From positions 70,528 through 134,527 of the forward strand of contig JADFYJ010000004.1 in assembly GCA_015233115.1 (NCBI GenBank): a stretch of DNA of 64,000 bases, read 5' to 3'. The stretch is from Candidatus Omnitrophota bacterium. GTDB lineage: Bacteria; Omnitrophota; Gorgyraeia; Zapsychrales; Zapsychraceae. This document shows, in pieces, positions 1 to 64,000 of the stretch; positions within the stretch are counted from its first letter, which is position 1, and the number at the start of each line of letters is the position of its first letter. Position numbers and translations under genes: made by a program. The notes below the pieces were generated by a model. That model was given only the letters and a program-made list of their open reading frames with translations. It was not told the origin of the DNA and did no database searches.

Positions 1-133
1 AAGCCCGTCTTAGTTGCGATGTTATTCCGTATATTTCTTCTTTCGGAAAAGATTTTGTTTTTAAATAAATTTGATAAGCAAATTCATCTGCCTTTTTCCA
101 AACTAACAATTTTTTATACGCTTTTTCCATCAT
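1..133 (-). CDS. Four-helix-bundle protein (23S rRNA intervening-sequence protein family). The N-terminal 44 aa are in the window; the remainder of the gene lies beyond the window edge.
   Basis: The minus-strand translation from ATG at 133 gives MMEKAYKKLLVWKKADEFAYQIYLKTKSFPKEEIYGITSQLRRA. The L-x-VW-x-A, FPK-E-Y-G-x-TSQLRRA pattern is the hallmark of this family. The ORF runs off the window start. Confidence 0.5.
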   Translation of the reverse strand, partial: MMEKAYKKLLVWKKADEFAYQIYLKTKSFPKEEIYGITSQLRRA

Positions 134-134
134 T

Positions 135-172
135 GCCTTTGTGACCTTGTGACCTTGTGACTTTGTGACCGT
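135..172. repeat. Octamer tandem repeat GTGACCTT/GTGACTTT, 4 units, immediately downstream of the MEMO gene stop
   Basis: Direct reading gives gtgaccttgtgaccttgtgactttgtgacc. Confidence 0.8.
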
Positions 173-176
173 ACAT

Positions 177-1010
177 TTATTTAAAAACTGCCGCCATGTA
201 GCCTACAACTTTTGTTTTATCACCCGTAGCGTCGCCGGAGTCGGCGTATTTTAGGAAATCTATTTTATGGATGCCTTGATATTGCGCGTACAAGAGGCCG
301 ATGGTTACGGGCATGAAACCGCAGAGTTCTAATTTTCTGGTTACACAGCCGGTCCATAAATTTTTAACATCAAATTTTTTTACAGTTTCTATGGTGGCAT
401 GGTCCATGGCATTGGCTTCCGCGGCAGGATGATAATGGGACATGTCTGTGCTTAATACCAGTAAAATGTCGGTGCGGGTTTTTAATTTATCAGATAATAA
501 GTGAGCGAATTTATCCAAGACAGACAAGTCTGGCTGGCCGACCAATATGGGAATTATTTTCGCGTCAGGAAAAATTTTTTGAATAAACGGAAGCTCGACC
601 TCTACGGAATGTTCACGGTTAAAAGCCTCTGGAACAAAAGAAGATCCATTCTTTTCATCAATCAAATTTTTAGCCAATTCCAAGTCAACCGGAATAGTAC
701 CTAACGGGGTTTGATACCCGTCAAACAAACCGATGGATATGCCGTCAAAACCTAAATAATGGCTGGGCCCGATGACAATAACAGTTTTGTATTTTCCTAA
801 ACTGGCAGATTTGAAACTATACGCGGCGACCGGCGCGGAGTACATGTACCCGGCGTGAGGGGCAATGAGCATGCGGACAGGTTGAGGATCTGGCGCCACT
901 TGGGCCTGCTTCAAATAACCGTCAATTTCAGCAGAAAGTTCTTTAGGGTCAGCAGGATAAAATTGACCGGCAACGTTGGGGGATTTTATATTTTGATTAG
1001 CATTTACCAT
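177..1010 (-). CDS. MEMO1-family protein (AmmeMemoRadiSam system protein B-like)
   Basis: Translation contains GQFYPADPKEL, IAPHAGYMYSAPVAAYSF, VIVIGPSHY and MSHYH, the Memo signature motifs. I take the start at MVNANQ (ATG 1010..1008) with a GGAGAT RBS 4 nt upstream. The longer ORF to 1130 reads through a palindromic repeat and is unlikely to be real. Confidence 0.75.
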   Translation of the reverse strand: MVNANQNIKSPNVAGQFYPADPKELSAEIDGYLKQAQVAPDPQPVRMLIAPHAGYMYSAPVAAYSFKSASLGKYKTVIVIGPSHYLGFDGISIGLFDGYQTPLGTIPVDLELAKNLIDEKNGSSFVPEAFNREHSVEVELPFIQKIFPDAKIIPILVGQPDLSVLDKFAHLLSDKLKTRTDILLVLSTDMSHYHPAAEANAMDHATIETVKKFDVKNLWTGCVTRKLELCGFMPVTIGLLYAQYQGIHKIDFLKYADSGDATGDKTKVVGYMAAVFK

Positions 1011-1066
1011 GCCGATCTCCAAGGAATAAAATGATAAAAAAACAAGGCAGAAAAGAATAAAATGTC

Positions 1067-1212
1067 GTAGGGGCGATCTCCTGATCGCCCGTGTCAAAAT
1101 TGTCGTTTTGTTACAAAAAATTAAATACATAAATAAACCTAAGAGCGAATATCATTTAAAAACTATAAAAAAACGATACTTTTGTAACGGGCGATCAGGA
1201 GATCGCCCCTAC
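1067..1212. mobile_element. MITE-like unit bounded by inverted 25-nt palindromic repeats (gtaggggcgatctcctgatcgcccg / cgggcgatcaggagatcgcccctac) with an AT-rich core containing aaaaacgatacttttgt
   Basis: The terminal repeats are at 1067..1091 and 1188..1212 in inverted orientation. The unit at 10177..10283 has the same internal motif. Confidence 0.55.
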
Positions 1213-1279
1213 AACAACGACGATAAAATCAGCAAACAACAAATGGGTAACTCACCTAACACAACCTATCACCTATAGC

Positions 1280-2935
1280 CTATTGCCTGTTTAATTGCGG
1301 TCCGGCTTTCACTAATTCCTTAGCTTTCGGATGATCTAAAAAGTTTTCGAAATGGGCTATGAACATTTCGGCTAATTGTTTTGTGGTCGTGTCGTAATTC
1401 ACTTTATCTTCCCAGCAATTGCGAGGGTTTAAAACAGCGGAATCAATGCCGGCAATTTTTTTAGGGATGCGCAGGTTAAAGACCGGCATTACGTCAAATT
1501 CGCCGGAGTCGATCGCTTTATCCAAAGAACCGTCTAATACCGCGTCGATAATGGTACGGGTATCCTTAATCGAAATGCGATGACCCATGCCGTATTTTCC
1601 GCCGATCCAACCAGTATTGACTAAATAAGCCGAAGAACCATGCTTGAGCATTTTTTCATTCAGGATCTCAGCGTATTTAATCGGATGCAGTGATAAAAAC
1701 GCCTGGCCAAAACACGCGGAAAACGCGGACGTTGGCTCCATGATTCCTAACTCAGTCCCTGCCACTTTCGCGGTATATCCGCTTAAAAAGTGATACATGG
1801 CCTGTTCATTGGTCAATTTAGATACCGGAGGCATAATACCAAACGCGTCGCAGGTTAAAAATACGATCTTAGTCGGATGCCCGCCTTTGGATACCGGTTT
1901 TACAATATTGGCGATATGATCAATCGGATAAGACGCGCGAGTGTTTTCGGTTTTTTTATCAGACGCGAAATCAAAATTTCCGTCCTTATCTACGACAACA
2001 TTTTCCAATAAGGCGTTGCGGCGTATCGCATGATAAATATCCGGCTCTTTTTCTTCAGACAAGTTAATGCATTTAGCGTAACAGCCGCCTTCAAAATTAA
2101 ATACCCCTTCATCGTCCCAGCCATGCTCGTCATCGCCGATCAGCAAACGTTTTGGATCTGCCGACAAGGTCGTCTTCCCTGTTCCGGAAAGCCCAAAGAA
2201 TAACGCGGTATCCCCATTTTTTCCCATATTCGCGGAACAATGGAATGAGCCGATTCCTTTGAGCGGCAGAAAATAATTCATCATGGAGAAAATGCCTTTT
2301 TTGATTTCTCCGCCATACCAGGTGCCGCCGATCACAGTGGTGCGTTCTTTAATATTAAACGCGATAAAAACCGGCGAGCGCATATGATGTTTTTCATAAT
2401 CCGGACAATTGATCTTGCAGGCATTCATGACTGTCCAATCCGGTTTAAAATCTTTAAGTTCCGCTTCCGTCGGACGAATAAACATGTTTTTAAAAAAATG
2501 CGCCATCCAGGCCACTTCGGTAATCAACCGCACGCCTAAACGGGTACTGGGATTAGTCCCGCAAAAACCATCAATAACATATAAACGTTTGCCGCTTAAT
2601 TGACGGGTGGACAACCCTTTCACATGTTCCCAATTTTCCAAAGACATTCTTTTATTATCGGAGTTATTCGAAATAGGCAATGCCGCTCCTGATCCCCACC
2701 AAACAAAATCGCGGGAAGTTTCTTCTTCGACTATATATTTATCTTTAGGGGAACGGCCAGTAAATTTTCCGGTATCGACGAGAACAGCGCCGCTTTTAGA
2801 GATGACTGCTTTTTCCGCGCCTTCTAATTTAGGATCAGTTTCATGTTTATAAAGTTCTTCATAAGAAAGATTATGAAAGATTTCTTTGGCTCCGTGAATA
2901 CCTAAATTTTCTAAAGCAGCGTTAATATTGTCCAT
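1280..2935 (-). CDS. pckA: Phosphoenolpyruvate carboxykinase (ATP)
   Basis: 551 aa with [12 protein letters not shown]-loop kinase motif and overall ATP-PEPCK motif layout (e.g. [10 protein letters not shown]). The ORF is intact. Confidence 0.93.
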
Positions 2936-2947
2936 TTGTCCTCCGAT

Positions 2948-3523
2948 TTATATTTCTACTTTGGGAATATTTCCTAAAACTAGATCGATCATGATGCGTT
3001 TTTCGCCTTCGATCTCGAAGCTCATTTCACATTTTTCCGTCTGATCGACCGGATATAAGACCCCTTCAAAAATCTCATTCTTAAAACTCATAAAATGAGA
3101 CATTTCCATATTCATATATCCCAATTGGCAAAGTCCAGACTTAAAATTTCCAGCGATTAGATTGCATAAAGTCCCGCACGCGTCCAGTAATTCATTTTCA
3201 TCGGTTTCGTCAACAGGGTAACCCAATTTATGCAATAACTTCGAAAGATATTCAACTTCAACATATAAAACCATGGTACCAACAGGAATATCTTTATTGG
3301 CCTGTTCTTTACTCACATAAAAATTAATCACAGAGATAAACGTGGTCGTATTAAATTTCTCAAAACTGGTAATCCTCATCCGGCGCATGAATTCGACAAT
3401 CGGGCGGTTCTGTACTATTGGGGCAGTAGATAAATGTATTCCGGCCCGGCGCTCCAGAATCCGTTTCAAGATTTCTGACGCCACTTTCGCCTGAATTGAG
3501 AGTTCGGTTATTTGATTAGACAA
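2948..3523 (-). CDS. CheC/CheX-family chemotaxis phosphatase-like protein
   Basis: 191 aa with the motif DACGTLCNLIAGNF, resembling the CheC/CheX/FliY consensus (D/E-x3-E-x2-N-x3-G). It is followed immediately by a CheY-like receiver gene. Confidence 0.5.
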   Translation of the reverse strand: MSNQITELSIQAKVASEILKRILERRAGIHLSTAPIVQNRPIVEFMRRMRITSFEKFNTTTFISVINFYVSKEQANKDIPVGTMVLYVEVEYLSKLLHKLGYPVDETDENELLDACGTLCNLIAGNFKSGLCQLGYMNMEMSHFMSFKNEIFEGVLYPVDQTEKCEMSFEIEGEKRIMIDLVLGNIPKVEI

Positions 3524-3527
3524 TAAT

Positions 3528-3911
3528 TTAAACCTGTTTGACGTACGGCAATATTATGGCTATCAGATTGTCGGGCTTAAAAGGTTTGACTACGTACGCG
3601 ACTAATTTGGGGTTAACCATTTTAGCTTGTTTCTGACTCTCTTCGGAACTCGAAGCAGATACCATAACAATCGGGATGTCAGCAATCAGAGGAACTTTTT
3701 GCACAGATTTCATAAACTCAATCCCATCAATAATCGGCATCTGCCAATCCAACAGGATCAAACAGATCTCTGTGGCGTATTGATTGAGGAGTTTGAAACC
3801 CTCTTGACCGTCTGGGGCCTGAATTATTTCACAGGTAATGCCTGCTTTTTCGATCGTCCGAGTCAAAAGCCTGCGGTCCATCATTGAATCATCTATGATC
3901 AAAATTTTCAT
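3528..3911 (-). CDS. Response regulator, single receiver (CheY-like) domain
   Basis: 127 aa. MKILIIDDS, LLDWQMP and a conserved Lys region (VVKPF) give the classic receiver fold positions D-D-K. Confidence 0.85.
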   Translation of the reverse strand: MKILIIDDSMMDRRLLTRTIEKAGITCEIIQAPDGQEGFKLLNQYATEICLILLDWQMPIIDGIEFMKSVQKVPLIADIPIVMVSASSSEESQKQAKMVNPKLVAYVVKPFKPDNLIAIILPYVKQV

Positions 3912-3912
3912 A

Positions 3913-4626
3913 TTATTTTTTTGCAGTAACGATCAAACCTTTATATGCTTTTGGTAAAGTTGTCAAAGCTTCTTCAGCATTTTTTTTGCTGTCAAAATGG
4001 CCGACATAGATGCGATACCATGTGCCTTTATCTCCCAAATCTTTCGCAATAACATATGGCTCAAAATTCTTTTTCTTTAAATCTGCCACTACAGAATCAG
4101 CGCGGGATTGGTCTTTAAACGATGCGACCTGTATTGAAAAAGCCGAACCAATAGTCGATTTTAAAGAAGTAGATTTTTTCGATAATTTCGCCTTCGCAGA
4201 TTTTATAACTTTGGTTTCTTTCACAGCAGGCGCCATCACTTCAGTGGATGGTTCTACTGGAACCGTGGTGGATAAAGGAGCAACTGTGGTAGCTGATCCG
4301 GTTGTTGTCCCGGTTGCTGACGCGACAGGCGCGACGGCTTGATTTCCGGTTTTTGATGTTCCAGGAGGCAGCGCTTTTTCTTGTTCACCATTTTCGTAAT
4401 ATTGATATTGAACATCCGTCGGATTGGTTTGCTGTTGAGCCATAACTTCTTCAATTTTTGCTTTACGCGCATGCTCTTGATGTTTACTATAACCAAATAT
4501 AACCGCAAAAATAACGATGAGAAATAACAAAAACATCCAAACTTTATTATTCTTACCTGAATTTTTTTCTGACACAAACAATCCACCTTCTGATGATCCT
4601 TTAAACATCCCTTTGCCCTCAGCCAT
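3913..4626 (-). CDS. SPOR-domain membrane protein (septal peptidoglycan binding)
   Basis: One N-terminal TM helix, a low-complexity S/T/P linker, and a C-terminal segment SIQVASFKDQSRADSVVADLKKKNFEPYVIAKDLGDKGTWYRIYVGHF typical of SPOR domains. Confidence 0.7.
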   Translation of the reverse strand: MAEGKGMFKGSSEGGLFVSEKNSGKNNKVWMFLLFLIVIFAVIFGYSKHQEHARKAKIEEVMAQQQTNPTDVQYQYYENGEQEKALPPGTSKTGNQAVAPVASATGTTTGSATTVAPLSTTVPVEPSTEVMAPAVKETKVIKSAKAKLSKKSTSLKSTIGSAFSIQVASFKDQSRADSVVADLKKKNFEPYVIAKDLGDKGTWYRIYVGHFDSKKNAEEALTTLPKAYKGLIVTAKK

Positions 4627-4729
4627 TTTCTCATCTCCTTATAATTTATAAATTAAAATGATAATTTTATTTTATCTGAATTAAGTTCTTTAGCAATAAA
4701 AACAACTTAAAAAAAGAATATTTTTATTA

Positions 4730-4813
4730 CGGGCGATCAGGTGATCGCCCCTACGACGGCGAAAATCAAATCGAGAATAATGCTTTTTGTAGGGGCGATC
4801 ACCTGATCGCCCG
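4730..4813. repeat. Pair of 25-nt palindromic repeats in tail-to-tail arrangement (cgggcgatcaggtgatcgcccctac ... gtaggggcgatcacctgatcgcccg) separated by about 34 nt
   Basis: Direct reading shows this. The spacer variant (GGTG/CACC instead of GGAG/CTCC) keeps symmetry between the two copies. Confidence 0.75.
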
Positions 4814-4841
4814 CTTCAAAATTAATATTTTTCAATAAAAT

Positions 4842-5498
4842 TTAATTCACTTCGTCTTCTAATAATTCTAACAAATTTTTAGCTTCTTCGACAATATCCG
4901 GTGAAACTATTTTTAAAGTTTCCATATCTTTTTTGAACGAACGCAACGAATTAATCATTTTACGGACAGCGACGACATGACGCTGATTACGATCTTCTTC
5001 CGGGTCAACCTTTTTCCGCTCTTTCATCATGGCTGTTAAATCTTTTCGGACTTCAGCGGCTTCCTTGCCTTTTTCAAAAACCGACTTACGCAATTGCTCA
5101 TAATCGTTTTTCGTTAATTCTTTCTTGCCTTTAGCGGTCCGCAAAACATTAATCTCTTCATAACCCGGAATATTATTAGCTTCCCGGTCTTCAAAAAAAG
5201 AGTCAGCCAAATATTGAGGTTCATCATTCTCGATAAACATATACGATTTGACTAATTTTAAAGCCAAAGATTTATTAAAACCTAATTCTTTCTCGACGTA
5301 CTCCTCAAATTTATTGTGTCCCCAGCCCACATACATTTTGTCTTCCCAAATCGAGAATAAATGACGCGCAAAATTAAGCCAAGAGGTCTTAAAATTTTTC
5401 GCAAAATCCAAGGTCTGTTGACGGATTTCATCACCGAGCATATCCGTGTGACTAGCCAAAGATTTTTTTTTACTGATGGATAAATCAACAACAGGCAT
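4842..5498 (-). CDS. Hypothetical protein
   Basis: The ORF is 245 aa. I take the probable start at MPVVDLS, which avoids the octamer repeat at 5518..5560. There are no motifs I recognise. It is charged and helical-looking. Confidence 0.5.
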   Translation of the reverse strand: MPVVDLSISKKKSLASHTDMLGDEIRQQTLDFAKNFKTSWLNFARHLFSIWEDKMYVGWGHNKFEEYVEKELGFNKSLALKLVKSYMFIENDEPQYLADSFFEDREANNIPGYEEINVLRTAKGKKELTKNDYEQLRKSVFEKGKEAAEVRKDLTAMMKERKKVDPEEDRNQRHVVAVRKMINSLRSFKKDMETLKIVSPDIVEEAKNLLELLEDEVN

Positions 5499-5517
5499 AC
5501 GATCCTTTCTATAAAAA

Positions 5518-5560
5518 CGTAACAATGTGACATTGTGACAGTGTGACAGTGTGACAATGA
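5518..5560. repeat. GTGACAGT-family octamer tandem repeat
   Basis: Direct reading gives gtaacaatgtgacattgtgacagtgtgacagtgtgacaatg. Confidence 0.8.
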
Positions 5561-5586
5561 AAAAACAAAAAAGCGTCAATTTTGGC

Positions 5587-5643
5587 GCGGGCGATCCTGC
5601 CTTCGTTAAAACTACGGCAAGGCAAGCAGGAGATCGCCCCTAC
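5587..5643. repeat. Palindromic repeat interrupted by a 30-nt insert that itself forms a hairpin (GCCTT...AAGGC)
   Basis: Direct reading gives cgggcgatc[ctgccttcgttaaaactacggcaaggcaagc]aggagatcgcccctac. Confidence 0.7.
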
Positions 5644-6578
5644 AGCATTTTTACATATACTTTTGGTAATATTTTTTTAGCAACCGCCATTTGTATTCCG
5701 CCGGGAATTTGAACTTGCATATTGGCCATACCAAAGGCTACTCCAAAACGTAAGCTTTCTATAAATGAATTTCCCGAAATATGATTACCAATAAAACCAG
5801 CCACACAACTATCGCCACAGCCTACATCATTGACAAGTTTAAAATTAACACGAGCAGCTGCCTCGAAAAAATTCTCACCATCAAAAGCCACAACACCTTC
5901 TGGACCGCGGGAAATGATAACCCGCCTCGCTCCCATTTGATAAAATTCTTTTAATGCTTTTTTAATCCGATTTATTGAGGAAAGCTTATAACCCAAAACT
6001 TCTTCTGCTTCACTTTGATTGGGCTTAATAAAATCCGGACCAGCTTTTAATCCCTCAATCAAAGGTTGACCACTGGTGTCCAAAAAACAACAACATTGAT
6101 TTTGATGTGCTAAACGAATCAGCTCTCCATATGCAGAATGTGTAAGACCATTGGCATTCCGGCCAGACAAAACCACGCAAGTTTGAGCACCCAATAAAAT
6201 TTTATATTTTTTTAAAAAAGCCTTCCACTCTGAAAATAAAACCAACGGACCAGGTTCTAAAACTCTAGTCCGTTGTCCATTATTATCAATAAAAGTATAA
6301 TTACTTCTCGTTTGACCGTGGATAAGATAAAACTCATTAGGAATTTTCTCAACTTCCAATAACTGCTTCAAGTGTTCACCGGAATTCCCTCCAGCGAAAC
6401 CAATTGCCCTCACACTTAAAAGAACAAATTGCCTCAATGCCCGGCTGACATTCACACCTTTTCCGCCGGCAACGATACTGACTTCTCCGGCCAGAGATTC
6501 ATATCCAGGGCGCAGGTGATCGACAGATATAAACTTATCTAACGCCGGGTTTAATGTGACAGTTACGATATTCGACAC
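5640..6578 (-). CDS. PfkB-family sugar kinase, 1-phosphofructokinase/tagatose-6-P kinase-like
   Basis: 312 aa. N-terminal VTLNPALD and GGKGVNV, plus C-terminal DVGCGDSCVAGF (the PfkB anion-hole/ATP motif). Confidence 0.8.
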   Translation of the reverse strand: MSNIVTVTLNPALDKFISVDHLRPGYESLAGEVSIVAGGKGVNVSRALRQFVLLSVRAIGFAGGNSGEHLKQLLEVEKIPNEFYLIHGQTRSNYTFIDNNGQRTRVLEPGPLVLFSEWKAFLKKYKILLGAQTCVVLSGRNANGLTHSAYGELIRLAHQNQCCCFLDTSGQPLIEGLKAGPDFIKPNQSEAEEVLGYKLSSINRIKKALKEFYQMGARRVIISRGPEGVVAFDGENFFEAAARVNFKLVNDVGCGDSCVAGFIGNHISGNSFIESLRFGVAFGMANMQVQIPGGIQMAVAKKILPKVYVKML

Positions 6579-6590
6579 GAATTAAAATGT

Positions 6591-6670
6591 TGTTGGTTGA
6601 TGGTTTTTAGTTGTTGGTTGTTAAAAATTATTCATTTTTTCCAAAAACCACAAACCACAAACCAAAAACC
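6591..6670. repeat. Inverted pair of low-complexity repeat blocks (GTTGGTTG... / ...CCACAAACCACAAACC) bracketing an AT-rich spacer
   Basis: Direct reading shows this. The right arm is the reverse complement of the left arm's GGTTTGTGG units. Confidence 0.7.
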
Positions 6671-6686
6671 ATTATTTATATTTTCT

Positions 6687-7211
6687 TTACTCTGCTTTTT
6701 CAGATTTTTTCTTTAAGAAAGTTTTCATTTCGATCCAAGTTTTTTTACCGATCACGCCATCTGCGGTCAAGCCATAATCTTTTTGAAAACTTTTAATAGC
6801 TTTTCTGGTGCTTTTACCAAGTTTACCATCAATTGCGCCATCATAATACCCGGCCGCTTTTAACGCGCGCTGGACATCTTTCGGATCAGCGTCAACATGA
6901 AGAACATCTTTCTGATCGCCTTCGGATGATTTTGATTTTGAACTTTCTTTATCTTTGATCACCGGTTCTTCAACTGGCCGGCTAGCTTCACTGTTCGAAC
7001 CATTTTGACGAGTTAAATCTTCGACCTGATATTTTAAACTGTCTATGGTCTGGGTCTGTTCTTCTAAACTGCGTTCCAAATGAGCAACCTTAATTTCTAA
7101 ATTATTCACCGTTGTTGGCGCTTTTGTTCCCGCGCATCCGCCTAATGCCAAAAGCATCAGCGAAAACGAAAATAGGTTTAACGGCCCGAATTTGTTCTCT
7201 GCTCTTTTCAT
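6687..7211 (-). CDS. Lipoprotein with C-terminal peptidoglycan-binding (PG_binding_1-like) domain
   Basis: Signal peptide with lipobox LALGGCAG. The C-terminal segment LKAAGYYDGAIDGKLGKSTRKAIKSFQKDYGLTADGVIGKKTW matches the PG-binding repeat. Confidence 0.7.
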   Translation of the reverse strand: MKRAENKFGPLNLFSFSLMLLALGGCAGTKAPTTVNNLEIKVAHLERSLEEQTQTIDSLKYQVEDLTRQNGSNSEASRPVEEPVIKDKESSKSKSSEGDQKDVLHVDADPKDVQRALKAAGYYDGAIDGKLGKSTRKAIKSFQKDYGLTADGVIGKKTWIEMKTFLKKKSEKAE

Positions 7212-7873
7212 CGACTTTCCCCCTCTTCAATTACGTTTATTTTCATTAGGTTATTTATAAATTGTCCGTTTTTTTCCGGATATTTTAACGCGAATATTTT
7301 AGCGCTTTCTAAATAATCATCAACTACATCAATTGTATAATCAAAACCCGGTTTAATCACAGGGATTCCGCCCAATTTCAATTTTTCTTTTGTACCTACC
7401 ATATGGAGCGTTCCCACATAGTTGACTTTTGACGGATCAACTTTAAATACCACATTCGTATTTTCTTCCGCCATGGCCGCGCCCACCGGAATAGCAACTT
7501 TTATTATTCTATACGCTCCAGCCGGTAGTTCAATAAAAAAATAGCCGGGTTCTACGGTTTCTGAATTCCAGCCCAAAGGATTCTGCTTGGACTTATCTCC
7601 GACGATTAAAACATGCACTTCTGACGGGTTGCTCCTATTAATGAAAACCAGGCGCACATAAGTGGTTTTTAATATGCCTTCAAAATCCGTTTTCCCGAAT
7701 ACAAAACCTTTCAATAAAAGTTTTGGCGCATAGCTAGTATGAGCAACAGAAATACCGCTCGCAGAAGCAAGCGGACTTCGTGACACAGTTGAAACAGGTG
7801 TTTTAGCTTTCGGAACGACAGAACATCCGCTTAAGCCAAACGCCAACCCTAAAATAATAATTAACAACTTCAT
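7208..7873 (-). CDS. Hypothetical lipoprotein
   Basis: Signal peptide with lipobox (LSGCSV). No recognisable catalytic motif. It overlaps the downstream gene by 4 nt (operon). Confidence 0.6.
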   Translation of the reverse strand: MKLLIIILGLAFGLSGCSVVPKAKTPVSTVSRSPLASASGISVAHTSYAPKLLLKGFVFGKTDFEGILKTTYVRLVFINRSNPSEVHVLIVGDKSKQNPLGWNSETVEPGYFFIELPAGAYRIIKVAIPVGAAMAEENTNVVFKVDPSKVNYVGTLHMVGTKEKLKLGGIPVIKPGFDYTIDVVDDYLESAKIFALKYPEKNGQFINNLMKINVIEEGESR

Positions 7874-7982
7874 AATGATAATATTTCCTACCCATTGGTT
7901 GTGTAGTTTAGCAAACTTTGTGGGTGTATGGCAAGAGAATTGAAATAAATTTTAAAAGTGATATGCTCATAATAATAATAAC

Positions 7983-8020
7983 AAAAAAAACGGAAGGGAG
8001 AAAAGGCCTTCCGCTCTTTC
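7983..8020 (-). terminator. Rho-independent terminator for the 8040..8393 gene
   Basis: On the minus strand: 7-bp stem CGGAAGG/CCTTCCG, 9-nt loop, followed by T8 (plus strand shows A8 before the hairpin). Confidence 0.6.
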
Positions 8021-8039
8021 AGTCTGCAAACAGCACAGA

Positions 8040-8393
8040 CTATTTAGTCAAAACTACTGACTTTTTGGGGGAGAAATATTTTGCTTTCCAATAAATACCT
8101 ATTTTCAAGGTATGACAGAACCGCACTTCAATTAACATCCGATTGTGGGTCAAATAAAAGAGTCCCTTCACCTTAAAACGGAAACTCTCTACCATCCGTT
8201 CATTATCCACACATTTTTTAATGAAAATTTCGGGAGCATTTAATTCAGAAGCCTGCTCAACATGACGAGCCAAATAAATGAAACTTTTGCGGATTTTTGT
8301 TACTGACCGTTTGTCTTCGCTTTCCTGACAAACAGAAAAGTTTTTTAAGCTCTTATCCTGATTTATCGATCTTCTGAATTTTAACTCTTTCAT
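8040..8393 (-). CDS. Hypothetical protein in an AT-rich island (orphan)
   Basis: The ORF is 126 aa. I take the start at MKELKF. No recognisable motifs. It is flanked by a 167-bp non-coding gap downstream and about 180 bp upstream, and is followed by a clean terminator. Confidence 0.35.
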   Translation of the reverse strand: MKELKFRRSINQDKSLKNFSVCQESEDKRSVTKIRKSFIYLARHVEQASELNAPEIFIKKCVDNERMVESFRFKVKGLFYLTHNRMLIEVRFCHTLKIGIYWKAKYFSPKKSVVLTK

Positions 8394-8580
8394 GTGAACC
8401 CCCTTGTCATCCTCGATCAAAGTATAACATTCACTATGAAGACGACAAGGTGGATAAAGGGTCCTTCGAGAAACCGTTTTCTTGGAAAGTCAGCGACGGG
8501 ATTACTTTAATATGGGTGAAAGATGGGTAATATTTATTTTAATTGGTATCTTTTAATATATTTTTAATTGTTAATAAAAA

Positions 8581-8620
8581 CGCCTATTGCCTATTGCCTA
8601 TTGCCTATCGCCTATTGGCC
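8581..8620. repeat. Heptamer tandem repeat CCTATTG x5
   Basis: Direct reading shows this. It overlaps the 3' end of the plsY ORF. The same family occurs at 1261..1290 and 23148..23200. Confidence 0.8.
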
Positions 8621-9239
8621 TCTTTTTATAAAAACCAATCGGCACGCGGGGTTCTTTCCCTTGTATTAGACGTTGGATATTTGGCTTATGCCGGATAATC
8701 ACAAAAGCCCCAAATACCACAGACATGCCGATTAACAAGGGGTGCTGATGGGTTAAAACGATGGCTAAAGGAAAAGCCAAACCAGCTAAAATCGAAGATA
8801 ATGAAACAAAACTGGTTAAAATGAAGCAAATCAGCCAGGTTTCTACTGTAATCATTAAAGCCAGCCTGATCCCTACTAATTTTACAGCTAAAGCGATCAG
8901 CACGCCTAAACTGGTGGCAATACCTTTGCCGCCTTTAAATTTCAAAAATATCGTCCAATTATGCCCACAAACCGCGGCTAAACTCAATGCGATCAATTGC
9001 CAAACATCATTACAGGAAAACACTGAAGACAATAAAATAACCGCAATCACACCTTTTAAAATATCCAAAATCAAAACAATGCTTCCCGGCACTTTTCCTA
9101 ACACGCGGAACACATTGGTCGCGCCCACATTCCCTGAACCATGCTGGCGAATATCAATCCCTTTATAAAATTTACCAAAAATATAAGCAGTCGGAATGGA
9201 TCCGATTAAATAACTTAAAAATATGGCTGCAAAAATCAT
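8598..9239 (-). CDS. plsY: Glycerol-3-phosphate acyltransferase PlsY
   Basis: The N-terminus MIFAAIFLSYLIGSIPTAYIFGK...GSGNVGATNVFRVLG is the PlsY signature. The last ~10 codons are encoded by the CCTATTG repeat. Confidence 0.85.
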   Translation of the reverse strand: MIFAAIFLSYLIGSIPTAYIFGKFYKGIDIRQHGSGNVGATNVFRVLGKVPGSIVLILDILKGVIAVILLSSVFSCNDVWQLIALSLAAVCGHNWTIFLKFKGGKGIATSLGVLIALAVKLVGIRLALMITVETWLICFILTSFVSLSSILAGLAFPLAIVLTHQHPLLIGMSVVFGAFVIIRHKPNIQRLIQGKEPRVPIGFYKKRPIGDRQ

Positions 9240-9799
9240 AACCCCTCCCCTACATTCAACATTTTAATTCCTTTGCGCATATAATCAATGGTAGAGCCAA
9301 TGATCAAACCTAAAGCAACATACCAAAATACGGATAAAAACGGCCACTGCAATAAAACCGCCAAAACCGACATGACTTCCGCGAATGTCGTAGCCTTGCC
9401 CCACTTGGTTGGCTTGATCTCAAACACACCATGATAAATACTGACAATGGTCACGCCGAGTATTAAAATTAAATCACGCCCAATCGCCCACACCACCAGC
9501 CACGCCGGAAATTTTACTAAAGGAAGATGATCATTAATAAAATATAAAAACACAAAAGCAAAAATCAAAAGAATTTTATCCGCCAAAGGGTCAAGGATCG
9601 CGCCAGCTTTAGTTTTTTGTTTCCAACGTCGCGCCACATAACCATCGACCAAGTCAGAAATAACCGCAAACAAAAATATACCTAACGCGACATTCAAATT
9701 ATATTCACGTCCCGGACCGTAATCCAAAAGCGCGGCAATAAAAAAAGGCACAGCCAAGATTCGGCAAACGGTGATTTTATTAGCTAAGGTCATGCCCAT
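9236..9799 (-). CDS. pgsA: CDP-diacylglycerol--glycerol-3-phosphate 3-phosphatidyltransferase (CDP-alcohol phosphatidyltransferase family)
   Basis: DLVDGYVARRW...GAILDPLADK is the D-G-x-AR...G...D-x3-D motif. It overlaps plsY by 4 nt. Confidence 0.85.
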   Translation of the reverse strand: MGMTLANKITVCRILAVPFFIAALLDYGPGREYNLNVALGIFLFAVISDLVDGYVARRWKQKTKAGAILDPLADKILLIFAFVFLYFINDHLPLVKFPAWLVVWAIGRDLILILGVTIVSIYHGVFEIKPTKWGKATTFAEVMSVLAVLLQWPFLSVFWYVALGLIIGSTIDYMRKGIKMLNVGEGL

Positions 9800-9800
9800 A

Positions 9801-10139
9801 TCACTTAACCCATTCCAATTTTACATGGTGCAACGGGCATTCTTGGATATTTGGGGCATAGCGTTTGCCGTCTACGGGGCAATATTTTACTTTCACTTCG
9901 CCGTTAAACGAATCAGCCACTTCTTTGACAGCAGATTGTGCTTCAGGATTAGTGCGTAGATTTTTTTCTAAATTTCGCATTTCTTGCGCAGACACAGGTT
10001 TTCCTGCCACAGCGGATGCCACAGCCGTGAGATCTTTTTCAGAGGCGTGGACGTTGTTTAACGGGGAAACAGGCTTACCCGTGGTTGCGCAGCCGCAGAG
10101 ACAAAATACAATTAAAACAAATAATGATTTATTTTTCAT
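9801..10139 (-). CDS. Small lipoprotein, hypothetical
   Basis: I take the start at MKNKSLFVLIVFCLCGC (lipobox). The longer ORF call reads through the palindromic repeat at 10177..10201 and is rejected. The C-terminus has CPVDGKRY...CPLHH, a possible metal-binding site. Confidence 0.5.
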   Translation of the reverse strand: MKNKSLFVLIVFCLCGCATTGKPVSPLNNVHASEKDLTAVASAVAGKPVSAQEMRNLEKNLRTNPEAQSAVKEVADSFNGEVKVKYCPVDGKRYAPNIQECPLHHVKLEWVK

Positions 10140-10176
10140 ACTTTTATATTTTTTAAAAAATATTAGTTTATTTGTT

Positions 10177-10283
10177 GTAGGGGCGATCTCCCGATCGCCC
10201 GTAAACAAAATATTCGCTTTGCCATTATCGAAAAAAAGAAAAAACGATACTTTTGTCGCGGGCGATCAGGAGATCGCCCCTAC
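10177..10283. mobile_element. MITE-like unit (107 bp) bounded by inverted 25-nt palindromic repeats
   Basis: The repeats are gtaggggcgatctcccgatcgcccg (10177..10201) and cgggcgatcaggagatcgcccctac (10259..10283). The internal region carries attcgcttt and aaaaacgatacttttgt, shared with other copies. Confidence 0.55.
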
Positions 10284-10289
10284 GACCAT

Positions 10290-10340
10290 CGTCAATCTTG
10301 TCTTCTCTCTTCTCTCTTCTATCGTCCATCGTCTATCGTC
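10290..10340. repeat. Low-complexity tandem repeats (CTCTTCT / ATCGTCT units)
   Basis: Direct reading gives tcttctctcttctctcttctatcgtccatcgtctatcgtctat. Confidence 0.7.
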
Positions 10341-10924
10341 TATTTTATAATCCTGATCCTATCCAACGGCCAATAAATAAATGAGGCTGGGCCGACGATG
10401 TTTTCTACTGGAACATAACCCCAATAACGGCTGTCATGACTGGACTGGCTGTTATCTCCGAGAACAAAAACATGGCCGGATGGAACTTTGACCGCGTTGC
10501 CATTCACGCCATATTGACCCATATCGTAGTAAAAAGTTTTACGGATACGCGGTTCGTCGATAATTTGACCATTGATATAAATAGCGCCATACTTGATTTC
10601 TACTGTTTCACCTTCGAACGCGATCAGACGTTTGATAAAATCACGTTTCGGATCTTCAGGAAATTTAAAAACAATGATATCCCCGCGGTTTAATTTTCCA
10701 TAACCGTGAATGCGCGTTTTAGTAAACGGAATAAGCGGCCCATAGCTCATTTTATTGACCATTAACCGGTCATTAATCAATAACGTCGGGATCATCGAGC
10801 CGCTGGGAATTTTAAACGCCTGGATAAAAAAAGTACGAATAAAAAGCGCCAAAATTAACGCAATGACCGCCGAATCAAACCATTCTTTGCCTTCGGTTTT
10901 AAACCATTGTCTCAAATTGTTCAT
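10340..10924 (-). CDS. lepB: Signal peptidase I
   Basis: SGSMIPTL (catalytic Ser box), GDNSQSSHDSRYWG (box E) and a KR box. Confidence 0.9.
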   Translation of the reverse strand: MNNLRQWFKTEGKEWFDSAVIALILALFIRTFFIQAFKIPSGSMIPTLLINDRLMVNKMSYGPLIPFTKTRIHGYGKLNRGDIIVFKFPEDPKRDFIKRLIAFEGETVEIKYGAIYINGQIIDEPRIRKTFYYDMGQYGVNGNAVKVPSGHVFVLGDNSQSSHDSRYWGYVPVENIVGPASFIYWPLDRIRIIK

Positions 10925-10933
10925 ATCAGTCCT

Positions 10934-12742
10934 TTATAATTTTAATACAGCCAAAAAAGCTTCTTGGGGGATTTCTACGTTTCCGACTTGTTTGAGTTTT
11001 TTCTTTCCTTCTTTTTGTTTCTCCCACAATTTGCGTTTGCGTGAAATATCGCCGCCGTAACATTTGGCGGTTACATCTTTACCAGATGATTTGACCCTGG
11101 CACTAGAAATAATGCGGCCGTCGCAAGTAGCCTGAATTCGTACCTCATATAATTGTTGGGGGATTAGATCTTTTAATTTAGTTACTAACGCTAAACCTTT
11201 TTCATACGCGCTGGTCTTATGCACCAAACAAGAAAAGGCGTCGCACACTTTATCATTGATCATAATATCCAATTTAGAAATCTGCGCCGGCTGATAGCCT
11301 TCAAATTTATAATCGATCGAACCATACCCGCGCGTCAACGATTTGATCTTATCATTAAAATCCACAATAACTTCTGACAGAGGAACATCAAACAATATCC
11401 GCATGCGATCCGAAACATATTCGCTGGTGACAAAATTGCCACGTTTCTTTTTAGCCAATTCCATGACAGAATCCATAAATTCAACCGGCGTCATAATCGT
11501 TACCCGAAGATAAGGCTCTTCGATTGATTTTATATTCGACGAGTCAGGAAGATCGTTGGGACTTTCAATAATCCTTTGTTCCCCATTATTATCAATCACG
11601 CGGCACTGGACGTTTGGTGTCGTCAAAATCAAATTTAAATCATATTCACGCTGAAGCCGTTCCTGCACGATATCCATATGCAGCAACCCTAAAAATCCGC
11701 AGCGAAACCCATTCCCAAAAGATTGGGATGTTTCCGGTTCATAGACGAGACTAGGATCGCTCAAACGCAATTTTTCAATGGCTTCACGCAAAGGCATAAA
11801 ATCTTTCGGATTAACCGGATAAACCCCGCAAAACACCATCGGATTCAAATGACGGTAACCCTCTAATGCCGCGGCAGCCGGACGTTCCGTTTCCGTGATG
11901 GTGTCTCCGACACGCACATTCCTAGGCTCATGAACATTGCAGGTAATATACCCGACTTCTCCGGCGGTTAATTCTTTGACTTTCACATCTTCAGGCTTGC
12001 AAATACCGACTTCTTCCACATTGTGATCTTTACCCATATTCATCATGCGGATACGCATACCTGCTCGAACAGTTCCATTCATCACCCGGATATAAACAAT
12101 GACGCCTTTATAGATGTCGTATTTCATATCAAAAATCAAAGCTTGTAAAGGGGCATCATCGACGCCTGTAGGCGCCGGTAAAAACTCGACAATCTTCTCA
12201 AACAAAGTATCAATGCCGATGCCTTCTTTAGCAGAAACCAGCTGGATATGCGTATCATCAAATCCGAATGCTTCCATGACCTGCAATTTCGCATGGTCAA
12301 TATCGACGCTGGCTACGTCGATCTTATTTAACACCGGCAATATTTCGAGATTGTTATCAATCGCCAAATAATAGTTCGCGACAGTCTGCGATTCCACACC
12401 CTGGGTGGCATCGACTAATAACAGGGCGCCTTCGCACGCTTTGAGTGATTTTTCCACTTCATAAGAAAAATCCACATGCCCGGGCGTATCGATTAAATTA
12501 AAAAGATATGTTTGGCCGTCTTTCGCTTTGTAATTAATGCAGACCGCCGAGGCTTTGATGGTGATCCCGCGTTCCCGCTCAAGATCCATGTCATCTAAGA
12601 GCTGATTTTTAAATTTACGTTCATCAATCGCTCCGGTAAACAATAACAGACGATCTGCCAAAGTCGATTTACCATGGTCGATATGAGCGATAATAGAGAA
12701 ATTGCGAATGAGGGATTTATCGTGCATAAATTTTAATTTCAA
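10934..12742 (-). CDS. lepA: Elongation factor 4 (LepA)
   Basis: 602 aa with GTPase motifs AHIDHGKST, DTPGHVDF and NKID, and the characteristic LepA C-terminal domain. Confidence 0.95.
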   Translation of the reverse strand: MKLKFMHDKSLIRNFSIIAHIDHGKSTLADRLLLFTGAIDERKFKNQLLDDMDLERERGITIKASAVCINYKAKDGQTYLFNLIDTPGHVDFSYEVEKSLKACEGALLLVDATQGVESQTVANYYLAIDNNLEILPVLNKIDVASVDIDHAKLQVMEAFGFDDTHIQLVSAKEGIGIDTLFEKIVEFLPAPTGVDDAPLQALIFDMKYDIYKGVIVYIRVMNGTVRAGMRIRMMNMGKDHNVEEVGICKPEDVKVKELTAGEVGYITCNVHEPRNVRVGDTITETERPAAAALEGYRHLNPMVFCGVYPVNPKDFMPLREAIEKLRLSDPSLVYEPETSQSFGNGFRCGFLGLLHMDIVQERLQREYDLNLILTTPNVQCRVIDNNGEQRIIESPNDLPDSSNIKSIEEPYLRVTIMTPVEFMDSVMELAKKKRGNFVTSEYVSDRMRILFDVPLSEVIVDFNDKIKSLTRGYGSIDYKFEGYQPAQISKLDIMINDKVCDAFSCLVHKTSAYEKGLALVTKLKDLIPQQLYEVRIQATCDGRIISSARVKSSGKDVTAKCYGGDISRKRKLWEKQKEGKKKLKQVGNVEIPQEAFLAVLKL

Positions 12743-12758
12743 AATAATATTTTTTTTC

Positions 12759-12783
12759 GTAGGGGCGATCTCCTGATCGCCCG
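12759..12783. repeat. Solo copy of the 25-nt palindromic repeat gtaggggcgatctcctgatcgcccg
   Basis: Direct reading shows this. It lies between the lepA start and the cmk stop. Confidence 0.8.
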
Positions 12784-12800
12784 TAACAAAATAATCGCTT

Positions 12801-13469
12801 TTATAAGCCGATATATCTTCTTAATGTTTCTATAACTTCATCAATAGTCAATCTCGACGAATCAATATACACCGCGTCAGGGGCTTGCTTTAAAGGGCCT
12901 ACTTTCCGGGTAAAATCTTTTTGGTCGCGCTCTTCGATTTCCAGACGTAATTTATTAATATCGACGTCCTGGCCTTTTTCTTTTAATTCTTTATAACGCC
13001 TTTGCGTGCGTTCTTCGACAGAGGCATCCATATAAAATTTGTGGGTCGCACTTGGAAATACGACTGTTGTCACATCCCGGCCTTCCGCGACAATACTGCG
13101 GCGTCCGGCAATCTGCCTTTGCCATTCCACTAGAATTTCCCGCACCTGGCCTGCCCGCGCAATATAAAACGTATTGTTTGTCACGTCCAGAGTCCGGATA
13201 TCTTTACTCACATCCTGACCGTCCATGACAACCATAACTCCGGCGGAAACAGCTTTTAAATCCAAAATAGTACGTTTAGCCAATGCCGCCAAAGCATCTT
13301 CATCTTCCAAATTAATTTGTTCCCGCATGGCTTTTAAAGTAATAGCCCGGTACATCGCTCCTGTATCTAAAAAAGCAAATCCCAGCTCTGCAGCCAAACG
13401 TTTCGCGACCGTGCTTTTTCCAGCACCGGCAGGGCCGTCTATGGCAATAACGTAAATGATATTAGGCAT
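12801..13469 (-). CDS. cmk: Cytidylate kinase
   Basis: IAIDGPAGAGKSTVAK P-loop with cytidylate kinase layout. Confidence 0.9.
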   Translation of the reverse strand: MPNIIYVIAIDGPAGAGKSTVAKRLAAELGFAFLDTGAMYRAITLKAMREQINLEDEDALAALAKRTILDLKAVSAGVMVVMDGQDVSKDIRTLDVTNNTFYIARAGQVREILVEWQRQIAGRRSIVAEGRDVTTVVFPSATHKFYMDASVEERTQRRYKELKEKGQDVDINKLRLEIEERDQKDFTRKVGPLKQAPDAVYIDSSRLTIDEVIETLRRYIGL

Positions 13470-13470
13470 A

Positions 13471-13560
13471 CAGGTTGTTGGTTGTTGGTTGTTGGTTGTT
13501 GGTTGTTGGTTGTTGGTTGTTGGTTATTGATTTTAAATCTTTTTATGCAGTTGTTAACCA
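13471..13560. repeat. GGTTGTT heptamer tandem repeat (about 8 units) with a downstream inverted partner (aaccaaaaactaaaaacc)
   Basis: Direct reading shows this. Confidence 0.8.
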
Positions 13561-13590
13561 AAAACTAAAAACCATAAACCTTTAAATTTG

Positions 13591-14448
13591 CTAATTTAAC
13601 TTTTCTCTTTTCGCTTTTGCTTTTTCAAACTGCGCCAATAATATTTTTTCGTCTTTGGCAATAATAGCTTGGCGGACAATGGATAATTGTTTGACTATGT
13701 CATCAACGGCTTTGATAATATATTTTCCGTTGGATAAACAAATATCGGCCCACATCTGCGGCGAAGAAGCAGCGATACGGGTTGAATCTTTTAAACCATT
13801 GGCCGCATATTGTAACATCTCATCCGGTACCGCGCCCATCAAACTAAAGGCGGCCATATGCGGTAAGTGACTGATATAGGCCAAAACCTGGTCATGCTGT
13901 TCAGGTTCCATAGTTAAAACTTCCGTGCCCAGTTTGGTCCAAAATAATTTCACTTTTTCGAATGCCGTATGATGAGTGGTTTTGATCGGCGTTAATATAC
14001 ACTTGGCTCCCGTAAATAAACTATCCACGGCGTTTTCTACGCCCCGTTTTTCCGATCCTGCCAAAGGATGGGAGCCGACAAAATTATCAGGAAAAGCCAA
14101 CAGTTTAGCTGCCATATCAACGATATCTGATTTCGTGCTGCCAATATCCGTAATGTAACAATTCTTGCGTAAATACGGATTGATCTTGGGTAAAAATTGA
14201 ATAATCGTTTCAACCGGAGTCGCCAGAATTATCAAATCCGTGTTGCGAATTGCTTTAGCCAGGTCGGTTGTGGCCACGTCGACAGCGCCAATCTTCATAG
14301 CCTTAATCAAAGAAGATTGCTGAAAAGATAAACCGACGACTTCTTTGGCTAATTTGTGTTTCTTGATCGCCAGCCCCAGCGAGCCGCCCATCATACCAAC
14401 ACCAATAATGGTGATTTGGCGGAAAGGCCTGTGAGAAGGTAATATCAT
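13591..14448 (-). CDS. tyrA: Prephenate dehydrogenase
   Basis: Rossmann ITIIGVGMMGGSLGLAI. Context is an aromatic amino-acid cluster. Confidence 0.85.
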   Translation of the reverse strand: MILPSHRPFRQITIIGVGMMGGSLGLAIKKHKLAKEVVGLSFQQSSLIKAMKIGAVDVATTDLAKAIRNTDLIILATPVETIIQFLPKINPYLRKNCYITDIGSTKSDIVDMAAKLLAFPDNFVGSHPLAGSEKRGVENAVDSLFTGAKCILTPIKTTHHTAFEKVKLFWTKLGTEVLTMEPEQHDQVLAYISHLPHMAAFSLMGAVPDEMLQYAANGLKDSTRIAASSPQMWADICLSNGKYIIKAVDDIVKQLSIVRQAIIAKDEKILLAQFEKAKAKREKLN

Positions 14449-14459
14449 AGTTTGTCCTG

Positions 14460-15476
14460 TCAGATCGTCCGGTCCACAGCGTCAGCTATGCGTTTCAGAT
14501 CTTTAATTAAGTTTTCGAAATTTTTCGGCACTAACGATTGCGGCCCGTCAGAAAGAGCCTCTTCCGGATTATCATGCACTTCCACTAATAAACCATCGCA
14601 TCCAGCTGCCACCGCGGCTTTAGAGACACTGTTGATTAAACCCCATCGTCCGGTCGCGTGGCTTGGATCGACCAAAATCGGCAAATGCGATAATTGCTTA
14701 ACCAGCGGCACAGCATTAATATCCAAAGTATTTCTGGTCATGGTTTCAAAAGTGCGGATGCCCCTTTCGCACAGCATGACATTAAAATTCCCATTAGCTA
14801 AAATATATTCGGCAGACATAAGCCATTCTTTAACCGTTGCGCTGATCCCTCTTTTTAAGATGACAGGTTTGTACGTCGCTCCGACGCCTTTTAACAAAGA
14901 AAAATTTTGCATGTTACGTGCGCCGATTTGCAGGACATCAACGTATTTTGAAACCAAATCGATATCGCGCGAATCCATGACTTCCGTCACTGTTGCCATG
15001 TCAAATTCCTGTCCGACTTCTTTTAAGTATTTCAATCCTTCTTCGCCTAAACCTTGAAAATCATACGGCGACGTACGCGGTTTAAACGCGCCCCCGCGTA
15101 AAATATTACAGCCAGCGGCCTTGACGAACTTAGCAATGCGGCGTAGTCCTTCATAATTTTCAACCGCGCAAGGCCCGGCGATCATGGCGATTTTGGTGCC
15201 GCCGATTTCAATGCCGTCTTTAATTTTAATAACAGTATTTTTAGGTTGAAATTCGCGTGACACTAATTTATACGGTGCTAAAACCGGAATGACTTGTTCG
15301 ACACCTGGAAACACTTCCAATGGCGTGACCCGCAACACATCTTCAGGCCCGATTAAGCCAATAACAGTTTTTTCCACGCCGCGGGATATATTCGCTTTCA
15401 ACCCCAGCTTTTGCGCCTTGTCAACGATATGACTAATTTGCTCTTCAGTAGCGCCGGATTTTAATACTATGATCAT
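14460..15476 (-). CDS. aroF: 3-deoxy-7-phosphoheptulonate (DAHP) synthase, class I-beta with N-terminal regulatory domain
   Basis: GPCAVEN, KPRTSPYDFQGLG and KdsA/AroG-like (beta/alpha)8 motifs, with an N-terminal ~70 aa ferredoxin-like extension. Confidence 0.85.
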   Translation of the reverse strand: MIIVLKSGATEEQISHIVDKAQKLGLKANISRGVEKTVIGLIGPEDVLRVTPLEVFPGVEQVIPVLAPYKLVSREFQPKNTVIKIKDGIEIGGTKIAMIAGPCAVENYEGLRRIAKFVKAAGCNILRGGAFKPRTSPYDFQGLGEEGLKYLKEVGQEFDMATVTEVMDSRDIDLVSKYVDVLQIGARNMQNFSLLKGVGATYKPVILKRGISATVKEWLMSAEYILANGNFNVMLCERGIRTFETMTRNTLDINAVPLVKQLSHLPILVDPSHATGRWGLINSVSKAAVAAGCDGLLVEVHDNPEEALSDGPQSLVPKNFENLIKDLKRIADAVDRTI

Positions 15477-16561
15477 ATGATATCCTTTAATGCCTTAATA
15501 AATTTTTTATTTTCCTGCGCGTTCCCAATACTCACCCGGAAATATTCAGGTTTGCCCCATCCGCTCATATCGCGGACTATAATACCTTTTTTTAAAAGTC
15601 CTTGTGACGCGGCTTTTCCGCCGATAGCTGTTTTAACTAAAATAAAATTCGTGAAACTTTTTATGTGTTCCAGTCTCATGGTGTCAAAACTCGCGTACAA
15701 ATATTTACGCTCCGCATTGATTTGAGTCAAAATCTTTTTGTAATACGCTTTGTCTTTCAAACACGCCAAAGCCGCGGCTTGCGCGATTGAATTCACGTTA
15801 AACGGTTCACGGACACGGCCGATAATGTCGATCAATTCCGCGTCTCCCATCGCATAACCAATCCGCAAACCGGCTAACCCATATATTTTTGAAAACGTGC
15901 GGGCCACCATCAAATTTTTGTATATTTTCAGTAAATTTAACGAATCCGCGTAATCTTTGGCTGAAACAAATTCATAATAAGCCTCATCAATAAAAACTAA
16001 AATATCCGAGCGTAAATTCTTTAAAAAATTTTTTAATTCTGTGTTGCTGATATATTGTCCTGATGGATTATCCGGATTACCTAAAAAAATAATTTTAGTT
16101 TTAGAGGTAACGGCCTCTTTCATAGCTTTCAGGTCATAACGGAAATCAGGCATTAAAGGAACAGCGTTTAATTTTGCGCCTTCAATGCAAGAAGCGATCT
16201 CATAAACTAAAAAAGATGGCTTGGCAAAAATCACTTCATCACCCGGCTGAACAAACGCGCGGACTGCCATAACGATCACTTCATCCGAACCATTACCAAA
16301 AATTAATTGTTCAGGTTTAACTTTTAACTGTTTAGCCAGTTCCTGACGCAAAGCAATGCACCCGCCGTCCGGATAACGGTTGACTGACTTAGCTGCTTGT
16401 GCAATTGCCTTTAAAACTTTCGGCGAGGTCGGGTAAGGATTCTCATTTGAAGCAAGCTTAATTACTTCTTTTAATCCCAATTCCCGTTTAACGTCTTCAA
16501 TGGGACGGCCAGGGACATAGGGTTGAACTTTAAATAAAGTTTGTTTAGCGCGAGTTTTCAT
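15473..16561 (-). CDS. hisC: Histidinol-phosphate / aromatic aminotransferase
   Basis: LASNENPYP signature, with PLP-lysine region (FSKIYGLAGLRIGY). Confidence 0.85.
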   Translation of the reverse strand: MKTRAKQTLFKVQPYVPGRPIEDVKRELGLKEVIKLASNENPYPTSPKVLKAIAQAAKSVNRYPDGGCIALRQELAKQLKVKPEQLIFGNGSDEVIVMAVRAFVQPGDEVIFAKPSFLVYEIASCIEGAKLNAVPLMPDFRYDLKAMKEAVTSKTKIIFLGNPDNPSGQYISNTELKNFLKNLRSDILVFIDEAYYEFVSAKDYADSLNLLKIYKNLMVARTFSKIYGLAGLRIGYAMGDAELIDIIGRVREPFNVNSIAQAAALACLKDKAYYKKILTQINAERKYLYASFDTMRLEHIKSFTNFILVKTAIGGKAASQGLLKKGIIVRDMSGWGKPEYFRVSIGNAQENKKFIKALKDII

Positions 16562-16636
16562 AATTATATGTGATATTGTTGATAGTTTTTGGTTTTTGGT
16601 TTTTGGTTTTTTACTCTGTACTCTGTACTTTCTTTA

Positions 16637-17695
16637 TTAAGCCGGATATGATCCTAAAATTTTCAAATAATTACACATCGCTTCTAATTGTGATAAAGCT
16701 TTTTTTACTTTGGCGTCTTCACGGTGGCCTTCAAAATCCACGAAAAATAAATATTCCCAGGCTTTACGTTTGGACGGCCGCGACTCAATTTTCGTCATAT
16801 TAATTTTATTTTTCGAAAACGGAGTTAACATGGCGTGCAAGGCGCCCACATTATCTTTAATCGAAAACAGGATTGATGTCCGATCCCGTCCGGTTGCTGG
16901 CGCGTCCTCATTGGCGATCACCAGAAATCTCGTCGTATTATGCGCGATATCCTGGATGTTCGGACATAAAACATTGAGACCTTGCAATTCGCCGAGAAAC
17001 TGTGAGCCAATGGCAGCCGCGTGTTTATCTTTTAACGCGTATTGAGCCGCCTCCGTAGTTGAGCCGACTGTAATTTGCTCAGCATAGCTCATATTTTTGT
17101 ATAACCATATACGACATTGGCCGAATACCTGCGGATGAGAATAAATCTTTTTAATCGACTTAATATCCACGGCTTTGGACAACAAATTCTGCGAAATTTT
17201 TAACATGGTTTGACTGCAAATTTTTAATTCCGAATCAGCTAGCAAATCAAACGTATGCGTAACCGCACCTTCGACTGAATTTTCAATCGGCACCACCCCA
17301 TAATCGCACTCTTCATGTTCCACAGCCGTAAACACTTCAAAGATGCTGGCATACGGCGCATATCCAACCATAGTACCAAATTTTTTATTTGCTGCTAAAT
17401 GCGTAAATGACCCTTCATTGCCGAAATAAGCGATCTTTAATTTTTTTTCCAGCGCTAAAGAACTCGACATGATCTCGCGGTAAACTGCTTCAAACGCTTC
17501 GTTGGACATCGGGCCCTTATTCAAGCGTTTAATCCGCTCGTAAACCGCGCGTTCCCGTGCCGGCGAATAAATACTGCATTGATGTTCGGCCTTGTATTGA
17601 CCAACAGCTTTGCTGACTTCAGCCCGGGCGTTTAATAGCGCGACCAGTTTTTGGTCGAGCAAATCAATTTTTTTCCGCAAGTCTGGTAAGTTCAT
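16637..17695 (-). CDS. pheA: Bifunctional chorismate mutase / prephenate dehydratase
   Basis: N-terminal CM (LRKKIDLLDQKLVALLNARAE), PDT domain (TRF) and C-terminal ACT domain. Confidence 0.9.
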   Translation of the reverse strand: MNLPDLRKKIDLLDQKLVALLNARAEVSKAVGQYKAEHQCSIYSPARERAVYERIKRLNKGPMSNEAFEAVYREIMSSSLALEKKLKIAYFGNEGSFTHLAANKKFGTMVGYAPYASIFEVFTAVEHEECDYGVVPIENSVEGAVTHTFDLLADSELKICSQTMLKISQNLLSKAVDIKSIKKIYSHPQVFGQCRIWLYKNMSYAEQITVGSTTEAAQYALKDKHAAAIGSQFLGELQGLNVLCPNIQDIAHNTTRFLVIANEDAPATGRDRTSILFSIKDNVGALHAMLTPFSKNKINMTKIESRPSKRKAWEYLFFVDFEGHREDAKVKKALSQLEAMCNYLKILGSYPA

Positions 17696-17775
17696 ATATT
17701 AATCCTTTTAAAAACGTGACAATGTAACAGTGAGACAAAACAAAAATCAAAAAAACCAAAACGACAATTTTGTAC

Positions 17776-17956
17776 CGGGAGGTCAGGAGACCTCCCCTAC
17801 AACAGCATTAATCATTTTTAAACGACATTTCGCGCTACTCGCAGGTGCTTCCAACACTACGCGGACATTACGTCCTTGGTCGCGCTGCTCGCAGGTGCTT
17901 CCAGCACTACGCGGACATTACGTCCTTGGTCGTAGGGGCGATCTCCCGATCGCCCG
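17776..17956. repeat. Composite repeat: variant palindrome cgggaggtcaggagacctcccctac, two exact 50-bp tandem units, and the canonical palindrome gtaggggcgatctcccgatcgcccg
   Basis: Tandem units are at 17831..17880 and 17881..17930 (2 mismatches). The variant palindrome at 17776..17800 carries compensatory changes GCGATC>GAGGTC and GATCGC>GACCTC. Confidence 0.8.
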
Positions 17957-17958
17957 CA

Positions 17959-18702
17959 TCATTCGCTTTTCTCAGCAATCGCTTTTTCTCTGTCACTCGG
18001 TTCCTCGGTTACTTTGTTACTCTCTAAATCTAATTGATCCTGCCTCGCTTCGGCTCGTTCTAATAAATCCGGGAACTCTTCCAGACGCGGCAAATCCTGC
18101 AATGAACGCAAACCAAAGTATTCTAAAAATTGTTTATTGGTGCCATACAAATACGGTTTTCCCGGAGCTTCTTTTCTTCCAACGATTTTAATCAGTTCTT
18201 TGTCCACCAAATGATTAAACACTCCGTCCGAATTAACGCCGCGTAACACTTCTATTTCCGCGCGGGTAACCGGCTGTTTATACGCGATAATGGCCAAAGT
18301 TTCCAACGCGGGCTTTGATAATTTTTCTTTATGACGGGTTTTGTAAAATGCCCGGGCGTAAGACGCGTATTTCGGGTTGCTCAACATCTGATACCCTTCA
18401 GCAATCTCTTTAATAATCACGCCGCTTTCCCGCTGTTCATATTCCGCGATCAAACTAAGTACAGCATCTTTTATCTCTTTAGCACCCACAGCTTCTAAAA
18501 CTCGCTTAAACTCGTTGATGCTAACCGGACGTTCATTAATAAATAAAATCGTCTCAATGACACCTTTGATATGTGCCATTTGCGTTTTAGCTTGTTCCAC
18601 ATCGACGACCGCAGATTGAACTGTCGCTGTTAACGCGTCTAAACTGACTTCCACTTCAGGAATAGCTTCATTTAATTTTTCTTCAGGTGCTTGTTCCATC
18701 AC
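17959..18702 (-). CDS. scpB: Segregation and condensation protein B
   Basis: ETILFINERPVSINEF winged-helix N-terminus typical of ScpB. It has an acidic C-terminal tail. Confidence 0.85.
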   Translation of the reverse strand: MMEQAPEEKLNEAIPEVEVSLDALTATVQSAVVDVEQAKTQMAHIKGVIETILFINERPVSINEFKRVLEAVGAKEIKDAVLSLIAEYEQRESGVIIKEIAEGYQMLSNPKYASYARAFYKTRHKEKLSKPALETLAIIAYKQPVTRAEIEVLRGVNSDGVFNHLVDKELIKIVGRKEAPGKPYLYGTNKQFLEYFGLRSLQDLPRLEEFPDLLERAEARQDQLDLESNKVTEEPSDREKAIAEKSE

Positions 18703-19328
18703 TTGCTCACCCTTTGTTTATAAATTTCATTTAACAGTTCTTCAGTACTTTTTATACCAGCTACGCGTTTCAATGCTTTTTCAATCATATCCATGGCTTC
18801 TGGACGTTTATATTGTAATTGGAGTAAAACTTCTAAAGCTTCTTCCTGCCAGCTGGCAGTGATGCTGTTTATAGACGGTGCAGTCACTTGATCCTGAATC
18901 AAAGCGAATTTCGCCATTTTCGTTTGAAGCTTAGCGACAATTTCTTTAGCCCGTTGAGTGCCAATACCCGGTAAACTGGTTAAAAATTTCACATCTCCAG
19001 CGCTGATGGCCTGCGCGATCTCTGACATCGGACGGTCTAGCGCTTTGACAGCCGCGCGGGGTCCGATCCCGGAAACCGTAATAAAACGCATAAAAAAATC
19101 CCGCTCCACATCATTGGCAAAACCGATCAACACGGGTGTTCCGCTAGACGGGCTGATCTGATGATAATGATACGTTACGAGACTAATATTTCCATCAGCA
19201 TCCATAATCTGATCGAGACGCTGTAATAACGGGGCCGGAACCATCACTTCGTAATAAAGCCCATGCACGTTTAATGTCAAAGACTGCTCTTTAGCACAAA
19301 TAAGTTTACCAATAATACCGACTATCAT
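18699..19328 (-). CDS. ruvA: Holliday junction branch-migration protein RuvA
   Basis: MIVGIIGKL start, GIG HhH motifs (VSGIGPRAA, LPGIGTQRA) and a C-terminal domain. Confidence 0.9.
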   Translation of the reverse strand: MIVGIIGKLICAKEQSLTLNVHGLYYEVMVPAPLLQRLDQIMDADGNISLVTYHYHQISPSSGTPVLIGFANDVERDFFMRFITVSGIGPRAAVKALDRPMSEIAQAISAGDVKFLTSLPGIGTQRAKEIVAKLQTKMAKFALIQDQVTAPSINSITASWQEEALEVLLQLQYKRPEAMDMIEKALKRVAGIKSTEELLNEIYKQRVSK

Positions 19329-19804
19329 GGTTTTCGTTCCATACTCACATAACCTAATGCTAAAGCCACCGCATCACTGGCATCTAATTTCATTTGCTCT
19401 TCTTTGACTTTCAATATGTGCGCTACTACTTTTCTAGTCTGAATCTTAGTCGCGTTTCCATTGCCGGCAACAGCTTTACGGATCCGCTTAACGCTGTATT
19501 CCACTAACTCGATCTTTTTTTGGACAGCCGCCAAACATATCACACCGCGGACATGCCCCATAACACCTGCCGTTGTCGGATATTGGGAATGGGTGTACAG
19601 TTTTTCCAGCACCATGACATCCGGTTTATATTCGTCGAGAATGGCGCAAAGAACATTATAAACTTTTTCAATTCTAATTTCAAAACGCGCGCTTTTAGAC
19701 GGCTCAATCGTACCCGCTTCAAGCAAAACACTTTTCTGTCCGGTATGATCCAACAAAGCATACCCAGCCACATTTGAACCAGGATCAATACCGATGATTA
19801 ACAT
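19325..19804 (-). CDS. ruvC: Crossover junction endodeoxyribonuclease RuvC
   Basis: MLIIGIDPGSNVAGYAL with catalytic Asp/Glu layout. Confidence 0.9.
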   Translation of the reverse strand: MLIIGIDPGSNVAGYALLDHTGQKSVLLEAGTIEPSKSARFEIRIEKVYNVLCAILDEYKPDVMVLEKLYTHSQYPTTAGVMGHVRGVICLAAVQKKIELVEYSVKRIRKAVAGNGNATKIQTRKVVAHILKVKEEQMKLDASDAVALALGYVSMERKP

Positions 19805-19842
19805 ATTAAAAACCGTGACAGTGTGACAGTGTTACATTTTTT

Positions 19843-20598
19843 CTAGCTTTCTGCTGCTATCTTCGCCATTTCTTCGTCGGAAATATCAAAATTCGCGTAT
19901 ACGTTCTGAACGTCTTCCTGTTCTTCCAACGCTTCCATCAACGCTAAAACTTGACGAGCATTTGCTCCATCCACTTGAATATATGTGCTAGGGATCATGG
20001 TCATTTCCGCTGAACTAACTATGATGCCTTTGGATTCAATAGCCGTCTTAACTTTTGGCAAATCACTGATAGCCGTCGTGATTTCATGCAATTCCCCCTC
20101 TGATACAACATCTTCAGCGCCAGCATCAAGCGCGATTTCCATAATCTGGTCTTCACTAGCTTTTGCTTTTTCAACCGTAATAAATCCTTTTTTCGTAAAC
20201 AAAAACGAGGTACTGCCCGGTGTAGCCATGGAACCGTTCTTTTTGCTCAATATATTCCGCAGTTCAGCTGTTGTCCGATTTTTATTATCAGTCAAGGTCG
20301 TAATATACATAGCAACGCCAGCAGGGCCGTACGCATCAAAAGAATTTTCTTCATAAACAATACCCGGAAGCTCACCTGTACCTTTTTTAATCGCATTTTC
20401 AACGTTAACTTGAGGCATGTTAATCATTCTGGCCCGTTCAATCGCAGTTCTAAGCGCCGCGTTAGTTTCAATACTGCCGCCGCCGGCTCTCGCCACGGTC
20501 GTAATTTCCCTGATCATTTTGGTAAAAGCTTGACCACGCTTAGCGTCTGCTGCCGCTTTTTTATGTTTTATGGTCGCCCATTTCGAATGTCCTGACAT
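19843..20598 (-). CDS. yebC: YebC/PmpR-family transcriptional regulator
   Basis: MSGHSKWATIKHKK signature start. Confidence 0.9.
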   Translation of the reverse strand: MSGHSKWATIKHKKAAADAKRGQAFTKMIREITTVARAGGGSIETNAALRTAIERARMINMPQVNVENAIKKGTGELPGIVYEENSFDAYGPAGVAMYITTLTDNKNRTTAELRNILSKKNGSMATPGSTSFLFTKKGFITVEKAKASEDQIMEIALDAGAEDVVSEGELHEITTAISDLPKVKTAIESKGIIVSSAEMTMIPSTYIQVDGANARQVLALMEALEEQEDVQNVYANFDISDEEMAKIAAES

Positions 20599-20684
20599 CT
20601 TAAATCCTCCTGTAATCTGTTTTTATAATTTTAAAGTAACATAGAAAAAACAATTGATAAAAAACTCATAACAGCTTAATAAAG

Positions 20685-20898
20685 CGACAACGTAACCGAG
20701 TGACCGAATAGCAAAGGACAACAAAAAAGAATTAGAACAAAAACAATACACAAAATTAAAAACAAAGGCCTAAATAACAAAAATAATAATGCTGATATTT
20801 TTTTAAATTTTTTTAGTTGTTGGCTTTTAGTTTTTGATCTTTCGCTTTCGCTTTTTCTTTTACTCTGTCACTCTGTTACTCGGTTACTCGGTTACTCT
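20685..20898. repeat. Inverted pair of GTAACCGAG/GTGACCGA-type repeat blocks bracketing an AT-rich spacer of about 150 bp
   Basis: The left arm is ~20685..20712 (gacaacgtaaccgagtgaccgaatagc). The right arm is ~20860..20898 (tactctgtcactctgttactcggttactcggttactctgtcact), which is the reverse complement. Confidence 0.7.
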
Positions 20899-20908
20899 GT
20901 CACTTTTT

Positions 20909-21238
20909 TAATGAAAACCCATAAGCCGAGTTCTGTAACCTCTCACGAGGCGATGGTTATTCCACTCACGCCGAAGCTTACGCCCCGGTATCTTGCAGCC
21001 TACCCGGAAATATTAACGCGACGGATCGCCGCGCGTTTGGACAAACCAAAACTCTTTCCCTATTTGGCCTTACTCCATGCAGAGATTGCTCGTTTCACTT
21101 CCTCTTTCAAGGACTCGTCTCTGTAGCTCTAATCCAGTGTCTCCACTGCCTTGCGTTAACAAGGTGCATTATCCTTCGGAGCTCGGACTTTCCTCCCTGC
21201 CGTGTTAAACAGTAGGGCAACCACCCTAGGTTTTCATT
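20909..21238 (-). ncRNA. rnpB: RNase P RNA, bacterial type A
   Basis: The minus-strand reading contains AGGGAGGAAAGUCCGAGCUCC (P4 5' strand), AAGGCCAAAUAGGG, GGGUAGGCUGC and ACAGAACUCGGCUUAU (P4 3' strand). The P1 helix is aaugaaaacc/ggguuuucauu. The 5' end overlaps the rnhA stop by about 13 nt. A 71-aa plus-strand ORF call here is spurious. Confidence 0.8.
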
Positions 21239-21627
21239 TCTTTTATAGACGATGTTGCTAACTTATCGGCGATTTTATTTTTTTCGCGCGGAATGTGCGC
21301 AATCGAAAATTCGGCAATTCCTTTTTTCAAACGAAGAGCTTCTCTGCATAAATTCTGAAGGTTCGCGTTCTTGATCTGATATTTACCGGTAACCTGCTTA
21401 AAAACCAATTCACTATCCGTAAAAATATTGACCTTGTCTGCTTTCATGGCTAAAGCTTCTTTCAAAGCACAAATCAACGCTGAATATTCCGCGATGTTGT
21501 TCGTCCCTTCACCGATATAACGGGAAATTTCTTTGACGACAATATCATCTTTTTTAATGGCGACGCCGATCCCCGCAGGGCCGGGATTCCCGCTGCACGC
21601 GCCGTCAATATATATTTCTAAAATCAT
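21226..21627 (-). CDS. rnhA: Ribonuclease HI
   Basis: MILEIYIDGACSGNPGPAGIG...E..A...AL...DS (DEDD catalytic layout), 133 aa. Confidence 0.85.
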   Translation of the reverse strand: MILEIYIDGACSGNPGPAGIGVAIKKDDIVVKEISRYIGEGTNNIAEYSALICALKEALAMKADKVNIFTDSELVFKQVTGKYQIKNANLQNLCREALRLKKGIAEFSIAHIPREKNKIADKLATSSIKEMKT

Positions 21628-21731
21628 TATGCCTGTTCCTAAAAAATGGTGTCAGACCTCAACCTGAAAGATTTTGTTCAAAATGAAAACGGTTCAACGG
21701 TTAACTTCCTGGCGCCTAAGCTCAGTCGAGA

Positions 21732-22457
21732 TCAGACACCATTTTGTTCCTCAAGATACAAAATCCGGGCACACACGACGCACATCACTAAATCTTCCAT
21801 CATTTTTGCGGCATTGACCTGCTGGGTGGTTACATTCATGAAACATCCGCCGCAGGAATTGCCGACGATGGGAACAATGGCTAATCCGTCTTTTTTGGCT
21901 AACATCCTTTCGTAACGGCTCAATAATCCTAAATCAACCCCAGCCACCAGCCCTATTCTCTGGCCTTCCAATTCCGCTAATCGGTTTTTCATCTGCGTTA
22001 ATTCATCATCAATGGTTTTTTTCTTAGACGCGAATTCTTTCTCACTCTCAGCAACATTCTTCTTTTCCGCATCAATCTCTTTATTCACGGCCTCTGATTC
22101 ATCATACGAAATTAAAATTTTCTCTTCGATGAGCGACATATCCGCTTTAATGTTTTCAATCTCCGATTGCTTGGCATGATATTCTTTATTCGTTTTAAGC
22201 AGAGATAATTGCCCATTCGCTTTGGCGGCCGCGTCTTCTTTGGTCTTTAACTCAAGTTCTTTTTCTTTACGGGTTAACTGAATTCTTTTTGATTTTTCTT
22301 CCAGCTGAGCCAGTTTCGCTTTCTTGACTTCAAACGCGGCTTTAAGCTCGTCGATCAATTTGGGTTTCTCAACTAATGTTTCTTTAAGATCATGAAGCTC
22401 TTTATCGTTTTTCTGCAATGCAATCAACTTCTTCAACTGTTCTTTAATATCAGCCAC
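21732..22457 (-). CDS. Zinc-ribbon coiled-coil protein (COG1579 family)
   Basis: A long coiled coil followed by a C-terminal CGGC...CVVC zinc ribbon. It sits immediately upstream of rnhA and rnpB. Confidence 0.7.
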   Translation of the reverse strand: MADIKEQLKKLIALQKNDKELHDLKETLVEKPKLIDELKAAFEVKKAKLAQLEEKSKRIQLTRKEKELELKTKEDAAAKANGQLSLLKTNKEYHAKQSEIENIKADMSLIEEKILISYDESEAVNKEIDAEKKNVAESEKEFASKKKTIDDELTQMKNRLAELEGQRIGLVAGVDLGLLSRYERMLAKKDGLAIVPIVGNSCGGCFMNVTTQQVNAAKMMEDLVMCVVCARILYLEEQNGV

Positions 22458-22605
22458 TGGTTATCCTTTTTAAGAGTGAAAGGTAAAAAGAAAAATGGGC
22501 ACAGAAGGGCTCGGCGCCTTCGGTCGGCCACCCGCCCCGCAAGCAAGATGCTCCTATTCGTCGCATCTGCGGGGCTCCCTTCGAGCCTTGATACTTTTTT
22601 CAAAA
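22458..22605 (-). other. tRNA-Val 3'-trailer module: a conserved ~75-nt structured element ending in a 21-nt copy of the tRNA-Val 3' end
   Basis: Minus-strand reading gives ...ctcgaagggagccccgcagatgcgacgaataggagcatcttgcttgcggggcgggtggccgaccgaaggcgccgagcccttctgtgcccatttt. The last 21 nt are identical to the tRNA-Val 3' end plus trailer. There is a nested hairpin CCCCGCA/TGCGGGG around GATGC/GCATC, and a T-arm-like hairpin GAAGG-cgccgagc-CCTTC. Confidence 0.6.
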
Positions 22606-22679
22606 TGGGCACAGAAGGGCTCGAACCTTCGACCTCAGCGATGTGAACGCTGCGCTCTAACCAACTGAGCTATGCGCCC
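22606..22679 (-). tRNA. tRNA-Val (anticodon CAC)
   Basis: Minus-strand GGGCGCATAGCTCAGTTGGTTAGAGCGCAGCGTTCACATCGCTGAGGTCGAAGGTTCGAGCCCTTCTGTGCCCA folds as a canonical cloverleaf. Anticodon loop is TTCACAT. CCA is not encoded. Confidence 0.9.
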
Positions 22680-22823
22680 TGAAAAACTATATAAAATCTA
22701 TTTATGGGCCCACAGGGACTCGGCGCCCTTACGGGTCGGCCACTCGCCCCGCAAAACCTGATGCTCCTATTCGTCGCATCTGCGGGGCTCTCTTCGAGTC
22801 CCTTTCTGCTATGAAATTATTTA
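22680..22823 (-). other. tRNA-Met/Ile2 3'-trailer module, homologous to 22458..22605, ending in a 23-nt copy of this tRNA's 3' end
   Basis: Minus-strand reading gives ...ctcgaagagagccccgcagatgcgacgaataggagcatcaggttttgcggggcgagtggccgacccgtaagggcgccgagtccctgtgggcccataaata. The core is more than 85% identical to the Val module. The 3' end matches this tRNA rather than tRNA-Val. Confidence 0.6.
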
Positions 22824-22897
22824 TGGGCCCACAGGGACTCGAACCCCGGACCAAGTGATTATGAGTCACCTGCTCTAACCGCCTGAGCTATGGGCCC
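22824..22897 (-). tRNA. tRNA with CAT anticodon: elongator Met, or more likely Ile2 (lysidine)
   Basis: Minus-strand GGGCCCATAGCTCAGGCGGTTAGAGCAGGTGACTCATAATCACTTGGTCCGGGGTTCGAGTCCCTGTGGGCCCA. G1:C72 pairs, so it is not an initiator. From memory, the anticodon arm GGTGA-CTCATAA-TCACT and variable loop TGGTC closely resemble E. coli tRNA-Ile2. Confidence 0.85.
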
Positions 22898-22912
22898 TAT
22901 ATATATAAATAT

Positions 22913-22942
22913 CTTAATTATAGGTTTTTTAGCATATCACAA
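22913..22942 (-). promoter_or_regulatory. Putative sigma-70 promoter for the tRNA pair (minus strand)
   Basis: Minus-strand TTGTGA (-35) ... TATAAT (-10) about 20 nt upstream of the tRNA 5' end. The spacer is only about 14 nt, so this is weak. Confidence 0.3.
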
Positions 22943-23147
22943 GGTTATTTATCTTTCAATATATTTCAGGAAGGAAACAAAAAAAGGATATTCCTGTAAG
23001 TATATGGCAAATAATATGTTATACAAATGAACCTGAAAAAAATATCAGTGTCTAGTTAAAATAGAAATAAACATGCTTATTCTGATAAATTACCCGAATT
23101 CTCACCAACAGTTTTCAAACCAACTATACAAATTATTTTTTATATTC

Positions 23148-23200
23148 TCCCTATCGCCTATTGCCTATCACCTATTGCCTTATTTATGGCGTTTCCCAAT
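23148..23200. repeat. CCTATYG heptamer tandem repeat downstream of the ssb stop
   Basis: Direct reading gives cctatcgcctattgcctatcacctattgcc. Confidence 0.75.
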
Positions 23201-23582
23201 TATTGTCACCCACAAAACCAGCTTCCTCTTTTGGTACATCAGAAGCAGGTTTACCTGAATAAAGAAATTGAACATTAACGGCAATAACTTTTACCCGGCT
23301 GCGTTTTTCCCCTGCATCAGTTTGCCATTGTTCTTGACGGAGCCGGCCGGTAACCACAACTGGACTGCCTTTTTTTAAATACTTATTACAATTTTCAGCC
23401 TGGACTCCCCACACATCCACATCCATAAACAAAACTTCTTTTTTCTTTTCATTATTCGACATATACGTCCGATTGCTCGCCACAACTATAGACGCGACTT
23501 TTTGACCCGAAGGCAAATCCTTCAAAACGACATCTTTAGCTAAATTCCCACCCAATATCACGCTGTTAATTTCAAAGCTCAT
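23184..23582 (-). CDS. ssb: Single-stranded DNA-binding protein (OB fold), atypical C-terminus
   Basis: An SSB OB-fold motif layout (VILGGNLAKD...RTYMSN...VDVWGVQAENC...GSPVVVTGRL...QW) is present, but the canonical acidic DDDIPF tail is absent. The protein ends GDNNWETP. Confidence 0.75.
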   Translation of the reverse strand: MSFEINSVILGGNLAKDVVLKDLPSGQKVASIVVASNRTYMSNNEKKKEVLFMDVDVWGVQAENCNKYLKKGSPVVVTGRLRQEQWQTDAGEKRSRVKVIAVNVQFLYSGKPASDVPKEEAGFVGDNNWETP

Positions 23583-23598
23583 GAGGTTAGCCTTTCTC

Positions 23599-24420
23599 TT
23601 ATTCTCTTACCACTTTTATCTTTAATATCCCCGACGGACGGACGCCCTGATACGGTAAAGCGTAAACACATTCAATCTCAACTTCTTTGGGAACGCCAAA
23701 ACCCTCCCCTTTAAAAATAGTTGTCCGGGTTTCTCCTGATTTCAAATAAAAATCCTTAATGTCTTTCGCGTTCTCATCAGCCCGTTTAATTCCCCAAGGT
23801 CTCCCTCCATATAAAAAAAATACAGTTTGTTCGTTTAAATCTTTAAACTTAAGCATTTGCCTCCCGGTATTTTTTAACGTCACCTTAAAAGTAATATCTT
23901 CATTTAAAGCATAGACCTCTTTTTCCGGTCTTAAAATTAATTTGTAGGGTAAATATTCCTGTTCCAAATCCCATAATCCTTGGCCAAAATCTTCAACATA
24001 TTTTTCTAAATCAAAAAAACGTTGGCGGCCGCCAGGATCAGTAAAACCCGCTAATTTAATCCCTAACAACGGAAACTCTTTTTCAAAATACCCCTCCCGG
24101 TTGAAAAAGGCGCTTTGATCCGCGGTCTTAATAATTTCCAACCCTAATTCATATTTAATCGGACGGCGCGACTGAGTATCCGCGTATTTATAGACAAAAG
24201 TTTTAATCCCATATTGATTTTTTACCGTCGAAATCTGATCAAAATCATTTAATTCTTTATACACCTTTTTCATTTTAACGATATGGATAAAAATCTGATT
24301 CATCGCCATATTGCACGAAGAAACAGTATCACCGGTAAATTTGAATTCTTGAGCTCTGGCCGTCGTACAAAATAGCAGAAGAAAAAATAAACCACAAAAA
24401 AAATTTTTAAACATTAACAA
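23599..24420 (-). CDS. Hypothetical secreted protein
   Basis: N-terminal signal peptide (LFFLLLFCTTARAQEF). No recognisable motifs. Confidence 0.55.
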   Translation of the reverse strand: MLMFKNFFCGLFFLLLFCTTARAQEFKFTGDTVSSCNMAMNQIFIHIVKMKKVYKELNDFDQISTVKNQYGIKTFVYKYADTQSRRPIKYELGLEIIKTADQSAFFNREGYFEKEFPLLGIKLAGFTDPGGRQRFFDLEKYVEDFGQGLWDLEQEYLPYKLILRPEKEVYALNEDITFKVTLKNTGRQMLKFKDLNEQTVFFLYGGRPWGIKRADENAKDIKDFYLKSGETRTTIFKGEGFGVPKEVEIECVYALPYQGVRPSGILKIKVVRE

Positions 24421-24424
24421 TCCT

Positions 24425-24665
24425 TCCTAAAAAAGTGACCGAGTAACAGAGTAACCATGTAACAAAGTTAAAAAACGATTTTTTAAAAACACCAAAAGCT
24501 AAAAAAAATAAAATAATTTCCAATACCGATTTATTAGTTTAACAAAAAAATACAAAATAATTAACTATTTTGTTTCTCGTTTTTTGCTTTTGCTTTTTCT
24601 CAACATTCAATTTTTATTTACCCGCTTTTACTCTGTCACACTGTTACTCGGTTACTCGGTTACTA
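24425..24665. repeat. Inverted pair of GTAACAGAG/GTAACCGAG-type repeat blocks bracketing an AT-rich spacer of about 170 bp
   Basis: The left arm is 24425..24460 (gtgaccgagtaacagagtaaccatgtaacaaagt). The right arm is 24628..24665 (actctgtcacactgttactcggttactcggttact). Confidence 0.7.
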
Positions 24666-24709
24666 TAAAAAAACGGCCCTGTACCATTTGGTCCAGGGCC
24701 GTTTTTTTA
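24666..24709 (-). terminator. Rho-independent terminator after rpoD (bidirectional)
   Basis: Perfect 9-bp stem ACGGCCCTG/CAGGGCCGT with an extended inner stem, flanked by A7 on one side and T7 on the other. Confidence 0.65.
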
Positions 24710-26299
24710 TATTGTATCCTCATCGTGCTCAGTCATATCAAGAAATTGTTTGATACGACGAGAACGAGTGGGATGACGCAGCTTTTTGAGCGCTTTGGAT
24801 TCGATTTGGCGGACACGTTCCCGGGTCACGTTAAATTCCATACCCACTTCTTCAAGAGTGCGGGTTGTACCATCGTGAATCCCAAAACGTAATTCCAAAA
24901 TTTTTCGTTCACGGTCATCTAAAGTCTGCAAAACCGAATTAATTTCATCTTTCAGCATAGACTGCAACGTAGCCATAGCTGGAGACACTGCTTTTTTATC
25001 TTCAATAAAATCTCCAAAATGAGTATCTCCCTCATCGCCGATGGGAGTCTGCAATGAAATCGGCACTTGAGAAATTTTAAGGATTTCTTTCACTTTAATG
25101 ACCGGCATGCGCATCTGTTTCGCGATCTCTTGCGCGCTGGGTTCACGTCCGTATTCTTGCACGAATAAACGGGAAATACGCACAATCTTATTGATCGTCT
25201 CAGTCATGTGAACCGGAATACGGATTGTCCGCGCCTGATCAGCGATCGAACGCGTAATAGCCTGACGAATCCACCAGGTGGCATAAGTCGAAAATTTATA
25301 CCCGCGTTTATATTCGAATTTTTCAACCGCGCGGATCAAACCCATATTGCCTTCCTGGATTAAATCCAAAAATGAAAGCCCGCGGTTAATATATTTCTTA
25401 GCGATACTGACCACCAAACGCAAGTTCGCTTCTACCAACAACTTTTTCGCTTTATTAAATTTAGACTGACGAAGTTTAATAATACGAAGTTGTTCTTTAA
25501 CAACCTCTGTGTCCTGACCTAATTTCTTAGAAAGATCAGCCAACTCTTTTTTTAAGGCCGGGTCTTTCTTGGTCTTAACAGATTTTTCCAATTTTTCAAT
25601 GCGGTGGACCAGGTCCAGAATCCCATCCACAATTTTTTCATTAAACGTGGCGGTCAATTTAAACTGTGCTAATAATTCCGCGGCTTTATCGGTAGCCGGC
25701 TTAACTTTCAAAATTTGTTGTCTAATTCGTTTGAGATCCGGCACCAAATTCGAACGGCGTTCTAGCTCATCCTTAATCATATCTTCGGGATTCACTTCAC
25801 CCACGCCGATCTTGCTGACGCATTCCAAAGCCGCATCCCGGGCATATACAGTTTTGTACAGGGCTTCCGCAAAACCGATTTCCGCTTCTTCTATACGTTT
25901 AGCCAGACTAATCTCGTTTTCACGGGACAAAAGAGGGATTGACCCCATTTGCTTCAAATACATTTTGACCGGATCGTCGAGCGGAATAAACTTATCGGAA
26001 TAACCGGTATCATCTTCCTTATTTTCTTCACGGACCCGGCGCACTTCCTGCTCACGCGTTTCCTTTTCTAATTCTTCTTCCGACCCCTCGACTTCTTCAT
26101 CCGAGTCAATGATCCGGATATCTTTTCCGTCAAGGATATCAAACACTTTATCAATTTCTTCCGAAGACTCAACATTTTCGGACAAAGCTTCATTCACTTC
26201 CGAATAGGTCAAGAAACCTTTTTTCTTTCCCAAAGCCACGAGTTTCTCGATATCCTGCGCAATATCATACTTCTCGTTACGGGTGACCGTGTCTTTCAT
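24707..26299 (-). CDS. rpoD: RNA polymerase sigma factor RpoD (sigma-70)
   Basis: Regions 1.2 to 4 are present: [12 protein letters not shown] (2.3/2.4), IRIPVHM, and the region 4.2 HTH ([27 protein letters not shown]). Confidence 0.95.
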
Positions 26300-26333
26300 A
26301 AACCACCTTATTTTAACAAATACTGGTTAAAAT

Positions 26334-28118
26334 TTATTTTGACAACAACTGGTTAAATTTTATTTTCAATTCTTCAAGCCGGGCATAATCGCCTGACTTT
26401 TCGGCCGCCTTAATAGCGTCGACAATTTCGTGCCGGCTAACTTTTTGGCGATCTTGTTTTATACGGCCGACAAAATCCGCGTGCATTTTATCTTTGTCTG
26501 CCGAGGGAGGCGTCTCTTCGGTCATAAGTGCCGAGATCAATTGCCTCAATTTTGGATCCTCGAATCTGCTGATCAAATGTGCGATATCTGTCGACTGTCC
26601 CTGTTCAAACAGCTGGTAAATCTGCGTGATCACTGTCCGGATTGTCTCATCGTGAAAATCTGACGGAGCGATCTCCTTCTTGGTCAACGCAATAAATCTT
26701 TTTTCTTCTATGATTAACCGCAAAATATCCCGTTCAACGGTCCGCGTGGTCACTTGTACCACAAAATCTTTTTCTTCAATCCGATTCGAAATCCGCTGGG
26801 ATAATTGCGTATCCACTTTTTTATATTCTGCCGAAAGTATCTCGGTGCTAATATCTACTTTCTTCGCTAATTTCCTTAAATATTCATCTTGCTCAACCGC
26901 ATTGGGAAACCGGTAAATCGTCGGAAGCATTTCTCCGGCAATCCGGGCTTTCCCCTTTGGTGTTTGACTGTCATGCTGTTTTAATAAATAATCCAGCTTA
27001 AAATCAAACACATTTTGCGCGGCCGTAATTCGAGCCTTAAGCGCTTCTGCCCCATAACTGCGAATGAACGAATCAGGATCATCTCCCTCTGCCAGCGTCA
27101 CAACTGAAACATCAATATTTTCTTCAATCAATGTGTCAAAACTCCGCATCATCGCTGACAAACCTGCCGGATCACTATCATAAAGCATAACCACATTATG
27201 AGTATAGCGTCTAATCAAGCGGATTTGCTCAACAGTCAAGGCAGTACCCAGCGACGCGACCACATTATGAAAACCTGCCTGATACGGCATTAAACAATCC
27301 ATGTAGCCTTCCACAATCACCACCTGATCATCTTGCGTAATTACGGATTTCGCCAAATGGAACCCGTACATATGATGACCTTTGGTATAGACCAGAGTTT
27401 CCGGCGAATTAATATATTTTGCGCCGTCTGCTTCCTGCGATTTTTCAATCGCCCGGGCACCAAACGCCCGGCAATGGCCTTGGGTATCAAAGATCGGAAA
27501 CATAATCCGTCCACGAAACCGGTCATAATAGCCTTCGGAACGTTCCCGACGGATAATCAACCCGGCCTTTTCAATCAAGCTTAACGGAAAATTTTTTAAA
27601 CGTAAATAATCCAAAAGGTCATCCCATTTATCAGCGGAAAAACCTAACTGGAATATTTTAACCGTCTCAAGCTCCACTCCGCGGTCTTTTAAATACTGTC
27701 GAGCTTTTTGAGCATTTTCACTTTTATCAGAGAGCAATGTTTTATGAAAAAATTCTGCCGCCGCTAAATTCACGTCAAAGATCAATTGACGTTCGTGATG
27801 TTCATGATTGTCACCGGTAAATTGATCCGGGATCTCAATATTCACTTTCTGCGCCAAAAACCTAACCGCTTCAGGAAAATTCAAGTGTTCCTGCAAAGTT
27901 ACGAATGATACAACATTACCGCCAGCACCGCAACCAAAACAATGAAATATCTGTTTATCCGGATTCACCACAAACGACGGAGACTTTTCCTGGTGAAACG
28001 GACAATTCGTCTTAAAATTCCGGCCAGCTCTTTTGAGAGGGTAATAAGCGGAGATTGTCTGAACAATATCCGTCGCTTCAATAACTCGTCTTATTATCTC
28101 TTCTGGAATCCGGCTCAT
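26334..28118 (-). CDS. dnaG: DNA primase
   Basis: Zn-finger CPFHQEKSPSFVVNPDKQIFHCFGCGAGGNVVSF. TOPRIM domain (EGYMDCL, DSDPAG). I take the start at MSRIPEE. The ORF tracker's extra 20 N-terminal codons are probably not translated. Confidence 0.9.
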   Translation of the reverse strand: MSRIPEEIIRRVIEATDIVQTISAYYPLKRAGRNFKTNCPFHQEKSPSFVVNPDKQIFHCFGCGAGGNVVSFVTLQEHLNFPEAVRFLAQKVNIEIPDQFTGDNHEHHERQLIFDVNLAAAEFFHKTLLSDKSENAQKARQYLKDRGVELETVKIFQLGFSADKWDDLLDYLRLKNFPLSLIEKAGLIIRRERSEGYYDRFRGRIMFPIFDTQGHCRAFGARAIEKSQEADGAKYINSPETLVYTKGHHMYGFHLAKSVITQDDQVVIVEGYMDCLMPYQAGFHNVVASLGTALTVEQIRLIRRYTHNVVMLYDSDPAGLSAMMRSFDTLIEENIDVSVVTLAEGDDPDSFIRSYGAEALKARITAAQNVFDFKLDYLLKQHDSQTPKGKARIAGEMLPTIYRFPNAVEQDEYLRKLAKKVDISTEILSAEYKKVDTQLSQRISNRIEEKDFVVQVTTRTVERDILRLIIEEKRFIALTKKEIAPSDFHDETIRTVITQIYQLFEQGQSTDIAHLISRFEDPKLRQLISALMTEETPPSADKDKMHADFVGRIKQDRQKVSRHEIVDAIKAAEKSGDYARLEELKIKFNQLLSK

Positions 28119-28338
28119 ATTTTTAAAAACCTGCTTCTTTGGTGCTAAAGTATAACACATGATTCTTTTGAATGTCAAGAAAGCGATTTCCCCTCGAAAA
28201 TCAACAAATTTTAACGTAAATCATTGGTAATGTTTATTTTGTGGCTTTAAATCATTCTAGAAATTTTTACTTTATTTTTAGCATTTTAGTCTATTCGAGT
28301 TTCTGTTACAATTTTTAAACTTTTCCCAATGAACTCAT

Positions 28339-28368
28339 TGACTTTTATTCTTACCAATGGTATCTTTT
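28339..28368 (+). promoter_or_regulatory. Putative sigma-70 promoter for the GAF-GGDEF gene
   Basis: TTGACT, 17-nt spacer, TATCTT. It lies about 50 nt upstream of the ATG. A GAGGT RBS sits 9 nt before the start. Confidence 0.35.
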
Positions 28369-28416
28369 AGCAATATACTAATTGCATCATAACGCTTATT
28401 TCTGAGGTTTAGCCTC

Positions 28417-29607
28417 ATGGAAAATATAGAACAAGATTTATCGCATCAAGAACTATTGGACCTGTATACTCGGACCCAGCGCGATCTGAATGTGCTTTAT
28501 GAAGTCAGCAACGCGATGCGGACCACTTTGGAACTCAATCACATCCTCTATATCATTTTGACCGGTGTCACCTCCCATATGGGTCTTGGTTTCAACCGCG
28601 CGGTTCTCTTTCTCGTTAATTCAACCAACCGTTATCTGGAACCCAAGATGGCTATTGGGCCGGAATCAGGCGAACAAGCGCATCAAATCTGGGAATCCAT
28701 GTCGGATCATGAACAAAAACTGGAAGATTTGATCGAAACTGAGAAAGTATATCTTAATATTCAACAATCCGCCATATTACGCAGTTTACGCGATTTAATT
28801 ATTCCGCTCGGCGGAGAATCAGAAAAAAGCCTGCTGTACCAGGCTTTTCAAAGCGGACAATCCATACATATTACGGAAGCAGAAATCCAGAATTACCAAA
28901 ATGATCTGCTCCTTAAATATTTCAGGACCAATGAACTCGTCATTATGCCGCTTAAAGCCAAAGATAAAATCAATGGATTGATCGTCGCTGATAATTTATT
29001 TACTAAAAAACCGATCACCCAAGAAGACCTTCGCATGTTCCTTATGTTAGCCAACCAGGCCGGACTGGCGATCGAAAATTCCCAGCTCTACGAAATGGCG
29101 ATGCACCGCAGTCAGACAGATTCATTAACCAAATTATGGAATCATGGCTTTTTTCACAACCGGCTCCTGCACGAGATAAAATTACATAAAGACAGTCAAA
29201 GTCCCTTGACTCTTCTTTTGATTGATATTGATAATTTCAAATCATTAAACGATCAACTTGGACATCAAACCGGTGACTCGGTTTTAAAAGAAATGGCCAG
29301 TATACTCAAAGATTCTTGCCGGGAAATTGACTGTGTCTGCCGTTACGGCGGCGAAGAATTTACCGTGATCCTTCCCAACACCAATAAAGAACAAGGTTAC
29401 CTCACATCAGAACGCATCCGCCGAAAAATCGAAATGCATGAGTTTCAGGATGTCGCGTCTAAGAAAAAAGAGCCTGTGACTGTCAGCATAGGCCTCGCCA
29501 CATTTGCCGAAGACGCTCAGTCCAATGACGAGCTTATTCACGCGTCTGATAAAGCGATGTATAAGGCGAAATTTGGTGGAAAAAATCAGACGTACGTTTC
29601 TGATTAA
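28417..29607 (+). CDS. GAF-domain diguanylate cyclase (GGDEF)
   Basis: N-terminal GAF-like sensory region. C-terminal GGDEF with RYGGEEF active site and DxLT motif (DSLTKLWN). It is the only plus-strand gene in the window. Confidence 0.85.
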   Translation: MENIEQDLSHQELLDLYTRTQRDLNVLYEVSNAMRTTLELNHILYIILTGVTSHMGLGFNRAVLFLVNSTNRYLEPKMAIGPESGEQAHQIWESMSDHEQKLEDLIETEKVYLNIQQSAILRSLRDLIIPLGGESEKSLLYQAFQSGQSIHITEAEIQNYQNDLLLKYFRTNELVIMPLKAKDKINGLIVADNLFTKKPITQEDLRMFLMLANQAGLAIENSQLYEMAMHRSQTDSLTKLWNHGFFHNRLLHEIKLHKDSQSPLTLLLIDIDNFKSLNDQLGHQTGDSVLKEMASILKDSCREIDCVCRYGGEEFTVILPNTNKEQGYLTSERIRRKIEMHEFQDVASKKKEPVTVSIGLATFAEDAQSNDELIHASDKAMYKAKFGGKNQTYVSD

Positions 29608-29670
29608 AAGTGGTAAATGAAGAAACGATTGCTGCAAATGAAACCTACCAAGCGATAAAACATTCAACAG

Positions 29671-29716
29671 CCTAAAAAAAAAACCGAATCAGTTTTTACT
29701 GATTCGGTTTAATTTT
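29671..29716. terminator. Bidirectional rho-independent terminator between the convergent GGDEF gene and smc
   Basis: A10, then 11-bp stem AACCGAATCAG/CTGATTCGGTT with a 6-nt loop, then TAATTTT. Confidence 0.7.
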
Positions 29717-29732
29717 AAAATTATTTCCCGTA

Positions 29733-32700
29733 TTACACAGCAGCCATCTCTTCTTCATTGGCCGGCTGCTCATTTGATATGACTAAATTTTCTGAAGCAG
29801 CTGGTTGTTCGTTTACCACGGATTCAGCTTCGGACGCAACTGGCTCCGTCTGCGGCGCAGTCTGGTGTTTTTCGCTTTCGCTTAATTTTACGGAGACGAT
29901 GCGAGAGACGCCGGTTTCGGGCATGGTTACGCCGTACAAAATGTCGGCGACGGCTATGGTTTTTTTGTTGTGCGTGATCACGATAAATTGCGCTACTTTG
30001 GCAAATTCTTTTAACAAGAGACAGAAACGGTCTACGTTAGCCTCGTCTAGAGCGGCGTCAATTTCGTCCAGAACGCAGAAGGGGCTTGGGTGGACTTTGA
30101 ATACTCCGAATATTAAAGCGATGGCAGCCATGGTGCGTTCTCCGCCGGAGAGCAAAGAAATGCTTTGCGGTTTCTTTCCCGGAGGCCGGGCCACAATATC
30201 AATGCCGGATTCCAAAACATTTTCCGGATCCAATAAAATCAGTTCTGCTTCGCCGCCGCCGAATAGCATTTTAAAATAAATTTTAAACTGTTCATTCACT
30301 TTCTCAAAAGTTTCCATGAACATCTGCCGGGTCGAGCGGTTGATCTTTTTAATCGTTTCCATAAGCTGCGATTTTGCTTCTAGAAGATCGCATTGCTGTT
30401 TGGTCAAGAACTGAAAACGTTCTTTTAATTCTTCATATTCGTCGATCGCGACCAAATTCACGGCGCCGAACGAATCACAATACTTGCGTAATTTGGCAAT
30501 CTCTTCTCTCATCGCCGAAACATCACCCATATCATCATCTTCTGGCGTCAATAATTTTAAATCCGGGCCGGTATAACTTAACATTAAACAATCTTGCGCG
30601 TCATGATAGGTTAACCCCTGATACGGATTGACTCCGGTAAATTGTAAAGCCGAACTTTGCAGAACCGTTTCCATCAAACGATCAAAATCAATTTTATAAA
30701 TCTGCAGGAGCATATCTTTAAGGGATTTCTCACTAAAGCCTATTTCCTGCAAAGCCATTTGTTGGTTATGCGTATTCTGTTTGACGGAATCCAATTCTTC
30801 TTCAACGGATTTCATCTGTTCCCGCACACTATTGATCTGACTGCCCATGTCTAAGCGTTTGGCTTCAAATTCGCTTAATGATTCGGTAGTCGATTCCTGT
30901 TCCTGTTTAAGCTCATCGATTTTAAATCCAAACGCCCGCATTTCATCTTCATAAACTGAACGCTTGTCAGTCTGACCATTCATGTCATTCTCGATTTTTT
31001 TGATCTCATCTAATGACGCGTCCAAAGTCTGCACAAATAAGGATTCATTCGATTTTTGGCTGATCATTTTTTCATGTTCGGAATGGATCTCCGCTTCCAA
31101 TTGAGCGACAGCTACGGCCATCTCTTCTTTTTGGCGGGCGCGTTCCACAATCCAGTCCTGCTGGTCCTTTATATCATTTTTGCACCATTCAATTTCTTTG
31201 GTTAAACTTTCCAAATCAAATTCACCGCGTTCTTCCCGCGCCTTCACTTCGGTTAAAGCTCCGTTGACTTCATCCAACTCTGAGCTTAACAAATCCAGCT
31301 CACTGGTCAATTTGACTTGTTCATTCACCACATCCTGACGCTGAGTCTCGAGGATGGACAACATTTTTTCTTTATTATGGACCATGCCGAATAAACTTTT
31401 GAAAGCAGCGCGCTCGGCTTGTATCTGTAATTCCACTTCCTGTTTAATCAATACTTGCTCATCGATACTACGCGATATTTCTTCGATCTTAGCAGAAATC
31501 TGTTGAGGATCCAGTTCAATAAATTTCATTTCGCAAACAATCTGGTGCATGAAAGCCGCAGGTTCAGCCGCGCCGTTTAAACTCTGCCATTTTTGCAAAC
31601 CGTCGGCATCTATCGCCCTGACATTCTTGACTTTCCCGATAATACCGGTGTGATGGCCTTCGGGCATAGCCGCGGTCATAAAAGATCCTTCAATAATGGG
31701 ATCCGGGCTTTCCTGATATTGTGTATGCAGCTTTTCGGTAAATTCTTTTTGAGAAATCAAAAATAATTTTTTGCGCTCCAAATCATTAACCAGAGATTCC
31801 ATCTCTTTAAACCGCGATTCCAACGTATTCAAAAATTCTTCTTTTTGGTCCCGTTCCCGCACCAAGTCTTCGATGGTCGCGCGCATGTCCTGGACTTGAA
31901 TATTAACTTGCGCGAATTTATTTTCAATCAACGCTTTTTCACTGGACACTTTTTCCTGCTCAAGGTCCAAACGTTTTTTCCGGGCCAGAGCGCCTTGCGT
32001 TTCTTTCATGATTTCATTTAAACAGTTACGCGCCTGAATTTGCTGTGAAGTCAGCTGCATGATTTTCTCTTCGTCGCCGCTGATCTTTTGTTTGCCAGCG
32101 CGAATATCATGTTCAAGCCGGGTTAATTCATCTTTGCGGGTGATTAAGGTGGATTCACCGTTATCAATAATAGCTTGGGTCGATACCAAAGCGGCCTTGA
32201 GTTCTTCAATTTTTTGCTGTTGTATTTTACAGCGTTCAATCAATTTTTCCTTCTGCTCAATAAGACGCTGGTCGTTTTGATCTATATTCGAAAGGCGCTC
32301 TTCATTAAAATCGATTTGATTCTGATTCAGCTCAATTTGCCCGCTGATACGGATCTCGTCGGATTTTAAAACATTGATCTCTTGTTCCACATCATCGCAA
32401 TTGTTAATTAAATGATTTAAAAATTCGCTGATCTTTTCCAGCTCGGCCGTTAAATTTTTATCTTTATCTTTCAAATCTTCCAGAATCTGCCGAGATGCCG
32501 CGCGCTGTTCTGTAAACGCCTTGATGTCATACTTCGCCATTTTTAATTCGAGCGAGGTCAGCCGGTCCATTTGTTCTTTATATTTGCGGGCGCGATTCGC
32601 TTGACGTTCAATAGAACCAATTTGACGTTTAACTTCAATCACAATATCATTGACGCGCAATAAATTATTATCCGCTGCGGTGAGTTTGTTTAACGCTTCT

Positions 32701-33224
32701 TTCTTTTTCAATTTATATTTGGTAATCCCTGCGGCCTCGTCGAGAATAGCCCGGCGTTCTTCAGGCCGCGCGCTCACAACTGAATCTACCCGTCCTTGCT
32801 GAACCAGAGAATACGATTCGGCGCCGATCCCGGTGCCCATCATTAATTCCTGGATATCTTTGAGGCGGCAAACTGTGCGGTTTAAAAGATATTCGCTTTC
32901 TCCTGACCGGAACAAGCGACGGGTGACTGTGACCTCATCCGCTTCAAAGGCAAGTTGGCGCTTTAAATTTTCAAAAGTTACGCTGACTTCCGCGAAACCT
33001 AAAAACTGTTTAAATTGGGTTCCATTGAAAATAACATCTTCCATGGAGGTTCCGCGCAATTCTTTTACCTTTTGCTCGCCTAACACCCAGCGGATCGAAT
33101 CGAACACATTGCTCTTTCCGCAGCCGTTCGGCCCGACGATCGCGCTGATCCCGGCGTCAAATTTTAAAACAGTCTTATCCGCGAAAGATTTAAAACCAAA
33201 TATCTCAAGTTTTTTAAAATACAT
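29733..33224 (-). CDS. smc: Chromosome segregation protein SMC
   Basis: 1163 aa. N-terminal Walker A GPNGCGKSN, long coiled coils, a hinge, and C-terminal LSGGERTMAAIALIFGVF (signature) plus Walker B VLDEIDAALD. It has an acidic C-terminal tail. Confidence 0.95.
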   Translation of the reverse strand: MYFKKLEIFGFKSFADKTVLKFDAGISAIVGPNGCGKSNVFDSIRWVLGEQKVKELRGTSMEDVIFNGTQFKQFLGFAEVSVTFENLKRQLAFEADEVTVTRRLFRSGESEYLLNRTVCRLKDIQELMMGTGIGAESYSLVQQGRVDSVVSARPEERRAILDEAAGITKYKLKKKEALNKLTAADNNLLRVNDIVIEVKRQIGSIERQANRARKYKEQMDRLTSLELKMAKYDIKAFTEQRAASRQILEDLKDKDKNLTAELEKISEFLNHLINNCDDVEQEINVLKSDEIRISGQIELNQNQIDFNEERLSNIDQNDQRLIEQKEKLIERCKIQQQKIEELKAALVSTQAIIDNGESTLITRKDELTRLEHDIRAGKQKISGDEEKIMQLTSQQIQARNCLNEIMKETQGALARKKRLDLEQEKVSSEKALIENKFAQVNIQVQDMRATIEDLVRERDQKEEFLNTLESRFKEMESLVNDLERKKLFLISQKEFTEKLHTQYQESPDPIIEGSFMTAAMPEGHHTGIIGKVKNVRAIDADGLQKWQSLNGAAEPAAFMHQIVCEMKFIELDPQQISAKIEEISRSIDEQVLIKQEVELQIQAERAAFKSLFGMVHNKEKMLSILETQRQDVVNEQVKLTSELDLLSSELDEVNGALTEVKAREERGEFDLESLTKEIEWCKNDIKDQQDWIVERARQKEEMAVAVAQLEAEIHSEHEKMISQKSNESLFVQTLDASLDEIKKIENDMNGQTDKRSVYEDEMRAFGFKIDELKQEQESTTESLSEFEAKRLDMGSQINSVREQMKSVEEELDSVKQNTHNQQMALQEIGFSEKSLKDMLLQIYKIDFDRLMETVLQSSALQFTGVNPYQGLTYHDAQDCLMLSYTGPDLKLLTPEDDDMGDVSAMREEIAKLRKYCDSFGAVNLVAIDEYEELKERFQFLTKQQCDLLEAKSQLMETIKKINRSTRQMFMETFEKVNEQFKIYFKMLFGGGEAELILLDPENVLESGIDIVARPPGKKPQSISLLSGGERTMAAIALIFGVFKVHPSPFCVLDEIDAALDEANVDRFCLLLKEFAKVAQFIVITHNKKTIAVADILYGVTMPETGVSRIVSVKLSESEKHQTAPQTEPVASEAESVVNEQPAASENLVISNEQPANEEEMAAV

Positions 33225-33235
33225 TAACCAATCTC

Positions 33236-33418
33236 CTATTTAACCGTCACTAAGCTGGCCTCTAACCACAGATCAATCTTATCTTTTTGAAATCGCCATT
33301 GACCCACAGTTTTAAGGGCGGGGATTTTCTCTTTTTTCAACCAATCATAAACCGTACGTTTTTTGACTCGCAAATAATCCGCAACCTCTTCAATCGTCAT
33401 TAAGTCTTGGTAAGACAT
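33236..33418 (-). CDS. Excisionase-family helix-turn-helix DNA-binding protein
   Basis: 60 aa. MTIEEVADYLRVKKRTVYDWLKKEKIPALKTVGQWRF matches the Xis/MerR-type HTH (TIGR01764-like). It lies 11 nt upstream of the smc start. Confidence 0.6.
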   Translation of the reverse strand: MSYQDLMTIEEVADYLRVKKRTVYDWLKKEKIPALKTVGQWRFQKDKIDLWLEASLVTVK

Positions 33419-33595
33419 GCGATGGCTCCCCCCTTTAAAACAATATAGAAAACAAAATACAATATTACTTTAGGAAATATATAGGACGATGTCAAATAAG
33501 AAATTAAAAAAGTAACATAGCCGCACTTACATCGTTTAACATTCTTTAACATGCGAAAAAACAACATTTGAATCACCGCGCCAGAGATTCATGGG

Positions 33596-35050
33596 TTATT
33601 GAGTCAGCCTGATTTTTAATTGTTTGAAAAATGGAAAAAACTGGATTCTACGATATAAAAAATATAAGACATAATTAGACTTTAATAGCGACAACAATAC
33701 CTTTAAATAAAGCTTCCACGCTGGACGATGCCCTTTATACACATTGTACTCAAACCACGTATGCTGATTCTGAATTTGTGGCTTTGAAAAATAAGGCAGA
33801 TCAAGCACCGCTTTATTTCTTTCCATCCGGGGATCAACCTTCCCCTTCATCAACCCGCGCTCTTTGCATAAAAAGAAAAGATCTGTTCCCGGGTAAGGAT
33901 AAAATATCGATAAATATAAATAATCGGGCTGGCATTGCCGGTTCAACTTGACTGTTTCCTGAAAATCGTCCCAGGTTTCTTCCGGCAGACCCAGCATGTT
34001 CTGAAACCCAACGCGTAACCCGAATTTCCGCGCCGTAGCCACAGCTTTTATAATATCCTCGTTAGAATAAATTCTTTTTAAAACGTCTCGCCGGATCCGT
34101 TCGCTTCCGGACTCAAGGCCAATCGTCAGGTACGTTAAATTACATTTTTGAAACGCGCGGAATAAAATTTCGTAATCCACATTCGGGGTTACCCTTAAAT
34201 TCACTCCAAAGGTAAGCGGCTCCGCTAAAGTCGCATTATAGTTGGCCAATTGCCGGCATAATTCCAAAGCCCAGTCCATTTTGGCGCCAATGGTTTCCAC
34301 TTCAAGAAAAAAATCGCGCTTTTCTGGGTATTTAAGCTTCAATTCTTTAATTTCCGCGAGAATATTCTCCGGAGATCGAAACCGGACATACGCGCCCGGC
34401 GCTAATTTTTTTAACGCATGATTACAGCAATATGTGCATTGGAACGGACATCCCCGGCCTAAAAGAATGCTGTGTTTCCCATCAGGCTGTTCGTCAATCC
34501 ATTCGCGCCACATATCCCGGTCAGGAAACGGCAGGATATCGAGATTATCCACAAAAGCCCGTGACGGATTTTGTTCAACTGCGCCAGCAGGTTTAAACCA
34601 AAAATTTTTTATTCCGCTGGGCATTAAACCATGCTCGAGCTGGGTTACTAATTCCCCGGTTGGGATCTCCCCTTCTCCCACACACACCGCGTCAAAACTG
34701 TCGCGGATCACTTCTCCCGGATTCAACGAAGCATGGACCCCGCCGATCACTAAAAAAATATTAGGATATTTATTTTTGATATACGAAGCTTTGGAGGCAA
34801 CAAAAGGGTACTCGGTAGCCACAGCAGTGAATAAGACAACCTTGGGGCTAAACTCTTTAACTGCTTGTTCGATAAAAATTTCATTATATCGACCAGACAT
34901 GCGGCTTAAAACCAATAATTTCGTGGCATGTCCCTGACTTTTCAAATATGAGGAAATATACGAAATCCCAAATTGAATGACATCCGGATTCTGTAATGGT
35001 TTATGCGGAGACTGCGCATCGCACAACGACGTTATAAAAAGCACGTTCAT
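33596..35050 (-). CDS. B12-binding domain radical SAM protein
   Basis: N-terminal cobalamin-binding-like domain, then GRGCPFQCTYCCN (CX3CX2C) and radical-SAM core. Confidence 0.8.
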   Translation of the reverse strand: MNVLFITSLCDAQSPHKPLQNPDVIQFGISYISSYLKSQGHATKLLVLSRMSGRYNEIFIEQAVKEFSPKVVLFTAVATEYPFVASKASYIKNKYPNIFLVIGGVHASLNPGEVIRDSFDAVCVGEGEIPTGELVTQLEHGLMPSGIKNFWFKPAGAVEQNPSRAFVDNLDILPFPDRDMWREWIDEQPDGKHSILLGRGCPFQCTYCCNHALKKLAPGAYVRFRSPENILAEIKELKLKYPEKRDFFLEVETIGAKMDWALELCRQLANYNATLAEPLTFGVNLRVTPNVDYEILFRAFQKCNLTYLTIGLESGSERIRRDVLKRIYSNEDIIKAVATARKFGLRVGFQNMLGLPEETWDDFQETVKLNRQCQPDYLYLSIFYPYPGTDLFFLCKERGLMKGKVDPRMERNKAVLDLPYFSKPQIQNQHTWFEYNVYKGHRPAWKLYLKVLLSLLKSNYVLYFLYRRIQFFPFFKQLKIRLTQ

Positions 35051-35152
35051 AAAATAGGCTAAACCATGAAGGCTAAAGGTGATAAATTATAGGCAAAAAT
35101 TAAAAGGACAAACAAAAAACCTAGAATTTTAATTTATAAATTCTTTATAGTT

Positions 35153-35177
35153 CGGGCGATCGGGAGATCGCCCCTAC
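35153..35177. repeat. Solo palindromic repeat cgggcgatcgggagatcgcccctac
   Basis: Direct reading shows this. It is adjacent to CATGCTA repeats at 35190..35215. Confidence 0.8.
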
Positions 35178-35208
35178 GACAGCGTCACCACATGCTACAT
35201 GCTACATA

Positions 35209-36405
35209 CTATCTATTAAGAGCTGCTTTGAATTTTTTAGTTAAAAGCGGAACCACTTCGAACAAGTCCCCTACAATACCAAAATCCGCGACTGTGAAAA
35301 TTGGCGCATCCGGATCTTTATTAATCGCGATGATAGTTTCAGATGATTGCATGCCAACCAAATGCTGAATCTGACCTGAAATACCGCACGCAATATACAC
35401 TTTAGGACAAACTGTTTTTCCGGTCTGGCCAACCTGGTGCGAATAAGGCATCCAGCCGCTGTCAACAGCCGCGCGGGATGACCCCACAGCACCGCCTAAC
35501 ACTTGCGCTAATTCTTCGAGAATAGCAAAATTTTCCGGGCCCTTCATGCCGCGTCCGCCGGACACAATGATATCCGCTTCCGCGATATTCACTGTGGCTG
35601 TCACTTCTTCAACAATATCTAAAATTTTAGTACGCGAAGTTAATAACGTGCGGTCAACAGTTTCTTTAATGACTTTACCGGTGCGTGATTTATTAACAAC
35701 CGCAGCCTTAAACACTTTATGCCGGACTGTGGCCATTTGCGGACGATGATTTTTGCTTAAAATCGTGGCCATGATGTTCCCGCCGAAGGCCGGACGGGTT
35801 TGCATTAAAAATCCTTCTTTAGGATCAATATCCAAAGCAGTACAATCCGCAGTCAAGCCGGTGTGTAATTTTACCGCCACCCGGGAAACCAGGGAGCGGC
35901 CTAACACTGTCGCGCCGCAGAGAAAAATTTCTGGGCGGTATTTACGGATCACATTGACTAAAACTTTGGTATAAGCTTCATCAATAAAATTTTCTAATTC
36001 CGAAGCATCAACAATATAAACATTGTCAGCGCCGAGGTGAATCAATTCCTCTGCACAACCTTGAATATTATGACCTAGAACCACGCAGGATAATTCCACT
36101 CCGCGTTTATCCGCCAATTCGCGGCCTTTTCCTAATAATTCAAAAACCACAGACTGAATCTTGCCTTTTTTCTGCTCACCAAAAACCCATACGCCTTTGT
36201 ACTGTTCCAAATTCGGCGTACGACTGTTTTCACGTTTTAATTCAATCGCGTGAAATTTGCATGAATCCACGCAAGCTCCGCACAATGTGCATTTGTCAAA
36301 ATCAATCACTGCTTTTTTATCCGCCATAGTCAAAGCACAGAACGGACACACCTTTGTGCAGATTGTACATCCTGTACATTTATCTTTAATAATCTCTATT
36401 CCCAT
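35209..36405 (-). CDS. etfA: Electron transfer flavoprotein alpha subunit with N-terminal 2x[4Fe-4S] ferredoxin domain
   Basis: The N-terminus has two Cys clusters (CTGCTICTKVCPFCA...CTLCGACVDSCKFHA). The C-terminal FAD region has SGQIQHLVGMQSSETIIAINKDPDAPIF. Confidence 0.85.
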   Translation of the reverse strand: MGIEIIKDKCTGCTICTKVCPFCALTMADKKAVIDFDKCTLCGACVDSCKFHAIELKRENSRTPNLEQYKGVWVFGEQKKGKIQSVVFELLGKGRELADKRGVELSCVVLGHNIQGCAEELIHLGADNVYIVDASELENFIDEAYTKVLVNVIRKYRPEIFLCGATVLGRSLVSRVAVKLHTGLTADCTALDIDPKEGFLMQTRPAFGGNIMATILSKNHRPQMATVRHKVFKAAVVNKSRTGKVIKETVDRTLLTSRTKILDIVEEVTATVNIAEADIIVSGGRGMKGPENFAILEELAQVLGGAVGSSRAAVDSGWMPYSHQVGQTGKTVCPKVYIACGISGQIQHLVGMQSSETIIAINKDPDAPIFTVADFGIVGDLFEVVPLLTKKFKAALNR

Positions 36406-36411
36406 GGCTTA

Positions 36412-37197
36412 TTAACCTTTCAAATGATCTTTAAGTGTGCTTACCAATTTATCCGCGCAGGCATCCGCTTCCCCTTCAAAAATCTCACCTTTAGGCCGCG
36501 ACGGCGGCGTAAATATTTTACTGACCCAAGTCGGAGATCCGGTTAAACCTAAACGGCTCTCATCCACATCCATATCAATCGCTTTCATAGCTTTGATCGG
36601 AGCTGATTTGGCTTTCATTTTTCCTTTTAATGACGGCAAACGCGGCTCATTGATCTCTTTAACCACGGTGATCAAACAAGGCATACTCGTTTGCACAATC
36701 TCATAACCTTCTTCCGTCATGCGGTGCATCACAGCATGGCCGTCTTTAATGTCTTCGATTTTGTTCACATACGTCACCTGCGGCAGATCTAATTGAGTAG
36801 CAATACCCGGCCCTACCTGAGCCGTATCACCGTCAGACGCCTGTTTACCGCAAATGATGATATCCACATCACCAATTTTTTTTATCGCCATGGCCAAAAT
36901 ATACCCCGTCGCTAACGTATCAGATCCGGCAAAAGCACGGTCACTGACTAAAACAGCTTCATCCGCGCCAACCGTAATGGCTTCCCGTAACGCGTTTTCC
37001 GCCTGTGGTGGCCCCATGGTGACAACTGTCACTGTGCCGCCGAAACGTTCACGCAAACGAACGCCTTCTTCAATCGCGTACACATCAAAAGGATTAATAA
37101 TAGACTGCACGCCTTCACGCACCAGCGTGTTAGTTTGCGGATCAATTTTGACCTGAGTCGTGTCAGGTACTTGTTTCATACAGACCACGATTTTCAT
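36412..37197 (-). CDS. etfB: Electron transfer flavoprotein beta subunit
   Basis: MKIVVCMKQVPD start and EtfB layout. Confidence 0.85.
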   Translation of the reverse strand: MKIVVCMKQVPDTTQVKIDPQTNTLVREGVQSIINPFDVYAIEEGVRLRERFGGTVTVVTMGPPQAENALREAITVGADEAVLVSDRAFAGSDTLATGYILAMAIKKIGDVDIIICGKQASDGDTAQVGPGIATQLDLPQVTYVNKIEDIKDGHAVMHRMTEEGYEIVQTSMPCLITVVKEINEPRLPSLKGKMKAKSAPIKAMKAIDMDVDESRLGLTGSPTWVSKIFTPPSRPKGEIFEGEADACADKLVSTLKDHLKG

Positions 37198-38351
37198 TTT
37201 TTCAACGCTTCCTTGATTAGGGCTAACCCGATTACGTTTTTCTGAATTTGACTTGTCCCTTCATAGATCTGCGTGATCTTAGCATCGCGCATATATTTCT
37301 CAACCGGATATTCCTTGATATAACCATATCCGCCAAAAATTTGCACCGCGTCCGTGGTGACCTTCATGGCCATTTCTGACGCGCATAATTTACACATGGC
37401 TGAATATTTGGAATAATCTTTCGCTCCGCTGTCAATCATGCGGGCCACGCCATAAACCAAGGCGCGCGCGGATTCGATTTGCGTTGCCATATCCGCTAAC
37501 ATAAATTGAATACCTTGGAAACTGGAAATAGATTTTCCAAATTGGTGACGTTGACGTGAATATTCTATGGCCGCGTCTAATGAACCTTGCGCAATACCAA
37601 CCGCCTGAGCGCCGATTCCTGGGCGTGATTTATCAAAAGTTTTCATGGTGACAATAAAGCCCATGCCTTCTTTAGCCAATAAATTTTCTTTCGGAACTTT
37701 ACAATCCGTAAAAATCAGCTCGCGGGTAGAAGACGCGCGGATACCGAGCTTGTCTTCTTTCTTACCAAACTCAAAACCTTTCATGCCTTTTTCCAAAATA
37801 AACGCGCTCGCGCCGCGGGCACCTTTAGTCTTATCTGTCATGGCAATAACCACATACGTCTCTGCGTCTCCGCCGTTAGTGATAAAATGCTTCATGCCGT
37901 TTAACACATAATGATCGCCTTTTAAAACCGCGGTCGTTTGCATAGCACTGGCGTCAGAACCTGCCGCAGGTTCAGTTATACCGAAAGCCGCAATCTTTTT
38001 ACCGGACGCGATATCAGGCAAATATTTTTTCTTTTGATCTTCATTTCCGAATAACATAATAGGAAGCGTTCCTAAAGCCGTTGCCGCGAATGCTAAGGCA
38101 ATACCTCCGCAGCCTTTGGAAAATTCTTCAGTCGCGATAACCAATTCCATAATACCGCCGCCCATACCGCCGTATTGCTGGTCAATATATAAACCGCAGA
38201 TATCCGATTCAGCCATAACCTTGACTACATCCCAAGGAAATTCCTGGGTTTCATCATATTTAGCCGATACCGGACGAATTTTTTCATCCGTAATCTGGCG
38301 ACAAAGGTCTCGAATCATTTTTTGGTCATCAGTTAAAAGATAATCCAACAT
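37194..38351 (-). CDS. Acyl-CoA dehydrogenase (short/butyryl-chain type)
   Basis: 385 aa. GxxAxxxxEPxAGSD and C-terminal QIFGGYGYIKEYPVEKYMRDAKITQIYEGTSQIQ. Confidence 0.9.
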   Translation of the reverse strand: MLDYLLTDDQKMIRDLCRQITDEKIRPVSAKYDETQEFPWDVVKVMAESDICGLYIDQQYGGMGGGIMELVIATEEFSKGCGGIALAFAATALGTLPIMLFGNEDQKKKYLPDIASGKKIAAFGITEPAAGSDASAMQTTAVLKGDHYVLNGMKHFITNGGDAETYVVIAMTDKTKGARGASAFILEKGMKGFEFGKKEDKLGIRASSTRELIFTDCKVPKENLLAKEGMGFIVTMKTFDKSRPGIGAQAVGIAQGSLDAAIEYSRQRHQFGKSISSFQGIQFMLADMATQIESARALVYGVARMIDSGAKDYSKYSAMCKLCASEMAMKVTTDAVQIFGGYGYIKEYPVEKYMRDAKITQIYEGTSQIQKNVIGLALIKEALKK

Positions 38352-38383
38352 AAAAAACCTCCTGTGGGTTAAAAAAATACGCC

Positions 38384-38436
38384 GTCCGCTGGAGCTTCCG
38401 GCACTACTCGGACATTACGTCCTCGGTCGCTGTGTA
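38384..38436. repeat. Diverged third copy of the 50-bp unit seen tandemly at 17831..17930
   Basis: ccgtccgctggagcttccggcactactcggacattacgtcctcggtcg versus gctcgcaggtgcttccagcactacgcggacattacgtccttggtcg. Both contain the hairpin GGAC-attac-GTCC. Confidence 0.65.
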
Positions 38437-38644
38437 ATTATATCTTCGCATTCATTTTGAAACCGCGTGCCCATACCCAAGGTTAGCGTTTAAACCGAAT
38501 CACCGAGCGAGTTCAGCTCCGCTTCGGAGCTGCTGTTTGAGCGAATGATTTGGTTTAAATGCAAACCGTCCAACCGCGCGCTTTATTAAAAACCGCACCA
38601 ATAGTAACACATCAAAAATAATTTACAAAATATTTTTTTATGAT

Positions 38645-39856
38645 TTATGCAACTTGGGTTCGTTTAGGGACGATTACGATACCAGATGTCGTTAAGACAA
38701 AATGTTTGCGATCCTGTTCTTGATCATAACCAACCCTGGAACCGGCAGGAACGCGGACTTCTTTATCCAAAATCGCGTTTTGAATTTTCGCGCCTTTTTC
38801 GACAATCACGCCTTCCATAATAACGGAATTGCGCACTTCAGCCCCATCACCAATTTTGACATTAGGGGAAAGGATAGAACGCTCCACATAGCCGCCTTCA
38901 ATGATACATCCGCCGGATAACATTGAATTAATCACAGTCCCGGACCCGGACTCGGTTCGGACCATTTTAACCGGAGGATATTGTTCATGGAACGTTCGGA
39001 CCGGCCAAGTTTTATCATATAAATTAAATTCCGAATCCGCTTTCAAAAGGTCCATATTGGCATGATAATACGCGTCGCGGGTTCCAATATCCCTCCAATA
39101 TTTTGATTGCCCTTTATCATTCACAAAATTATACGCACACACTTTACGTTTATTTTTAATCATCTGCGGAATAACGTCCCGGCCAAAATCATGCTGAGAA
39201 GTTTCAAGCGCAGCATCAATTTCCAATTCCTTCTCTAAAATATCCCGGTTAAACAAATAAATACCCATGGACGCGGAAATCTTATCCTTTGTATTAGGAA
39301 TGATTTTTGGTTTATCCGGTTTTTCTTGAAAGCCTTTCACTCTTCCTTTACTATCCACTTCAATCACCCCAAAATCTTTAGAGGTTTCTTTTGGCATGCG
39401 CAAACACCCTACCGTCACATCGGCTTCCTGACTTATGTGCTGTTCAAACATTTCCGCGTAATTCATCTTATAAATATGATCGCCAGATAGCACCAAAACC
39501 CATTTAGGATTAGTATCATTAATTGTATAAATATTTTGATATATTGCGTCAGCTGTCCCCCTGTACCAATCCGCGCCGATCCGCTGTTGAGCCGGAATAA
39601 CATCAATAAATTCGCCGAGTTGACTGGACACCACATCCCAACCCGCCAATAAATGTTTCTGTAGGGAAAAAGATTTGTATTGGGTTAAAACATGAACACG
39701 CCTCAAACCCGAATTAACGCAGTTACTTAGGGTAAAATCAATAATACGATAAATACCGCCGAAAGGAACTGCCGGCTTAGCCCTGTCCCGGGTTAAAGGA
39801 TCCAGACGCTGACCACGTCCGCCTGCTAAAATAAAAGTTAAAACATCTCGTAACAA
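38645..39856 (-). CDS. glgC: Glucose-1-phosphate adenylyltransferase
   Basis: ILAGGRGQRLDPLTRDRAKPAVPFGG N-terminal signature, with a C-terminal left-handed beta-helix. Confidence 0.9.
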   Translation of the reverse strand: MLRDVLTFILAGGRGQRLDPLTRDRAKPAVPFGGIYRIIDFTLSNCVNSGLRRVHVLTQYKSFSLQKHLLAGWDVVSSQLGEFIDVIPAQQRIGADWYRGTADAIYQNIYTINDTNPKWVLVLSGDHIYKMNYAEMFEQHISQEADVTVGCLRMPKETSKDFGVIEVDSKGRVKGFQEKPDKPKIIPNTKDKISASMGIYLFNRDILEKELEIDAALETSQHDFGRDVIPQMIKNKRKVCAYNFVNDKGQSKYWRDIGTRDAYYHANMDLLKADSEFNLYDKTWPVRTFHEQYPPVKMVRTESGSGTVINSMLSGGCIIEGGYVERSILSPNVKIGDGAEVRNSVIMEGVIVEKGAKIQNAILDKEVRVPAGSRVGYDQEQDRKHFVLTTSGIVIVPKRTQVA

Positions 39857-39884
39857 GGAAAACTCCTAAATTATTAAATTTTAA

Positions 39885-39925
39885 AAGCATGTAGCATATA
39901 GCATGTTGCATGTAGCAAGAAAATG
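39885..39925. repeat. CATGTAGCA/TAGCATG tandem repeats
   Basis: Direct reading gives catgtagcatatagcatgttgcatgtagcaag. Confidence 0.7.
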
Positions 39926-40013
39926 TCATCCCCGAGTGCTTAAATCGGGGATCCAGTAAAAAAATTATTATACACTATCATAGAAAAATAACAAAAACTT
40001 TTCACCGCTTAGG

Positions 40014-42332
40014 TTAAAATTTGTTTTCTTTAATGAGTGTTTTTACTTCTTCGTTTTCAGGATTAATCTTATTCGCCATCACGAATTCGGTTTTGGCTTG
40101 TGGGATTTTTCCTTGGGCTAAATATAATTTTCCTAAACGGAGATGCGCTAAGTCTTGATCCGCTCCAGAGTTACGGCCGAGTTTAAAAAATTGTTCAGCC
40201 GGCTCATAGGCTTTTTGTTCAAGAACTAAATCTCCCACATCTAAAACTTTGGACACTTCTTGCGGTTTCATTTTATGAAAAGTTTCCAATTGCTGATACG
40301 CGTCGCCGTATTTTTTCATCTGCACATAGACTTTGGCCATCAATTGGTGGACGATTGCGTCGTTGGGCCAATCAGTAAGAATGTCCTGATATTCTTTCAA
40401 GGCTAGATCATACTTCTTTAGATCATAATAACACTGCGCGAAATCATATCTTACTTCATCATTATCCTCGGCTACAGACGCGGCATAACGTAAAAAAGGA
40501 TACGCATCCTCATATTTTTTCTGAAGAGCATAAATCCGGCCTATCACGTAATATGACTCATAAAATGTCGGCGATATTTTCATGGCTTCCTTAGCCTCAG
40601 CCATAGCAGGTTCAAGCAATTGCAAACTAAAAAGAGTATCGGCACGGGTTTGATTCCGGTAAGGACGGACTCTCTCAGCCTTCATCTGAAAAATATCTTC
40701 GGTTTTGGCCTGCCACTTAGATAGATCCATTCCAAATTGTTTAATCCAGACCTTATTTTGTTCAATGTCTCGCAAGAAAATGACGGCATCACAATCAAAA
40801 TAAACAACTTTCCATTGAGGAGAATTATAAAAATATTTTAGAACATCTTTAGGAATTGTTTGCCGCGCGGAATTTAGAAATGCACCAGTTGCTCCAGCGT
40901 CTTCCACATATTTTTTTATAGCGTCTGGCTCGCCTTTTTGCCAAACTTTCAGATAATGCTCAAAAAAATCTTTTCCGTAAAATTCCGTTCTGCCGTCAAT
41001 AAAAACTTTAACATCCGGCCAAGCTCGGCCAATTAAATAAGCGCCGGAATTAAAATCATTAAAAAATTTTCCGGAAATTTTATTTTTGTTTAAAAAATCT
41101 ACAGCTTGCGCAGGATAATCCCGCAAAGATACCCCGCCATATTCGCTTTTACGTTTAAAATTATCAAAATCATAATACCCCCGAAATATGTCTCCGTTAA
41201 ACATATTAAAAATACTAAGTATCACCAGCACTTTAGCCGCGATTTCAGTAATAAACACAAAAACCGGTTTTTTAAATGTCAGCGGAATAACATCTGAGGC
41301 TTTCAGCTGATAAATATTGGTGATAATCACCAGATACGCCGCGACCGCAAAAAAAACTAAATTGCGAACCGCGCTTAAAGAAAAAAATAGAAATACCAGC
41401 CAAAAAAATAAAGCGCTGATATCAATTTTCCTGCGATTCAAAAAAAATGATGCCGCTGACAACAGAATCATCAATTTATACGCGCCGTCTTGATGCAAAG
41501 AAAACAATTCCCCTGACGCTAAAGGCCTTTTTAATTCCTGAATAAATTGAAAAAAAACTTTATTTTGACCATTCAGCGTTGATATAAGCACATCAACCGG
41601 ATATCCGGCTCCCCGCCAAAAATACGGATTAATAAAACACGCTAAAACGACAACTCCCAATATAATTTTTAACCCGCGGTATTCTTCATCCGTTAACCGC
41701 CCAATTGAGTTCCACTCCCCTGGCAAACGGACTTTTCTTTTAATAAATTCTGAAACTATTCCCATCAATATAAATAATGGCCCAAAAAAGAAAAATCCAT
41801 GGAAATTAACCCACACCACCTGCACCAAAAATAAAAAAGGCAAGGTCCACTTTTTATCAATATGCAGTGAAAGGACATAAATATACACGGTGAAAAACAA
41901 TAAACTGAACAGATCGGGCCTGACTGTAAACCGTTGTTGCAAAATTGTCGCTACGACAAATAACAAGGGGATCACCAGAATTTGTTTTTCTTTATCATTC
42001 GCCATAAAAAACAACAATCCTAAAACGCCGAGCACCAGCAGTCCTTGCATAACCTGAAGGCCGTTCCACCCCCATAAGTTGTGAATGTGATAAATCACCA
42101 CCTGAAACAGCCACTCATGATCAATCCACGCCTTTCCCGGTAACGTCCAAGACATCATATCCGCTTGAGGAATATGCCCGGTTTGCGCAATATATTTTCC
42201 CATGCTTAAGTGCAGCCATAAATCCAAATCACGAATTTCAATCTGCGCGGCCTGAAAAATAAATCCGAACAAAATACCCAAGGCAACTAACCCCAGGTAA
42301 AAGCTAAGTTGTTTCAAAATTTTTTCTATCAT
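40014..42332 (-). CDS. Large polytopic membrane protein with C-terminal TPR repeats (GT-C/PMT-like or DUF2079-like topology)
   Basis: 772 aa. About 12 predicted TM helices in the first ~430 aa, then repeated TPR-like helical pairs (YYVIGRIYALQKKYEDAYPFL...). Confidence 0.55.
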   Translation of the reverse strand: MIEKILKQLSFYLGLVALGILFGFIFQAAQIEIRDLDLWLHLSMGKYIAQTGHIPQADMMSWTLPGKAWIDHEWLFQVVIYHIHNLWGWNGLQVMQGLLVLGVLGLLFFMANDKEKQILVIPLLFVVATILQQRFTVRPDLFSLLFFTVYIYVLSLHIDKKWTLPFLFLVQVVWVNFHGFFFFGPLFILMGIVSEFIKRKVRLPGEWNSIGRLTDEEYRGLKIILGVVVLACFINPYFWRGAGYPVDVLISTLNGQNKVFFQFIQELKRPLASGELFSLHQDGAYKLMILLSAASFFLNRRKIDISALFFWLVFLFFSLSAVRNLVFFAVAAYLVIITNIYQLKASDVIPLTFKKPVFVFITEIAAKVLVILSIFNMFNGDIFRGYYDFDNFKRKSEYGGVSLRDYPAQAVDFLNKNKISGKFFNDFNSGAYLIGRAWPDVKVFIDGRTEFYGKDFFEHYLKVWQKGEPDAIKKYVEDAGATGAFLNSARQTIPKDVLKYFYNSPQWKVVYFDCDAVIFLRDIEQNKVWIKQFGMDLSKWQAKTEDIFQMKAERVRPYRNQTRADTLFSLQLLEPAMAEAKEAMKISPTFYESYYVIGRIYALQKKYEDAYPFLRYAASVAEDNDEVRYDFAQCYYDLKKYDLALKEYQDILTDWPNDAIVHQLMAKVYVQMKKYGDAYQQLETFHKMKPQEVSKVLDVGDLVLEQKAYEPAEQFFKLGRNSGADQDLAHLRLGKLYLAQGKIPQAKTEFVMANKINPENEEVKTLIKENKF

Positions 42333-43114
42333 ATATGCGCTGCCGTTAATAATTGCTTGGTATATGGATGCTGTGGCACATTAAATATGTTTTCCGTTGA
42401 ATCTATTTCTACAACTTTTCCTTGAAACATAACAGCCACCCGATCACTAATCTTACGCGCCACGCGCATGTTATGGGTGATAAAAACATAAGTTAAATTG
42501 AATTTCCGGCGTAAATCCGTTAATAAATCCAGAATTTGTTTTTGGATCAATACGTCTAACGCGGAAACAGCTTCATCTAAAATTAAAATTTTGGGACTGG
42601 GAACCAAGGCGCGAGCAATCGCGATACGCTGTCTTTCGCCGCCGCTGAATTCATGCGGATATCGATCCAGCATATCATATGACAACCCGGTAGCTTTAAG
42701 TAATTCCGAAACTCTGGCATCTTTTTTAGATGACACTCTAAATAAATCCGGCCTGAGGCCCATTGGTTCATATAAAATCTGGCGGATCGTATACCGCGGG
42801 TCCAAACTGCTGTGAGGATCCTGAAACACTATTTGCATTGATTGACGTAAAGCTAAAAGAGCTTTTCCTCGTGACGCAATATCCTCTCCGTTAAAAATAA
42901 TTTTTCCTTCATCACATGGATATAACCCGATCATCATCCGTACCAAAGTCGTTTTACCGCATCCAGATTCACCGACAATGCTTAAACTCTCTCCGCCCAT
43001 AACAGACAAATTGACCCCATCAACAGCCTTAACCATATGAACCTGATGGCTGAATAGCCCGGGTTTAGAAGAGAAATATTTTTTAACATAATGAAGCTGT
43101 AGAATAGTATCCAT
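42329..43114 (-). CDS. oppF: Oligopeptide/dipeptide ABC transporter ATP-binding protein (OppF-like)
   Basis: Walker A GESGCGKTT, signature LSGGERQR, Walker B ILILDEAVSALD. Confidence 0.85.
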   Translation of the reverse strand: MDTILQLHYVKKYFSSKPGLFSHQVHMVKAVDGVNLSVMGGESLSIVGESGCGKTTLVRMMIGLYPCDEGKIIFNGEDIASRGKALLALRQSMQIVFQDPHSSLDPRYTIRQILYEPMGLRPDLFRVSSKKDARVSELLKATGLSYDMLDRYPHEFSGGERQRIAIARALVPSPKILILDEAVSALDVLIQKQILDLLTDLRRKFNLTYVFITHNMRVARKISDRVAVMFQGKVVEIDSTENIFNVPQHPYTKQLLTAAHI

Positions 43115-43133
43115 TTTTTCTATCCTAATATAT

Positions 43134-43901
43134 TTAAAGGGTTGCTTCGATTAATTTTTTCGTATAATCATCTTTAGGAAAATTCATAATATGGCCGCAT
43201 GCGCCTTGTTCAACTACTTCCCCTTGAGACAAAACAACAATATCATCGGCCATATATTGCGCCATGGCCAAATCATGCGTAATCAAGAGCATAGATAAAC
43301 CCAGCTCCTTTTGAAGCTTTTTAAACAATTCCATAATCTTGGCCTGCAAGGTCACATCCAGACTGCTAGTCGGTTCATCCGCAATCAAAAGTTTAGGACC
43401 AGCGGCAATGGCTTGAGCGATCATGGCGCGCTGGCGCATTCCTCCGCTTAATTGATGCGGATAACTACGCAAAATCCGCTCCGGATCAGGTAAACCAACG
43501 AGATCTAACAATTCTTGCATCCTTTTTATCCGGGTTGGATGATCCAATTGAGTATGATAACGCAACACTTCATCAATCTGAAAACCGATTTGAAAAAGCG
43601 GGTTAAACGCGTGCAATGGCTCTTGAAAAACCATGCCAATATCTTTCCCGCGGACTAAACGCATTTGATGTTCCGCAAGACTTAATAAATTGACTCCGGA
43701 TAAAATAATTTTTCCGCTTTGAATTTTTAAGGCAGGATTAAGCAGCTGTAAAATCGAAAGACCAATAGTCGTCTTGCCGCTGCCGGAACCGCCCACCAGT
43801 GCCGTTACTTTTTCAGCCTTAACATCAAAGCCTAAATTGTTGATGAGCAAACGATTAGCAACGGAGACATTTAGGTTTTGGATATGTAATATAGGTTTCA
43901 T
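43134..43901 (-). CDS. oppD: Oligopeptide/dipeptide ABC transporter ATP-binding protein (OppD-like)
   Basis: Walker A GGSGSGKTT, signature LSGGMRQR, Walker B LLIADEPTSSLD. Confidence 0.85.
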   Translation of the reverse strand: MKPILHIQNLNVSVANRLLINNLGFDVKAEKVTALVGGSGSGKTTIGLSILQLLNPALKIQSGKIILSGVNLLSLAEHQMRLVRGKDIGMVFQEPLHAFNPLFQIGFQIDEVLRYHTQLDHPTRIKRMQELLDLVGLPDPERILRSYPHQLSGGMRQRAMIAQAIAAGPKLLIADEPTSSLDVTLQAKIMELFKKLQKELGLSMLLITHDLAMAQYMADDIVVLSQGEVVEQGACGHIMNFPKDDYTKKLIEATL

Positions 43902-43921
43902 AATTTAATAAATGATTTGTC

Positions 43922-44066
43922 GTAGGGGCGATCTCCCGATCGCCCGCTTACAAGTTATTCGCTTTTTAATTCGATCAAAAAAACAAAAAATAAAAAACCT
44001 AAAAAAACCTGAAATGTTAAATTTATAAATCTTTAATAGTGCGGGCGATCAGGAGATCGCCCCTAC
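43922..44066. mobile_element. MITE-like unit (145 bp) bounded by inverted palindromic repeats, inserted between oppC and oppD
   Basis: Terminal repeats are gtaggggcgatctcccgatcgcccg (43922..43946) and cgggcgatcaggagatcgcccctac (44042..44066). It carries the internal attcgcttt motif. Confidence 0.55.
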
Positions 44067-44086
44067 AACCAAAACGCTATCTCTTA

Positions 44087-45169
44087 CTATTTATTTAAGG
44101 GGTCAAAACAATCCCTTAAACGGTTACCTACCACATTAAAACACATGACGGTTACGAAAATATATACACCCGGGATTAATATCCAGGGATGAAGCTGGAC
44201 GTGCGCGATAGCCATGGCGTCAGACAACATGTTACCCCAACTTGGTAAAGGATCCTGTATTCCCAGCCCAATCAAACTCAAGGCTGCTTCACCAAGGATA
44301 TAACCTGGAATAGATAAGGTCACCGCAACTATTGAGTAAGAAACCGTGTGAGGTAAAATATGCCGAGTGATGATTTGCCAATCGGTTAAGCCCATAGTTT
44401 TCGCCGCCAAAACATAATCCCGCTCTCTTAACGAAATACTCATGCCCCGGATGATACGCGCCAGTCCTGCCCAACCGATCAATGACAAAATGATCACAAT
44501 GGAAAAGTAAATTTGATAAGAATTAAAATTGTCCGGAACAGCACTGCGTAACGCGAGCATTAAATAAAAACCCGGCACCAACATAAACATTTCACAGATC
44601 CGCATCAAAACTGAATCTATTTTACCGCCATAATACCCTGCCGTCCCTCCGACCAGTAATCCCAACGCAAAAGATATGGCCACACCGATTAAACCAATGG
44701 TCAAAGAAATTCGTCCGCCATAAAACAAGCGGGAAAAAAGATCACGTCCCCGGCTGTCCGCGCCGAATAAATAGATGCGCGCCGGTTCTTTCACTCCGAA
44801 TAAGTGGGTTTTACTCTTAAACACGCCTAAAAAATTATATTCTTCACCAGAAAAAAATATTTGTAACGGGGCAGGATGGGCCCGATCTTCCACATAAATC
44901 CGTTTATGTAATTCATCAAATGTAAAAGACACGGGACACACATAAGGCCAAGTTATATAACCTTTATCAGCCATAAACCGAATTTTAGTCGGCGGAGCAT
45001 AAGACATGTTCCGGTTCTCATTATCAAACGCGTAGGGAGATAAAAAATCCGCAAACAAAGCGCCAGCATACAAACCCACCAAAATAATAAAACACACCAG
45101 CACCCAGCGCTTACGCGAAAAGTTTCGCCAAACCAATCCCCATCGGCTGACCGGTTTATTGTTTCTCAT
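44087..45169 (-). CDS. oppC: ABC transporter permease (OppC/DppC-like) with N-terminal extension
   Basis: Binding-protein-dependent transport signature region (AAKTMGLTDWQIITRHILPH). It overlaps oppB by 14 nt. Confidence 0.85.
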   Translation of the reverse strand: MRNNKPVSRWGLVWRNFSRKRWVLVCFIILVGLYAGALFADFLSPYAFDNENRNMSYAPPTKIRFMADKGYITWPYVCPVSFTFDELHKRIYVEDRAHPAPLQIFFSGEEYNFLGVFKSKTHLFGVKEPARIYLFGADSRGRDLFSRLFYGGRISLTIGLIGVAISFALGLLVGGTAGYYGGKIDSVLMRICEMFMLVPGFYLMLALRSAVPDNFNSYQIYFSIVIILSLIGWAGLARIIRGMSISLRERDYVLAAKTMGLTDWQIITRHILPHTVSYSIVAVTLSIPGYILGEAALSLIGLGIQDPLPSWGNMLSDAMAIAHVQLHPWILIPGVYIFVTVMCFNVVGNRLRDCFDPLNK

Positions 45170-46127
45170 ATCGTATCCTCGGATCCGACCACACCAGTAA
45201 AATATCCGCTATCAAATTTCCCAACACCAATAAAATACCGCCCATCAACATACTCGCCATGACTAAATACACATCTTTTGAACGGACAGCGGTTAACATG
45301 AGCGACCCCAAACCCGGCCAATTACAAATGATCTCGGTCAATGCTGCACCGCTTAAAAGTCCGGATAATTCATAACCGAATAAAGTGATCAATGGATTAA
45401 TGGCGTTACGTAACGCGTGCACATACAAAACCCGTCCTTCCGGAAGACCTTTCGCTCTCGCGGTTAAAATATATTGCTGCCCCATGACTTCTAAAAAATT
45501 CCCGCGCATGATCATTTGTAAGGCGCCTAATGAACCGATAGAAATAGCCAAAGTCGGAATTACCAGATGTTTCAATAAATCCAAAAATTTTCCCCACCAG
45601 GGCAAAAGATCATACGACGCGCTGTGCATCCCTCCCAGCGGCAAACCTCCCGTTAAACTCACTATGAACAAAAGCAATAACGCCAAAAAAAAACTAGGAA
45701 TCGATAGGCCGCAAAACGACACAAAGGACAATAATTTATCAATCCATTTTCCACGGCTGACTGCCGCCCAAATGCCCAAAGGAATCGCGACCAGCCAGGT
45801 TAAAAGTAAACTAGCTAATGCTAAAATAAATGTATTCATCAAACGCGGTCCTAAAACTTTTACGACCGGGATATTATAAAAAAAAGAATAACCGAACTGC
45901 AGATGAACAATATTTTTCAGCCAATAAACGTATTGATACCACCACGGTTTATCCAATTGATATAACTGTTCATAACGCAGAATAGTTTCTTTGGAAATCT
46001 GCGGATCTAAACGCAAAGAATCAAAAAAATTTCCCGGAGTCAAATGCATCAAAAAAAACGTGAGCATAGACATCACGAGCAATAATGGAATAGCAATTAG
46101 AATACGTTTTAAAATGTATTTAATCAT
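45156..46127 (-). CDS. oppB: ABC transporter permease (OppB/DppB-like)
   Basis: ILKRILIAIP start and EAA-like motif region (ARAKGLPEGRVLYVHALRNA). Confidence 0.85.
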   Translation of the reverse strand: MIKYILKRILIAIPLLLVMSMLTFFLMHLTPGNFFDSLRLDPQISKETILRYEQLYQLDKPWWYQYVYWLKNIVHLQFGYSFFYNIPVVKVLGPRLMNTFILALASLLLTWLVAIPLGIWAAVSRGKWIDKLLSFVSFCGLSIPSFFLALLLLFIVSLTGGLPLGGMHSASYDLLPWWGKFLDLLKHLVIPTLAISIGSLGALQMIMRGNFLEVMGQQYILTARAKGLPEGRVLYVHALRNAINPLITLFGYELSGLLSGAALTEIICNWPGLGSLMLTAVRSKDVYLVMASMLMGGILLVLGNLIADILLVWSDPRIRYEKQ

Positions 46128-46140
46128 AAAATTTTATACA

Positions 46141-47034
46141 TCATTGCTTCTCGATTACCGCCAAAAAATGGATAGCCATATGGGGGATAACAGCATTGAT
46201 GAATGCGTCGAGATATTTAAAATATTTCCAATCATACATGTCATGTTTAATTTGCGCCGGGATCAAAGGCAAACGAAAACCCATTTTTTTAAATTTAACC
46301 CATTTATTATTTGGACAGCATTTATCAACCAATGAACAAAATTCTTTTTTAGACAATACTTGATTAAAAGCCCCATAGACGCCATTAAATTCCGTAAAAG
46401 TTCCGCCTTTAATAATATTTTTGAGCGATTTAGTTTGTACGCGAGCAATAATCAATTTGCCCTTGGGTTCAAGTATCCGCCAGCACTCACGCAAATGTAA
46501 TTGCGCAATATTCGGAGTCACAGAAGTTATAATCGCGGACGATAAAACCTGAGGAATACTATTATCCGGAAAATCCGTCATACCTGTAGGAGAAAAAACG
46601 AGTTCAACTTTTTTCTCATCCGGAAAAACTTTTCTAGCCTCTAAAAGCCGCAAATAATTCAACTCAAGCCCAATCACCTTAGGTAATTTGGTCCAATACG
46701 TGTCTTTCCAGTCAGGACCGCCGCACCCCATATCAATCAACGCTTTACTGTAATCAATTTCTGATTCAAATAACCCATTAAAATATTGTCTCATTTTACC
46801 AACATCGGAACCGGTAAAAACTTTATCAGATTGAGTTTTAACTTCAGTTGTCCGTCTGACAATTTCCAAATAATTCATGACCAACAAATAGCTAATAGTC
46901 CCTTCCGGATGCCCCTGAAAACCCAAATGCGTTTTAATATGATGCTTCTCTAAAAGCTTAATAACCTCAGCATAATATTGCACGACCATATTATTAAAGT
47001 CCTGGCAAGTCGTCAGTTCTTTTTCAATTTTCAT
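46141..47034 (-). CDS. Putative class I SAM-dependent methyltransferase embedded in the opp operon
   Basis: Motif I-like IDMGCGGPDW, acidic post-I (GLELN) and LRECWRILEPKGKLII (motif III-like). No close named family recognised. Confidence 0.45.
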   Translation of the reverse strand: MKIEKELTTCQDFNNMVVQYYAEVIKLLEKHHIKTHLGFQGHPEGTISYLLVMNYLEIVRRTTEVKTQSDKVFTGSDVGKMRQYFNGLFESEIDYSKALIDMGCGGPDWKDTYWTKLPKVIGLELNYLRLLEARKVFPDEKKVELVFSPTGMTDFPDNSIPQVLSSAIITSVTPNIAQLHLRECWRILEPKGKLIIARVQTKSLKNIIKGGTFTEFNGVYGAFNQVLSKKEFCSLVDKCCPNNKWVKFKKMGFRLPLIPAQIKHDMYDWKYFKYLDAFINAVIPHMAIHFLAVIEKQ

Positions 47035-47071
47035 ATTGCCTCCCTATCTTCAATCGTATAGCGCTTATCGT

Positions 47072-48823
47072 CTATTTCTTGACAAATATTTCTTCAATAT
47101 TATGAAACACCCCGCCAAACGCTGTTGGTTTTAAATTACCGAATTTGTTCCTGACAGCCGCTAATCGAGCATTTAAGACAGTGTAGATGAATGGTGCCTG
47201 ATCCGCAACGATTTCCTGATATTCGTCATATAAAACTTTACGTTTTTTTTGGTCTAATTCCTGGACACCCGCGTTAAATATTTCATCAATCCGCTTTTCC
47301 CATGCCGTGGCCGGTTCTTTTTGCGCGGGATACCACATGTGCAGCTGGCCAGACGACATCCAGACATTGTTACCGAAATGCGGATCACTGCCCCCTCCAG
47401 TCAAACCTAAAATAATAGCGTCCCAATCATAACTGCCCGTTAATTTACTGACCAAAGTATTAAATTCTAACAATTGAAAATTAACCTTCATGCCCAAAGA
47501 TTCCAAATCCCTGCGGATAATGCCCGCAATTTGAATACGCTCCGTTGCTCCGGAATTGGTGAATAAATTAAATTCAAGTTTATTACCGTCTGCATCTTGT
47601 AAAATACCATTATTATTTTTCGTAAATCCGGCTTTTTTTAAAATTTCAGCGGCTTGTTCCAAATTGAATTCATAATGTTGGACGTGGGGATTATAAAAAT
47701 CTTTCCGCGCCTCACTTATGGCAGAATATTGCTCATACCCTAAACCATTTAACACGATTTCCAAAATGCGTTTTTTATCAACAGCATAGGCAACAGCTCT
47801 GCGAAAATCAGGATTGGTAAACCATTTTAATTTATAAGCCGGAATACGCGTTTTTTGGGTCTGGGGGTCGACACTGATATTCTCATTGAACACTAAAAAA
47901 TTGGTGCCCATGTCCGGGCCCAGATCAAAGATCTTAAAATTACTGTGAGCCTCCTTCGCTTTTAGTAAGGGATAATCCGTGCCCTGCAAACCCACATAAT
48001 CAATCTCTCCATCCATAAATTTTAAAAGCATGGTATCCGTATTCTGCACTATCAAATAAATGATCCGGCTTAAATACGGCAATTTCTCTCCCTGAGCACC
48101 TTTCTTCCAATAATAGGGATTCCCCTCAAATACCAACCGTTCTCCCGGATGATATTCAGTTAAACGAAATGGGCCGGTCCCTACGATTTCTTGGGGAGGA
48201 GTATCAATCCCCCAGAAAAAATTAAATTTTTTATCTTGAACAGCTCGAGCCAGCTTATGCTTGGGAAGAATACTTTGTCCCATACTGTTTAGAAACGGGG
48301 CAAATTTTGTCGGCAGTGTAAACCGGACTGTATAATCGTCGATTTTTTCAACTTTAAATATTTTTTTTTCAATGGTAAACATGTCGCGGGAGGAACTGGG
48401 GATATCCGGATTATAGATCAAATCATTGAAGGTAAAAACCACATCATTGGCGGTAAAAGGCACGCCATCATTCCAGCGAACATCTTTACGCAGATAAAAG
48501 ATCCACTGCAACCCATCTTCTGTGACAGTCCAATGTTGGGCTAAATTCGGTCCAACGGAAAGATCAAATGGATTCGTACGCGTGAGACCTTCAAATATCA
48601 ATTCTGTCACATCACTAGTCGAAGTTTCTTTTGCTACGATATCATTGAATGATTTCGGATCACTGGTTGTTGCCATGACAAGCTGACCACCATACCGGGA
48701 TACGGGAACGCGGGAATTTTCAGCTGCACAAAGGGTAAAAGTTATAAGCCCTATCCCTAAGAAGATAAACCCAAATTTTGCAGAAACAAAATTTGCCCAG
48801 AGGGCCGACTGAGAAAATCTCAT
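47072..48823 (-). CDS. oppA: ABC transporter substrate-binding protein, family 5 (OppA/DppA-like)
   Basis: SBP_bac_5-like motifs (VRWNDGVPFTANDVVFT). I take the start at MRFSQSALWANF (signal peptide). The ORF tracker extends a further 55 codons upstream. Confidence 0.8.
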   Translation of the reverse strand: MRFSQSALWANFVSAKFGFIFLGIGLITFTLCAAENSRVPVSRYGGQLVMATTSDPKSFNDIVAKETSTSDVTELIFEGLTRTNPFDLSVGPNLAQHWTVTEDGLQWIFYLRKDVRWNDGVPFTANDVVFTFNDLIYNPDIPSSSRDMFTIEKKIFKVEKIDDYTVRFTLPTKFAPFLNSMGQSILPKHKLARAVQDKKFNFFWGIDTPPQEIVGTGPFRLTEYHPGERLVFEGNPYYWKKGAQGEKLPYLSRIIYLIVQNTDTMLLKFMDGEIDYVGLQGTDYPLLKAKEAHSNFKIFDLGPDMGTNFLVFNENISVDPQTQKTRIPAYKLKWFTNPDFRRAVAYAVDKKRILEIVLNGLGYEQYSAISEARKDFYNPHVQHYEFNLEQAAEILKKAGFTKNNNGILQDADGNKLEFNLFTNSGATERIQIAGIIRRDLESLGMKVNFQLLEFNTLVSKLTGSYDWDAIILGLTGGGSDPHFGNNVWMSSGQLHMWYPAQKEPATAWEKRIDEIFNAGVQELDQKKRKVLYDEYQEIVADQAPFIYTVLNARLAAVRNKFGNLKPTAFGGVFHNIEEIFVKK

Positions 48824-48997
48824 CGAGATTTTCTCGTGCTTGTCGGGGTTATCCCCAAGTTTGCATTGCCGTTTTTCATATATAAATAAACCATACCAAC
48901 TCACCATCAATGCAAAATTGGGGGCAAAAAAAGCCTTTAGAATTTTTTTAAAATTTTCTAAAGGCTTTATAGTTGCTCGTTTATTCACGAAAAAATA

Positions 48998-49432
48998 TTA
49001 TTTTGTTGGTTGCTTTGCCGGAACTGCGACTTTCCCATTCGTTTCAACCGGAACAGATCCCTGCTCTTGTTCTACAGGCACCAATGGTTTTTCTGCCGTA
49101 ACAGCTTTGCTCGGAGAAAGAGGAACCTGGACTGCTGAACCCGATGATTTTGCGCTTAAAGGCTTTTGAGTTTGAGCACGCTTGACTGATCCAGCCAACA
49201 AAGATCGCTCTTTGCGGGAAGAGAAAATAGTCAAAGTCAAGCTGGTAACCAAAAAAATCGTGGCAAATATGGTTGTTGCTTTAACTAATGATTCATTTGT
49301 TTTAGCGCCGAACAAAGATTCCATTTGTGAAAATCCCGCGGCTAAACCGCCGGATCTGCCAGCTTGTATCAAGACCACCGTAATGATCAAGACACAGGCC
49401 AAAGAATGAAGAAAAATCACTAAACCCATCAT
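48998..49432 (-). CDS. secG: Preprotein translocase subunit SecG with extended C-terminal tail
   Basis: VLIQAGRSGGLAAGFS...LFGAKT...LTKATTIFATIFLVTSLTL core. The extra ~50 aa at the C-terminus are P/K/V-rich. Confidence 0.8.
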   Translation of the reverse strand: MMGLVIFLHSLACVLIITVVLIQAGRSGGLAAGFSQMESLFGAKTNESLVKATTIFATIFLVTSLTLTIFSSRKERSLLAGSVKRAQTQKPLSAKSSGSAVQVPLSPSKAVTAEKPLVPVEQEQGSVPVETNGKVAVPAKQPTK

Positions 49433-49442
49433 AAAATTGTCC

Positions 49443-50207
49443 TTACTTTTTTACATTTGCGTTTTGAACAAGTGCGACAAATTGATCGCGTTTTAAACTC
49501 GCGCCGCCGACCAAAGCGCCGTCAATGTCCGGCTGGCTCATCAGTTCACGCGTGTTTTCCGGTTTAACACTGCCACCGTATTGAATACGGACAGTCTGCG
49601 CTGTTCCTTCATCATACAACTTCTTTAACAAATCGCGGATAAATTTATGAACTTCTTGTGCTTGATCCCCAGTAGCGGTTTTCCCCGTTCCAATGGCCCA
49701 TACAGGTTCATACGCGATAATAATTTTTTTCATCTCATCAGCGGTGTATCCGGCAAACGCGCCAGTCACTTGCGTTTTAATGACCTCAAAAGTTTTATTG
49801 CTTTCCCGTTCAGCCAAAACCTCACCCACGCAAACAATTGGAATCAAACCATGATTCAAGGCCGCTTTGATCTTTTTATTCACAGTCGCGTCAGTTTCAC
49901 CAAAAAATTGGCGTCGCTCTGAGTGACCAATAATTACGTATTGAACACCAGCGTCTTTGAGCATTAATCCGGAAACCTCACCCGTAAACGCGCCGGCATC
50001 TTCCCAATAAAGATCTTGTGCGCCGAGGCCGATGTTCGTTCCGGCCACGACATTACGCACGTCAGCTAAAGAAGTATACACCGGGCATACCACGACGTCC
50101 ACTTCTTTGGCTTGAGCTAAATCTTGTTTTAAACCATTAACCAATTCAACAGCTTCTTTAATCGTTTTATTTAATTTCCAGTTTCCAGCAATAATTATCT
50201 TGCGCAT
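49443..50207 (-). CDS. tpiA: Triose-phosphate isomerase
   Basis: IIAGNWKLNK, VIIGHSERR and AYEPVWAIGTG motifs. Confidence 0.92.
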   Translation of the reverse strand: MRKIIIAGNWKLNKTIKEAVELVNGLKQDLAQAKEVDVVVCPVYTSLADVRNVVAGTNIGLGAQDLYWEDAGAFTGEVSGLMLKDAGVQYVIIGHSERRQFFGETDATVNKKIKAALNHGLIPIVCVGEVLAERESNKTFEVIKTQVTGAFAGYTADEMKKIIIAYEPVWAIGTGKTATGDQAQEVHKFIRDLLKKLYDEGTAQTVRIQYGGSVKPENTRELMSQPDIDGALVGGASLKRDQFVALVQNANVKK

Positions 50208-50222
50208 TTTTTGATCCTCTCT

Positions 50223-50440
50223 TAAAAGTATGTAGTATGTGGTATGTCGTATGTAGTAAAAAAATTAAAAAAACGAATAATTTATTTACTGTATAAACGC
50301 CAACTCGCATCCAAGAAAATATTTGGTCTTTTTGTCTTATTAAATTTTCTTTTTGATTCTATATTTTTATACTTATTGCTTTTTCATTTTGTTTTTTCCA
50401 CATACCACATACGACATACTACATACCACACTAACAACAT
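50223..50440. repeat. Inverted pair of GTATGTRGTATG repeat blocks bracketing an AT-rich spacer of about 135 bp
   Basis: The left arm is 50223..50262 (gtatgtagtatgtggtatgtcgtatgtagta). The right arm is 50398..50440 (cataccacatacgacatactacataccacac), the reverse complement. The right arm overlaps the pgk 3' end. Confidence 0.75.
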
Positions 50441-51648
50441 GAACACGAACAGCATCCGCCAGCCGGTTTATTTGTTAAAGCTTCAATACCTGGTAAGGCT
50501 TGGCCTTCCAAATATTCCAATGAAGCGCCGCCGCCGGTTGAGATATGAGTCATTTTATCTTCCAAACCGAATTTTGCAACAGCCGCTGCAGAATCGCCTC
50601 CACCTATAATTGTAGTCACCCCTTTTAATGAAGCTAAACATTCAGCAATTGCTTTGGTCCCGCCCGCATAAGCGTCATTTTCAAATACGCCCATAGGTCC
50701 GTTCCACACAATCGTCTTGGCAGAAACAATAATTTTTTTAAATTTTTCAATAGTCTTGGGACCGATATCTATGGCTTCCCAATCATTATCAATATTGCCG
50801 GAAACATATTTTTTGGTTTCAGGCTTACCAAAATCCTGAACCACTAAATAATCTTCGCTGAGCTCAATCGTAACGCCGGCCGCTTTAGCTTTATCCAATA
50901 ACGCTTTAGCCAAATCCAATTTATCATTTTCACAAATCGATTTTCCAATATTAATGCCTTGCGCTTTTAAGAAAGTATACGCCATGCCTCCGCCGACAAT
51001 AATTTTGTTGGCCTTTTTCAAAAGATTTTCGATCAGCATAATTTTATCAGAAACTTTTTTCCCGCCCAAAATCACCACAAACGGCCTTTGCGGATTTTCT
51101 ACAGCCATGCCCAGATATTTCATTTCTTTTTCTAAAAGAAAACCCGCCGCGGATTTTAAGAAATGCGTAATCCCTTCGGTCGAAGCATGAGCGCGGTGAG
51201 CTGTCCCAAAAGCGTCATTCACATACACATCAGCCAAGTCAGCCAGTTTTTTTGAAAATTCAGGATCATTTTTGGTTTCTGCTTTATAAAAACGCAGATT
51301 TTCCAGCAAGACCACGGTTTCTGAACTGGACGCGATAGACGCTTTTACTTTATCGCCAACGCAATCATCCAACATCAAAACTTTCTGGCCCAATAATTTT
51401 TCCAGACGGGCAGCCACAGGTTTTAAGCTCATGGCAGGAACGACCTGGCCTTCAGGTCTGCCTAAATGGCTCATCAGAATTAACTTCGCGGGTTTTTGCT
51501 CCAAAATATATTTAATAGTAGGCAATGATTCCGTAATGCGGCGGTCATCCGTTATATTCAATTGTTCATCCAGAGGCACATTAAAATCGCAGCGGACAAT
51601 CACTTTTTTTCCCTTTAAATTTAAATCCTTCACAGTAAGTTTATTCAT
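50431..51648 (-). CDS. pgk: Phosphoglycerate kinase
   Basis: RCDFNVP, MSHLGRPEG, GGGASLE. The protein ends ...ALTNKPAGGCCSCSCC, with the last ~10 codons encoded by the flanking repeat block. Confidence 0.9.
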   Translation of the reverse strand: MNKLTVKDLNLKGKKVIVRCDFNVPLDEQLNITDDRRITESLPTIKYILEQKPAKLILMSHLGRPEGQVVPAMSLKPVAARLEKLLGQKVLMLDDCVGDKVKASIASSSETVVLLENLRFYKAETKNDPEFSKKLADLADVYVNDAFGTAHRAHASTEGITHFLKSAAGFLLEKEMKYLGMAVENPQRPFVVILGGKKVSDKIMLIENLLKKANKIIVGGGMAYTFLKAQGINIGKSICENDKLDLAKALLDKAKAAGVTIELSEDYLVVQDFGKPETKKYVSGNIDNDWEAIDIGPKTIEKFKKIIVSAKTIVWNGPMGVFENDAYAGGTKAIAECLASLKGVTTIIGGGDSAAAVAKFGLEDKMTHISTGGGASLEYLEGQALPGIEALTNKPAGGCCSCSCC

Positions 51649-51679
51649 GAATACCTGCCTTTATTTATAATTTTGATAG

Positions 51680-51755
51680 TAACAGTGTAACAGAGTAACA
51701 GAGTAACAGAGTAACAGAGTAACAGAGTAACAGAGTAACAAAGTAAAAAGCATAA
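51680..51755. repeat. GTAACAGA octamer tandem repeat, about 9 units
   Basis: Direct reading gives gtaacagtgtaacagagtaacagagtaacagagtaacagagtaacagagtaacagagtaacaaagtaaaaag. Confidence 0.85.
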
Positions 51756-51956
51756 AACAACAATTGATTAGAAAACGCCATGGCGTACCACAAGCCCATA
51801 TCTATAAAAATCAATGTATTATATATAAGTGAAGCGTTTTGTCAATATATCTAGAAATGGTGTCAGGCCTCGACCTGAAACGGCTTGTTCGAAATGAAAA
51901 ATCAGCGCCGATTATATACCGGCCGACAAAACACAGTCGAGTTCAGACACCTGTCA

Positions 51957-53040
<1,084 letters not shown>

Positions 53041-53048
53041 ACCATAAT

Positions 53049-53672
53049 TTATATATTTTTCACTCCGACAAACCAGCGATTTAATAACATTTGAAATGAA
53101 CCAGCCTGAACTTCTTTAAATCCCGCCTCTAATAATACCCGTTTAATCTCAGGCGTTTTTAAATTGGTCGCGTGTTCATCAATTTCTTCAGAGCTTAATA
53201 ATTTGATCGAAGCTAAAAAATTTAATAATGATTCGGTAAAATAACCAGGTGTGGTTAGCACTAAAACACCGCCAGGCTGTAATACCCGCCGGATTTCTTT
53301 TAAAATAGCCATAACAGCCGGACGTTCCAAGTGTTCAAAAACTGCCAGCATGCTGACCGCGTCGAAAAACTGATCAGGAAACGGCAGCTGGCCATTTTTC
53401 GAAATGTCCTGCTCGATAAAACGGAAACGGCCCTGATACATTTTTTCGTCTATCCGCTGACGGTCAATACCGTATTTTTCCGCAAAATCAGACACCAGCA
53501 AACAAATGGGATACTTGCCGCAGCCTATATCCAAAAATTTTTGATGCGGTCGTTTTAAAAACTTTTTAATACACTGTTTAGCTCTTTTGGTTCGCTGCAA
53601 AGAAAGAAAACGTTCTAAAACGCCTTCCCCCCGAGTTGCCCGGCCTTTAACAATATATTTAAAATTTTTCAT
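53049..53672 (-). CDS. Class I SAM-dependent methyltransferase
   Basis: Motif I FLDIGCGKYP, with VLQPGGVLVLTTP. Confidence 0.7.
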   Translation of the reverse strand: MKNFKYIVKGRATRGEGVLERFLSLQRTKRAKQCIKKFLKRPHQKFLDIGCGKYPICLLVSDFAEKYGIDRQRIDEKMYQGRFRFIEQDISKNGQLPFPDQFFDAVSMLAVFEHLERPAVMAILKEIRRVLQPGGVLVLTTPGYFTESLLNFLASIKLLSSEEIDEHATNLKTPEIKRVLLEAGFKEVQAGSFQMLLNRWFVGVKNI

Positions 53673-54718
53673 ACTACATCAATGAGCTGTTTATTTTGTT
53701 TAATCCATTCCACAATCTTCGCTGCCCCATCTTTGGGATTAACCCGAGGAGACCAGCCAAGGGTTGAAGATATCTTTTTAATATCCGAAACATAAATCTT
53801 CTGATCAAACCGCCGCCAATCCTCAAATTTCAGATCAACTTTATGCCCCGTGATCTGTTCAAGAATGCTGATCAATTCCAAAAGAGATAAAGTGTTTTCT
53901 TTGCCACCGCCGACATTAAATACTCCGAATTTTAAGTCGGAATCAATAAATTTCTGATACGCTTCAACCAGATCACCTACCCAAAGAACATCCCGCACCT
54001 GTTTTCCGCTTCCATAAATCGTGATTGGTTTTTTTTGCAAAAACCTAATCGCAAACCACGCTAGCCAGCCCTGATCTTCAAAGCCAAACTGCCGGGTTCC
54101 GTATATGCAACTCATACGAAAGACTGCGGTTTTAATGCCATAAGTATGCGCGAAATCCTGAACATATAAATCGCCGGCTAATTTAGAAACCCCGTAAGGT
54201 GTATGCCCGGTCTGATCAACGGATAAATTTTCATCAATGCCGGCAATAGAAGTAAAATCATAGCGCTGTTCCTTCTCGACAATTTCAAACCTATTCACAT
54301 TATCCCCGTAAACTTTATTTGTGGAACAATAAATCAGAACGCCTTCCGGTGAATAGTTTTTCATGCATTCCAAAACATTTAACGTGCCCCAGGCATTAAT
54401 CGAAAAATCTTCCTGCGGATCATTAAGCGAAAATTTCACCCCAGGCTGGCCAGCCGTATGAATAACGATCGAAGGTTTATATTTCTTAAAACACTCCTGC
54501 AGATCATTGATATGCCGAATATCTTTTCGAAGCAAAACGACATTAGGATATTGTTTCAAATATTCCCAATTGTATTCGACTGTTTTCTTTTCCGAACGAA
54601 AAATGCGGGAGCGCATCAAATTATCATAAACAATGACTGTGCCTTTTTGTTGGCGGGCAAAATACTCCGCGCAATGCGACCCCACCATCCCCGCTCCGCC
54701 GGTGATTAGTATATTCAT
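53669..54718 (-). CDS. NAD-dependent sugar-nucleotide epimerase/dehydratase (CDP-paratose 2-epimerase-like)
   Basis: MNILITGGAGMVGSH Rossmann and YGVSKLAGD catalytic YxxxK. Confidence 0.8.
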   Translation of the reverse strand: MNILITGGAGMVGSHCAEYFARQQKGTVIVYDNLMRSRIFRSEKKTVEYNWEYLKQYPNVVLLRKDIRHINDLQECFKKYKPSIVIHTAGQPGVKFSLNDPQEDFSINAWGTLNVLECMKNYSPEGVLIYCSTNKVYGDNVNRFEIVEKEQRYDFTSIAGIDENLSVDQTGHTPYGVSKLAGDLYVQDFAHTYGIKTAVFRMSCIYGTRQFGFEDQGWLAWFAIRFLQKKPITIYGSGKQVRDVLWVGDLVEAYQKFIDSDLKFGVFNVGGGKENTLSLLELISILEQITGHKVDLKFEDWRRFDQKIYVSDIKKISSTLGWSPRVNPKDGAAKIVEWIKQNKQLIDVV

Positions 54719-54722
54719 AAGT

Positions 54723-55085
54723 TTTTACCTCCAATAAAAGCGTGACAGTGTAACAGTGTGACAGTGTGACAATGTGAAAAACTAAAAATGATTAATAATA
54801 AACAATGAAAAAAATGTAACAAAACGACAATGTGACAATGTAAAAAATGGCGGCGAAACAATACGACAGAGTAACATTGTAAAAAATTTAAAAAATCCAG
54901 TAAAACCTAAAAAAGCATTAAAATAATTTATAAAAATTAATACAGAAAATTTCCTCACCTATCGAGTATCTATATTCTATGTCCTATTTCCAACCCCATT
55001 ACTTTTGCCAATCACTTCTCTACATGCCATTTCAGTATCGAATTTTCACTGCACATTGTCACACTGTCACATTGTTACATTGTCA
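54723..55085. repeat. Inverted pair of GTGACAGT/GTGACAAT repeat blocks bracketing an AT-rich spacer of about 280 bp
   Basis: The left arm is 54723..54880 (gtgacagtgtaacagtgtgacagtgtgacaatg ... gacaatgtgacaatg). The right arm is 55035..55085 (cattgtcacactgtcacattgttacattgtcacg). Confidence 0.75.
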
Positions 55086-56099
55086 CGTTTTTCCATGAGT
55101 CCCATAAAGTTCGCGTTCTACTTTTTGCATATCCGCGTCGACCATCATTTTCACTAATTGCTTAAAATTGACCTTAGGTTTCCACTTTAATATCTTGTTC
55201 GCTTTGGACGCGTCTCCTAACAAAAAATCCACTTCAGTCGGCCGGAAATATCTGGGATCAATTTCAACATGTTTTTTCCAATTTAACCCCGCGCATGAAA
55301 AAGCTTCTTCCAAAAACTCCTTCACAGAATGAGTCTCTCCGGTCGCGATCACATAATCATCCGGTTTATTCTGCTGGAGCATCTTCCACATGGCTTCCAC
55401 ATAATCGCCGGCAAAACCCCAATCCCTTTTCGCGTCTAAATTACCCAAAAACAATTTATCCTGGATCCCATGTTTGATTTTAGCTAAAGCGATCGTAATC
55501 TTACGGGTCACAAAAGTCTCACCGCGACGGGGAGATTCATGATTGAATAAAATGCCGTTACACGCGAACATTTTATATGCTTCGCGATAATTGACCGTCA
55601 TCCAATATGAATACACTTTTGCCGCCGCGTAAGGACTGCGCGGGTAAAATGGCGTGTTTTCATTTTGAGCTTTTTTCGAAGCATTGCCAAACATCTCTGA
55701 GCTGGACGCCTGATAAAATTTCGTCTTAATCCCTGTCTCGCGGATCGCTTCCAACAAACGGGTCGTGCCTAATCCTGTGATTTCTCCCGTATATTCCGGA
55801 ATATCAAAGCTTACCCTAACATGACTTTGCGCGGCTAAATTATAAATCTCATCCGGTTTAACAGTTTTGATGATCTGATTCAAAGAACTCGCATCATTCA
55901 AATCACCGTATATCAAACGCAAACGGACTGCTTTTTCATGCGGATCCTGGTAAAGATGATCAATCCGCACCGTATTAAACGTACTCGCCCTCCGGATCAA
56001 ACCATAAACTTCATATCCCTTATCCAAAAGAAATTCACCTAAATAAGAACCATCCTGACCAGTAATCCCAGTGATCAATGCTTTTTTCTTTTGAGCCAT
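55083..56099 (-). CDS. gmd: GDP-mannose 4,6-dehydratase
   Basis: [21 protein letters not shown] signature. YAAAKVY catalytic motif. Confidence 0.9.
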
Positions 56100-56134
56100 A
56101 AAAAGTCCTCAATATAGTGACAGATCTCACTAAA

Positions 56135-56230
56135 ATTTATTGATGGTTGATAGTTCATGGTTTTTGGTTTTTGGAAAAAACGAATAATTTCACCAACCAA
56201 CAACTAAAAACCAACAACCAATAACTTTAT
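56135..56230. repeat. Inverted pair of GGTTTTTGG / CCAACAACTAAAAACCAACAACC repeat blocks
   Basis: Direct reading shows this. Confidence 0.7.
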
Positions 56231-56239
56231 TTTACAAAA

Positions 56240-57541
56240 TCAGACACCAGAAACCTTGTTTTTACCACCTTTATCATTTTTTATAAGCATCACAGCCATA
56301 CCTAAGCCCATCATGTACCACCATAGCCGGGCTAATGGTAAACTATAAAAATCCACATCCACGAAACTATGCATAAAAAACGCGGCGAGGCCTGAAAATA
56401 TTCCCATACCCAACACAAATAGCTCATGATCTTCATCATACAAAATCCGCAAACGATGTAAAAAATTTTTAAAATAAATAATGACCAGTCCTAGAAAAGC
56501 CGTGAAACCCATGATACCGATTTCAACCAGCATTTGCACATAACAATTATGGGCGTAAGTTAAAAAATAACTATGATCCCTCCGATACGATTGAAAATTC
56601 CGCATATACGTGTTGACCCCAAACCCTAAAAGCGGACGTTCATGAACCATTTTGAAAGAATCTTCCCACATCTTAATACGATGCATACCAGTATTCGCTT
56701 CCCAAAAATGTTTTTTCGCAAAATCAAATTCAGAAACAAAAACCCCGGCGACAATGAGTACCGTCAGCAATAAAAAAAATATTCTTTTGGAGCACATCCG
56801 CCCCACGGTTAAAACCGGAACAGCAAATCCCGCCAAGACAACAGCAAAAACCAACGCCAGCCAAGCCCCGCGCGAAAGGGTTAAAATGAACCCCCATAAT
56901 AAAATGATAATAACCGCTAATTTTAAAACAACTCGCCAACGCTTTTTAAAAAATAAGTAGGCAATAGCCGCGGGGATCGTAGTCGCTAAAAAAGCGCCTA
57001 AACTATTAGCAGACGGAAAAGTGGCGGAAACCTGTCCTGACGACGTTAAGGGCCGACCCACCAAAATATCTCTTTTAAGCCAATAAAATTGAACCAAACC
57101 GTCGACCGCTAAAACCAATGAAACAATCATCAATATTCTCATACCTTCCGCAATATCTTTTTTTTCCTTAAAAACATCGAGTATCAGAAAAAAAACCACA
57201 AACCATTCAAAAGCTTTTCCATAAAATCCTCTAATAGAAACCAGCGGCTGAACACCAAACACGCTGGCCAAAAAACAAATACTTAAAAAAGATCCGATTA
57301 ATAAGTTAACAGGTGTATGTACCGGACGGAATTCCTGGCCTGCCACGGCCAGCTGATCTTTAAGCGTCATCCCCCCGGTCAAAGAACGCTTCGCCATCAT
57401 CCCATGCTTGATCAACCACAAAAATAAACCAAATCCAATTGATGATTCCACTAACCCGTTGGAAACAGGGAGAGCGATCACCATAATATAAATCGCGCAT
57501 CTGATAGCAGAGTCTAAGTTGATATCAAGTTTAATAGGCAC
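56240..57541 (-). CDS. O-antigen ligase / Wzy-family polytopic membrane protein
   Basis: About 10 TM helices with a central Wzy_C-like block (LTLSRGAWLALVFAVVLAGF). Confidence 0.65.
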   Translation of the reverse strand: MPIKLDINLDSAIRCAIYIMVIALPVSNGLVESSIGFGLFLWLIKHGMMAKRSLTGGMTLKDQLAVAGQEFRPVHTPVNLLIGSFLSICFLASVFGVQPLVSIRGFYGKAFEWFVVFFLILDVFKEKKDIAEGMRILMIVSLVLAVDGLVQFYWLKRDILVGRPLTSSGQVSATFPSANSLGAFLATTIPAAIAYLFFKKRWRVVLKLAVIIILLWGFILTLSRGAWLALVFAVVLAGFAVPVLTVGRMCSKRIFFLLLTVLIVAGVFVSEFDFAKKHFWEANTGMHRIKMWEDSFKMVHERPLLGFGVNTYMRNFQSYRRDHSYFLTYAHNCYVQMLVEIGIMGFTAFLGLVIIYFKNFLHRLRILYDEDHELFVLGMGIFSGLAAFFMHSFVDVDFYSLPLARLWWYMMGLGMAVMLIKNDKGGKNKVSGV

Positions 57542-58955
57542 CTCGCCCTTTCAAGACAACCGGTAAAGTTTTAGAAAGAATGGTTAAATCCAGCCAAAAC
57601 GACCAATTATTGATATACCACAAATCCCACTTCAAAAGCCGATTAAAAGAAATATCGCTCCGGCCTCTAATTTGCCATAAGCCGGTCATACCCGGCCGCA
57701 CTTCCAAACGCTGGAGCTGCAACAAATCTTCTTTTTCAATTTCATGCACCACAAATGGGCGCGGCCCCACCAGACTCATGTCCCCTTTGATGACATTGAT
57801 CAGCTGGGGCAATTCATCCAAACTGTATTTCCGCAAAATTCTTCCCACCGGCGTAACCCGCGGATCATTTTTTATTTTAAAAATTGGCCCATCTGCTTCA
57901 TTTTGATGCTTATATTTGGCAATCTCTTTCTCCGCATCCATGGTCATACTGCGAAATTTCCACATATGAAATTTCCAGCCATTGCGCCCGTACCGGTAAG
58001 AAAAATAAAAAACCGGGCCAGGACTGTCACATTTGATTAATAGCGCTACGATTAAAAAAACCGGAGACAAAATCAACAATAAAAACAATCCCACAATAAC
58101 ATCAAATAACCGTTTCCCGAACTGTTTGCGCAAATAATTCCGATTGTAATAATCTAAAACCGGAATAATCCCGATATTGTATTTTTCAACTTCCTGGGAA
58201 AGGAACTCATAACCGAATGGAACCACCCGGATGTTCAGGTTAAGGCCTTTAGCGGTCTCCATTAATTTCAAAAAAGTTTTCGTCTCTAAAAACGTAGTGA
58301 TAAAAATTTTATCAATAAATTCCTGACGGGCAATTTTTTTAAAATCAATCAATTTTCCTAAGACCGGCGGCCCGTTAAAAACCGGTGATTCCGTCTTCAC
58401 ATCATCCAAAAAACCCATCACTTTAATGCCTAATTCCGGCCGTTTGACAATCTCTTCATACAAGGATTTTCCTACTTTACCAGCGCCGATGATCAGGACA
58501 TTAAAATTGTTATATCCACCCGCCACCAAAAAATTAACTATCGTCCGCTTAAAAAAACGCCATACTGTAAAAAACATAAAATTTAAAAATGTTCCAATAA
58601 AAAACACACTGCGGGGAAAACCTTGAATTTTCAAAACATACACACAAACCACCAGGATAATCGACGACATGAGAACCGCTTGAGCAATATAAAACATCTC
58701 CACTCCGCGCATCAATTCCCGCTGAGTCCGATGAAGCCCCCGAGTCACATTAATAACCACAGATGAAAACACCCAAAACGCGAAAACATACCGGAATGGA
58801 TTTTGATCGCCCCAAAATAAATTATACAAATTCACATCAAAATACAAACCGTCCGACCTGATCAAACAGGCCAAATAGACCGAAAGACAGGCTGAAAAGA
58901 TGTCGAACCCGATATAAACCAAACTGATAAAAGTCTGTTTAATTCTTTTTTTCAT
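57531..58955 (-). CDS. Polyprenyl-phosphate hexose-1-phosphate transferase (WbaP/EpsB-like bacterial sugar transferase)
   Basis: The C-terminus has KRLFDVIVGLFLLLILSPVF...MWKFRSM...DELPQL...LVGPRP. Confidence 0.85.
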   Translation of the reverse strand: MKKRIKQTFISLVYIGFDIFSACLSVYLACLIRSDGLYFDVNLYNLFWGDQNPFRYVFAFWVFSSVVINVTRGLHRTQRELMRGVEMFYIAQAVLMSSIILVVCVYVLKIQGFPRSVFFIGTFLNFMFFTVWRFFKRTIVNFLVAGGYNNFNVLIIGAGKVGKSLYEEIVKRPELGIKVMGFLDDVKTESPVFNGPPVLGKLIDFKKIARQEFIDKIFITTFLETKTFLKLMETAKGLNLNIRVVPFGYEFLSQEVEKYNIGIIPVLDYYNRNYLRKQFGKRLFDVIVGLFLLLILSPVFLIVALLIKCDSPGPVFYFSYRYGRNGWKFHMWKFRSMTMDAEKEIAKYKHQNEADGPIFKIKNDPRVTPVGRILRKYSLDELPQLINVIKGDMSLVGPRPFVVHEIEKEDLLQLQRLEVRPGMTGLWQIRGRSDISFNRLLKWDLWYINNWSFWLDLTILSKTLPVVLKGRGAY

Positions 58956-59697
58956 GGCTGCGAATCATTTCCTTAAAAAATAACCACACAAACAACGTAT
59001 TACCATACAAATATCGTTTCCATAAACGCTTTGGTTCTGAACATAAGCGAAAGAACCACTCTAAGCCGGCCTGACGCATCCACACCGGAGCCCGTTTTTT
59101 TACTCCTGCCAAAAAATCAAAAGCCGCGCCAACGCCAACCATCACTGGGACATTAATATCGCCACGGTGATTTGCCATCCAAAAATCCTGTTTGGGCGAA
59201 CCTAGACCAATCCATAAAATATCCGCGCCCGCCGCATTGATCTGGTCAATGACCGCCGCTGATTCTTTTTCGCCAACTTTTAAATAACCAGGAGAAAAAG
59301 ACCCGGTAATATTAATTCCTGGACATAACATTTTCAAATTATCAATCAGCTTCTGCCGGGTTGAATCATCCGCGCCGTACAAAAAATGCTTATACCCACG
59401 GTCCACTCCTTCGCCGCATACCAACCGCATAAGATCAGGCCCACAAGTCCGCTTAATATTTTTCTCACCCTTTAAACGACCAGCCCAAACCAATGGAACA
59501 CCGTCGGGTGTTACCATCCCTGCCTCATTAATAACTTTCAGATAAGCAGGATCTTTATATGCGTCCACGATGGTTGCGACCGGAGCTACACACACATAAG
59601 TCTTAGTTTTATCATGAATCCATTGACTGATCTCACTGGCCGCTTGGCCCAAGTCAGTCACTGAAACTTTCACATCTAAAAGATTAAAAGTTTTCAT
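58939..59697 (-). CDS. WecB/TagA/CpsF-family glycosyltransferase (GT26)
   Basis: LWIGLGSPKQDFWMA motif (PKQE box). Confidence 0.8.
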   Translation of the reverse strand: MKTFNLLDVKVSVTDLGQAASEISQWIHDKTKTYVCVAPVATIVDAYKDPAYLKVINEAGMVTPDGVPLVWAGRLKGEKNIKRTCGPDLMRLVCGEGVDRGYKHFLYGADDSTRQKLIDNLKMLCPGINITGSFSPGYLKVGEKESAAVIDQINAAGADILWIGLGSPKQDFWMANHRGDINVPVMVGVGAAFDFLAGVKKRAPVWMRQAGLEWFFRLCSEPKRLWKRYLYGNTLFVWLFFKEMIRSHEKKN

Positions 59698-60400
59698 TTC
59701 TCACCGTCAGCCCAAACCACACAATACAAAAAATCGCTTTGATACCGTCGCGCCAATTGATTTTTTTACCTTCCGCATAGGTGCGGCCGCTATAACTGAT
59801 GCCCACTTCATAGATCCGCGCTCTACGTTTTGCTACCTTAGCTGTAATTTCCGGTTCAAAGCCAAATCGATTACATTTCAATGGGATAGACTTTAAAAGA
59901 TCAGTCCGGAACGCTTTATAACACGTTTCCATATCTGTTAAATTTAAATTAGTAAAAATATTACTCAATAAAGTTAAGAAACTATTACCGACAGAATGCC
60001 AAAAAAATAAAACTCGTCTAGCTTCCCCGCCCATAAACCGGGATCCAAAAACACAATCCGCGTGACCATTGACAATAGGCTTCAGAAGTTTTGGATATTC
60101 ACTCGGATCATATTCCAAATCCGCATCTTGCACTAAACAAATATCTCCCCGTGCATTCGCAATCGCTGTTTTAATCGCCGCGCCTTTACCCTGATTAGTT
60201 TTATGTGAAAAAATACGGATTTGGCGGGGATAGCATTCTGCAAAAGACCGGATAATCGAAGCTGTTTTATCCTTAGACCTGTCATCAACGATAATTAATT
60301 CTATTTCCGTGATGCCTTCCACATTCTGGGTCAATACCTTAGGAATGATTAAGGGCAGCCACCGCTCTTCGTTATATACAGGCATAAGAACGCTTAGTTT
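59684..60400 (-). CDS. GT2 glycosyltransferase, polyprenyl-phosphate sugar synthase-like (Dpm1/ArnC-type)
   Basis: LSVLMPVYNEE, IIVDDRSKD, LVQDADLEYDP (DxD) and a C-terminal TM helix. Confidence 0.8.
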   Translation of the reverse strand, partial: KLSVLMPVYNEERWLPLIIPKVLTQNVEGITEIELIIVDDRSKDKTASIIRSFAECYPRQIRIFSHKTNQGKGAAIKTAIANARGDICLVQDADLEYDPSEYPKLLKPIVNGHADCVFGSRFMGGEARRVLFFWHSVGNSFLTLLSNIFTNLNLTDMETCYKAFRTDLLKSIPLKCNRFGFEPEITAKVAKRRARIYEVGISYSGRTYAEGKKINWRDGIKAIFCIVWFGLTVRNENF

Positions 60401-60445
60401 CATAACAACCTCTATCAATCAATTTTTTGATACTATACAGCATTA

Positions 60446-62032
60446 CTATTTTTGTTTCAAGACAAAATCAGAATTATCAACGATCACATTGATCGGAAAA
60501 TCCGCGAAAGCGGCATCTTCAATAAAAACATTGGTTGGCTTCGAACGGTCAACAGTTTTTGCCATCTCCAAGAGAGTTTTATCAGCAAAACGCAAAACAA
60601 GCATAGGCGGTTTAAAAAAATCAGCTTTATTCGCCCTGACGACAGATAGCGCGGTGAGCGCCAATGAAAATAACAATCCACCTAACATGATAGGGCGTAG
60701 AAATCTTTGATCTGAAAAAACTACGATCATCATGAGCACGAGCGGAACAAATAAGAACCGGCTTTGTTGTGAACCAAACCACCATGACGCCCAAAATATC
60801 AGACTAAACCAAGATAAACCATTAAACCGTTTTAATTTTATATCCTCAAAAAATTTAAACATAAATGGTCCTAACACTAATAGATAAGACAACCCCAACG
60901 GATAGTCAAAACGGTTATTGACTCCTTTTTCCGGTACCGCCAGCATCCAAAAATGTTCAAAAAACGCTTTCACTGACCGGCCATGACCGTACTGATCTTT
61001 AATAGTCAAAATGTCCGATGCCCTCTGAACAATGGATGACCAAAGAACCGGGTTAGTCGATTGATATACGCCTTCATGAAATTTTCCTACGCCAAAAGGA
61101 AATAAAGGTGTACCCGTATAATAAAAATTTCTTATTAAAAAAGGCCCAGCCACAACAGCACTAAAAATTAAAAAAGAAAGTAAAAAAGTCTTCTGCTTTT
61201 TCCATGCCATTGACTGTTTAAATAACCACAGAACAGCCATAACACATAGGGCAATGGCAAGGATTTGTATCGGAAGAAAAGATTTAGACCAAACATAAAA
61301 AGACAATTCAAGACCCGCCAATACATAAAAACCCGACAACCAGCTGTCCAAAGCTGCCAATAAAAAATACAGCATAACCACATCCAACATCGCGGTTCCA
61401 AACTGTATGGATAGCCCATGAAGACCCAGAACCGCGGCCCAAACAAAAACCATACTTTTCCAACTATGATCCGTTAATCGAGAAACCAAACGGCACACCA
61501 AAAACAAAATTCCTAAACAAAAAAAATATTGAGGTATTTTATTAAGATATGAAGTAGATAACCAAAATGGGGCTAAACCATGATCCAGGGGCAGTAGATA
61601 AAAATCAGCGGTTGACCAAGGAAGATGCTGGAACGAATTTCTCAAAAGATGTTGCCGGGGAATCGTGATGTGATAACTCAAGGCATCGTATTCTTGAGGC
61701 AGATGCGGCGGTAAAAATGACGCATAACAGGTTACAAATAAAATAATCGCTGATAAGGCTAAAATAATCGAAACTGCGCTCTTGGTTAAAACCGGCTGTT
61801 CCCCATACCATAATTGCCATTGCTGAAACTCTGCGGATATATTTTTTCGCTCCTTTAAAAATATCAAAATCACCACTAACAAAAACAGTATCCACGCTAA
61901 AGAAGTCGTATAGCCTGTTGATGGCTGTAAAAAATATAATTCCAGCCAATAAACCGGATAACCGATGATCAAAAACCAAGTCGGTAAATGAGTAACGCTT
62001 AATGTCTTTGTAAAAAAATTACGCATCGCCAT
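60446..62032 (-). CDS. Polytopic membrane protein, candidate GT-C-fold glycosyltransferase (PMT/ArnT-like)
   Basis: About 13 predicted TM helices. It is paired with an upstream GT2 Dpm1-like gene. There are no soluble-domain motifs. Confidence 0.45.
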   Translation of the reverse strand: MAMRNFFTKTLSVTHLPTWFLIIGYPVYWLELYFLQPSTGYTTSLAWILFLLVVILIFLKERKNISAEFQQWQLWYGEQPVLTKSAVSIILALSAIILFVTCYASFLPPHLPQEYDALSYHITIPRQHLLRNSFQHLPWSTADFYLLPLDHGLAPFWLSTSYLNKIPQYFFCLGILFLVCRLVSRLTDHSWKSMVFVWAAVLGLHGLSIQFGTAMLDVVMLYFLLAALDSWLSGFYVLAGLELSFYVWSKSFLPIQILAIALCVMAVLWLFKQSMAWKKQKTFLLSFLIFSAVVAGPFLIRNFYYTGTPLFPFGVGKFHEGVYQSTNPVLWSSIVQRASDILTIKDQYGHGRSVKAFFEHFWMLAVPEKGVNNRFDYPLGLSYLLVLGPFMFKFFEDIKLKRFNGLSWFSLIFWASWWFGSQQSRFLFVPLVLMMIVVFSDQRFLRPIMLGGLLFSLALTALSVVRANKADFFKPPMLVLRFADKTLLEMAKTVDRSKPTNVFIEDAAFADFPINVIVDNSDFVLKQK

Positions 62033-62132
62033 ATCCCATAACACATGGTTATTCCGATCACATAAATATCCCAAAAATAAATTTTAAATAATAGTTTTTT
62101 CATAGACTAATTAGTATTTTAACCCGTGCTGC

Positions 62133-62906
62133 TTATGAAACCAGTCCTTCGCTCAAACAAGACACCTTTTTAAATTTATTAAACAGCCGTTTCAAATAAT
62201 TGACTAGGACAAAATATTCATTGATCGTCATTAAGATACGAATTTTGCTTTTTCCTTTTTTTCTACCGTAATCATAGACGAACGGGACCTCTGCGATCTT
62301 ATCCGTAAACCAGGATAGTTTGATCAATAATTCCGCGTTGGCCACAAACCCTTTTGATTGTATCAATCCAAACATGCCAAAATATTGGGCGGCTTTTTTT
62401 AAAATACCCACCCGGTAAGCGCGGAAAAATATGGTATAATCATTCACATTTTTGATGGGGAAATAATATTTCATCATAGAGCTCGCGCCTAAACTGAAAA
62501 TTTTCCGCATCCAGGGAAACCGTTCATATTTACCGCCAGCCTGATACCGTGAAGCAATGACAATATCCTGCCCCGTCTTGATTTTTTCGATCATATCCAC
62601 AATCAAATCGATCTCGCTAGTCTGATCACTCTCCAAAATAAACATAATATCCTGATCGCCGGCTGTTGATAAGACCTCGGCAATACCAGTCGAAAATACC
62701 GCACCGATGTTCATATTAATAACTGACCCCACCACCTTAAGATCCTTTCCCCGGCATTGTTCCAGCAAAGCTAAAGAATTGTCGGTACTGCCGTCATTAA
62801 CGGCAATCATTTGATAATTCTGTCCCTTCATTTTTTCGCGAATACTTTTAATCAATCCGGAAAGATTCGCCTCTTCGTTATAAACGGGAAAAAGAAAATA
62901 GATCAT
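62133..62906 (-). CDS. GT2 glycosyltransferase, polyprenyl-phosphate sugar synthase-like
   Basis: MIYFLFPVYNEE, AVNDGSTDNS, and ESDQTSEIDL (DxD-like). Confidence 0.8.
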   Translation of the reverse strand: MIYFLFPVYNEEANLSGLIKSIREKMKGQNYQMIAVNDGSTDNSLALLEQCRGKDLKVVGSVINMNIGAVFSTGIAEVLSTAGDQDIMFILESDQTSEIDLIVDMIEKIKTGQDIVIASRYQAGGKYERFPWMRKIFSLGASSMMKYYFPIKNVNDYTIFFRAYRVGILKKAAQYFGMFGLIQSKGFVANAELLIKLSWFTDKIAEVPFVYDYGRKKGKSKIRILMTINEYFVLVNYLKRLFNKFKKVSCLSEGLVS

Positions 62907-64000
62907 ATGTTCTCCAATAGAATCCAATTTTTGCTATAAAATTTTACTTGATACGCCTTTAAAACACTATCCGGAATTTTGCCAAATCTGGGCGCGTATA
63001 AAAAATATCCTTTTCCTGCCTTATCCAAAACGCTTATAGACGGATCATACTCAAAACGTCTTAAATTCGTTCCAGTCCGGCGATTAATAAGACCGGGAAT
63101 GGCCAGCCCGGCTTCCATCGCATTCGTATAAATGGGGGCAGTTGAACTTTCCAGAAAATCAGCAGGGTTATATTCTATCCATTGACTTAAATTGTGCGTA
63201 TCATATTGGTAAAACATCTCCCGCTGTAAGGCGTAACAACAAACCAATAAATTCAAAAAAAACGCGCCCATAACCACAAAAACTTTTCCTTTTTCCGATA
63301 AAGAAGCCAATCCATCAGCAAACCAGATCGCGGCGATAAAAGAAAAAAATAAACCTAATGGTGTGGCATAATATGAAACAGGATTCCAAGGCAATAAAAT
63401 TCCCATATAACACAAATACAGAAACAAACTCAAAATATAAGGCAAGCAATCTCGCTTTTGTTTTACATCATTTAGACCTTTTCTAAAAACAAAGAATCCT
63501 ATCATGATCCAAGGGAGATGGTTCAAAAAATCCTTTTTAAACCAAATCATCAATGAACTAAAAATCTTCGGCATATTCGTAAAACTATACGATGAGGTAT
63601 AATGCCCCTGAACCAACAATTTTAACAAAACCGCAAATCCGGCACTGCAGAACAAAATTAAAAAACCCCGGAGCCATAAACCCTGGCTAAATTTTTCTTT
63701 TCGGCTTTTAAAAGCATCAGCCCATAACGCAATCGCCACCGCGCCTCCTGAAGCGACAAAAGTTTCCTTTGAAAAAAGCGAAAGTAATAAACAAAGTATC
63801 CCCCACGAAAAAAAACCTTTATGCCCTCTTCCACCAGCTTTTAATTTTTCATAATCAGACCAAAAACATTGCAGCGCTAATCCGAGGAAAAAAAGGCCTA
63901 AAAATTCATGCGTAGATAAATAAAAGAAAGCATCATAAAAATAATGAAACGACAAGGTTACTGTCGGAACCAAATAAAATGATAATTTATTCTTGGTCAT
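62903..64000 (-). CDS. Polytopic membrane protein (second candidate GT-C-like partner). It may continue upstream beyond the window end.
   Basis: 365 aa of mostly hydrophobic helices. The ORF begins exactly at the window edge (ATG at 64000..63998), so the N-terminus may be truncated. Confidence 0.45.
   Translation of the reverse strand: MTKNKLSFYLVPTVTLSFHYFYDAFFYLSTHEFLGLFFLGLALQCFWSDYEKLKAGGRGHKGFFSWGILCLLLSLFSKETFVASGGAVAIALWADAFKSRKEKFSQGLWLRGFLILFCSAGFAVLLKLLVQGHYTSSYSFTNMPKIFSSLMIWFKKDFLNHLPWIMIGFFVFRKGLNDVKQKRDCLPYILSLFLYLCYMGILLPWNPVSYYATPLGLFFSFIAAIWFADGLASLSEKGKVFVVMGAFFLNLLVCCYALQREMFYQYDTHNLSQWIEYNPADFLESSTAPIYTNAMEAGLAIPGLINRRTGTNLRRFEYDPSISVLDKAGKGYFLYAPRFGKIPDSVLKAYQVKFYSKNWILLENI

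Follow-up and report, generated by a model that had tools for sequence, protein, structure and literature searches.

The 64-kb stretch of DNA from an uncultured Omnitrophota bacterium analyzed here, referred to as the window, carries at its co-directional gene junctions short tandem arrays of heptamers and octamers that belong to at least six unrelated repeat families and in eight spacers form inverted pairs of a single family. We tentatively regard these arrays, at a confidence somewhat below even, as hairpin-forming simple-sequence-repeat elements of the STRR or long-SSR class, with an origin in slippage and an effect on intercistronic RNA; their function we infer. The comparisons below support a process or class of element rather than one mobile element.

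Repeat arrays are concentrated between genes

TRF found 34 arrays of period 6 to 9 with ≥2.5 copies in the 64-kb window. Intergenic bases make up 9.29% of the window and 26 of the 34 arrays are mostly intergenic (binomial p=1.3e-20). Two arrays nominally in coding sequence, at 5522-5556 and 52896-52934, really belong to 5'UTRs, the N-terminal extensions of their ORFs having been mis-called; a TTG ORF start accounts for the supposed extension of fcl, to which a repeat block had been thought to donate codons, and the gene truly starts at the ATG at 52889. The remaining six are weak and A-rich, with TRF scores of 30-36. The repeat blocks listed in the first-pass annotation were all present where it placed them or a few bases away (TRF, sequence).

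Counted by spacer (n=34), 8 hold an inverted same-family pair, 1 a mixed pair, 10 a single arm, and 15 no array, and the earlier statement that nearly every spacer is bracketed was therefore too strong. Single-arm spacers amount to more than half of those bearing arrays, so pairing is not the sole reason for the arrays. Family A is present in 10 spacers and family B in 5. No GGG or CCC run occurs among 23 arrays in the window. Array density is ~5.3 per 10 kb at ≥2.5 copies, against 0-1 per 10 kb in most relatives' loci, which were counted at ≥3 copies. All genes in the window share one strand, and every element listed below is noted on the minus strand. The genome also hosts a further dispersed palindromic family, GGGGCGATC..GATCGCCCC.

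Elements with paired arms

The octamer unit of family A is GTRAC with a purine linker or GTYAC with a pyrimidine linker, giving a palindromic GTNAC core every 8 nt. Element A1 (20684-20908, sequence and fold) is a quasi-palindrome of 227 nt that begins where RNase P RNA has its 3' end, with a G-type arm at 20856-20904, an inner (AAAGCG) array at 20839-20854, and a C-type arm at 20684-20708; ~90 nt of promoter-like sequence separate it from yebC. A2 (24435-24664, also sequence and fold) is a giant hairpin that follows the canonical rpoD terminator and is similarly built, from a G-type arm (24628-24664), an inner (AAAAGC) array (24582-24597), and a C-type arm (24435-24466) that leads into TTTTTT, an SD, and the start codon. 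The 5' arms of A1 and A2 are identical at 38 of 39 nt. A3 (54742-55086, sequence and fold) occupies the 353-nt gmd-to-epimerase spacer; its G-type arm (GTGACAAT/GTGACAGT, 55052-55086) overlaps the gmd stop, its C-type arm lies at 54742-54777, and additional inner C-type blocks are found at 54815-54843 and 54858-80. Family C is represented by the C1 hairpin of the pgk-tpiA spacer (50227-50430), with GTATGTG x4.7 at 50398-50430 as the G-type arm and CCACATA x4.6 at 50227-50258 as the C-type arm.

Family B consists of heptamers, and most of its C-type arms lie close to start codons. In B1 the G-type arm (GGTTTTTGG/GGTTTGTGG, 6641-6671) starts 15 nt past the upstream stop, and the AACAACC-like C-type arm (6589-6622) ends 11 nt ahead of the pfkB GTG without an SD. 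In B2 the G-type arm (GGTTTAT/GGTTTTT x3.6, 13556-13580) starts 11 nt past the tyrA stop, and (AACAACC)x8 (13473-13529) adjoins the cmk ATG (…AACCTGT ATG), again without an SD. B3 (52896-53044) pairs a G-type arm at 53008-53044, 5 nt past the upstream stop, with a C-type arm at 52896-52934 that adjoins the true fcl ATG, likewise SD-less. B4, upstream of gmd (56140-56225), has its G-type arm at 56194-56225 and its C-type arm at 56140-56174. A mixed spacer before hisC (16585-16629) runs directly from G-type (AGTACAG)x2.6 into C-type family B (AAAACCA)x3.9; its arms do not pair, and an SD before hisC is absent. Altogether, 4 of 5 family B 3' arms adjoin start codons without an SD, and for these four the anti-SD duplex energy is +1.9 kcal/mol or higher, where the remaining genes have a median of -4.4 kcal/mol.

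Single arms

Four C-type arms of family A stand alone. One (TGTCACAC x4.4, 5522-5556, TRF) lies in a 5'UTR and is followed by TTTTT, an AAAGGA SD, and ATG; another (TGTCTCACTGTTACATTGTCAC, 17716-17737, from the sequence) is followed by GTTTTT and an SD; a third (19815-19836, TRF and sequence) sits in the 38-nt junction upstream of ruvC. The fourth, (TTACTCTG)x8.6 in the pgk 5'UTR (51678-51746, TRF and sequence), lies downstream of a 12/12 consensus promoter, TTGACA-16-TATAAT, at 51845-51818.

The CCTATTG blocks (family D), presented before as bracketing arms, are single G-type arms with the inverted partner absent from their own spacers. The one at 1265-1288 (AGGCAATAGGCTATAGGTGATAGG) gives pckA its last codons and TAG stop, that at 8582-8617, (GGCAATA)x5, overlaps the last codons and TAG stop of plsY, and that at 23150-23180 (TRF) follows the ssb stop. 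The claim that blocks donate last codons thus stands for plsY, and extends to pckA, and falls for pgk, where the array starts right past the stop codon. The array (GTGACCTT)x4 on the plus strand, AAGGTCAC in sense (139-170, TRF), fills a 45-nt stop-to-start gap and is also single, its inverted partner absent from the spacer. Nor do the TAGCATG blocks (family E) bracket one spacer: the G-type arm at the etfA stop (GTAGCAT x3, 35190-35211, TRF) and the C-type arm in the glgC 5' region (ATGCTAC x4.6, 39886-39917), which precedes TTTT and an SD, are mutually inverted and 4.7 kb apart in separate spacers, the glgC arm being the upstream one. A compound G-type array after a stop codon (10301-10343; ACGATAG x3, then AAGAGAG x3) is followed by a REP-like terminator hairpin.

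Fold and strand polarity

Of the nine spacers with a G-rich as well as a C-rich block, eight draw both from one family (permutation p=0.008), the exception being the mixed spacer, where GTACAGA stands beside AAAACCA. In 6 of the 8 pairs the arms differ by no more than 0.5 unit in copy number, and the arms, interchangeable within a family or subfamily, lie 18-274 nt apart rather than the 80-280 bp given before. Folding against dinucleotide shuffles upholds the capacity for long stems in families A and C, with z of -9.5 for A1 (20680-20906, -76.9 kcal), -7.9 for A2 (24421-24668, -74.4 kcal), -7.5 for A3 (54738-55090, -102.5 kcal), and -7.0 for C1 (50222-50434, -56.1 kcal). In these families the quasi-palindrome takes in the entire spacer, as much as 353 nt. 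Family B folds are weaker (B3, -4.4; B1, -3.0; B2, -1.8), and spacers without a pair range from -1.7 to +2.5. Predicted stems measure 30-120 bp and enclose loops of at most 270 nt.

Polarity in the window is uniform: in 8/8 pairs the G/purine-rich arm follows the stop codon and the C/pyrimidine-rich arm precedes the next start, and 12/12 single or mixed arms obey the same order. Independent metagenome contigs contain 15 R..Y pairs versus 2 Y..R, and their post-stop arrays are of purine type in the sense strand by 50:20. Comparing sense with antisense stability gave 19:11:3, with 209 versus 185 G-U pairs. The sense bias of the window itself cannot be told apart from strand mutation bias, as its genes all lie on one strand. 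The complementarity of the arms is essentially Watson-Crick, and a clear RNA-strand signal is absent.

Related genomes and metagenomes

The closest sister species, with a Pgk 93% identical, is without arrays. The window is syntenic with its locus, L001, in which junctions measure 2-61 nt, compared to 140-364 nt in the window, and several window elements lie at ancestral operon junctions. Judged from these sequences, the arrays turn over fast, being missing from the sister and sitting where its junctions are tight, and any function they have is therefore dispensable. The same architecture built from unrelated k-mers occurs in other Omnitrophota, with different k-mers in each related genome, and also in Acidobacteriota and other metagenome contigs. 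Acidobacteriota genomes ~94% identical in DNA differ in hairpin content, and one junction in three related genomes of that phylum has no array, a single arm, or a pair. GTNAC arrays of period 8 were found in at least 120 metagenome contigs by a scan pattern that itself required GTNAC. Viral contigs, used as a control, have octamer arrays and almost no inverted pairs. Several of the metagenome matches lie at contig ends, and one hairpin, in locus L201, has a MITE-like TIR repeated elsewhere in the same locus.

Origin and possible role

In the reading that we favor, arrays would arise and lengthen in place via replication slippage, inverted copying through fold-back or template switching could turn a single arm into a pair, and selection would restrict arrays to sites where they are harmless. 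They are probably transcribed together with neighboring genes, since several sit within ancestral operon junctions or have a consensus promoter upstream, and in read-through RNA the arms would close as a 30-120 bp stem. Because RNase III cuts long double-stranded RNA stems and 3' exonucleases are halted by them, the most likely consequence would be intercistronic RNA punctuation, uncoupling the stability and expression of the flanking cistrons; the hmw1A hairpin described below offers an experimental precedent. The CA-rich 3' arm of family B may serve as an SD-less translation leader of the downstream gene, and its pairing with the G/U arm 5-22 nt past the upstream stop would gate or couple translation. 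It counts against slippage as a full account that the same k-mer families at many unlinked spacers need a further route of spread, as exemplified by the 5' arms of A1 and A2.

A somewhat unlikely alternative is that the arrays are neutral or selfish by-products, in which slippage-prone k-mers expand where tolerated, quasi-palindrome template switching mirrors them, and purifying selection alone sets position and polarity; for example, a G-poor arm by the start codon would avoid spurious SD or start sites, and C-poor post-stop units would carry stop triplets. Indeed, post-stop repeat units in the window contain TAG, TGA, or TAA. The very fast turnover and dispensability of the arrays, k-mers peculiar to each lineage, the Watson-Crick complementarity without a clear RNA-strand signal, and the finding that among long SSRs of bacteria in general heptamers are the most frequent (Mrazek 2007, cited in PMC4679880) are all consistent with this. 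However, matched arm lengths and strict same-family pairing despite such turnover suggest maintenance, four genes have a family B arm as their sole leader, the array density is extreme by the differing thresholds given above, and the viral arrays do not form pairs.

We consider it unlikely that the arrays are terminal inverted repeats of MITE or REP/BIME-like mobile units, inserted at gene junctions by a transposase encoded elsewhere, with single arms as decayed copies. Families recurring across spacers (A in 10, B in 5), the near-identical 5' arms of A1 and A2, the resemblance to insertions into the tight junctions of L001, the additional palindromic family, and the repeated TIR of L201 would fit such units. 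Against them, interiors of same-family spacers are non-homologous, at 43% column identity, and so the elements are not copies of one MITE; inspection of the flanks revealed no target-site duplication, arm lengths and unit variants vary among copies, as many transposases would be required as there are unrelated families (at least six), each related genome has different k-mers, and the series of none, single arm, and pair suggests local growth. The interiors, the unrelated k-mers elsewhere, and this series bear out the earlier proposal of a process rather than a single mobile element.

Insulating terminators, a candidate put forward earlier, in which stem and T-run would stop upstream read-through and transcripts from a promoter in the loop would escape by carrying the 3' arm only, appear less probable still. 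T4-T6 follows 8/9 of the 3' arms in families A, C, and E, an A-run stands before some 5' arms, the purine-to-pyrimidine polarity resembles an A-tract/stem/U-tract layout, the A3 loop holds a 9/12 promoter-like site (TTTACT-17-TACAAT), and pairs sit just past stop codons in metagenome contigs and Xanthomonas. The promoter-containing loop described earlier is not borne out, though: sigma-70-like matches are not above shuffles (22 versus 16.8±3.6, and 13 versus 11.5±3.2 in a second test), 3 of 4 family B loops, at 18-26 nt, are too small for a promoter, and the one perfect promoter lies upstream of the pgk array in a single-arm spacer. Moreover, a T-run is absent after family B arms and the U-tract is missing in high-GC examples, single 3' arms bear the same T-run without a stem, a canonical rpoD terminator already stands directly before A2, the dimensions of stems (30-120 bp) and loops (up to 270 nt) lie outside known intrinsic-terminator geometry, and the insertions sit within ancestral operons.

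It is very improbable that the arrays are multiple binding sites for a protein that recognizes a specific DNA or RNA sequence, with the inverted blocks looping or coating the spacer: the palindromic GTNAC core of family A with its purine or pyrimidine linker and the frequency of such arrays in metagenomes (at least 120 contigs) would suit this, but that recurrence is partly circular, at least six unrelated families per genome and others in each relative would need many factors, and the 7-8 period mismatches the DNA helical repeat. Chance low-complexity sequence or an assembly artifact can be practically discarded: several metagenome matches do lie at contig ends and the source is a MAG sampled once, but the arrays are 20-70 nt long and contig-internal between unique genes, the enrichment has p=1e-20 and the folds z down to -9.5, and the architecture recurs in independent assemblies.

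Relation to known repeats

REP/BIME, ERIC, and Correia-type elements and MITEs resemble the window elements in being dispersed at intergenic sites or operon junctions, in forming RNA hairpins, in being able to overlap stop codons, and in varying between close relatives. In those families a full-length consensus is conserved, with TSDs in addition for MITEs, whereas the window elements have only the k-mer in common, their interiors being unrelated to one another. TAACTGA direct repeats, described in marine Beggiatoaceae, cyanobacteria, and Bacteroidetes, lie a few nucleotides upstream of start codons, where canonical RBSs are rare and housekeeping genes are involved (MacGregor 2015, PMC4679880); they can be likened to the family B 3' arms replacing the SD, but comprise one heptamer that is nearly never inverted (one indirect repeat). 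In Haemophilus influenzae hmw1A/hmw2A, a transcribed 5'UTR array, (ATCTTTC)n, pairs with a complementary G-rich arm in a long hairpin; that of hmw1A is cut by RNase III and sets expression, and hairpin and transcription are required for repeat-number change (Rapun-Araiz et al. 2025, PMC12721329). That is a single phase-variable virulence locus with the pyrimidine arm first and a right arm that is not a tandem array; the window elements occupy housekeeping gene junctions, with both arms arrays and the purine arm first.

Cyanobacterial STRR are 7-bp tandem repeats dispersed in spacers, with hairpins reported between co-transcribed genes such as hupS-hupL and proposed roles in transcript stability, translational coupling, or termination (PMC2670836); RNase P RNA contains them as well (cited from Vioque 1997). 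The literature covers just a few fixed heptamers, from heterocystous cyanobacteria, and its accessible text does not describe systematic bracketing, a polarity rule, or multi-family nesting. Xanthomonas GGGAATC heptamers (also GGGGAYT in Nostoc) are 89-93% intergenic (Rehm et al. 2015, PMC4692102). They form 70-75 convergent inverted pairs per genome that are stem-loop capable, with the G-rich strand coding right past the stop codon and non-coding right ahead of the start codon; some reach into stop codons, and they lie mainly between co-directional genes and vary in length among related species (PMC4692102). Xanthomonas and window pairs thus have in common tandem heptamers, intergenic position, convergent inversion, and strand polarity (PMC4692102). 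The window differs in its octamers, nested inner arrays, spacers that are quasi-palindromic throughout (up to 353 nt), and phylum, and in having at least six unrelated families with GGG/CCC runs in 0/23 arrays, where each Xanthomonas genome carries a single G4-capable family. The elements are not, then, of the uncharacterized kind supposed earlier: paired blocks are already published for Xanthomonas (PMC4692102) and as cyanobacterial STRR hairpins (PMC2670836), and what differs here is the presence of several unrelated families in one genome.

Distribution and families of the arrays

The window is a segment of bacterial chromosome with a GC content of about 0.41, and nearly all of its genes lie on the minus strand. 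Among them are the housekeeping genes pckA, plsY, cmk, tyrA, hisC, pheA, ruvC, yebC, ssb, rpoD, dnaG, smc, etfA, glgC, tpiA, pgk, fcl, and gmd; RNase P RNA and two tRNAs are also present. The species has been sampled a single time: its exact TpiA sequence is found on only one NCBI MAG contig (153 kb), the next relative is 87% identical, and exact-protein look-ups with cmk, tpiA, and yebC brought up no other sample of the species on record.

Arrays were defined with TRF as tandem repeats of period 6 to 9 and at least 2.5 copies. Thirty-four were found in the window, with periods of 7 and 8, 2.6 to 8.6 copies, and 76 to 100% matches. They are real and highly non-random: a period-7 or period-8 array is present at every repeat block listed by the first-pass annotation, and the repeats are far from equally common inside genes, since 26 of the 34 are mostly intergenic while spacers hold 9.29% of the bases (binomial p=1.3e-20). 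Two of the “coding” arrays are inside mis-called ORF starts and the other six are weak A-rich TRF matches. The array thought to encode an N-terminal extension of fcl sits in such a mis-called start, the true one being the ATG at 52889; the gene at 4842 truly starts near 5497, with an AAAGGA Shine-Dalgarno (SD) sequence ahead of it.

The dense intergenic arrays of 7- and 8-mers come from several unrelated families: A (units of GTNAC plus three bases, 10 spacers), B (GGTTGTT/AACAACC-like, 5 spacers), C (GTATGTG/CCACATA), D (CCTATTG, 3 spacers), and E (TAGCATG, 2 spacers). We tallied 34 spacers after printing each in transcript orientation. Eight contain an inverted pair of arrays of the same family, namely A1 (20684-20904), A2 (24435-24664), A3 (54742-55086), B1 (6589-6671), B2 (13473-13580), B3 (52896-53044), B4 (56140-56225), and C1 (50227-50430), the letter giving the family; one (16585-16629) is mixed, a single arm is present in 10, and 15 have no array. 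The description of nearly every spacer as bracketed was therefore an overstatement. CCTATTG and GTGACCTT, named as bracketing families, were both seen as single arms only, and the TAGCATG blocks are indeed inverted relative to each other but lie 4.7 kb apart rather than in one spacer.

Complementary arms also lie around two gene clusters, 39886-39917 against 35190-35211 (glgC with the acyl-CoA dehydrogenase/etfBA genes) and 16585-16611 against 13556-13580 (hisC to tyrA). In these two cases only, pairing of the flanking arms could bring together the two ends, 5' and 3', of a single long transcript. As a general arrangement, the bracketing of genes by arms in the 5' and 3' UTRs of one unit was rejected: it fits family E (39886 with 35190) and possibly 16585 with 13556, and the other eight or so cases misfit.

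Pairing, predicted folding, and polarity

A G-rich block and a C-rich block occur together in nine spacers. The proposed check on whether the arms of one spacer always share a k-mer family showed that they do so in eight of the nine (family-based permutation test, p=0.008), the exception being the mixed spacer. The copy numbers of the two arms agree to within 0.5 unit in six of the eight pairs, and 18 to 274 nt of AT-rich DNA separates the arms. Minimum free energies calculated with RNAfold, and their z scores against dinucleotide shuffles, were -76.9 kcal/mol (z -9.5) for A1, -74.4 kcal/mol (-7.9) for A2, -102.5 kcal/mol (-7.5) for A3, -56.1 kcal/mol (-7.0) for C1, -36.5 kcal/mol (-4.4) for B3, -25.0 kcal/mol (-3.0) for B1, and -16.0 kcal/mol (-1.8) for B2. 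The long-range stem proposed across the spacers is borne out by these predictions where arms are paired but not where they are unpaired (z -1.7 to +2.5).

The entire spacer is a quasi-palindrome in families A and C, extending beyond the arms, with an A/G-rich left half, a T/C-rich right half, and nested inner arrays such as (AAAGCG)n at 20839-20854 and (AAAAGC)n at 24582-24597. The symmetry is highest in the outer arms (0.61 to 0.78 identity) and falls toward the center. Arms can be swapped among spacers within a family, and a clear match of an arm to its own partner is found only in A3 (GTGACAAT/GTGACAGT). The unit variants of the two arms clearly mirror each other in A3 but not at all in family B, so the arms match at the family or subfamily level only.

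Same-family complements frequently pair to give long hairpins of fixed purine-first polarity. The G-rich arm comes first and the C-rich arm second in all eight pairs, an order that is the same on either strand of a palindrome and so is uninformative on which strand matters. The single arms, which are informative on this point, and the mixed spacer follow the same rule in 12 of 12 cases, with G>C on the sense strand just after a stop codon and C>G just before a start codon. As all genes of the window share one strand, this polarity cannot be separated there from an effect of the replication strand. The same confounding applies in the window to the comparison of folding between strands, in which the sense strand was better in 19 cases and the antisense strand in 11, with 3 ties, and G-U pairs numbered 209 versus 185, giving no clear sign of selection at the RNA level.

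Recurrence in other genomes

The architecture recurs across phyla. Most of 80 Pgk-centered loci have 0 to 1 arrays per 10 kb; the order of stop codon, array, complementary array, and start codon, built from other k-mers, was found at nine Omnitrophota loci, some of them with the C-rich arm first. A metagenome scan for five GTNAC-plus-three-base units in a row matched at least 120 contigs, with GC contents from 0.26 to 0.75 among the matches listed. Among these listed matches, adjacent inverted pairs have the purine-core arm first in 15 cases versus 2, and arrays that follow a stop are of the purine type on the sense strand by 50:20, with no bias for pre-start arrays (22:17, from crude ORF calls). 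The metagenome pairs are near-perfect hairpins with stems of 30 to 100 bp, and a U-tract is absent in high-GC contigs. The octamer GTCACCTT/AAGGTGAC is present in many unrelated high-GC metagenome contigs; its C-rich strand looks like the anti-SD tail (…TCACCT…) and its G-rich strand like an SD (AAGGTGA), a likeness that may be coincidental. A literature search with the octamer strings GTCACCTT/GTGACAAG returned nothing, and nothing was found on such repeats in Omnitrophota.

One contig from the scan, L190, belongs to the Acidobacteriota. It was compared with two relatives in synteny, L201 and L202, which have about 94% DNA identity between them. All three have a long hairpin in the slot downstream of ykuD, followed by a conserved TATAAT region, and the hairpin sequences are unrelated: octamer arrays in L190, a 290-nt unique palindrome in L201, and a 70-nt hairpin in L202. 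At the histidine-kinase/response-regulator junction, L190 lacks an array, L201 has one arm only, and L202 has two arms in inverted orientation; nested hexamer arrays after alr form a hairpin of about 210 nt in L190 and not in L201 or L202. Array turnover is evolutionarily fast.

These comparisons bear on a purely neutral origin of the arrays, with pairs as a by-product, which we consider rather unlikely. Viral contigs contain octamer arrays, and inverted pairs are almost absent from them, so arrays do not automatically bring pairing with them.

Gain of arrays and the question of mobility

A scan of species-representative genomes with Pgk assigns the window to Candidatus Omnitrophota. The closest match (93% amino-acid identity) is in L001, the corresponding locus of a sister species (isolate nDJH6bin14), which is fully syntenic with positions 40 to 62 kb of the window. 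None of the window arrays was found in the syntenic locus. The junction between the gene at 56240-57541 and gmd measures 140 nt in the window and 15 nt in L001; from gmd to the next gene the lengths are 364 and 2 nt, before fcl about 155 and 35 nt, from fcl to pgk 308 and about 61 nt, and from pgk to tpiA 223 and 88 nt. Since the arrays are absent and the junctions short in L001, the arrays are recent, dispensable additions to operon-tight junctions. Hairpins can accordingly arise within tight operon junctions at species-level divergence, and their gain bears on how operon transcripts are segmented. The repeat dispersed among the intergenic regions of L001 is a different one (GGTATTTAAGCGGACGTAGATAATTCGAGCGGGCACGG); it lies in both orientations at 11230-11290, 15190-15460, and 17340-17500, where the window junctions are short.

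MITE-like mobility would be one source of such additions, and the inverted terminal arms around a short, AT-rich, non-coding body have the expected form; moreover, the 5' arms of A1 and A2 agree at 38 of 39 nt, which means that sequence has to some extent spread or been converted among spacers. When A1, A2, A3, and two single-arm spacers were aligned, however, only the arrays aligned (mean column identity, 43%), which argues against copies of one MITE, and a MITE as the sole explanation is rejected because a full-length consensus is absent. Inspection of the flanks showed no target-site duplication, within the limits set by their AT-richness and by the lack of empty sites in a close enough relative. 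We regard MITE-like mobility as an unlikely source of the arrays, and the suggestion of a process rather than a single mobile element stands, qualified by the near-identity of the two arms.

Other repeated elements

A second dispersed family in the window is a REP-like palindrome, GTAGGGGCGATC-N4-GATCGCCCG, which contains GATC, is often followed by ACAAAAGTATCGTTTTTTT, and is present in both orientations in the spacers 1131-1279, 4627-4841, 5580-5639, 10209-10339, 12743-12800, 17696-17958, 35051-35208, and 43902-44086. In two spacers it forms inverted pairs in a BIME-like arrangement (fold z -9.9 and -9.2). A GC-rich structured element of about 110 nt with the core GCAGATGCGACGAATAGGAGCATC directly follows tRNA-Val and tRNA-Met (22458-22605 and 22680-22823) and ends with a copy of the last 12 or more nt of its own tRNA. 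It has no match in Rfam, nor does any Rfam family match the window spacers, and it may be a small element targeting tRNA 3' ends.

Another repeated element is found at 21628-21731 and 51649-51956, and also at the stop codon of a gene whose end is at 56240. Its upstream gene closes with GGTGTCTGA and its spacer with TTTCAGGT(C/T)GAGG(C/T)CTGACACCATTT; because GGTGTC pairs with GACACC, the stop codon lies within a long-range stem. A GC-rich unit of 50 bp (GACCAAGGACGTAATGTCCGCGTAGTGCTGGAAGCACCTGCGAGCAGCGC) lies at 17830-17932 and 38352-38644, as two tandem copies and a related copy 20 kb off, and a similar string (…GGACATTACGTCCTCGG…) lies at 15190-15460 of L001. The 371-nt “spacer” at 33225-33595 contains an uncalled small ORF (MSYQDLMTIEEVADYLRVKKRTVYDWLKKEKIPALKTVGQWRFQKDKIDLWLEASLVTVK) whose product, judged by eye, looks like an excisionase or a MerR-type HTH protein. 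Hairpins at about 3050-3290 and at 11782-12199 of L201 have a common MITE-like terminal repeat, GAGGGTGTTGAAAA…TTTTCAACACCCTC.

Transcription, translation, and a possible mechanism

A perfect 12/12 sigma-70 consensus, TTGACA-16-TATAAT, lies at 51845-51818 on the minus strand, some 160 nt ahead of pgk. Between the two is the single (TTACTCTG)x8.6 array, which would place this array in the pgk 5'UTR. Other promoter-like matches in the spacers are no more frequent than in shuffles, and three of the four family B loops, at 18 to 26 nt, are too short for a promoter, so that the idea of a promoter within the loop is not upheld and those hairpins would have to be intercistronic on read-through RNA. 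Taken with the operon-tight junctions of L001, the pgk promoter suggests that the arrays may lie on UTR or intercistronic RNA.

Four of the five family B 3' arms adjoin start codons lacking an SD (anti-SD duplex energy at least +1.9, versus a median of -4.4 for other genes). SD-less starts with CA-rich leaders (AACAACC/CCAAAAA) are found at 6578, 13469, 16561, 52889, and possibly 48988; an SD is present at most other window genes. Arms of families A, C, and E are followed by T4 to T6 and then a normal SD.

Such T-runs are what an insulator-terminator, as proposed earlier, would call for. They also follow single arms that have no stem, and they are missing after family B arms. An intrinsic terminator has a GC-rich stem of about 5 to 14 bp and a loop of 3 to 8 nt, whereas the window stems are AU-rich and 30 to 120 bp long with loops of 18 to 270 nt, and a terminator scan of the paired elements called none of them as Rho-independent. 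With no excess of promoters in the loops either, we find this explanation quite doubtful. G-quadruplex formation is rejected, as GGG or CCC runs occur in 0 of 23 arrays.

The same architecture and polarity in several unrelated, non-G4 k-mers argues that complementarity and position matter, not sequence. We favor a scheme in which arrays would originate by slippage, single arrays would turn into pairs via inverted copying, and both would be transcribed together with the neighboring genes. The paired arrays may then work as intercistronic dsRNA structures, either RNase III targets or exonuclease blocks, and family B hairpins may gate the SD-less, CA-rich leader. In its boldest form, the proposal is that paired k-mer arrays are a cross-phylum, sequence-independent operon “punctuation”: self-growing palindromic microsatellites, purine arm first, made and kept by a dedicated transcription- and dsRNA-dependent expansion and mirroring, that would serve as insulators cut by RNase III and, for certain families, as leaders that lack an SD and whose availability the upstream cistron gates. 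That whole is a long shot. The window does offer compact natural test cases for reporters, among them B1, a 91-nt hairpin directly next to a start codon without an SD.

Relation to known repeat systems

Among the long simple repeats of bacteria, arrays of heptamers and octamers are the most common, and STRR have been known since 1990; to our knowledge, their function is still unexplained. The window arrays share with STRR, or long simple-sequence repeats, the head-to-tail units of 7 to 8 nt, the bias to non-coding DNA, and the presence of one unit at many loci. We know of only one detailed survey of paired arrays, which attributed them to G-quadruplexes.

Cyanobacterial STRR heptamers are reported to fold into intergenic hairpins, with proposed roles in transcript stability, translational coupling, and termination (PMC2670836). 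TAACTGA arrays have been described just upstream of SD-poor start codons (MacGregor 2015; PMC4679880). The (ATCTTTC)n 5'UTR of hmw1A was shown experimentally to be a long hairpin that is cut by RNase III, and changes in its repeat number require both the hairpin and transcription (Rapun-Araiz et al. 2025; PMC12721329). The window pairs likewise combine a repeat arm with a complementary arm in a long hairpin, as predicted by RNAfold.

The GGGAATC arrays of Xanthomonas are 89 to 93% intergenic, and each genome has 70 to 75 inverted pairs that converge; the arrays can extend over stop codons and differ in length between species, and their function was unknown to the authors, who favored G4 formation (Rehm et al. 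2015; PMC4692102). The eight window pairs are also convergent, opposite-strand arrays of one unit close together. The Xanthomonas rule that the G-rich strand is coding within 50 bp after stops and non-coding within 50 bp before starts (PMC4692102) is obeyed in the window by the eight pairs and by all 12 of the other arms, whereas the G-tracts able to form G4 in Xanthomonas are absent. The window arrays are thus a fresh variant of a published, mechanistically unexplained class, in which several non-G4 families follow common rules.

Follow-up and report, generated by a model that had tools for sequence, protein, structure and literature searches.

The 25-nt repeats dispersed over a 64-kb stretch of DNA from a Candidatus Omnitrophota MAG (the window, taken at its full length) are best explained as REPs of the GTAG-tagged superfamily, present as BIME- or REPIN-like singles and HH and TT dimers, whose spread was probably driven by a RAYT; the probability of this reading is put at about 0.75. 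The kind of element is ordinary. The novelty lies in the host phylum, Omnitrophota, and in the occurrence of the same 25-mer in distant phyla.

The repeat unit consists of GTAG, the core GGGCGATC-N4-GATCGCCC and a final G. How many copies are there? A preliminary description had placed at least 13 at these positions, and 13 were confirmed, at eight intergenic sites between 1067 and 44066 (Table 1), where the chance expectation is 0. Eleven copies carry at most one mismatch to GTAGGGGCGATCTCCTGATCGCCCG, and 100 shuffles returned none; a search with the core alone gave identical sites and bore out the two GATC sites described within it. Scanning every GTAGG in the window added only the stem variant at 17776-17800 (minus strand) and the split copy, and revealed no REP between 44.1 and 64 kb. 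The density across the window, 0.2 copies per kb, is uneven. All three arrangements first described, i.e. outward pairs, tail-to-tail pairs and solo copies, are found at the eight sites: three HH dimers, whose copies lie 96, 57 and 95 nt apart, two TT dimers with 34 and 131 nt between their copies, and three singles.

Table 1. Location, anatomy and surroundings of the REP copies in the window. HH, GTAG-outward; TT, GTAG-inward; dG in kcal/mol, folded as ssDNA; L097, L104 and L105, syntenic relatives.
Feature	Position	Strand	Copies and anatomy	Surroundings
HH REP dimer, 146 bp	1067..1212		+ copy 1067-1091, - copy 1188-1212; loop TCCT in both; tails inward; single long hairpin, dG -43.7, z -11.9	PEPCK stop (1280) and Memo-like gene (likely start 1010)
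TT REP dimer	4730..4813		- copy 4730-4754, + copy 4789-4813, 34 nt between; outward tails to ~4705 and ~4835; private loop variant ACCT in both arms	Orthologous spacer of L097 without it
Single REP, split	5588..5643	-	31-nt self-complementary insert 5596-5626 between loop and 3' arm	Upstream PfkB-family kinase gene (5640-6578) has its stop codon in the GTAG head (TAG, 5642-5640); orthologous junction of PfkB and next gene 11 bp in L097, 30 bp in L105
HH REP dimer, 107 bp	10177..10283		+ copy 10177-10201 (loop TCCC), - copy 10259-10283 (loop TCCT); dG -37.9, z -8.7	Between signal peptidase gene and small hypothetical gene; the pair abuts or overlaps in L097, L104, L105
Single REP with 3' tail	12759..12805	+	REP 12759-12783, tail to ~12805	Tail end 1 nt from cmk stop codon, lepA start 31 nt downstream; cmk-lepA gap <=9 bp in 3/3 relatives
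TT REP dimer	17776..17956		- copy 17776-17800, compensatory stem GGGAGGTC/GACCTCCC; + copy 17932-17956, canonical, loop TCCC; 131 nt between, holding 50-bp x 2.1 tandem duplication (17830-17932)	Tail of + copy runs over last scpB codons and TGA stop; scpB and pheA overlap in L104, L105
Single REP with tail B	35105..35177	-	REP 35153-35177, loop TCCC; tail B ~35105-35152	Between ETF-alpha/ferredoxin-domain gene and B12-binding radical SAM gene
HH REP dimer, 145 bp	43922..44066		+ copy 43922-43946 (loop TCCC, tail A), - copy 44042-44066 (loop TCCT, tail B); dG -37.5, z -9.5	oppC-like stop 20 nt before, oppD-like start 20 nt after

The 25-mer had been taken for a perfect palindrome, but only 8+8 nt pair, perfectly; the 4-nt loop (TCCT, TCCC or ACCT) lacks symmetry, and neither GTAG nor the final G takes part in pairing. 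GTAG stands directly 5' of the stem in 13/13 copies, and alignment columns G16-G22 are invariant. The core has a G+C content of 68-72%, compared with 41% for the window. As ssDNA the 8-bp/4-nt hairpin has a dG of -9.9 kcal/mol (shuffles, -3.1), and the three HH dimers and one TT dimer each fold as one long hairpin (dG -37.5 to -43.7 kcal/mol, z -8.7 to -11.9). A conserved, lineage-specific A/T-rich 3' tail of ~20 nt, approximately NNACAAAAKTATCGYTTTT, follows CCCG in 11 of the 13 copies, whether solo or paired; the remaining two, ending at 35177 and 44066 on the minus strand, have in common a different tail of ~45 nt (tail B). The split copy does carry a hairpin-forming insert, as reported, and this lengthens its hairpin, but the insert measures 31 rather than 30 nt and the span is 1 nt shorter than first given. 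The 50-bp tandem duplication noted inside one TT dimer is real (x 2.1), with 96% identity between its repeats.

Could the 107-146-bp units be MITEs, as first proposed? The 25-mers would then serve as TIRs for the DDE transposase of a parent IS, and the solo copies would represent decayed halves. Like MITEs, they are small and non-coding and are lineage-specific insertions in spacers, and three of them have inverted identical ends and similar sizes (146, 107 and 145 bp). The supposed TIR, however, is itself a self-folding hairpin with an asymmetric GTAG head, and the same 25-mer is also paired GTAG-inward at variable distance (34 or 131 nt) and occurs solo with the same tail. Target-site duplications were looked for at the three HH units, following the preliminary description, and none is present: the bases beside the ends, GTY before GTAG and RAC after CTAC, are mutual reverse complements and, being inverted, count as part of the repeat, whereas the flanks beyond them are unrelated. 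No related IS was found, and the window holds no transposase genes. A MITE origin is thus very improbable.

Two internal motifs, attcgcttt and aaaaacgatacttttgt, had been cited as evidence for a dispersed element family as opposed to independent REP sites. Both are common to the units, but they are one motif read on opposite strands, namely the 3' tail of the REP. As an argument against REPs the observation does not hold, since only the REP's own tail is shared and the centres of the three HH units show no conservation. There is indeed one dispersed family, as opposed to hairpins that evolved independently; that family is itself REP, of the BIME or REPIN-like type.

Did the copies arrive by insertion? 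The comparison set comprises three syntenic relatives, L097 (LepA 92% identical) and L104 and L105 (~80%). L097 is REP-free at 4/4 comparable sites, and L104 (three sites covered) and L105 (four sites) have overlapping or <=30-bp junctions at each, including that of scpB and pheA; the L104 and L105 loci, 21.8 kb each, contain no GTAG hairpins. The presence/absence variation between related genomes that had been raised as a sign of mobility is therefore seen. Because the junctions at comparable sites are compact and REP-free in all three relatives, the copies are, as judged by synteny, insertions derived in this Omnitrophota lineage. Their boundaries are not definable to the base, as the nearest relative is 77-81% identical in DNA.

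The genes around the REPs are co-directional, all on the minus strand, and are housekeeping genes. Copies usually lie 2-67 nt past the upstream stop codon in the spacers of these genes, and the only coding sequence that copies or tails overlap is one stop codon (5640-5642) and the final codons of scpB. Such a location just past stop codons, together with the stable G+C-rich stem and the two GATC sites in the core, would also suit immobile hairpins that evolved in the host as terminators, mRNA stabilisers or dimeric or Dam-related protein sites, their similarity being kept by selection or gene conversion. This origin is improbable, given that the 25-mers are identical or one base apart, that comparable sites are empty in three syntenic relatives, that REPs occur in both orientations relative to transcription and that the same sequence is present in unrelated phyla. 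Neither the window stem variant nor the sister families keep GATC, the latter having GATG, GCTC, GACT and GACA in its place. Nor does a T-run follow straight after the stem, that of the tail beginning 14-18 nt past it, and a terminator scan called no REP and found no excess of terminators in the window (18 versus 21.6 expected). An intrinsic (Rho-independent) terminator was rejected on the same three grounds, i.e. T tract, scan and orientation.

Of interest is the variant at 17776, GTAGGGGAGGTCTCCTGACCTCCCG, where pair 4 has changed from C-G to A-T and pair 6 from A-T to G-C while the 8-bp stem remains perfect, so that the double compensatory change described earlier is upheld. Among 49 distinct 25-mers, which were pre-selected for <=1 stem mismatch, double changes number 8, 11 and 17 at stem pairs 6, 7 and 8, respectively; a hairpin is formed at 206 of the 271 GTAGGGG sites that the loci contain. 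The conserved feature is the hairpin, not its primary sequence, and to this extent the reading drawn from the variant stands. Compensatory change would, however, be just as likely under selection acting on copying, or through correction templated inside the hairpin, and host function is not needed. Selection at the level of copying would follow from the perfect stems that RAYT cleavage needs (PMC8266576).

How do the repeats compare with known systems? GTAG REPs, as described by Di Nocera, De Gregorio and Rocco (2013; PMC3733652), have an unpaired 5' GTAG (GT[AG]G), a 6-13-bp G+C-rich stem and a short loop, and occur as singles and as HH and TT dimers (spacers of 20-100 bp) after unidirectional ORFs. 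Sub-families with alternative complementary stem residues, TAG stops supplied by GTAG and occasional long self-complementary loops are also described there. The Omnitrophota repeats share all of these listed traits, exemplified by Stenotrophomonas maltophilia SMAG/GTAG-6 to -9. They differ from the families in that account in their host, Candidatus Omnitrophota with 41% G+C, and in the added conserved ~20-nt A/T-rich 3' tail. The consensus GTAGGGGCGATC-N4-GATCGCCCG did not turn up in the text and the compared supplements of that paper, whose Figure 1 family consensuses lie outside the comparison.

The resemblance extends to the REPIN-RAYT system of Pseudomonas fluorescens and enterobacteria (Bertels and Rainey; Nunvar et al., 2010; PMC2817692), where inverted REPs ~100 bp apart likewise fold as one hairpin and are extragenic, multi-copy, absent from viral contigs and separated by a spacer less conserved than the REPs. 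Elements of this system number in the hundreds per genome, are chromosomal and not borne by phages or other mobile elements, and share the genome with a RAYT gene (HUH plus catalytic Tyr, PF01797) that REPs flank. In the window, by contrast, no cognate RAYT was found, TT dimers and singles are as common as HH dimers, and the host phylum is far from Gammaproteobacteria. The group-3 REPtron substrates, S. maltophilia REP-Sm and Marinomonas REP-Mb (Corneloup et al., 2021; PMC8266576), are similar in having a short REP, a perfect 8-bp palindrome, a 3-4-nt loop and GTAG; theirs is a 23-nt REP, whereas that of Omnitrophota has 25 nt. The conserved CT cleavage dinucleotide is not evident beside the Omnitrophota copies, which have GTY as 5' flank. 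Cleavage by group-3 TnpA-REP needs GTAG and an unbroken, perfect 8-bp stem (PMC8266576), which would explain the compensatory variant.

Alternating REPs within operons recall the BIMEs of E. coli and Salmonella. The element at 43922..44066 does lie between oppC and oppD, as first described, flanked by genes for a permease of the OppC type and an ATPase of the OppD type. Enterobacterial operon REPs stabilise upstream mRNA. Those palindromes are imperfect, contain a bulge and have fixed linker motifs, whereas the Omnitrophota REPs have perfect stems, with A/T-rich tails as linkers. By analogy, inserted copies, which would be transcribed together with their neighbouring genes, probably function as hairpins in RNA or DNA that may shield the upstream message at its 3' end or uncouple cistrons such as oppC and oppD. 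An RNA-level function of the REPs is pure inference; a secondary host function gained after insertion is fully possible and belongs to the favoured reading.

In the RAYT-driven reading, copies would have spread through ssDNA by the action of an HUH/Y1 enzyme of the RAYT (TnpA-REP) type, whose gene would lie elsewhere in the genome or have since been lost. The enzyme would recognize GTAG together with the folded hairpin and cut next to them. Such recognition would keep stems perfect and leave no target-site duplications; it would also explain why the G+C-rich core stays unchanged in a genome of 41% G+C even as the tail takes on the composition of the host. The preliminary description had pointed to RAYT, and this is the right lead.

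A search for Y1_Tnp/RAYT genes by phmmer, motif scan, two local HMMs trained on 240 PF01797 proteins and Pfam on REP-flanked ORFs found none, either in the 64-kb window or across 96 REP loci of 8 kb from other genomes. Where the flanks of Y1_Tnp genes were inspected, the repeats there were GGGTCAGGC or GGGGACAG and not this REP. A mobile REP-like element with another driver is conceivable because no Y1_Tnp was found near any of the ~200 copies in these 97 sequence stretches; the driver could be another HUH enzyme, a TnpA of the IS200/IS605 type working in trans, or hairpin replication with template switching. So far, REPINs have been linked to no RAYTs other than those of group 2/3, mostly gammaproteobacterial, and Omnitrophota, Actinomycetota, Bacillota and Chloroflexota lie outside the range where these are common. 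The private loop variant common to both arms of the TT dimer at 4730/4789 also looks as if one arm had templated the other. Yet a sample of 96 x 8 kb would mostly miss one RAYT among hundreds of REPs, so that little weight attaches to the negative result; the substrate known for group-3 TnpA-REP is exactly GTAG plus a perfect 8-bp stem; and GTAG REPs with REPtrons have already been reported from Chloroflexi and the PVC group. A non-RAYT driver is accordingly considered unlikely. Under it, the GTAGGGGCGA superfamily would be a separate system that converged on the look of a GTAG hairpin.

The identical 25-mer, along with many compensatory stem variants, is found in Gordonibacter, Clostridia, Anaerolineae and other lineages; among complete genomes, that of Gordonibacter sp. 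Marseille-P2775 (LT827128.1) is rich in this REP. In the 96 loci of other phyla the GTAG head and stem base are retained and the inner stem varies in a compensatory manner. Among 2.9 million viral contigs there is no exact match to the 25-mer. Does one REP, identical over 25 nt and missing from the closest sampled relatives of the Omnitrophota genome, multiply in at least five phyla? It is rather doubtful that a REP-plus-enzyme system crosses phyla into naive genomes, or that a non-RAYT enzyme is at work there. If true, REP movement across phyla would contradict the view of REPIN-RAYT as vertically inherited, near-symbiotic and mainly proteobacterial residents. The phyla that carry the identical 25-mer include Omnitrophota, Actinomycetota (Gordonibacter), Bacillota (Clostridia) and Chloroflexota (Anaerolineae), among others.

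The repeats of the window are GTAG-type REPs, present as REPIN/BIME-like dimers and as single copies. The preliminary description had taken them for MITE-like units with terminal inverted repeats. That architecture is wrong; the ideas beneath it, those of a dispersed and mobile family under structural constraint, are right. The family itself is real: a window scan with the consensus GTAGGGGCGATCTCCTGATCGCCCG at one mismatch or less finds 11 occurrences, each exactly where a copy had first been placed, and none is found in shuffled sequence. A search with the core GGGCGATC-N4-GATCGCCC returns identical sites, and two diverged copies are all that a scan of every GTAGG in the window contributes beyond them. 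The 13 copies so counted occupy eight intergenic sites, ranging from 1067 to 44066. The last 20 kb (44067-64000) carry no REP, though spacers with heptamer arrays occur there. They hold oppB/oppA, tpiA, pgk and a sugar-nucleotide/O-antigen-type polysaccharide cluster, with positive AT skew.

Coordinates of REP sites and other features (window positions unless a locus from another source is named)
Feature	Position	Strand	Source or remark
REP sites (eight)	1067-1212, 4730-4813, 5588-5643, 10177-10283, 12759-12805, 17776-17956, 35105-35177, 43922-44066
Diverged REP copy GTAGGGGAGGTCTCCTGACCTCCCG	17776-17800	-	scan of GTAGG
Split REP copy, 31-nt insert between loop and 3' arm	5588-5643	-	scan of GTAGG
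RNase P RNA (class A)	20906-21238	-	Rfam gathering search
tRNA-Val(CAC)	22606-22679	-
tRNA-Met(CAT)	22824-22897	-
Heptamer arrays (examples)	139-170, 5522-5559, 8582-8617, 13473-13529, 20856-20904, 39886-39917, 51678-51746, 54742-54777
Y1_Tnp upstream motif regions	L098:4850-5000, L100:4850-5000, L101:4850-5000, L102:3900-4000		metagenome loci

Read in the GTAG-first orientation, the unit consists, 5' to 3', of (T)GTY, GTAG, an 8-bp stem GGGCGATC, a 4-nt loop, GATCGCCC, a final G and a 3' tail. Over all 13 copies the loop is TCCT in seven, TCCC in four and ACCT in two. The 25-mer, first described as a perfect palindrome, is instead an asymmetric hairpin with a GTAG head, and attcgcttt and aaaaacgatacttttgt, supposed to be two internal motifs, are a single one read from either strand, namely the 3' tail. 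This tail, approximately NNACAAAAKTATCGYTTTT after CCCG and A/T-rich in the window copies, is found in 11 of the 13, paired and solo alike. A second tail of ~45 nt (ACTATWAAAGAWTTTATAAATTWAAMATTYYAGGTTTTTT) replaces the usual one in two copies (35177-, 44066-), at 35105-35152 and 43994-44041; its presence in both suggests that the element has a second sub-lineage. The 31-nt loop insert of the split copy, considered as a further repeat family, has only one occurrence in the window.

How are the copies arranged? The 107-146-bp units are two REP-plus-tail units face to face with GTAG outward (HH dimers), and the centres of the three show no conservation. Two pairs, 4730/4789 and 17776/17932, have GTAG inward (TT dimers), and three copies are unpaired. 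No direct repeats flank the units as target-site duplications; the bases adjoining the unit ends are mutually inverted and thus belong to the repeat. Folded as single-stranded DNA, the REP monomer reaches -9.9 kcal/mol, and the dimers each form one long hairpin of -37.5 to -43.7 kcal/mol (z -8.7 to -11.9). Both arms of TT dimer 4730/4789 carry the private loop ACCT, a hint that the arms of a dimer may evolve non-independently. Between the arms of the other TT dimer, the reported 50-bp tandem duplication was found again at 17830-17932 (2.1 copies, 96% identity). Its G+C-rich unit has small internal hairpins and, as a candidate further repeat family, is unique within the window.

By definition, GTAG REPs have GTAG beside a short-looped stem of 6-13 bp; they occur as singles and as HH (GTAG outside) or TT (GTAG inside) dimers 20-100 bp apart, with spacers that tend to be conserved in HH and variable in TT (Di Nocera et al. 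2013, PMC3733652). The same work (PMC3733652) describes sub-families that differ by complementary changes in the stem, and notes that the loop of some families is large and self-complementary, that the GTAG provides TAG stop codons and that sites after unidirectional ORFs are preferred. The window repeats show exactly the defining features. The minus strand carries nearly all genes of the window, which has a strongly negative GC skew, and every REP copy lies between co-directional genes, usually 2-67 nt past the upstream stop codon. The GTAG head at 5640-5643 supplies the TAG stop of a PfkB-family gene, and at 17957-17990 the terminal codons and TGA stop of scpB are read from REP tail; counted over 17957-17995, ~10 codons fall in tail-like sequence. 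The dimer at 43922-44066 does lie, as first read, between an OppC-type permease gene and an OppD-type ATPase gene. Insertions have altered stop codons and one C-terminus, and divided an opp operon.

Both orientations relative to transcription are seen. The T-run of the tail begins 14-18 nt past the stem, and an intrinsic terminator scan called no REP. A GATC/Dam-site function was rejected, as GATC is lost in the stem variant and in sister families. No known RNA family lies behind the REPs: the Rfam gathering search of the window found RNase P RNA and two tRNAs only. The ORF at 21226-21627 reaches into the 5' end of the RNase P RNA, which makes an over-extended start call probable.

Did the copies arrive in this lineage, or were they lost from others? 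The presence or absence of copies among relatives, a check proposed at the outset, was determined in three syntenic loci. The closest, L097 (GCA_015233195.1; LepA 92% identical), spans window positions 2950-15500 and lacks the REP at all four sites covered (12759, 10177-10283, 5588-5643 and 4730-4813), where its spacers measure 0-120 bp. Its gene DNA is 77-81% identical, a level at which insertion boundaries are unreadable to the base. In the other two relatives, L104 and L105 (LepA ~80% identical), cmk and lepA, the S26 peptidase gene and its downstream neighbour, and scpB and pheA all overlap or abut, the scpB-pheA overlap being 20-30 nt. In L105, 30 bp separate PfkB from the next gene downstream; the L104 locus is without the PfkB gene. 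No GTAG hairpin occurs in 21.8 kb of either. Set against these outgroups, the REP-bearing state is derived, with copies acquired in the window's lineage. Insertion has in places prised apart genes that formerly overlapped; the outgroups polarise the entry of copies into overlapping or abutting junctions such as scpB|pheA and cmk|lepA. Probably an ordinary terminator, a symmetric palindrome in L097 (7168-7196, GTAGCGGAAGG...CCTTCCGCTAC) follows a small gene; it is unlike the REP in sequence and single-copy in the 12 kb.

The same REP is present in other genomes. Species-representative genomes scanned with the exact pattern GTAGGGGCGATC-N4-GATCGCCCG gave at least 96 loci. Hosts among the matches listed range from 51 to 71% G+C; among them are Gordonibacter (many copies, HH dimers), Eggerthellaceae, several MAGs of Clostridia, Christensenellales and Oscillospiraceae, many of Anaerolineae and other Chloroflexota, one of Cloacimonadota, and Candidatus Electrothrix. 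The exact 25-mer of the window is the commonest form among these matches (at least 30 copies, at least 22 sources) and is found in isolates of Gordonibacter and in several MAGs of Clostridia; in Anaerolineae an identical stem has the loop CTTG, CTCG or CAAG. Also among the matches listed, the head GTAGGGGCG is common to many inner-stem variants (GATC, GATG, GCTC, GACT, GAGT, GACA and others), and several stem sub-families stand side by side in one genome. Over 49 distinct 25-mers, pre-filtered at no more than one stem mismatch, stem pairs 6-8 have 8, 11 and 17 double (compensatory) changes, with the outer five pairs almost invariant. This count is further qualified in that hairpins form at 206 of 271 GTAGGGG sites in the listed loci. 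The 3' tail is lineage-specific, that of Gordonibacter being a second G+C-rich hairpin TTCCGGCGAAGCCGGAA. The REP pattern occurred in none of 2.9 million viral contigs, and a metagenome scan for REP plus tail gave one irrelevant match without GTAG.

What moves these elements? REPs and REPINs are linked to single-copy RAYT genes that are themselves flanked by REPs (Nunvar et al. 2010, PMC2817692; Bertels & Rainey), and we infer RAYT dependence here. For the group-3 enzyme (TnpA-REP), the substrate is a short REP with a perfect 8-bp stem, GTAG is required for cleavage and a stem mismatch cripples the enzyme (Corneloup et al. 2021, PMC8266576). The compensatory variant at 17776 is simply accounted for by this need for an unbroken stem, as only intact-stem copies would stay copy-competent. 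Templated correction inside the hairpin would be another mutational route to the same variant.

No RAYT was found in the window (Pfam on most of the larger ORFs, local HMMs on every six-frame ORF) or in the 96 listed loci of other genomes (phmmer, a YxxxNP motif scan, local HMMs), a weak negative, as sampling of this kind can easily miss one gene copy among hundreds of REPs. The phmmer query was an approximate E. coli RAYT sequence; two Y1_Tnp seeds matched real PF01797 families, and 240 proteins of these went into the local HMMs. In other genomes, the ORFs that stand between two REPs are ordinary genes by Pfam. The two recovered Y1_Tnp families were rejected as partners: their flanks are GGGTCAGGC or GGGGACAG repeats of TIRYT type, not REP. 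In metagenomes, Y1_Tnp (PF01797) genes labelled 'RayT' or 'transposase' have GGGTCAGGC or tandem GGGGACAG/GGGGACGA motifs upstream. Those in L098 and L100-L102 fit by sequence the TIRYT class, with its motif GGGGWSAS (Di Nocera et al. 2013, PMC3733652), and are unrelated to the REP studied here.

To our knowledge, nearly all study of GTAG REPs and REPINs has been in Proteobacteria. The same architecture is now seen in an uncultivated Omnitrophota genome, a phylum without an earlier GTAG REP description in the literature searched; the architecture itself is known, and a search by sequence string found no relevant paper. A widespread 'GTAGGGGCGA' REP superfamily is revealed, its core constant in hosts of 41% to 70% G+C and its tails host-adapted. 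Identity of the 25-mer in distant phyla sits uneasily with the vertical, mostly proteobacterial picture of REPIN-RAYT evolution. The added interest is modest and lies in this identity and in the clean, polarised insertion into tight junctions. A constant core with adapting tails makes a handy system for two questions: what does the mobilising enzyme recognise, and do such systems pass from one phylum to another?

The repeats also matter for annotation, as they account for spurious ORFs and over-extended start codons in these spacers. Longest-ORF starts run into REP dimers at a Memo-like gene (1011-1130) and at the small gene that follows the one for signal peptidase (10140-10208), and a plus-strand ORF of 153 aa crosses a TT dimer (17730-18191). 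All three are likely artefacts caused by the repeats.

In most intergenic spacers there are also short arrays in which a unit of 7-8 nt is repeated in tandem (~35 arrays over the 64 kb), among them TTGTGACC, ACAGTGTG, GGTTGTT x8, AGTAACAG x8.6, GCCTATT and AGCATGT, and these often adjoin REPs. A cyanobacterial origin, as HIP1 or a small dispersed repeat, had come to mind from GCGATCGC-like cores and the heptamer arrays; it was rejected, as GCGATCGC is absent in the window and LepA leads to Candidatus Omnitrophota (MBF0478474.1, 100% identity, from a MAG of that name). In look, the arrays are similar to cyanobacterial STRR repeats. They are essentially missing from L097 and L104, and two kinds of repeat have therefore enlarged the spacers of the window lineage.

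Follow-up and report, generated by a model that had tools for sequence, protein, structure and literature searches.

The two short modules that lie behind adjacent tRNA genes in the window (the whole 64,000-nt stretch of Candidatus Omnitrophota DNA that was analyzed) belong to a lineage-restricted family of small structured non-coding elements. The modules of this family have a conserved core of about 70 nt between two arms derived from the preceding tRNA: (i) the 5' arm is antisense to tRNA positions 54-65, which comprise the T-loop and the 3' strand of the T-stem, and (ii) the 3' arm is a sense copy of positions 56-72 that often runs on to the tRNA end (position 76). The family is apparently undescribed, and its architecture is unmatched by any Rfam family. 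The explanation that we prefer, with a probability of about 0.4, is that the module acts in cis as a trailer RNA whose tRNA-templated arms would provide the body of the tRNA with another 3' strand that can take the place of its own.

All features of the locus are located on the minus strand. The tRNA-Met(CAT) gene (22824-22897) and the tRNA-Val(CAC) gene (22606-22679) were identified by ARAGORN, score 68.1 and 68.9 bits with the Rfam tRNA model, and lack an encoded CCA. Each is separated by a spacer of 17-20 nt from the module behind it. Module B (22705-22803, 99 nt), behind tRNA-Met, matches the covariance model of the family with 83.3 bits (E = 8e-20) and has a fold z-score of -3.8; module A (22496-22587, 92 nt), behind tRNA-Val, matches with 81 bits (E = 3e-19), has a z-score of -2.5, and is the shortest among the 65 non-redundant tRNA-linked modules measured. 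In the 5' to 3' direction, module B includes the 5' arm or IR_L AGGGACTCGAA (22793-22803), which is the reverse complement of tRNA-Met positions 54-64, the junction J1/2 GAGAGCC, P2 (22747-22787), whose invariant tip CGACGAAUAGGAG lies at 22764-22776, P3 (22722-22741; GGCCGACCC-GUAA-GGGCGCC), and the 3' arm. The 3' arm (DR2-B, 22699-22722) is a 24-nt exact sense copy of the first repeat copy DR1-B CGAGTCCCTGTGGGCCCATAAATA (22818-22841), which extends from C56 to A73 of tRNA-Met and over six further trailer nucleotides, TAAATA. Module A has the same order of parts: the 5' arm GGCTCGAA (22580-22587), the reverse complement of tRNA-Val positions 54-61, J1/2, P2 (22535-22574; loop at 22551-22563), a minimal P3 (22513-22529), and a 3' arm (DR2-A, 22492-22513) that is a 22-nt exact sense copy of DR1-A CGAGCCCTTCTGTGCCCATTTT (22602-22623), i.e. 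of tRNA-Val C56 to A73 and the trailer TTTT.

About 35 nt separate the end of DR2-A from the start codon of a downstream, co-directional gene for a COG1579-type Zn-ribbon protein (PF02591; 21732-22457). This gene lies outside the element and was used as context, since it marks the orthologous locus for comparison of module presence and absence. The neighbors in the window, ssb, rpoD, dnaG, the Zn-ribbon gene, and an RNase H gene, constitute a housekeeping setting. A consensus scan found a promoter-like site, TTGAAA-17-TATGCT with a TG extension (22931-22959, minus strand), about 34 nt upstream of tRNA-Met, and no such site in the tRNA-module intervals of the window on that strand. As a candidate promoter, this site could drive the entire tRNA-module-tRNA-module-gene unit.

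An earlier note on this DNA, made from the sequence alone, had described the two tRNAs as each followed by a homologous module ending in a copy of that tRNA's own 3' end, and this we confirm. Its repeats are exact and slightly longer than it gave them, 22 nt rather than 21 for Val and 24 nt rather than 23 for the CAT tRNA. The nested hairpin and the GGCCGACC motif are present as well. The repeat and the core were thus rightly seen, whereas the tRNA-specific 5' arm, which is the real pairing partner of the repeat, was missed. The note had also drawn a T-arm-like hairpin (GAAGG/CCTTC in one module, AGGG/CCCT in the other). This hairpin can be drawn, yet it reflects generic purine/pyrimidine complementarity: in 67 members, the purine run before CGCC pairs with tRNA positions 61-65 at 3.78 of 5 positions for the cognate tRNA and 3.77 of 5 for non-cognate ones. 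The run is part of a conserved RGGGCGCC core motif. Of the two readings in the note, that of a conserved tRNA-3'-mimic trailer RNA comes closer to our results; what is mimicked is the sequence of the strand, and with it the pairing potential, rather than a T-arm fold.

The covariance model recovered 147 matches in 121 contigs (sources), mostly from metagenome-assembled genomes (MAGs) of Omnitrophota; a minority of carriers are MAGs labelled Planctomycetales, Ratteibacteria, and Elulimicrobium. Pattern scans made before had yielded 18 stretches from genome contigs and 116 from metagenome contigs; chance matches rich in GC among these were not recovered by the model. A same-strand tRNA lies 9-109 nt upstream of 100 of the 147 matches, with a median gap of 26 nt; of the others, 11 come after a further module, 16 lie at the edge of a contig, and for 20 ARAGORN gave no upstream tRNA. 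The upstream tRNAs cover 27 isoacceptors. In module-bearing contigs, a sample biased toward modules, 95 of 163 tRNAs are followed by a module. Family members range from 92 to 236 nt and contain no ORF, which agrees with the lack of coding capacity pointed out previously, and clustering of the ORFs within 4 kb on either side of about 110 loci revealed no conserved neighboring protein beyond local synteny. The expectation that further copies would abut tRNA 3' ends, with end sequences matching the local tRNA, holds nearly always across the family. These data leave practically no probability for a local duplication or a chance resemblance limited to the window, a possibility that the earlier note had itself named and that could draw on the distance between modules A and B (213 nt) and on their 90% identical cores. 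It is refuted by the copies obtained with the pattern scans and the covariance model, 147 from 121 sources behind 27 isoacceptors; moreover, the two modules have in common a 31-nt exact block, for which shuffles predict 0 chance matches.

Searches of Rfam 15 with the window and with 20 loci (14 small loci and 6 with large variants), at the gathering score and at permissive E-values up to 1-10, gave no non-tRNA match on the modules. Above the gathering score, the same sequences contained only tRNAs, RNase P RNA, and one 6S RNA; a weak match to a permuted tmRNA (E = 8.6) was dismissed. We know of no element with tRNA-derived arms of such architecture. The full-text literature searched, of which the coverage is incomplete, contains no earlier description of the family, and its sole precedent is the work on theta ribozymes discussed below; the statement in the earlier note that no described element was known thus stands.

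The core forms a three-way junction with strong covariation and the invariant motifs CGACGAAUAGGAG, GGCCGACC, and GGCGCC. P2 closes in the invariant CGACGAAUAGGAG tip, a tandem-GA/pentaloop, and P3 is made of GGCCGACC and GGCGCC. Standard pairs occupy 96.8% of the alignment cells compared to 82.9% in shuffles, none of 500 of which reached the observed value, and changes on both sides of a pair were found in 164 cells compared to 43 in shuffles. Such double changes affect 12 of the 22 pairs, and the covariation score is 0.399 vs. 0.143; in slid controls of the alignment only 32-44% of cells are paired. The GNRA-type loops and the G-U pairs fall on the tRNA-sense strand. The covariation proposed earlier as a check is therefore present, and the fold is backed by compensatory changes on the putative transcribed strand. 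The junction contains invariant nucleotides, and a loop-helix tertiary contact within the core is probable.

The sense copy has a sharp beginning and a gradual end. Nearly all repeats of at least 16 nt start at C56, where the preceding bases are (A/G)GGTT in tRNAs and GGCGC in 70 of 87 modules. In 53 of these 87 non-redundant tRNA-linked modules, the copy matches the tRNA throughout, from C56 up to the tRNA end, and in 72 it shows no more than two mismatches. Identity per position is 0.83-0.96 at positions 56-72, 0.78 at position 73, and 0.7-0.8 at the CCA, and in the trailer it is about 0.6, dropping to 0.45. Repeat length accordingly varies across the family (17-24 nt and more), with identity stopping at the tRNA end. 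C to T accounts for 7 of the 15 substitutions at positions 56-72; in two such cases inspected by eye (loci L010 and L089) the partner is G, so that a G-U pair is retained. The paired positions 56-65 and the unpaired tail 66-72 are alike in identity, which could reflect a young age. Ideas of a retroviral-type primer-binding site or of a retrocopy of mature tRNA were rejected, because copies of genes without CCA lack it too and carry trailer bases.

The antisense arm is also specific to the local tRNA. Its exact complement has a median length of 10 nt for the cognate tRNA and 5 nt for non-cognate ones, and the T-loops TTCAAAT, TTCAAGT, and TTCAACT pair with the 5' arms ATTTGAA, ACTTGAA, and AGTTGAA, respectively. 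No complementarity of the 5' arm to the acceptor strand was found beyond the T-stem (22.9% vs. 25% in the control), which speaks against the idea that the arm is what decay has left of an inverted copy of the entire tRNA 3' end, and this idea was rejected; a sense copy of the T-stem 5' strand and T-loop is ruled out by the non-palindromic T-loops. The GAA by which the 5' arm reaches U54/U55 is invariant and, as TTC itself does not vary among tRNAs, indistinguishable from a conserved junction motif.

Modules appear to be gained and lost site by site, as is partly shown by the orthologous Met/Val/Zn-ribbon locus, which occurs in all four states: no module, Met only, Val only, and both. A relative with a 60% identical Zn-ribbon protein has a locus empty of modules. 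The cores group by genome and not by tRNA, whereas the arms group by tRNA. Cores at least 90% identical were found behind tRNAs for Ser, Val, Gln, Ala, Leu, Thr, and Trp, with both arms matching the local tRNA and with differing spacers; we infer that this within-genome likeness arose via duplication with re-templating of the arms or via gene conversion of the cores. Tandem arrays occur at L016, L012, L041, L085, L094, L106, L128, L131, and L135; L128 also has one circularly permuted copy at an ectopic site, L047/L082 contain a core inverted between intact arms, and decayed or chimeric copies are present at L126, L033, and L061. Patchy presence, genome-specific cores, arrays, and permuted, inverted, or decayed copies fit mobile DNA at least as well as an RNA that serves its host.

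In the proposed trailer RNA, the module would be transcribed with the tRNA as part of its trailer, and the precursor would have two near-equivalent pairing schemes because the 3' arm repeats the 3' strand of the tRNA in sequence and the 5' arm is an anti-T-arm. In one scheme, a canonical tRNA would be followed by a closed module, in which the 5' arm pairs with the copy at positions 56-65 to form P1; positions 66-72 of the copy would be left over as a 3' overhang. In the other scheme, the 5' acceptor and T-stem strands of the tRNA would pair with the distal copy, while the 5' arm would hold the 3' strand of the T-arm in the tRNA itself, and the module would become an insertion in the T-loop. 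Exchange between the two strands may then act on the maturation or availability of the tRNA or of the downstream transcript.

Energy calculations, which ignore tRNA tertiary contacts, base modifications, and the order of co-transcriptional folding, favored the fold with the distal copy over the canonical one in 67 of 67 tRNA-module transcripts (median difference -6.2 kcal/mol). The unconstrained minimum-free-energy fold used the distal copy in 51 of the 67 transcripts and the tRNA's own strand in none, and the tRNA-module folds of the window likewise prefer the distal copy. The next downstream feature is a same-strand ORF in 59 cases, a tRNA in 27, and a module in 9, compared to a convergent ORF in 16. 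The only promoter-like site of the window, upstream of tRNA-Met, was also counted for co-transcription. Terminator-like hairpins between tRNA and module in some members (L007, L011, L019, L073) argue against obligatory co-transcription. A wider reading, which we regard as possible rather than likely, is that the modules represent a new kind of genetic element, in which a core is installed behind tRNA genes and its arms are written from the local tRNA, so that each such tRNA is made as a precursor in which either of two 3' strands can be used. This would amount to a 'pseudo-intron' of the T-loop or a device for swapping strands; it might control tRNA output globally in Omnitrophota and would spread by a templating mechanism without described precedent. 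Template-switching, snap-back copying, and recombination of a folded circle are candidate routes by which the arms could be written.

A serious rival, albeit a doubtful one, is close to the main idea of the earlier note and regards the module as a non-autonomous mobile DNA element of about 100-150 nt (repeat, spacer, 5' arm, and core) that integrates at the 3' ends of tRNAs, whether through Campbell-type recombination of a small folded, possibly single-stranded circle within positions 56-76 or with a long target-site duplication. The recombinase would be encoded elsewhere, the conserved fold would be its recognition structure, and the stem would imitate the target duplex. The direct repeats that flank the unit speak for such an element, as do the four occupancy states at one locus, the arrays at nine loci, the permuted ectopic copy, the inverted core, the decay of some copies, and the near-identical cores that cluster by genome behind different tRNAs. 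In addition, a GCGAAGC hairpin, a structure exceptionally stable as DNA, recurs. However, at about 110 loci no gene for a recombinase, transposase, or reverse transcriptase was found in cis; one integrase family occurs at 6 loci, where it precedes the tRNA in the manner of ordinary islands. If the unit hopped, it should bring its previous arms along, whereas both arms are specific to the local tRNA and spacers are not common to near-identical units. Furthermore, the repeat has no fixed length and its identity ends with the tRNA rather than at a fixed distance, the window locus is purely housekeeping, and in the viral, phage, and plasmid collections searched no copies were found, only the tRNA part of the query matching anything. 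The simple picture of an att-core duplication by an integrase is unsupported or incomplete. It leaves unexplained the antisense 5' arm, the profile of identity, which is high at positions 56-72 and falls at the discriminator, CCA, and trailer, and the near-identical cores with both arms changed and differing spacers, and it sits badly with the absence from those collections. Integrative elements and islands at tRNA 3' ends resemble the modules in that a tRNA 3' repeat brackets the insert, the upstream tRNA stays intact, and the unit forms tandem repeats. The modules differ from them in their size without integrase or cargo, in the second, antisense arm and the covarying RNA-type core, in the use of one core type behind at least 27 tRNA species, in each case with arms that fit the tRNA, and in their absence from the mobile-element collections. 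The tRNA 3' repeat that defines such elements is present, but a recombinase in or next to the element and a fixed att site were not found.

The same conserved junction admits two readings as RNA other than the trailer with a second strand. It is unlikely, if compatible with our preferred explanation rather than exclusive of it, that the module is a small ribozyme or a processing signal in the tRNA trailer. In such a role, analogous to that of theta (HDV-like) ribozymes, it would cleave itself, e.g. at the junction of core and C56 or in the spacer, or recruit RNase P or RNase Z, and thereby separate tRNA and downstream RNA or shield a downstream mRNA at its 5' end. A compact conserved three-way junction with invariant nucleotides and a probable tertiary contact, with a tRNA on one side and a co-directional gene or further tRNA on the other, would suit this role. 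Precedent is provided by the theta, or minimal HDV-like, ribozymes, structured RNAs next to phage tRNAs for which tRNA 3' maturation was proposed (PMC10879173). Like the modules, they are small, structured, and downstream of a tRNA on the same strand, but they lie within 5 nt of the tRNA end in either direction, form an HDV double pseudoknot, and have no tRNA copy (PMC10879173), whereas the modules are 9-109 nt away, chromosomal in Omnitrophota rather than carried by gut phages, and have tRNA-derived arms and a simple three-way junction as consensus. No Rfam ribozyme family, HDV-like families included, matched even at E-values up to 1-10, and it is not obvious why a processing signal would require arms that match the cognate tRNA exactly. 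The helix order, threaded by hand, is unfit for HDV-like and hammerhead topologies; an integron attC-like topology (GTTRRRY) was likewise tried and did not fit. Less probable still is an independent guide RNA akin to omega-RNA or crRNA, in which the core would be the scaffold, some 17-21 nt of the tRNA gene from C56 the guide, the TT 5' of the target in the gene a PAM- or TAM-like signal, and the GC at the module's own copy a protection from self-targeting, with an RNA-guided protein encoded elsewhere that homes to or acts on tRNA genes. The modules resemble TnpB- and Cas12-type guides in size and in having the scaffold 5' and the guide 3'; the sharp universal boundary (GGTT before C in tRNAs, GGCGC before C in modules) and an identity that is high over about 17 nt and then decays also fit this reading. 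Nevertheless, the 5' arm pairs with the initial 10 nt of the putative guide, all copies in a tandem array would carry one and the same guide, and a nuclease aimed at the tRNA genes of its own cell would be self-destructive. Neither an adjacent effector nor a known scaffold was found: no TnpB, IscB, or Cas gene is linked at about 110 loci, and Rfam gave no IS605-orfB or HEARO match.

Several other known systems have features in common with the modules. In the folded single-stranded attP sites of CTX-phage type, and in integron attC sites, an imperfect hairpin has a stem that reproduces the chromosomal target duplex, and elements exploiting Xer have no recombinase of their own and integrate with regeneration of the target, which allows tandem arrays. 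The modules would be comparable in all three respects; however, their target, a tRNA T-arm/acceptor segment, varies by copy, they have no dif-like or attC-like consensus, and their GNRA loops and G-U pairs suggest RNA over DNA. Miniature inverted-repeat elements (MITEs) are likewise small, non-coding, and multi-copy, with terminal inverted repeats, a flanking direct repeat, and resemblance within genomes, whereas in the modules the inverted repeats come from the target, the direct repeat of 17-24 nt or more is bounded by tRNA landmarks and not by a fixed stagger, the sites are exclusively tRNA trailers, and the conserved part is the interior rather than the termini; the inverted repeats of their own and the fixed-length duplication typical of MITEs are thus lacking. 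With three-way-junction riboswitches and other cis RNAs, the modules share a conserved junction, variable peripheral hairpins, and a closing helix P1 whose strands have a predicted alternative partner. In the modules that partner is the upstream tRNA, whereas in the other RNAs it is a terminator or a ribosome-binding site; moreover, the modules have no known ligand, and their copies resemble each other more within a genome than between orthologs, which is atypical of riboswitches.

If the proposed trailer RNA is real, a sizeable share of tRNA genes across a bacterial phylum would carry a dedicated structured RNA. It raises the questions of how a core of about 70 nt gains two copies, one antisense and one sense, from any tRNA that happens to precede it, and whether the alternative 3' strand regulates tRNA maturation, processing of tRNA-mRNA co-transcripts, or stability of tRNA genes. 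In practice, the covariance model can serve as an annotation marker, and the strand-swap design may interest RNA engineers. The setting in which such regulation would operate is that of ultra-small, host-dependent bacteria.

The two window modules share a common architecture with the rest of the family: (i) a 5' arm at the module start, antisense to the local tRNA, (ii) a conserved core, and (iii) a 3' arm at the module end, which is a sense copy of the local tRNA. Both modules lie in a housekeeping locus, as judged from ssb, rpoD and dnaG upstream of the tRNA-module unit, and the top protein match carries the name of a Candidatus Omnitrophica MAG. In minus-strand order, a promoter-like site (22931-22959) is followed by tRNA-Met(CAT) (22824-22897), a 20-nt spacer, module B (22705-22803), tRNA-Val(CAC) (22606-22679), a spacer of 17-18 nt, module A (22496-22587), a COG1579-type Zn-ribbon gene (PF02591; 21732-22457), an RNase H-like ORF (21226-21627), and bacterial class A RNase P RNA (20906-21238; 165.5 bits), whose first 13 nt lie within the 3' end of that ORF. 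The gene order Zn-ribbon, RNase H, rnpB, yebC, ruvC, ruvA, scpB, pheA is kept in four related contigs (L001, L031, L053, and L089). A 273-aa ORF between rpoD and ssb (23599-24420, minus strand) has no Pfam match at E <= 1e-5.

The earlier note described each tRNA as followed by a module carrying a copy of that tRNA's own 3' end, and this holds as exact repeats. Module B ends in an exact 24-nt copy of tRNA-Met and module A in an exact 22-nt copy of tRNA-Val, and both copies start at T-loop position C56, span the discriminator, and take in 4-6 trailer bases. The T-arm-like hairpin to which the note drew attention proved not to be tRNA-specific, forming, across family members, 3.78 of 5 pairs with cognate and 3.77 with non-cognate tRNAs; the tRNA-specific 5' arm had been overlooked. 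The two modules share an exact 31-nt block (chance expectation, none), and their cores are 90% identical, whereas the best module elsewhere reaches 0.82.

Of 87 non-redundant cases across the family, 53 have a 3' arm that matches the tRNA perfectly from C56 onward to the tRNA end, and 72 have at most two mismatches. Per-position identity to the tRNA is 0.83-0.96 at positions 56-72 and drops to 0.78 at the discriminator, 0.7-0.8 at encoded CCA, and from about 0.6 to 0.45 in the trailer. The copy is preceded by GGCGC in 70/87 modules, where the tRNA has (A/G)GGTT. Copies of CCA-less genes lack CCA; thus, the source of the 3' arm is the gene or primary transcript, and mature tRNA is ruled out. 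The 5' arm reads as the T-loop and T-stem 3' strand in reverse complement; exact complementarity has a median length of 10 nt with the cognate tRNA and 5 nt with other tRNAs. Its pairing stops before the acceptor strand, to which it has no complementarity. Together the arms form helix P1, which pairs positions 56-65 of the copy and leaves positions 66-72 and further as a 3' overhang. These observations show that the arms are derived from the local tRNA.

The core begins with GAA-(N)-GGAGCC and contains two hairpins separated by a 4-nt joiner. P2 is a long covarying hairpin with an invariant tip, CGACGAAUAGGAG, that can be drawn as a GAAUA pentaloop closed by one C-G pair, with tandem G-A pairs and another C-G pair beneath. 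P3 (GGCCGACC...GGCGCC) holds an optional inner GA-rich hairpin; the window modules are the shortest among 65 non-redundant modules measured because this hairpin is cut down to a GUAA or GAA loop. Core covariation is strong: standard pairs occupy 96.8% of cells versus 82.9% in shuffles (reached by 0/500), both-side changes occur in 164 cells versus 43, and slid controls give a paired fraction of 32-44%. GNRA-type loops and G-U pairs lie on the tRNA-sense strand, and thus the structured molecule is the sense RNA. A GCGAAGC mini-hairpin recurs in P3 of many modules (for example, L011, L017, L022, L024, L098, and L135); single-stranded DNA of this sequence is exceptionally stable, so a folded-ssDNA role of the element is a possibility. 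On the plus strand of the window, GC-rich hairpins followed by T-runs (22570-22600 and 22784-22812) were scored terminator-like in a scan; they consist of the opposite strand of the 5' arm, J1/2, and the P2 start, face the antisense of each tRNA, and could keep antisense transcripts from entering the tRNAs or be due to chance.

Some core variants were found in a subset of loci. A 197-nt variant (L014 and L060; L052 and L083 were assigned from covariance-model matches of like length and score only) has three CGACGAAU...AGGAG-type motifs, one carrying an inserted hairpin, which makes the motif an internal rather than a terminal loop. Both tRNA-Met and tRNA-Gly are followed by this core with one and the same 5' arm (GGGATTCGAA), and the 3' tails differ. 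Downstream of tRNA-Arg(TCG) in contig L041, the usual arm logic (GCGGGACTCGAA ... CGAGTCCTGCCCGGGGCGCCA, a 21-nt repeat) encloses a different core of ~150 nt without the CGACGAAUAGGAG loop, and the arm architecture may be used by more than one core family.

The modules belong to a widespread family of structured-RNA elements associated with tRNA genes. A core pattern run against species-representative genomes matched 18 stretches, mostly Omnitrophota MAGs (one with five copies), the remainder being MAGs labelled Planctomycetales, Ratteibacteria, and Elulimicrobium and two chance matches in GC-rich coding DNA; in metagenome contigs, a second pattern matched 116 stretches. A search with a covariance model based on 52 modules found 147 copies in 121 sources, including only modules A and B in the window, and lost the chance matches. 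A same-strand tRNA directly precedes 100 of the 147 copies (gap 9-109 nt, median 26), another module precedes 11 in tandem arrays, 16 abut a contig edge, and 20 have no upstream ARAGORN tRNA, several of these with visible tRNA 3' fragments. Modules accompany 27 isoacceptors. Nothing comparable was found in Rfam 15, IMG/VR, or phage and plasmid collections, and a literature search for a prior description gave no match.

The distribution is patchy and the copies turn over. Across Omnitrophota, the orthologous Met/Val/Zn-ribbon locus has a module at neither tRNA, Met only, Val only, or both; in a 60%-identical relative without modules, the tRNAs are 10 nt apart. Cores cluster by genome, not by tRNA, and the nearest-neighbour core has a matching tRNA type in only 12/91 cases. 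Cores at least 90% identical stand behind different tRNAs with both arms changed and spacers unrelated; thus, the common unit is the core, and the arms are local. Tandem arrays are a further sign of turnover, and decayed and chimeric copies occur in L126, L033, and L061. At two loci (L047, 7206-7306; L082, 8507-8607), the core, with a weak covariance-model score of 29.5 bits, is inverted relative to its intact arms and the adjacent tRNA-Lys, which suggests inversion across the inverted arms. In L058 (940-1190 and 1240-1760), one module sits at the D-loop of a partial tRNA-Glu copy (5' flank, tRNA 1-18; 3' arm, tRNA 22-43) upstream of intact tRNA-Glu; downstream come a multi-hairpin relative of ~400 nt and a T-loop-type module of the normal kind, both with a repeated fragment of the tRNA 3' end plus a terminator in front. 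A T(A/T)TTAAAGAAT motif directly after the 3' end of different tRNAs is common to spacers of one sub-lineage (L016, L023, L034, L093, L099, L104, L113, and L136), and may be a processing or promoter-like signal.

In most cases a module is followed by an ORF, a tRNA, or a further module in the same direction, and the window has a single promoter-like site, upstream of tRNA-Met; we therefore infer that module and tRNA are co-transcribed. The tRNA's own 3' strand has a duplicate in the 3' arm and an antisense partner in the 5' arm, so such a transcript can be folded in two ways. One scheme would yield the tRNA and a closed module; in the other, the tRNA's 5' acceptor and T-stem strands would close on the distal copy, while the 5' arm would pair with the tRNA's own T-arm 3' strand. 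By nearest-neighbour energies, which ignore tRNA tertiary structure and folding order, the second scheme is favoured in 67/67 transcripts (median -6.2 kcal/mol), and unconstrained minimum-free-energy folds use the distal copy in 51/67 and the proximal copy in 0/67, with the same preference in both window units. These predicted energies describe a potential for the swap, not behaviour. Arm conservation fits the pairing logic, with helical positions 56-72 kept, discriminator and CCA looser, and C-to-T changes frequent in the 3' arm copies; recent copying would yield an identical pattern.

Chief among the rival readings is a DNA element that is non-autonomous: a folded mini-circle, or else an insertion that leaves a long target duplication. 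This reading accounts for the permuted copy as well as for the arrays and the patchy distribution, but not for the local arms, the landmark-bounded identity, or the absence of any mobiliser. The permuted copy is an ectopic unit at a non-tRNA site (L128, 1366-1477, minus strand) that starts within the repeat, between ..CCG and TCTCCCGCTCCA, continues through spacer, 5' arm, and core, and terminates with CGAGCCCCG, as expected if a unit-length circle had been opened at another point. No mobiliser was found, and no protein family among neighbouring genes is linked to the modules. One tyrosine-integrase family lies on the tRNA strand at six loci (L006, L037, L045, L067, L099, and L122), ending 15-30 nt upstream of a module-bearing tRNA, tRNA cluster, or tRNA 3' fragment; these are probably island ends reflecting ordinary island insertion.

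A guide-RNA reading agrees with the TT-versus-GC boundary between tRNA and module but with little beyond it. A ribozyme or processing role, for which theta ribozymes offer a precedent (PMC10879173), would be compatible with the strand swap but draws no support from a model match. A strand swap at the RNA level is our preferred, though tentative, reading of the mechanism. The finding is real and not ordinary, no family tested accounts for it, and we rate the modules as a new kind of element, one that would act through exchange of the tRNA's 3' strand with its copy.
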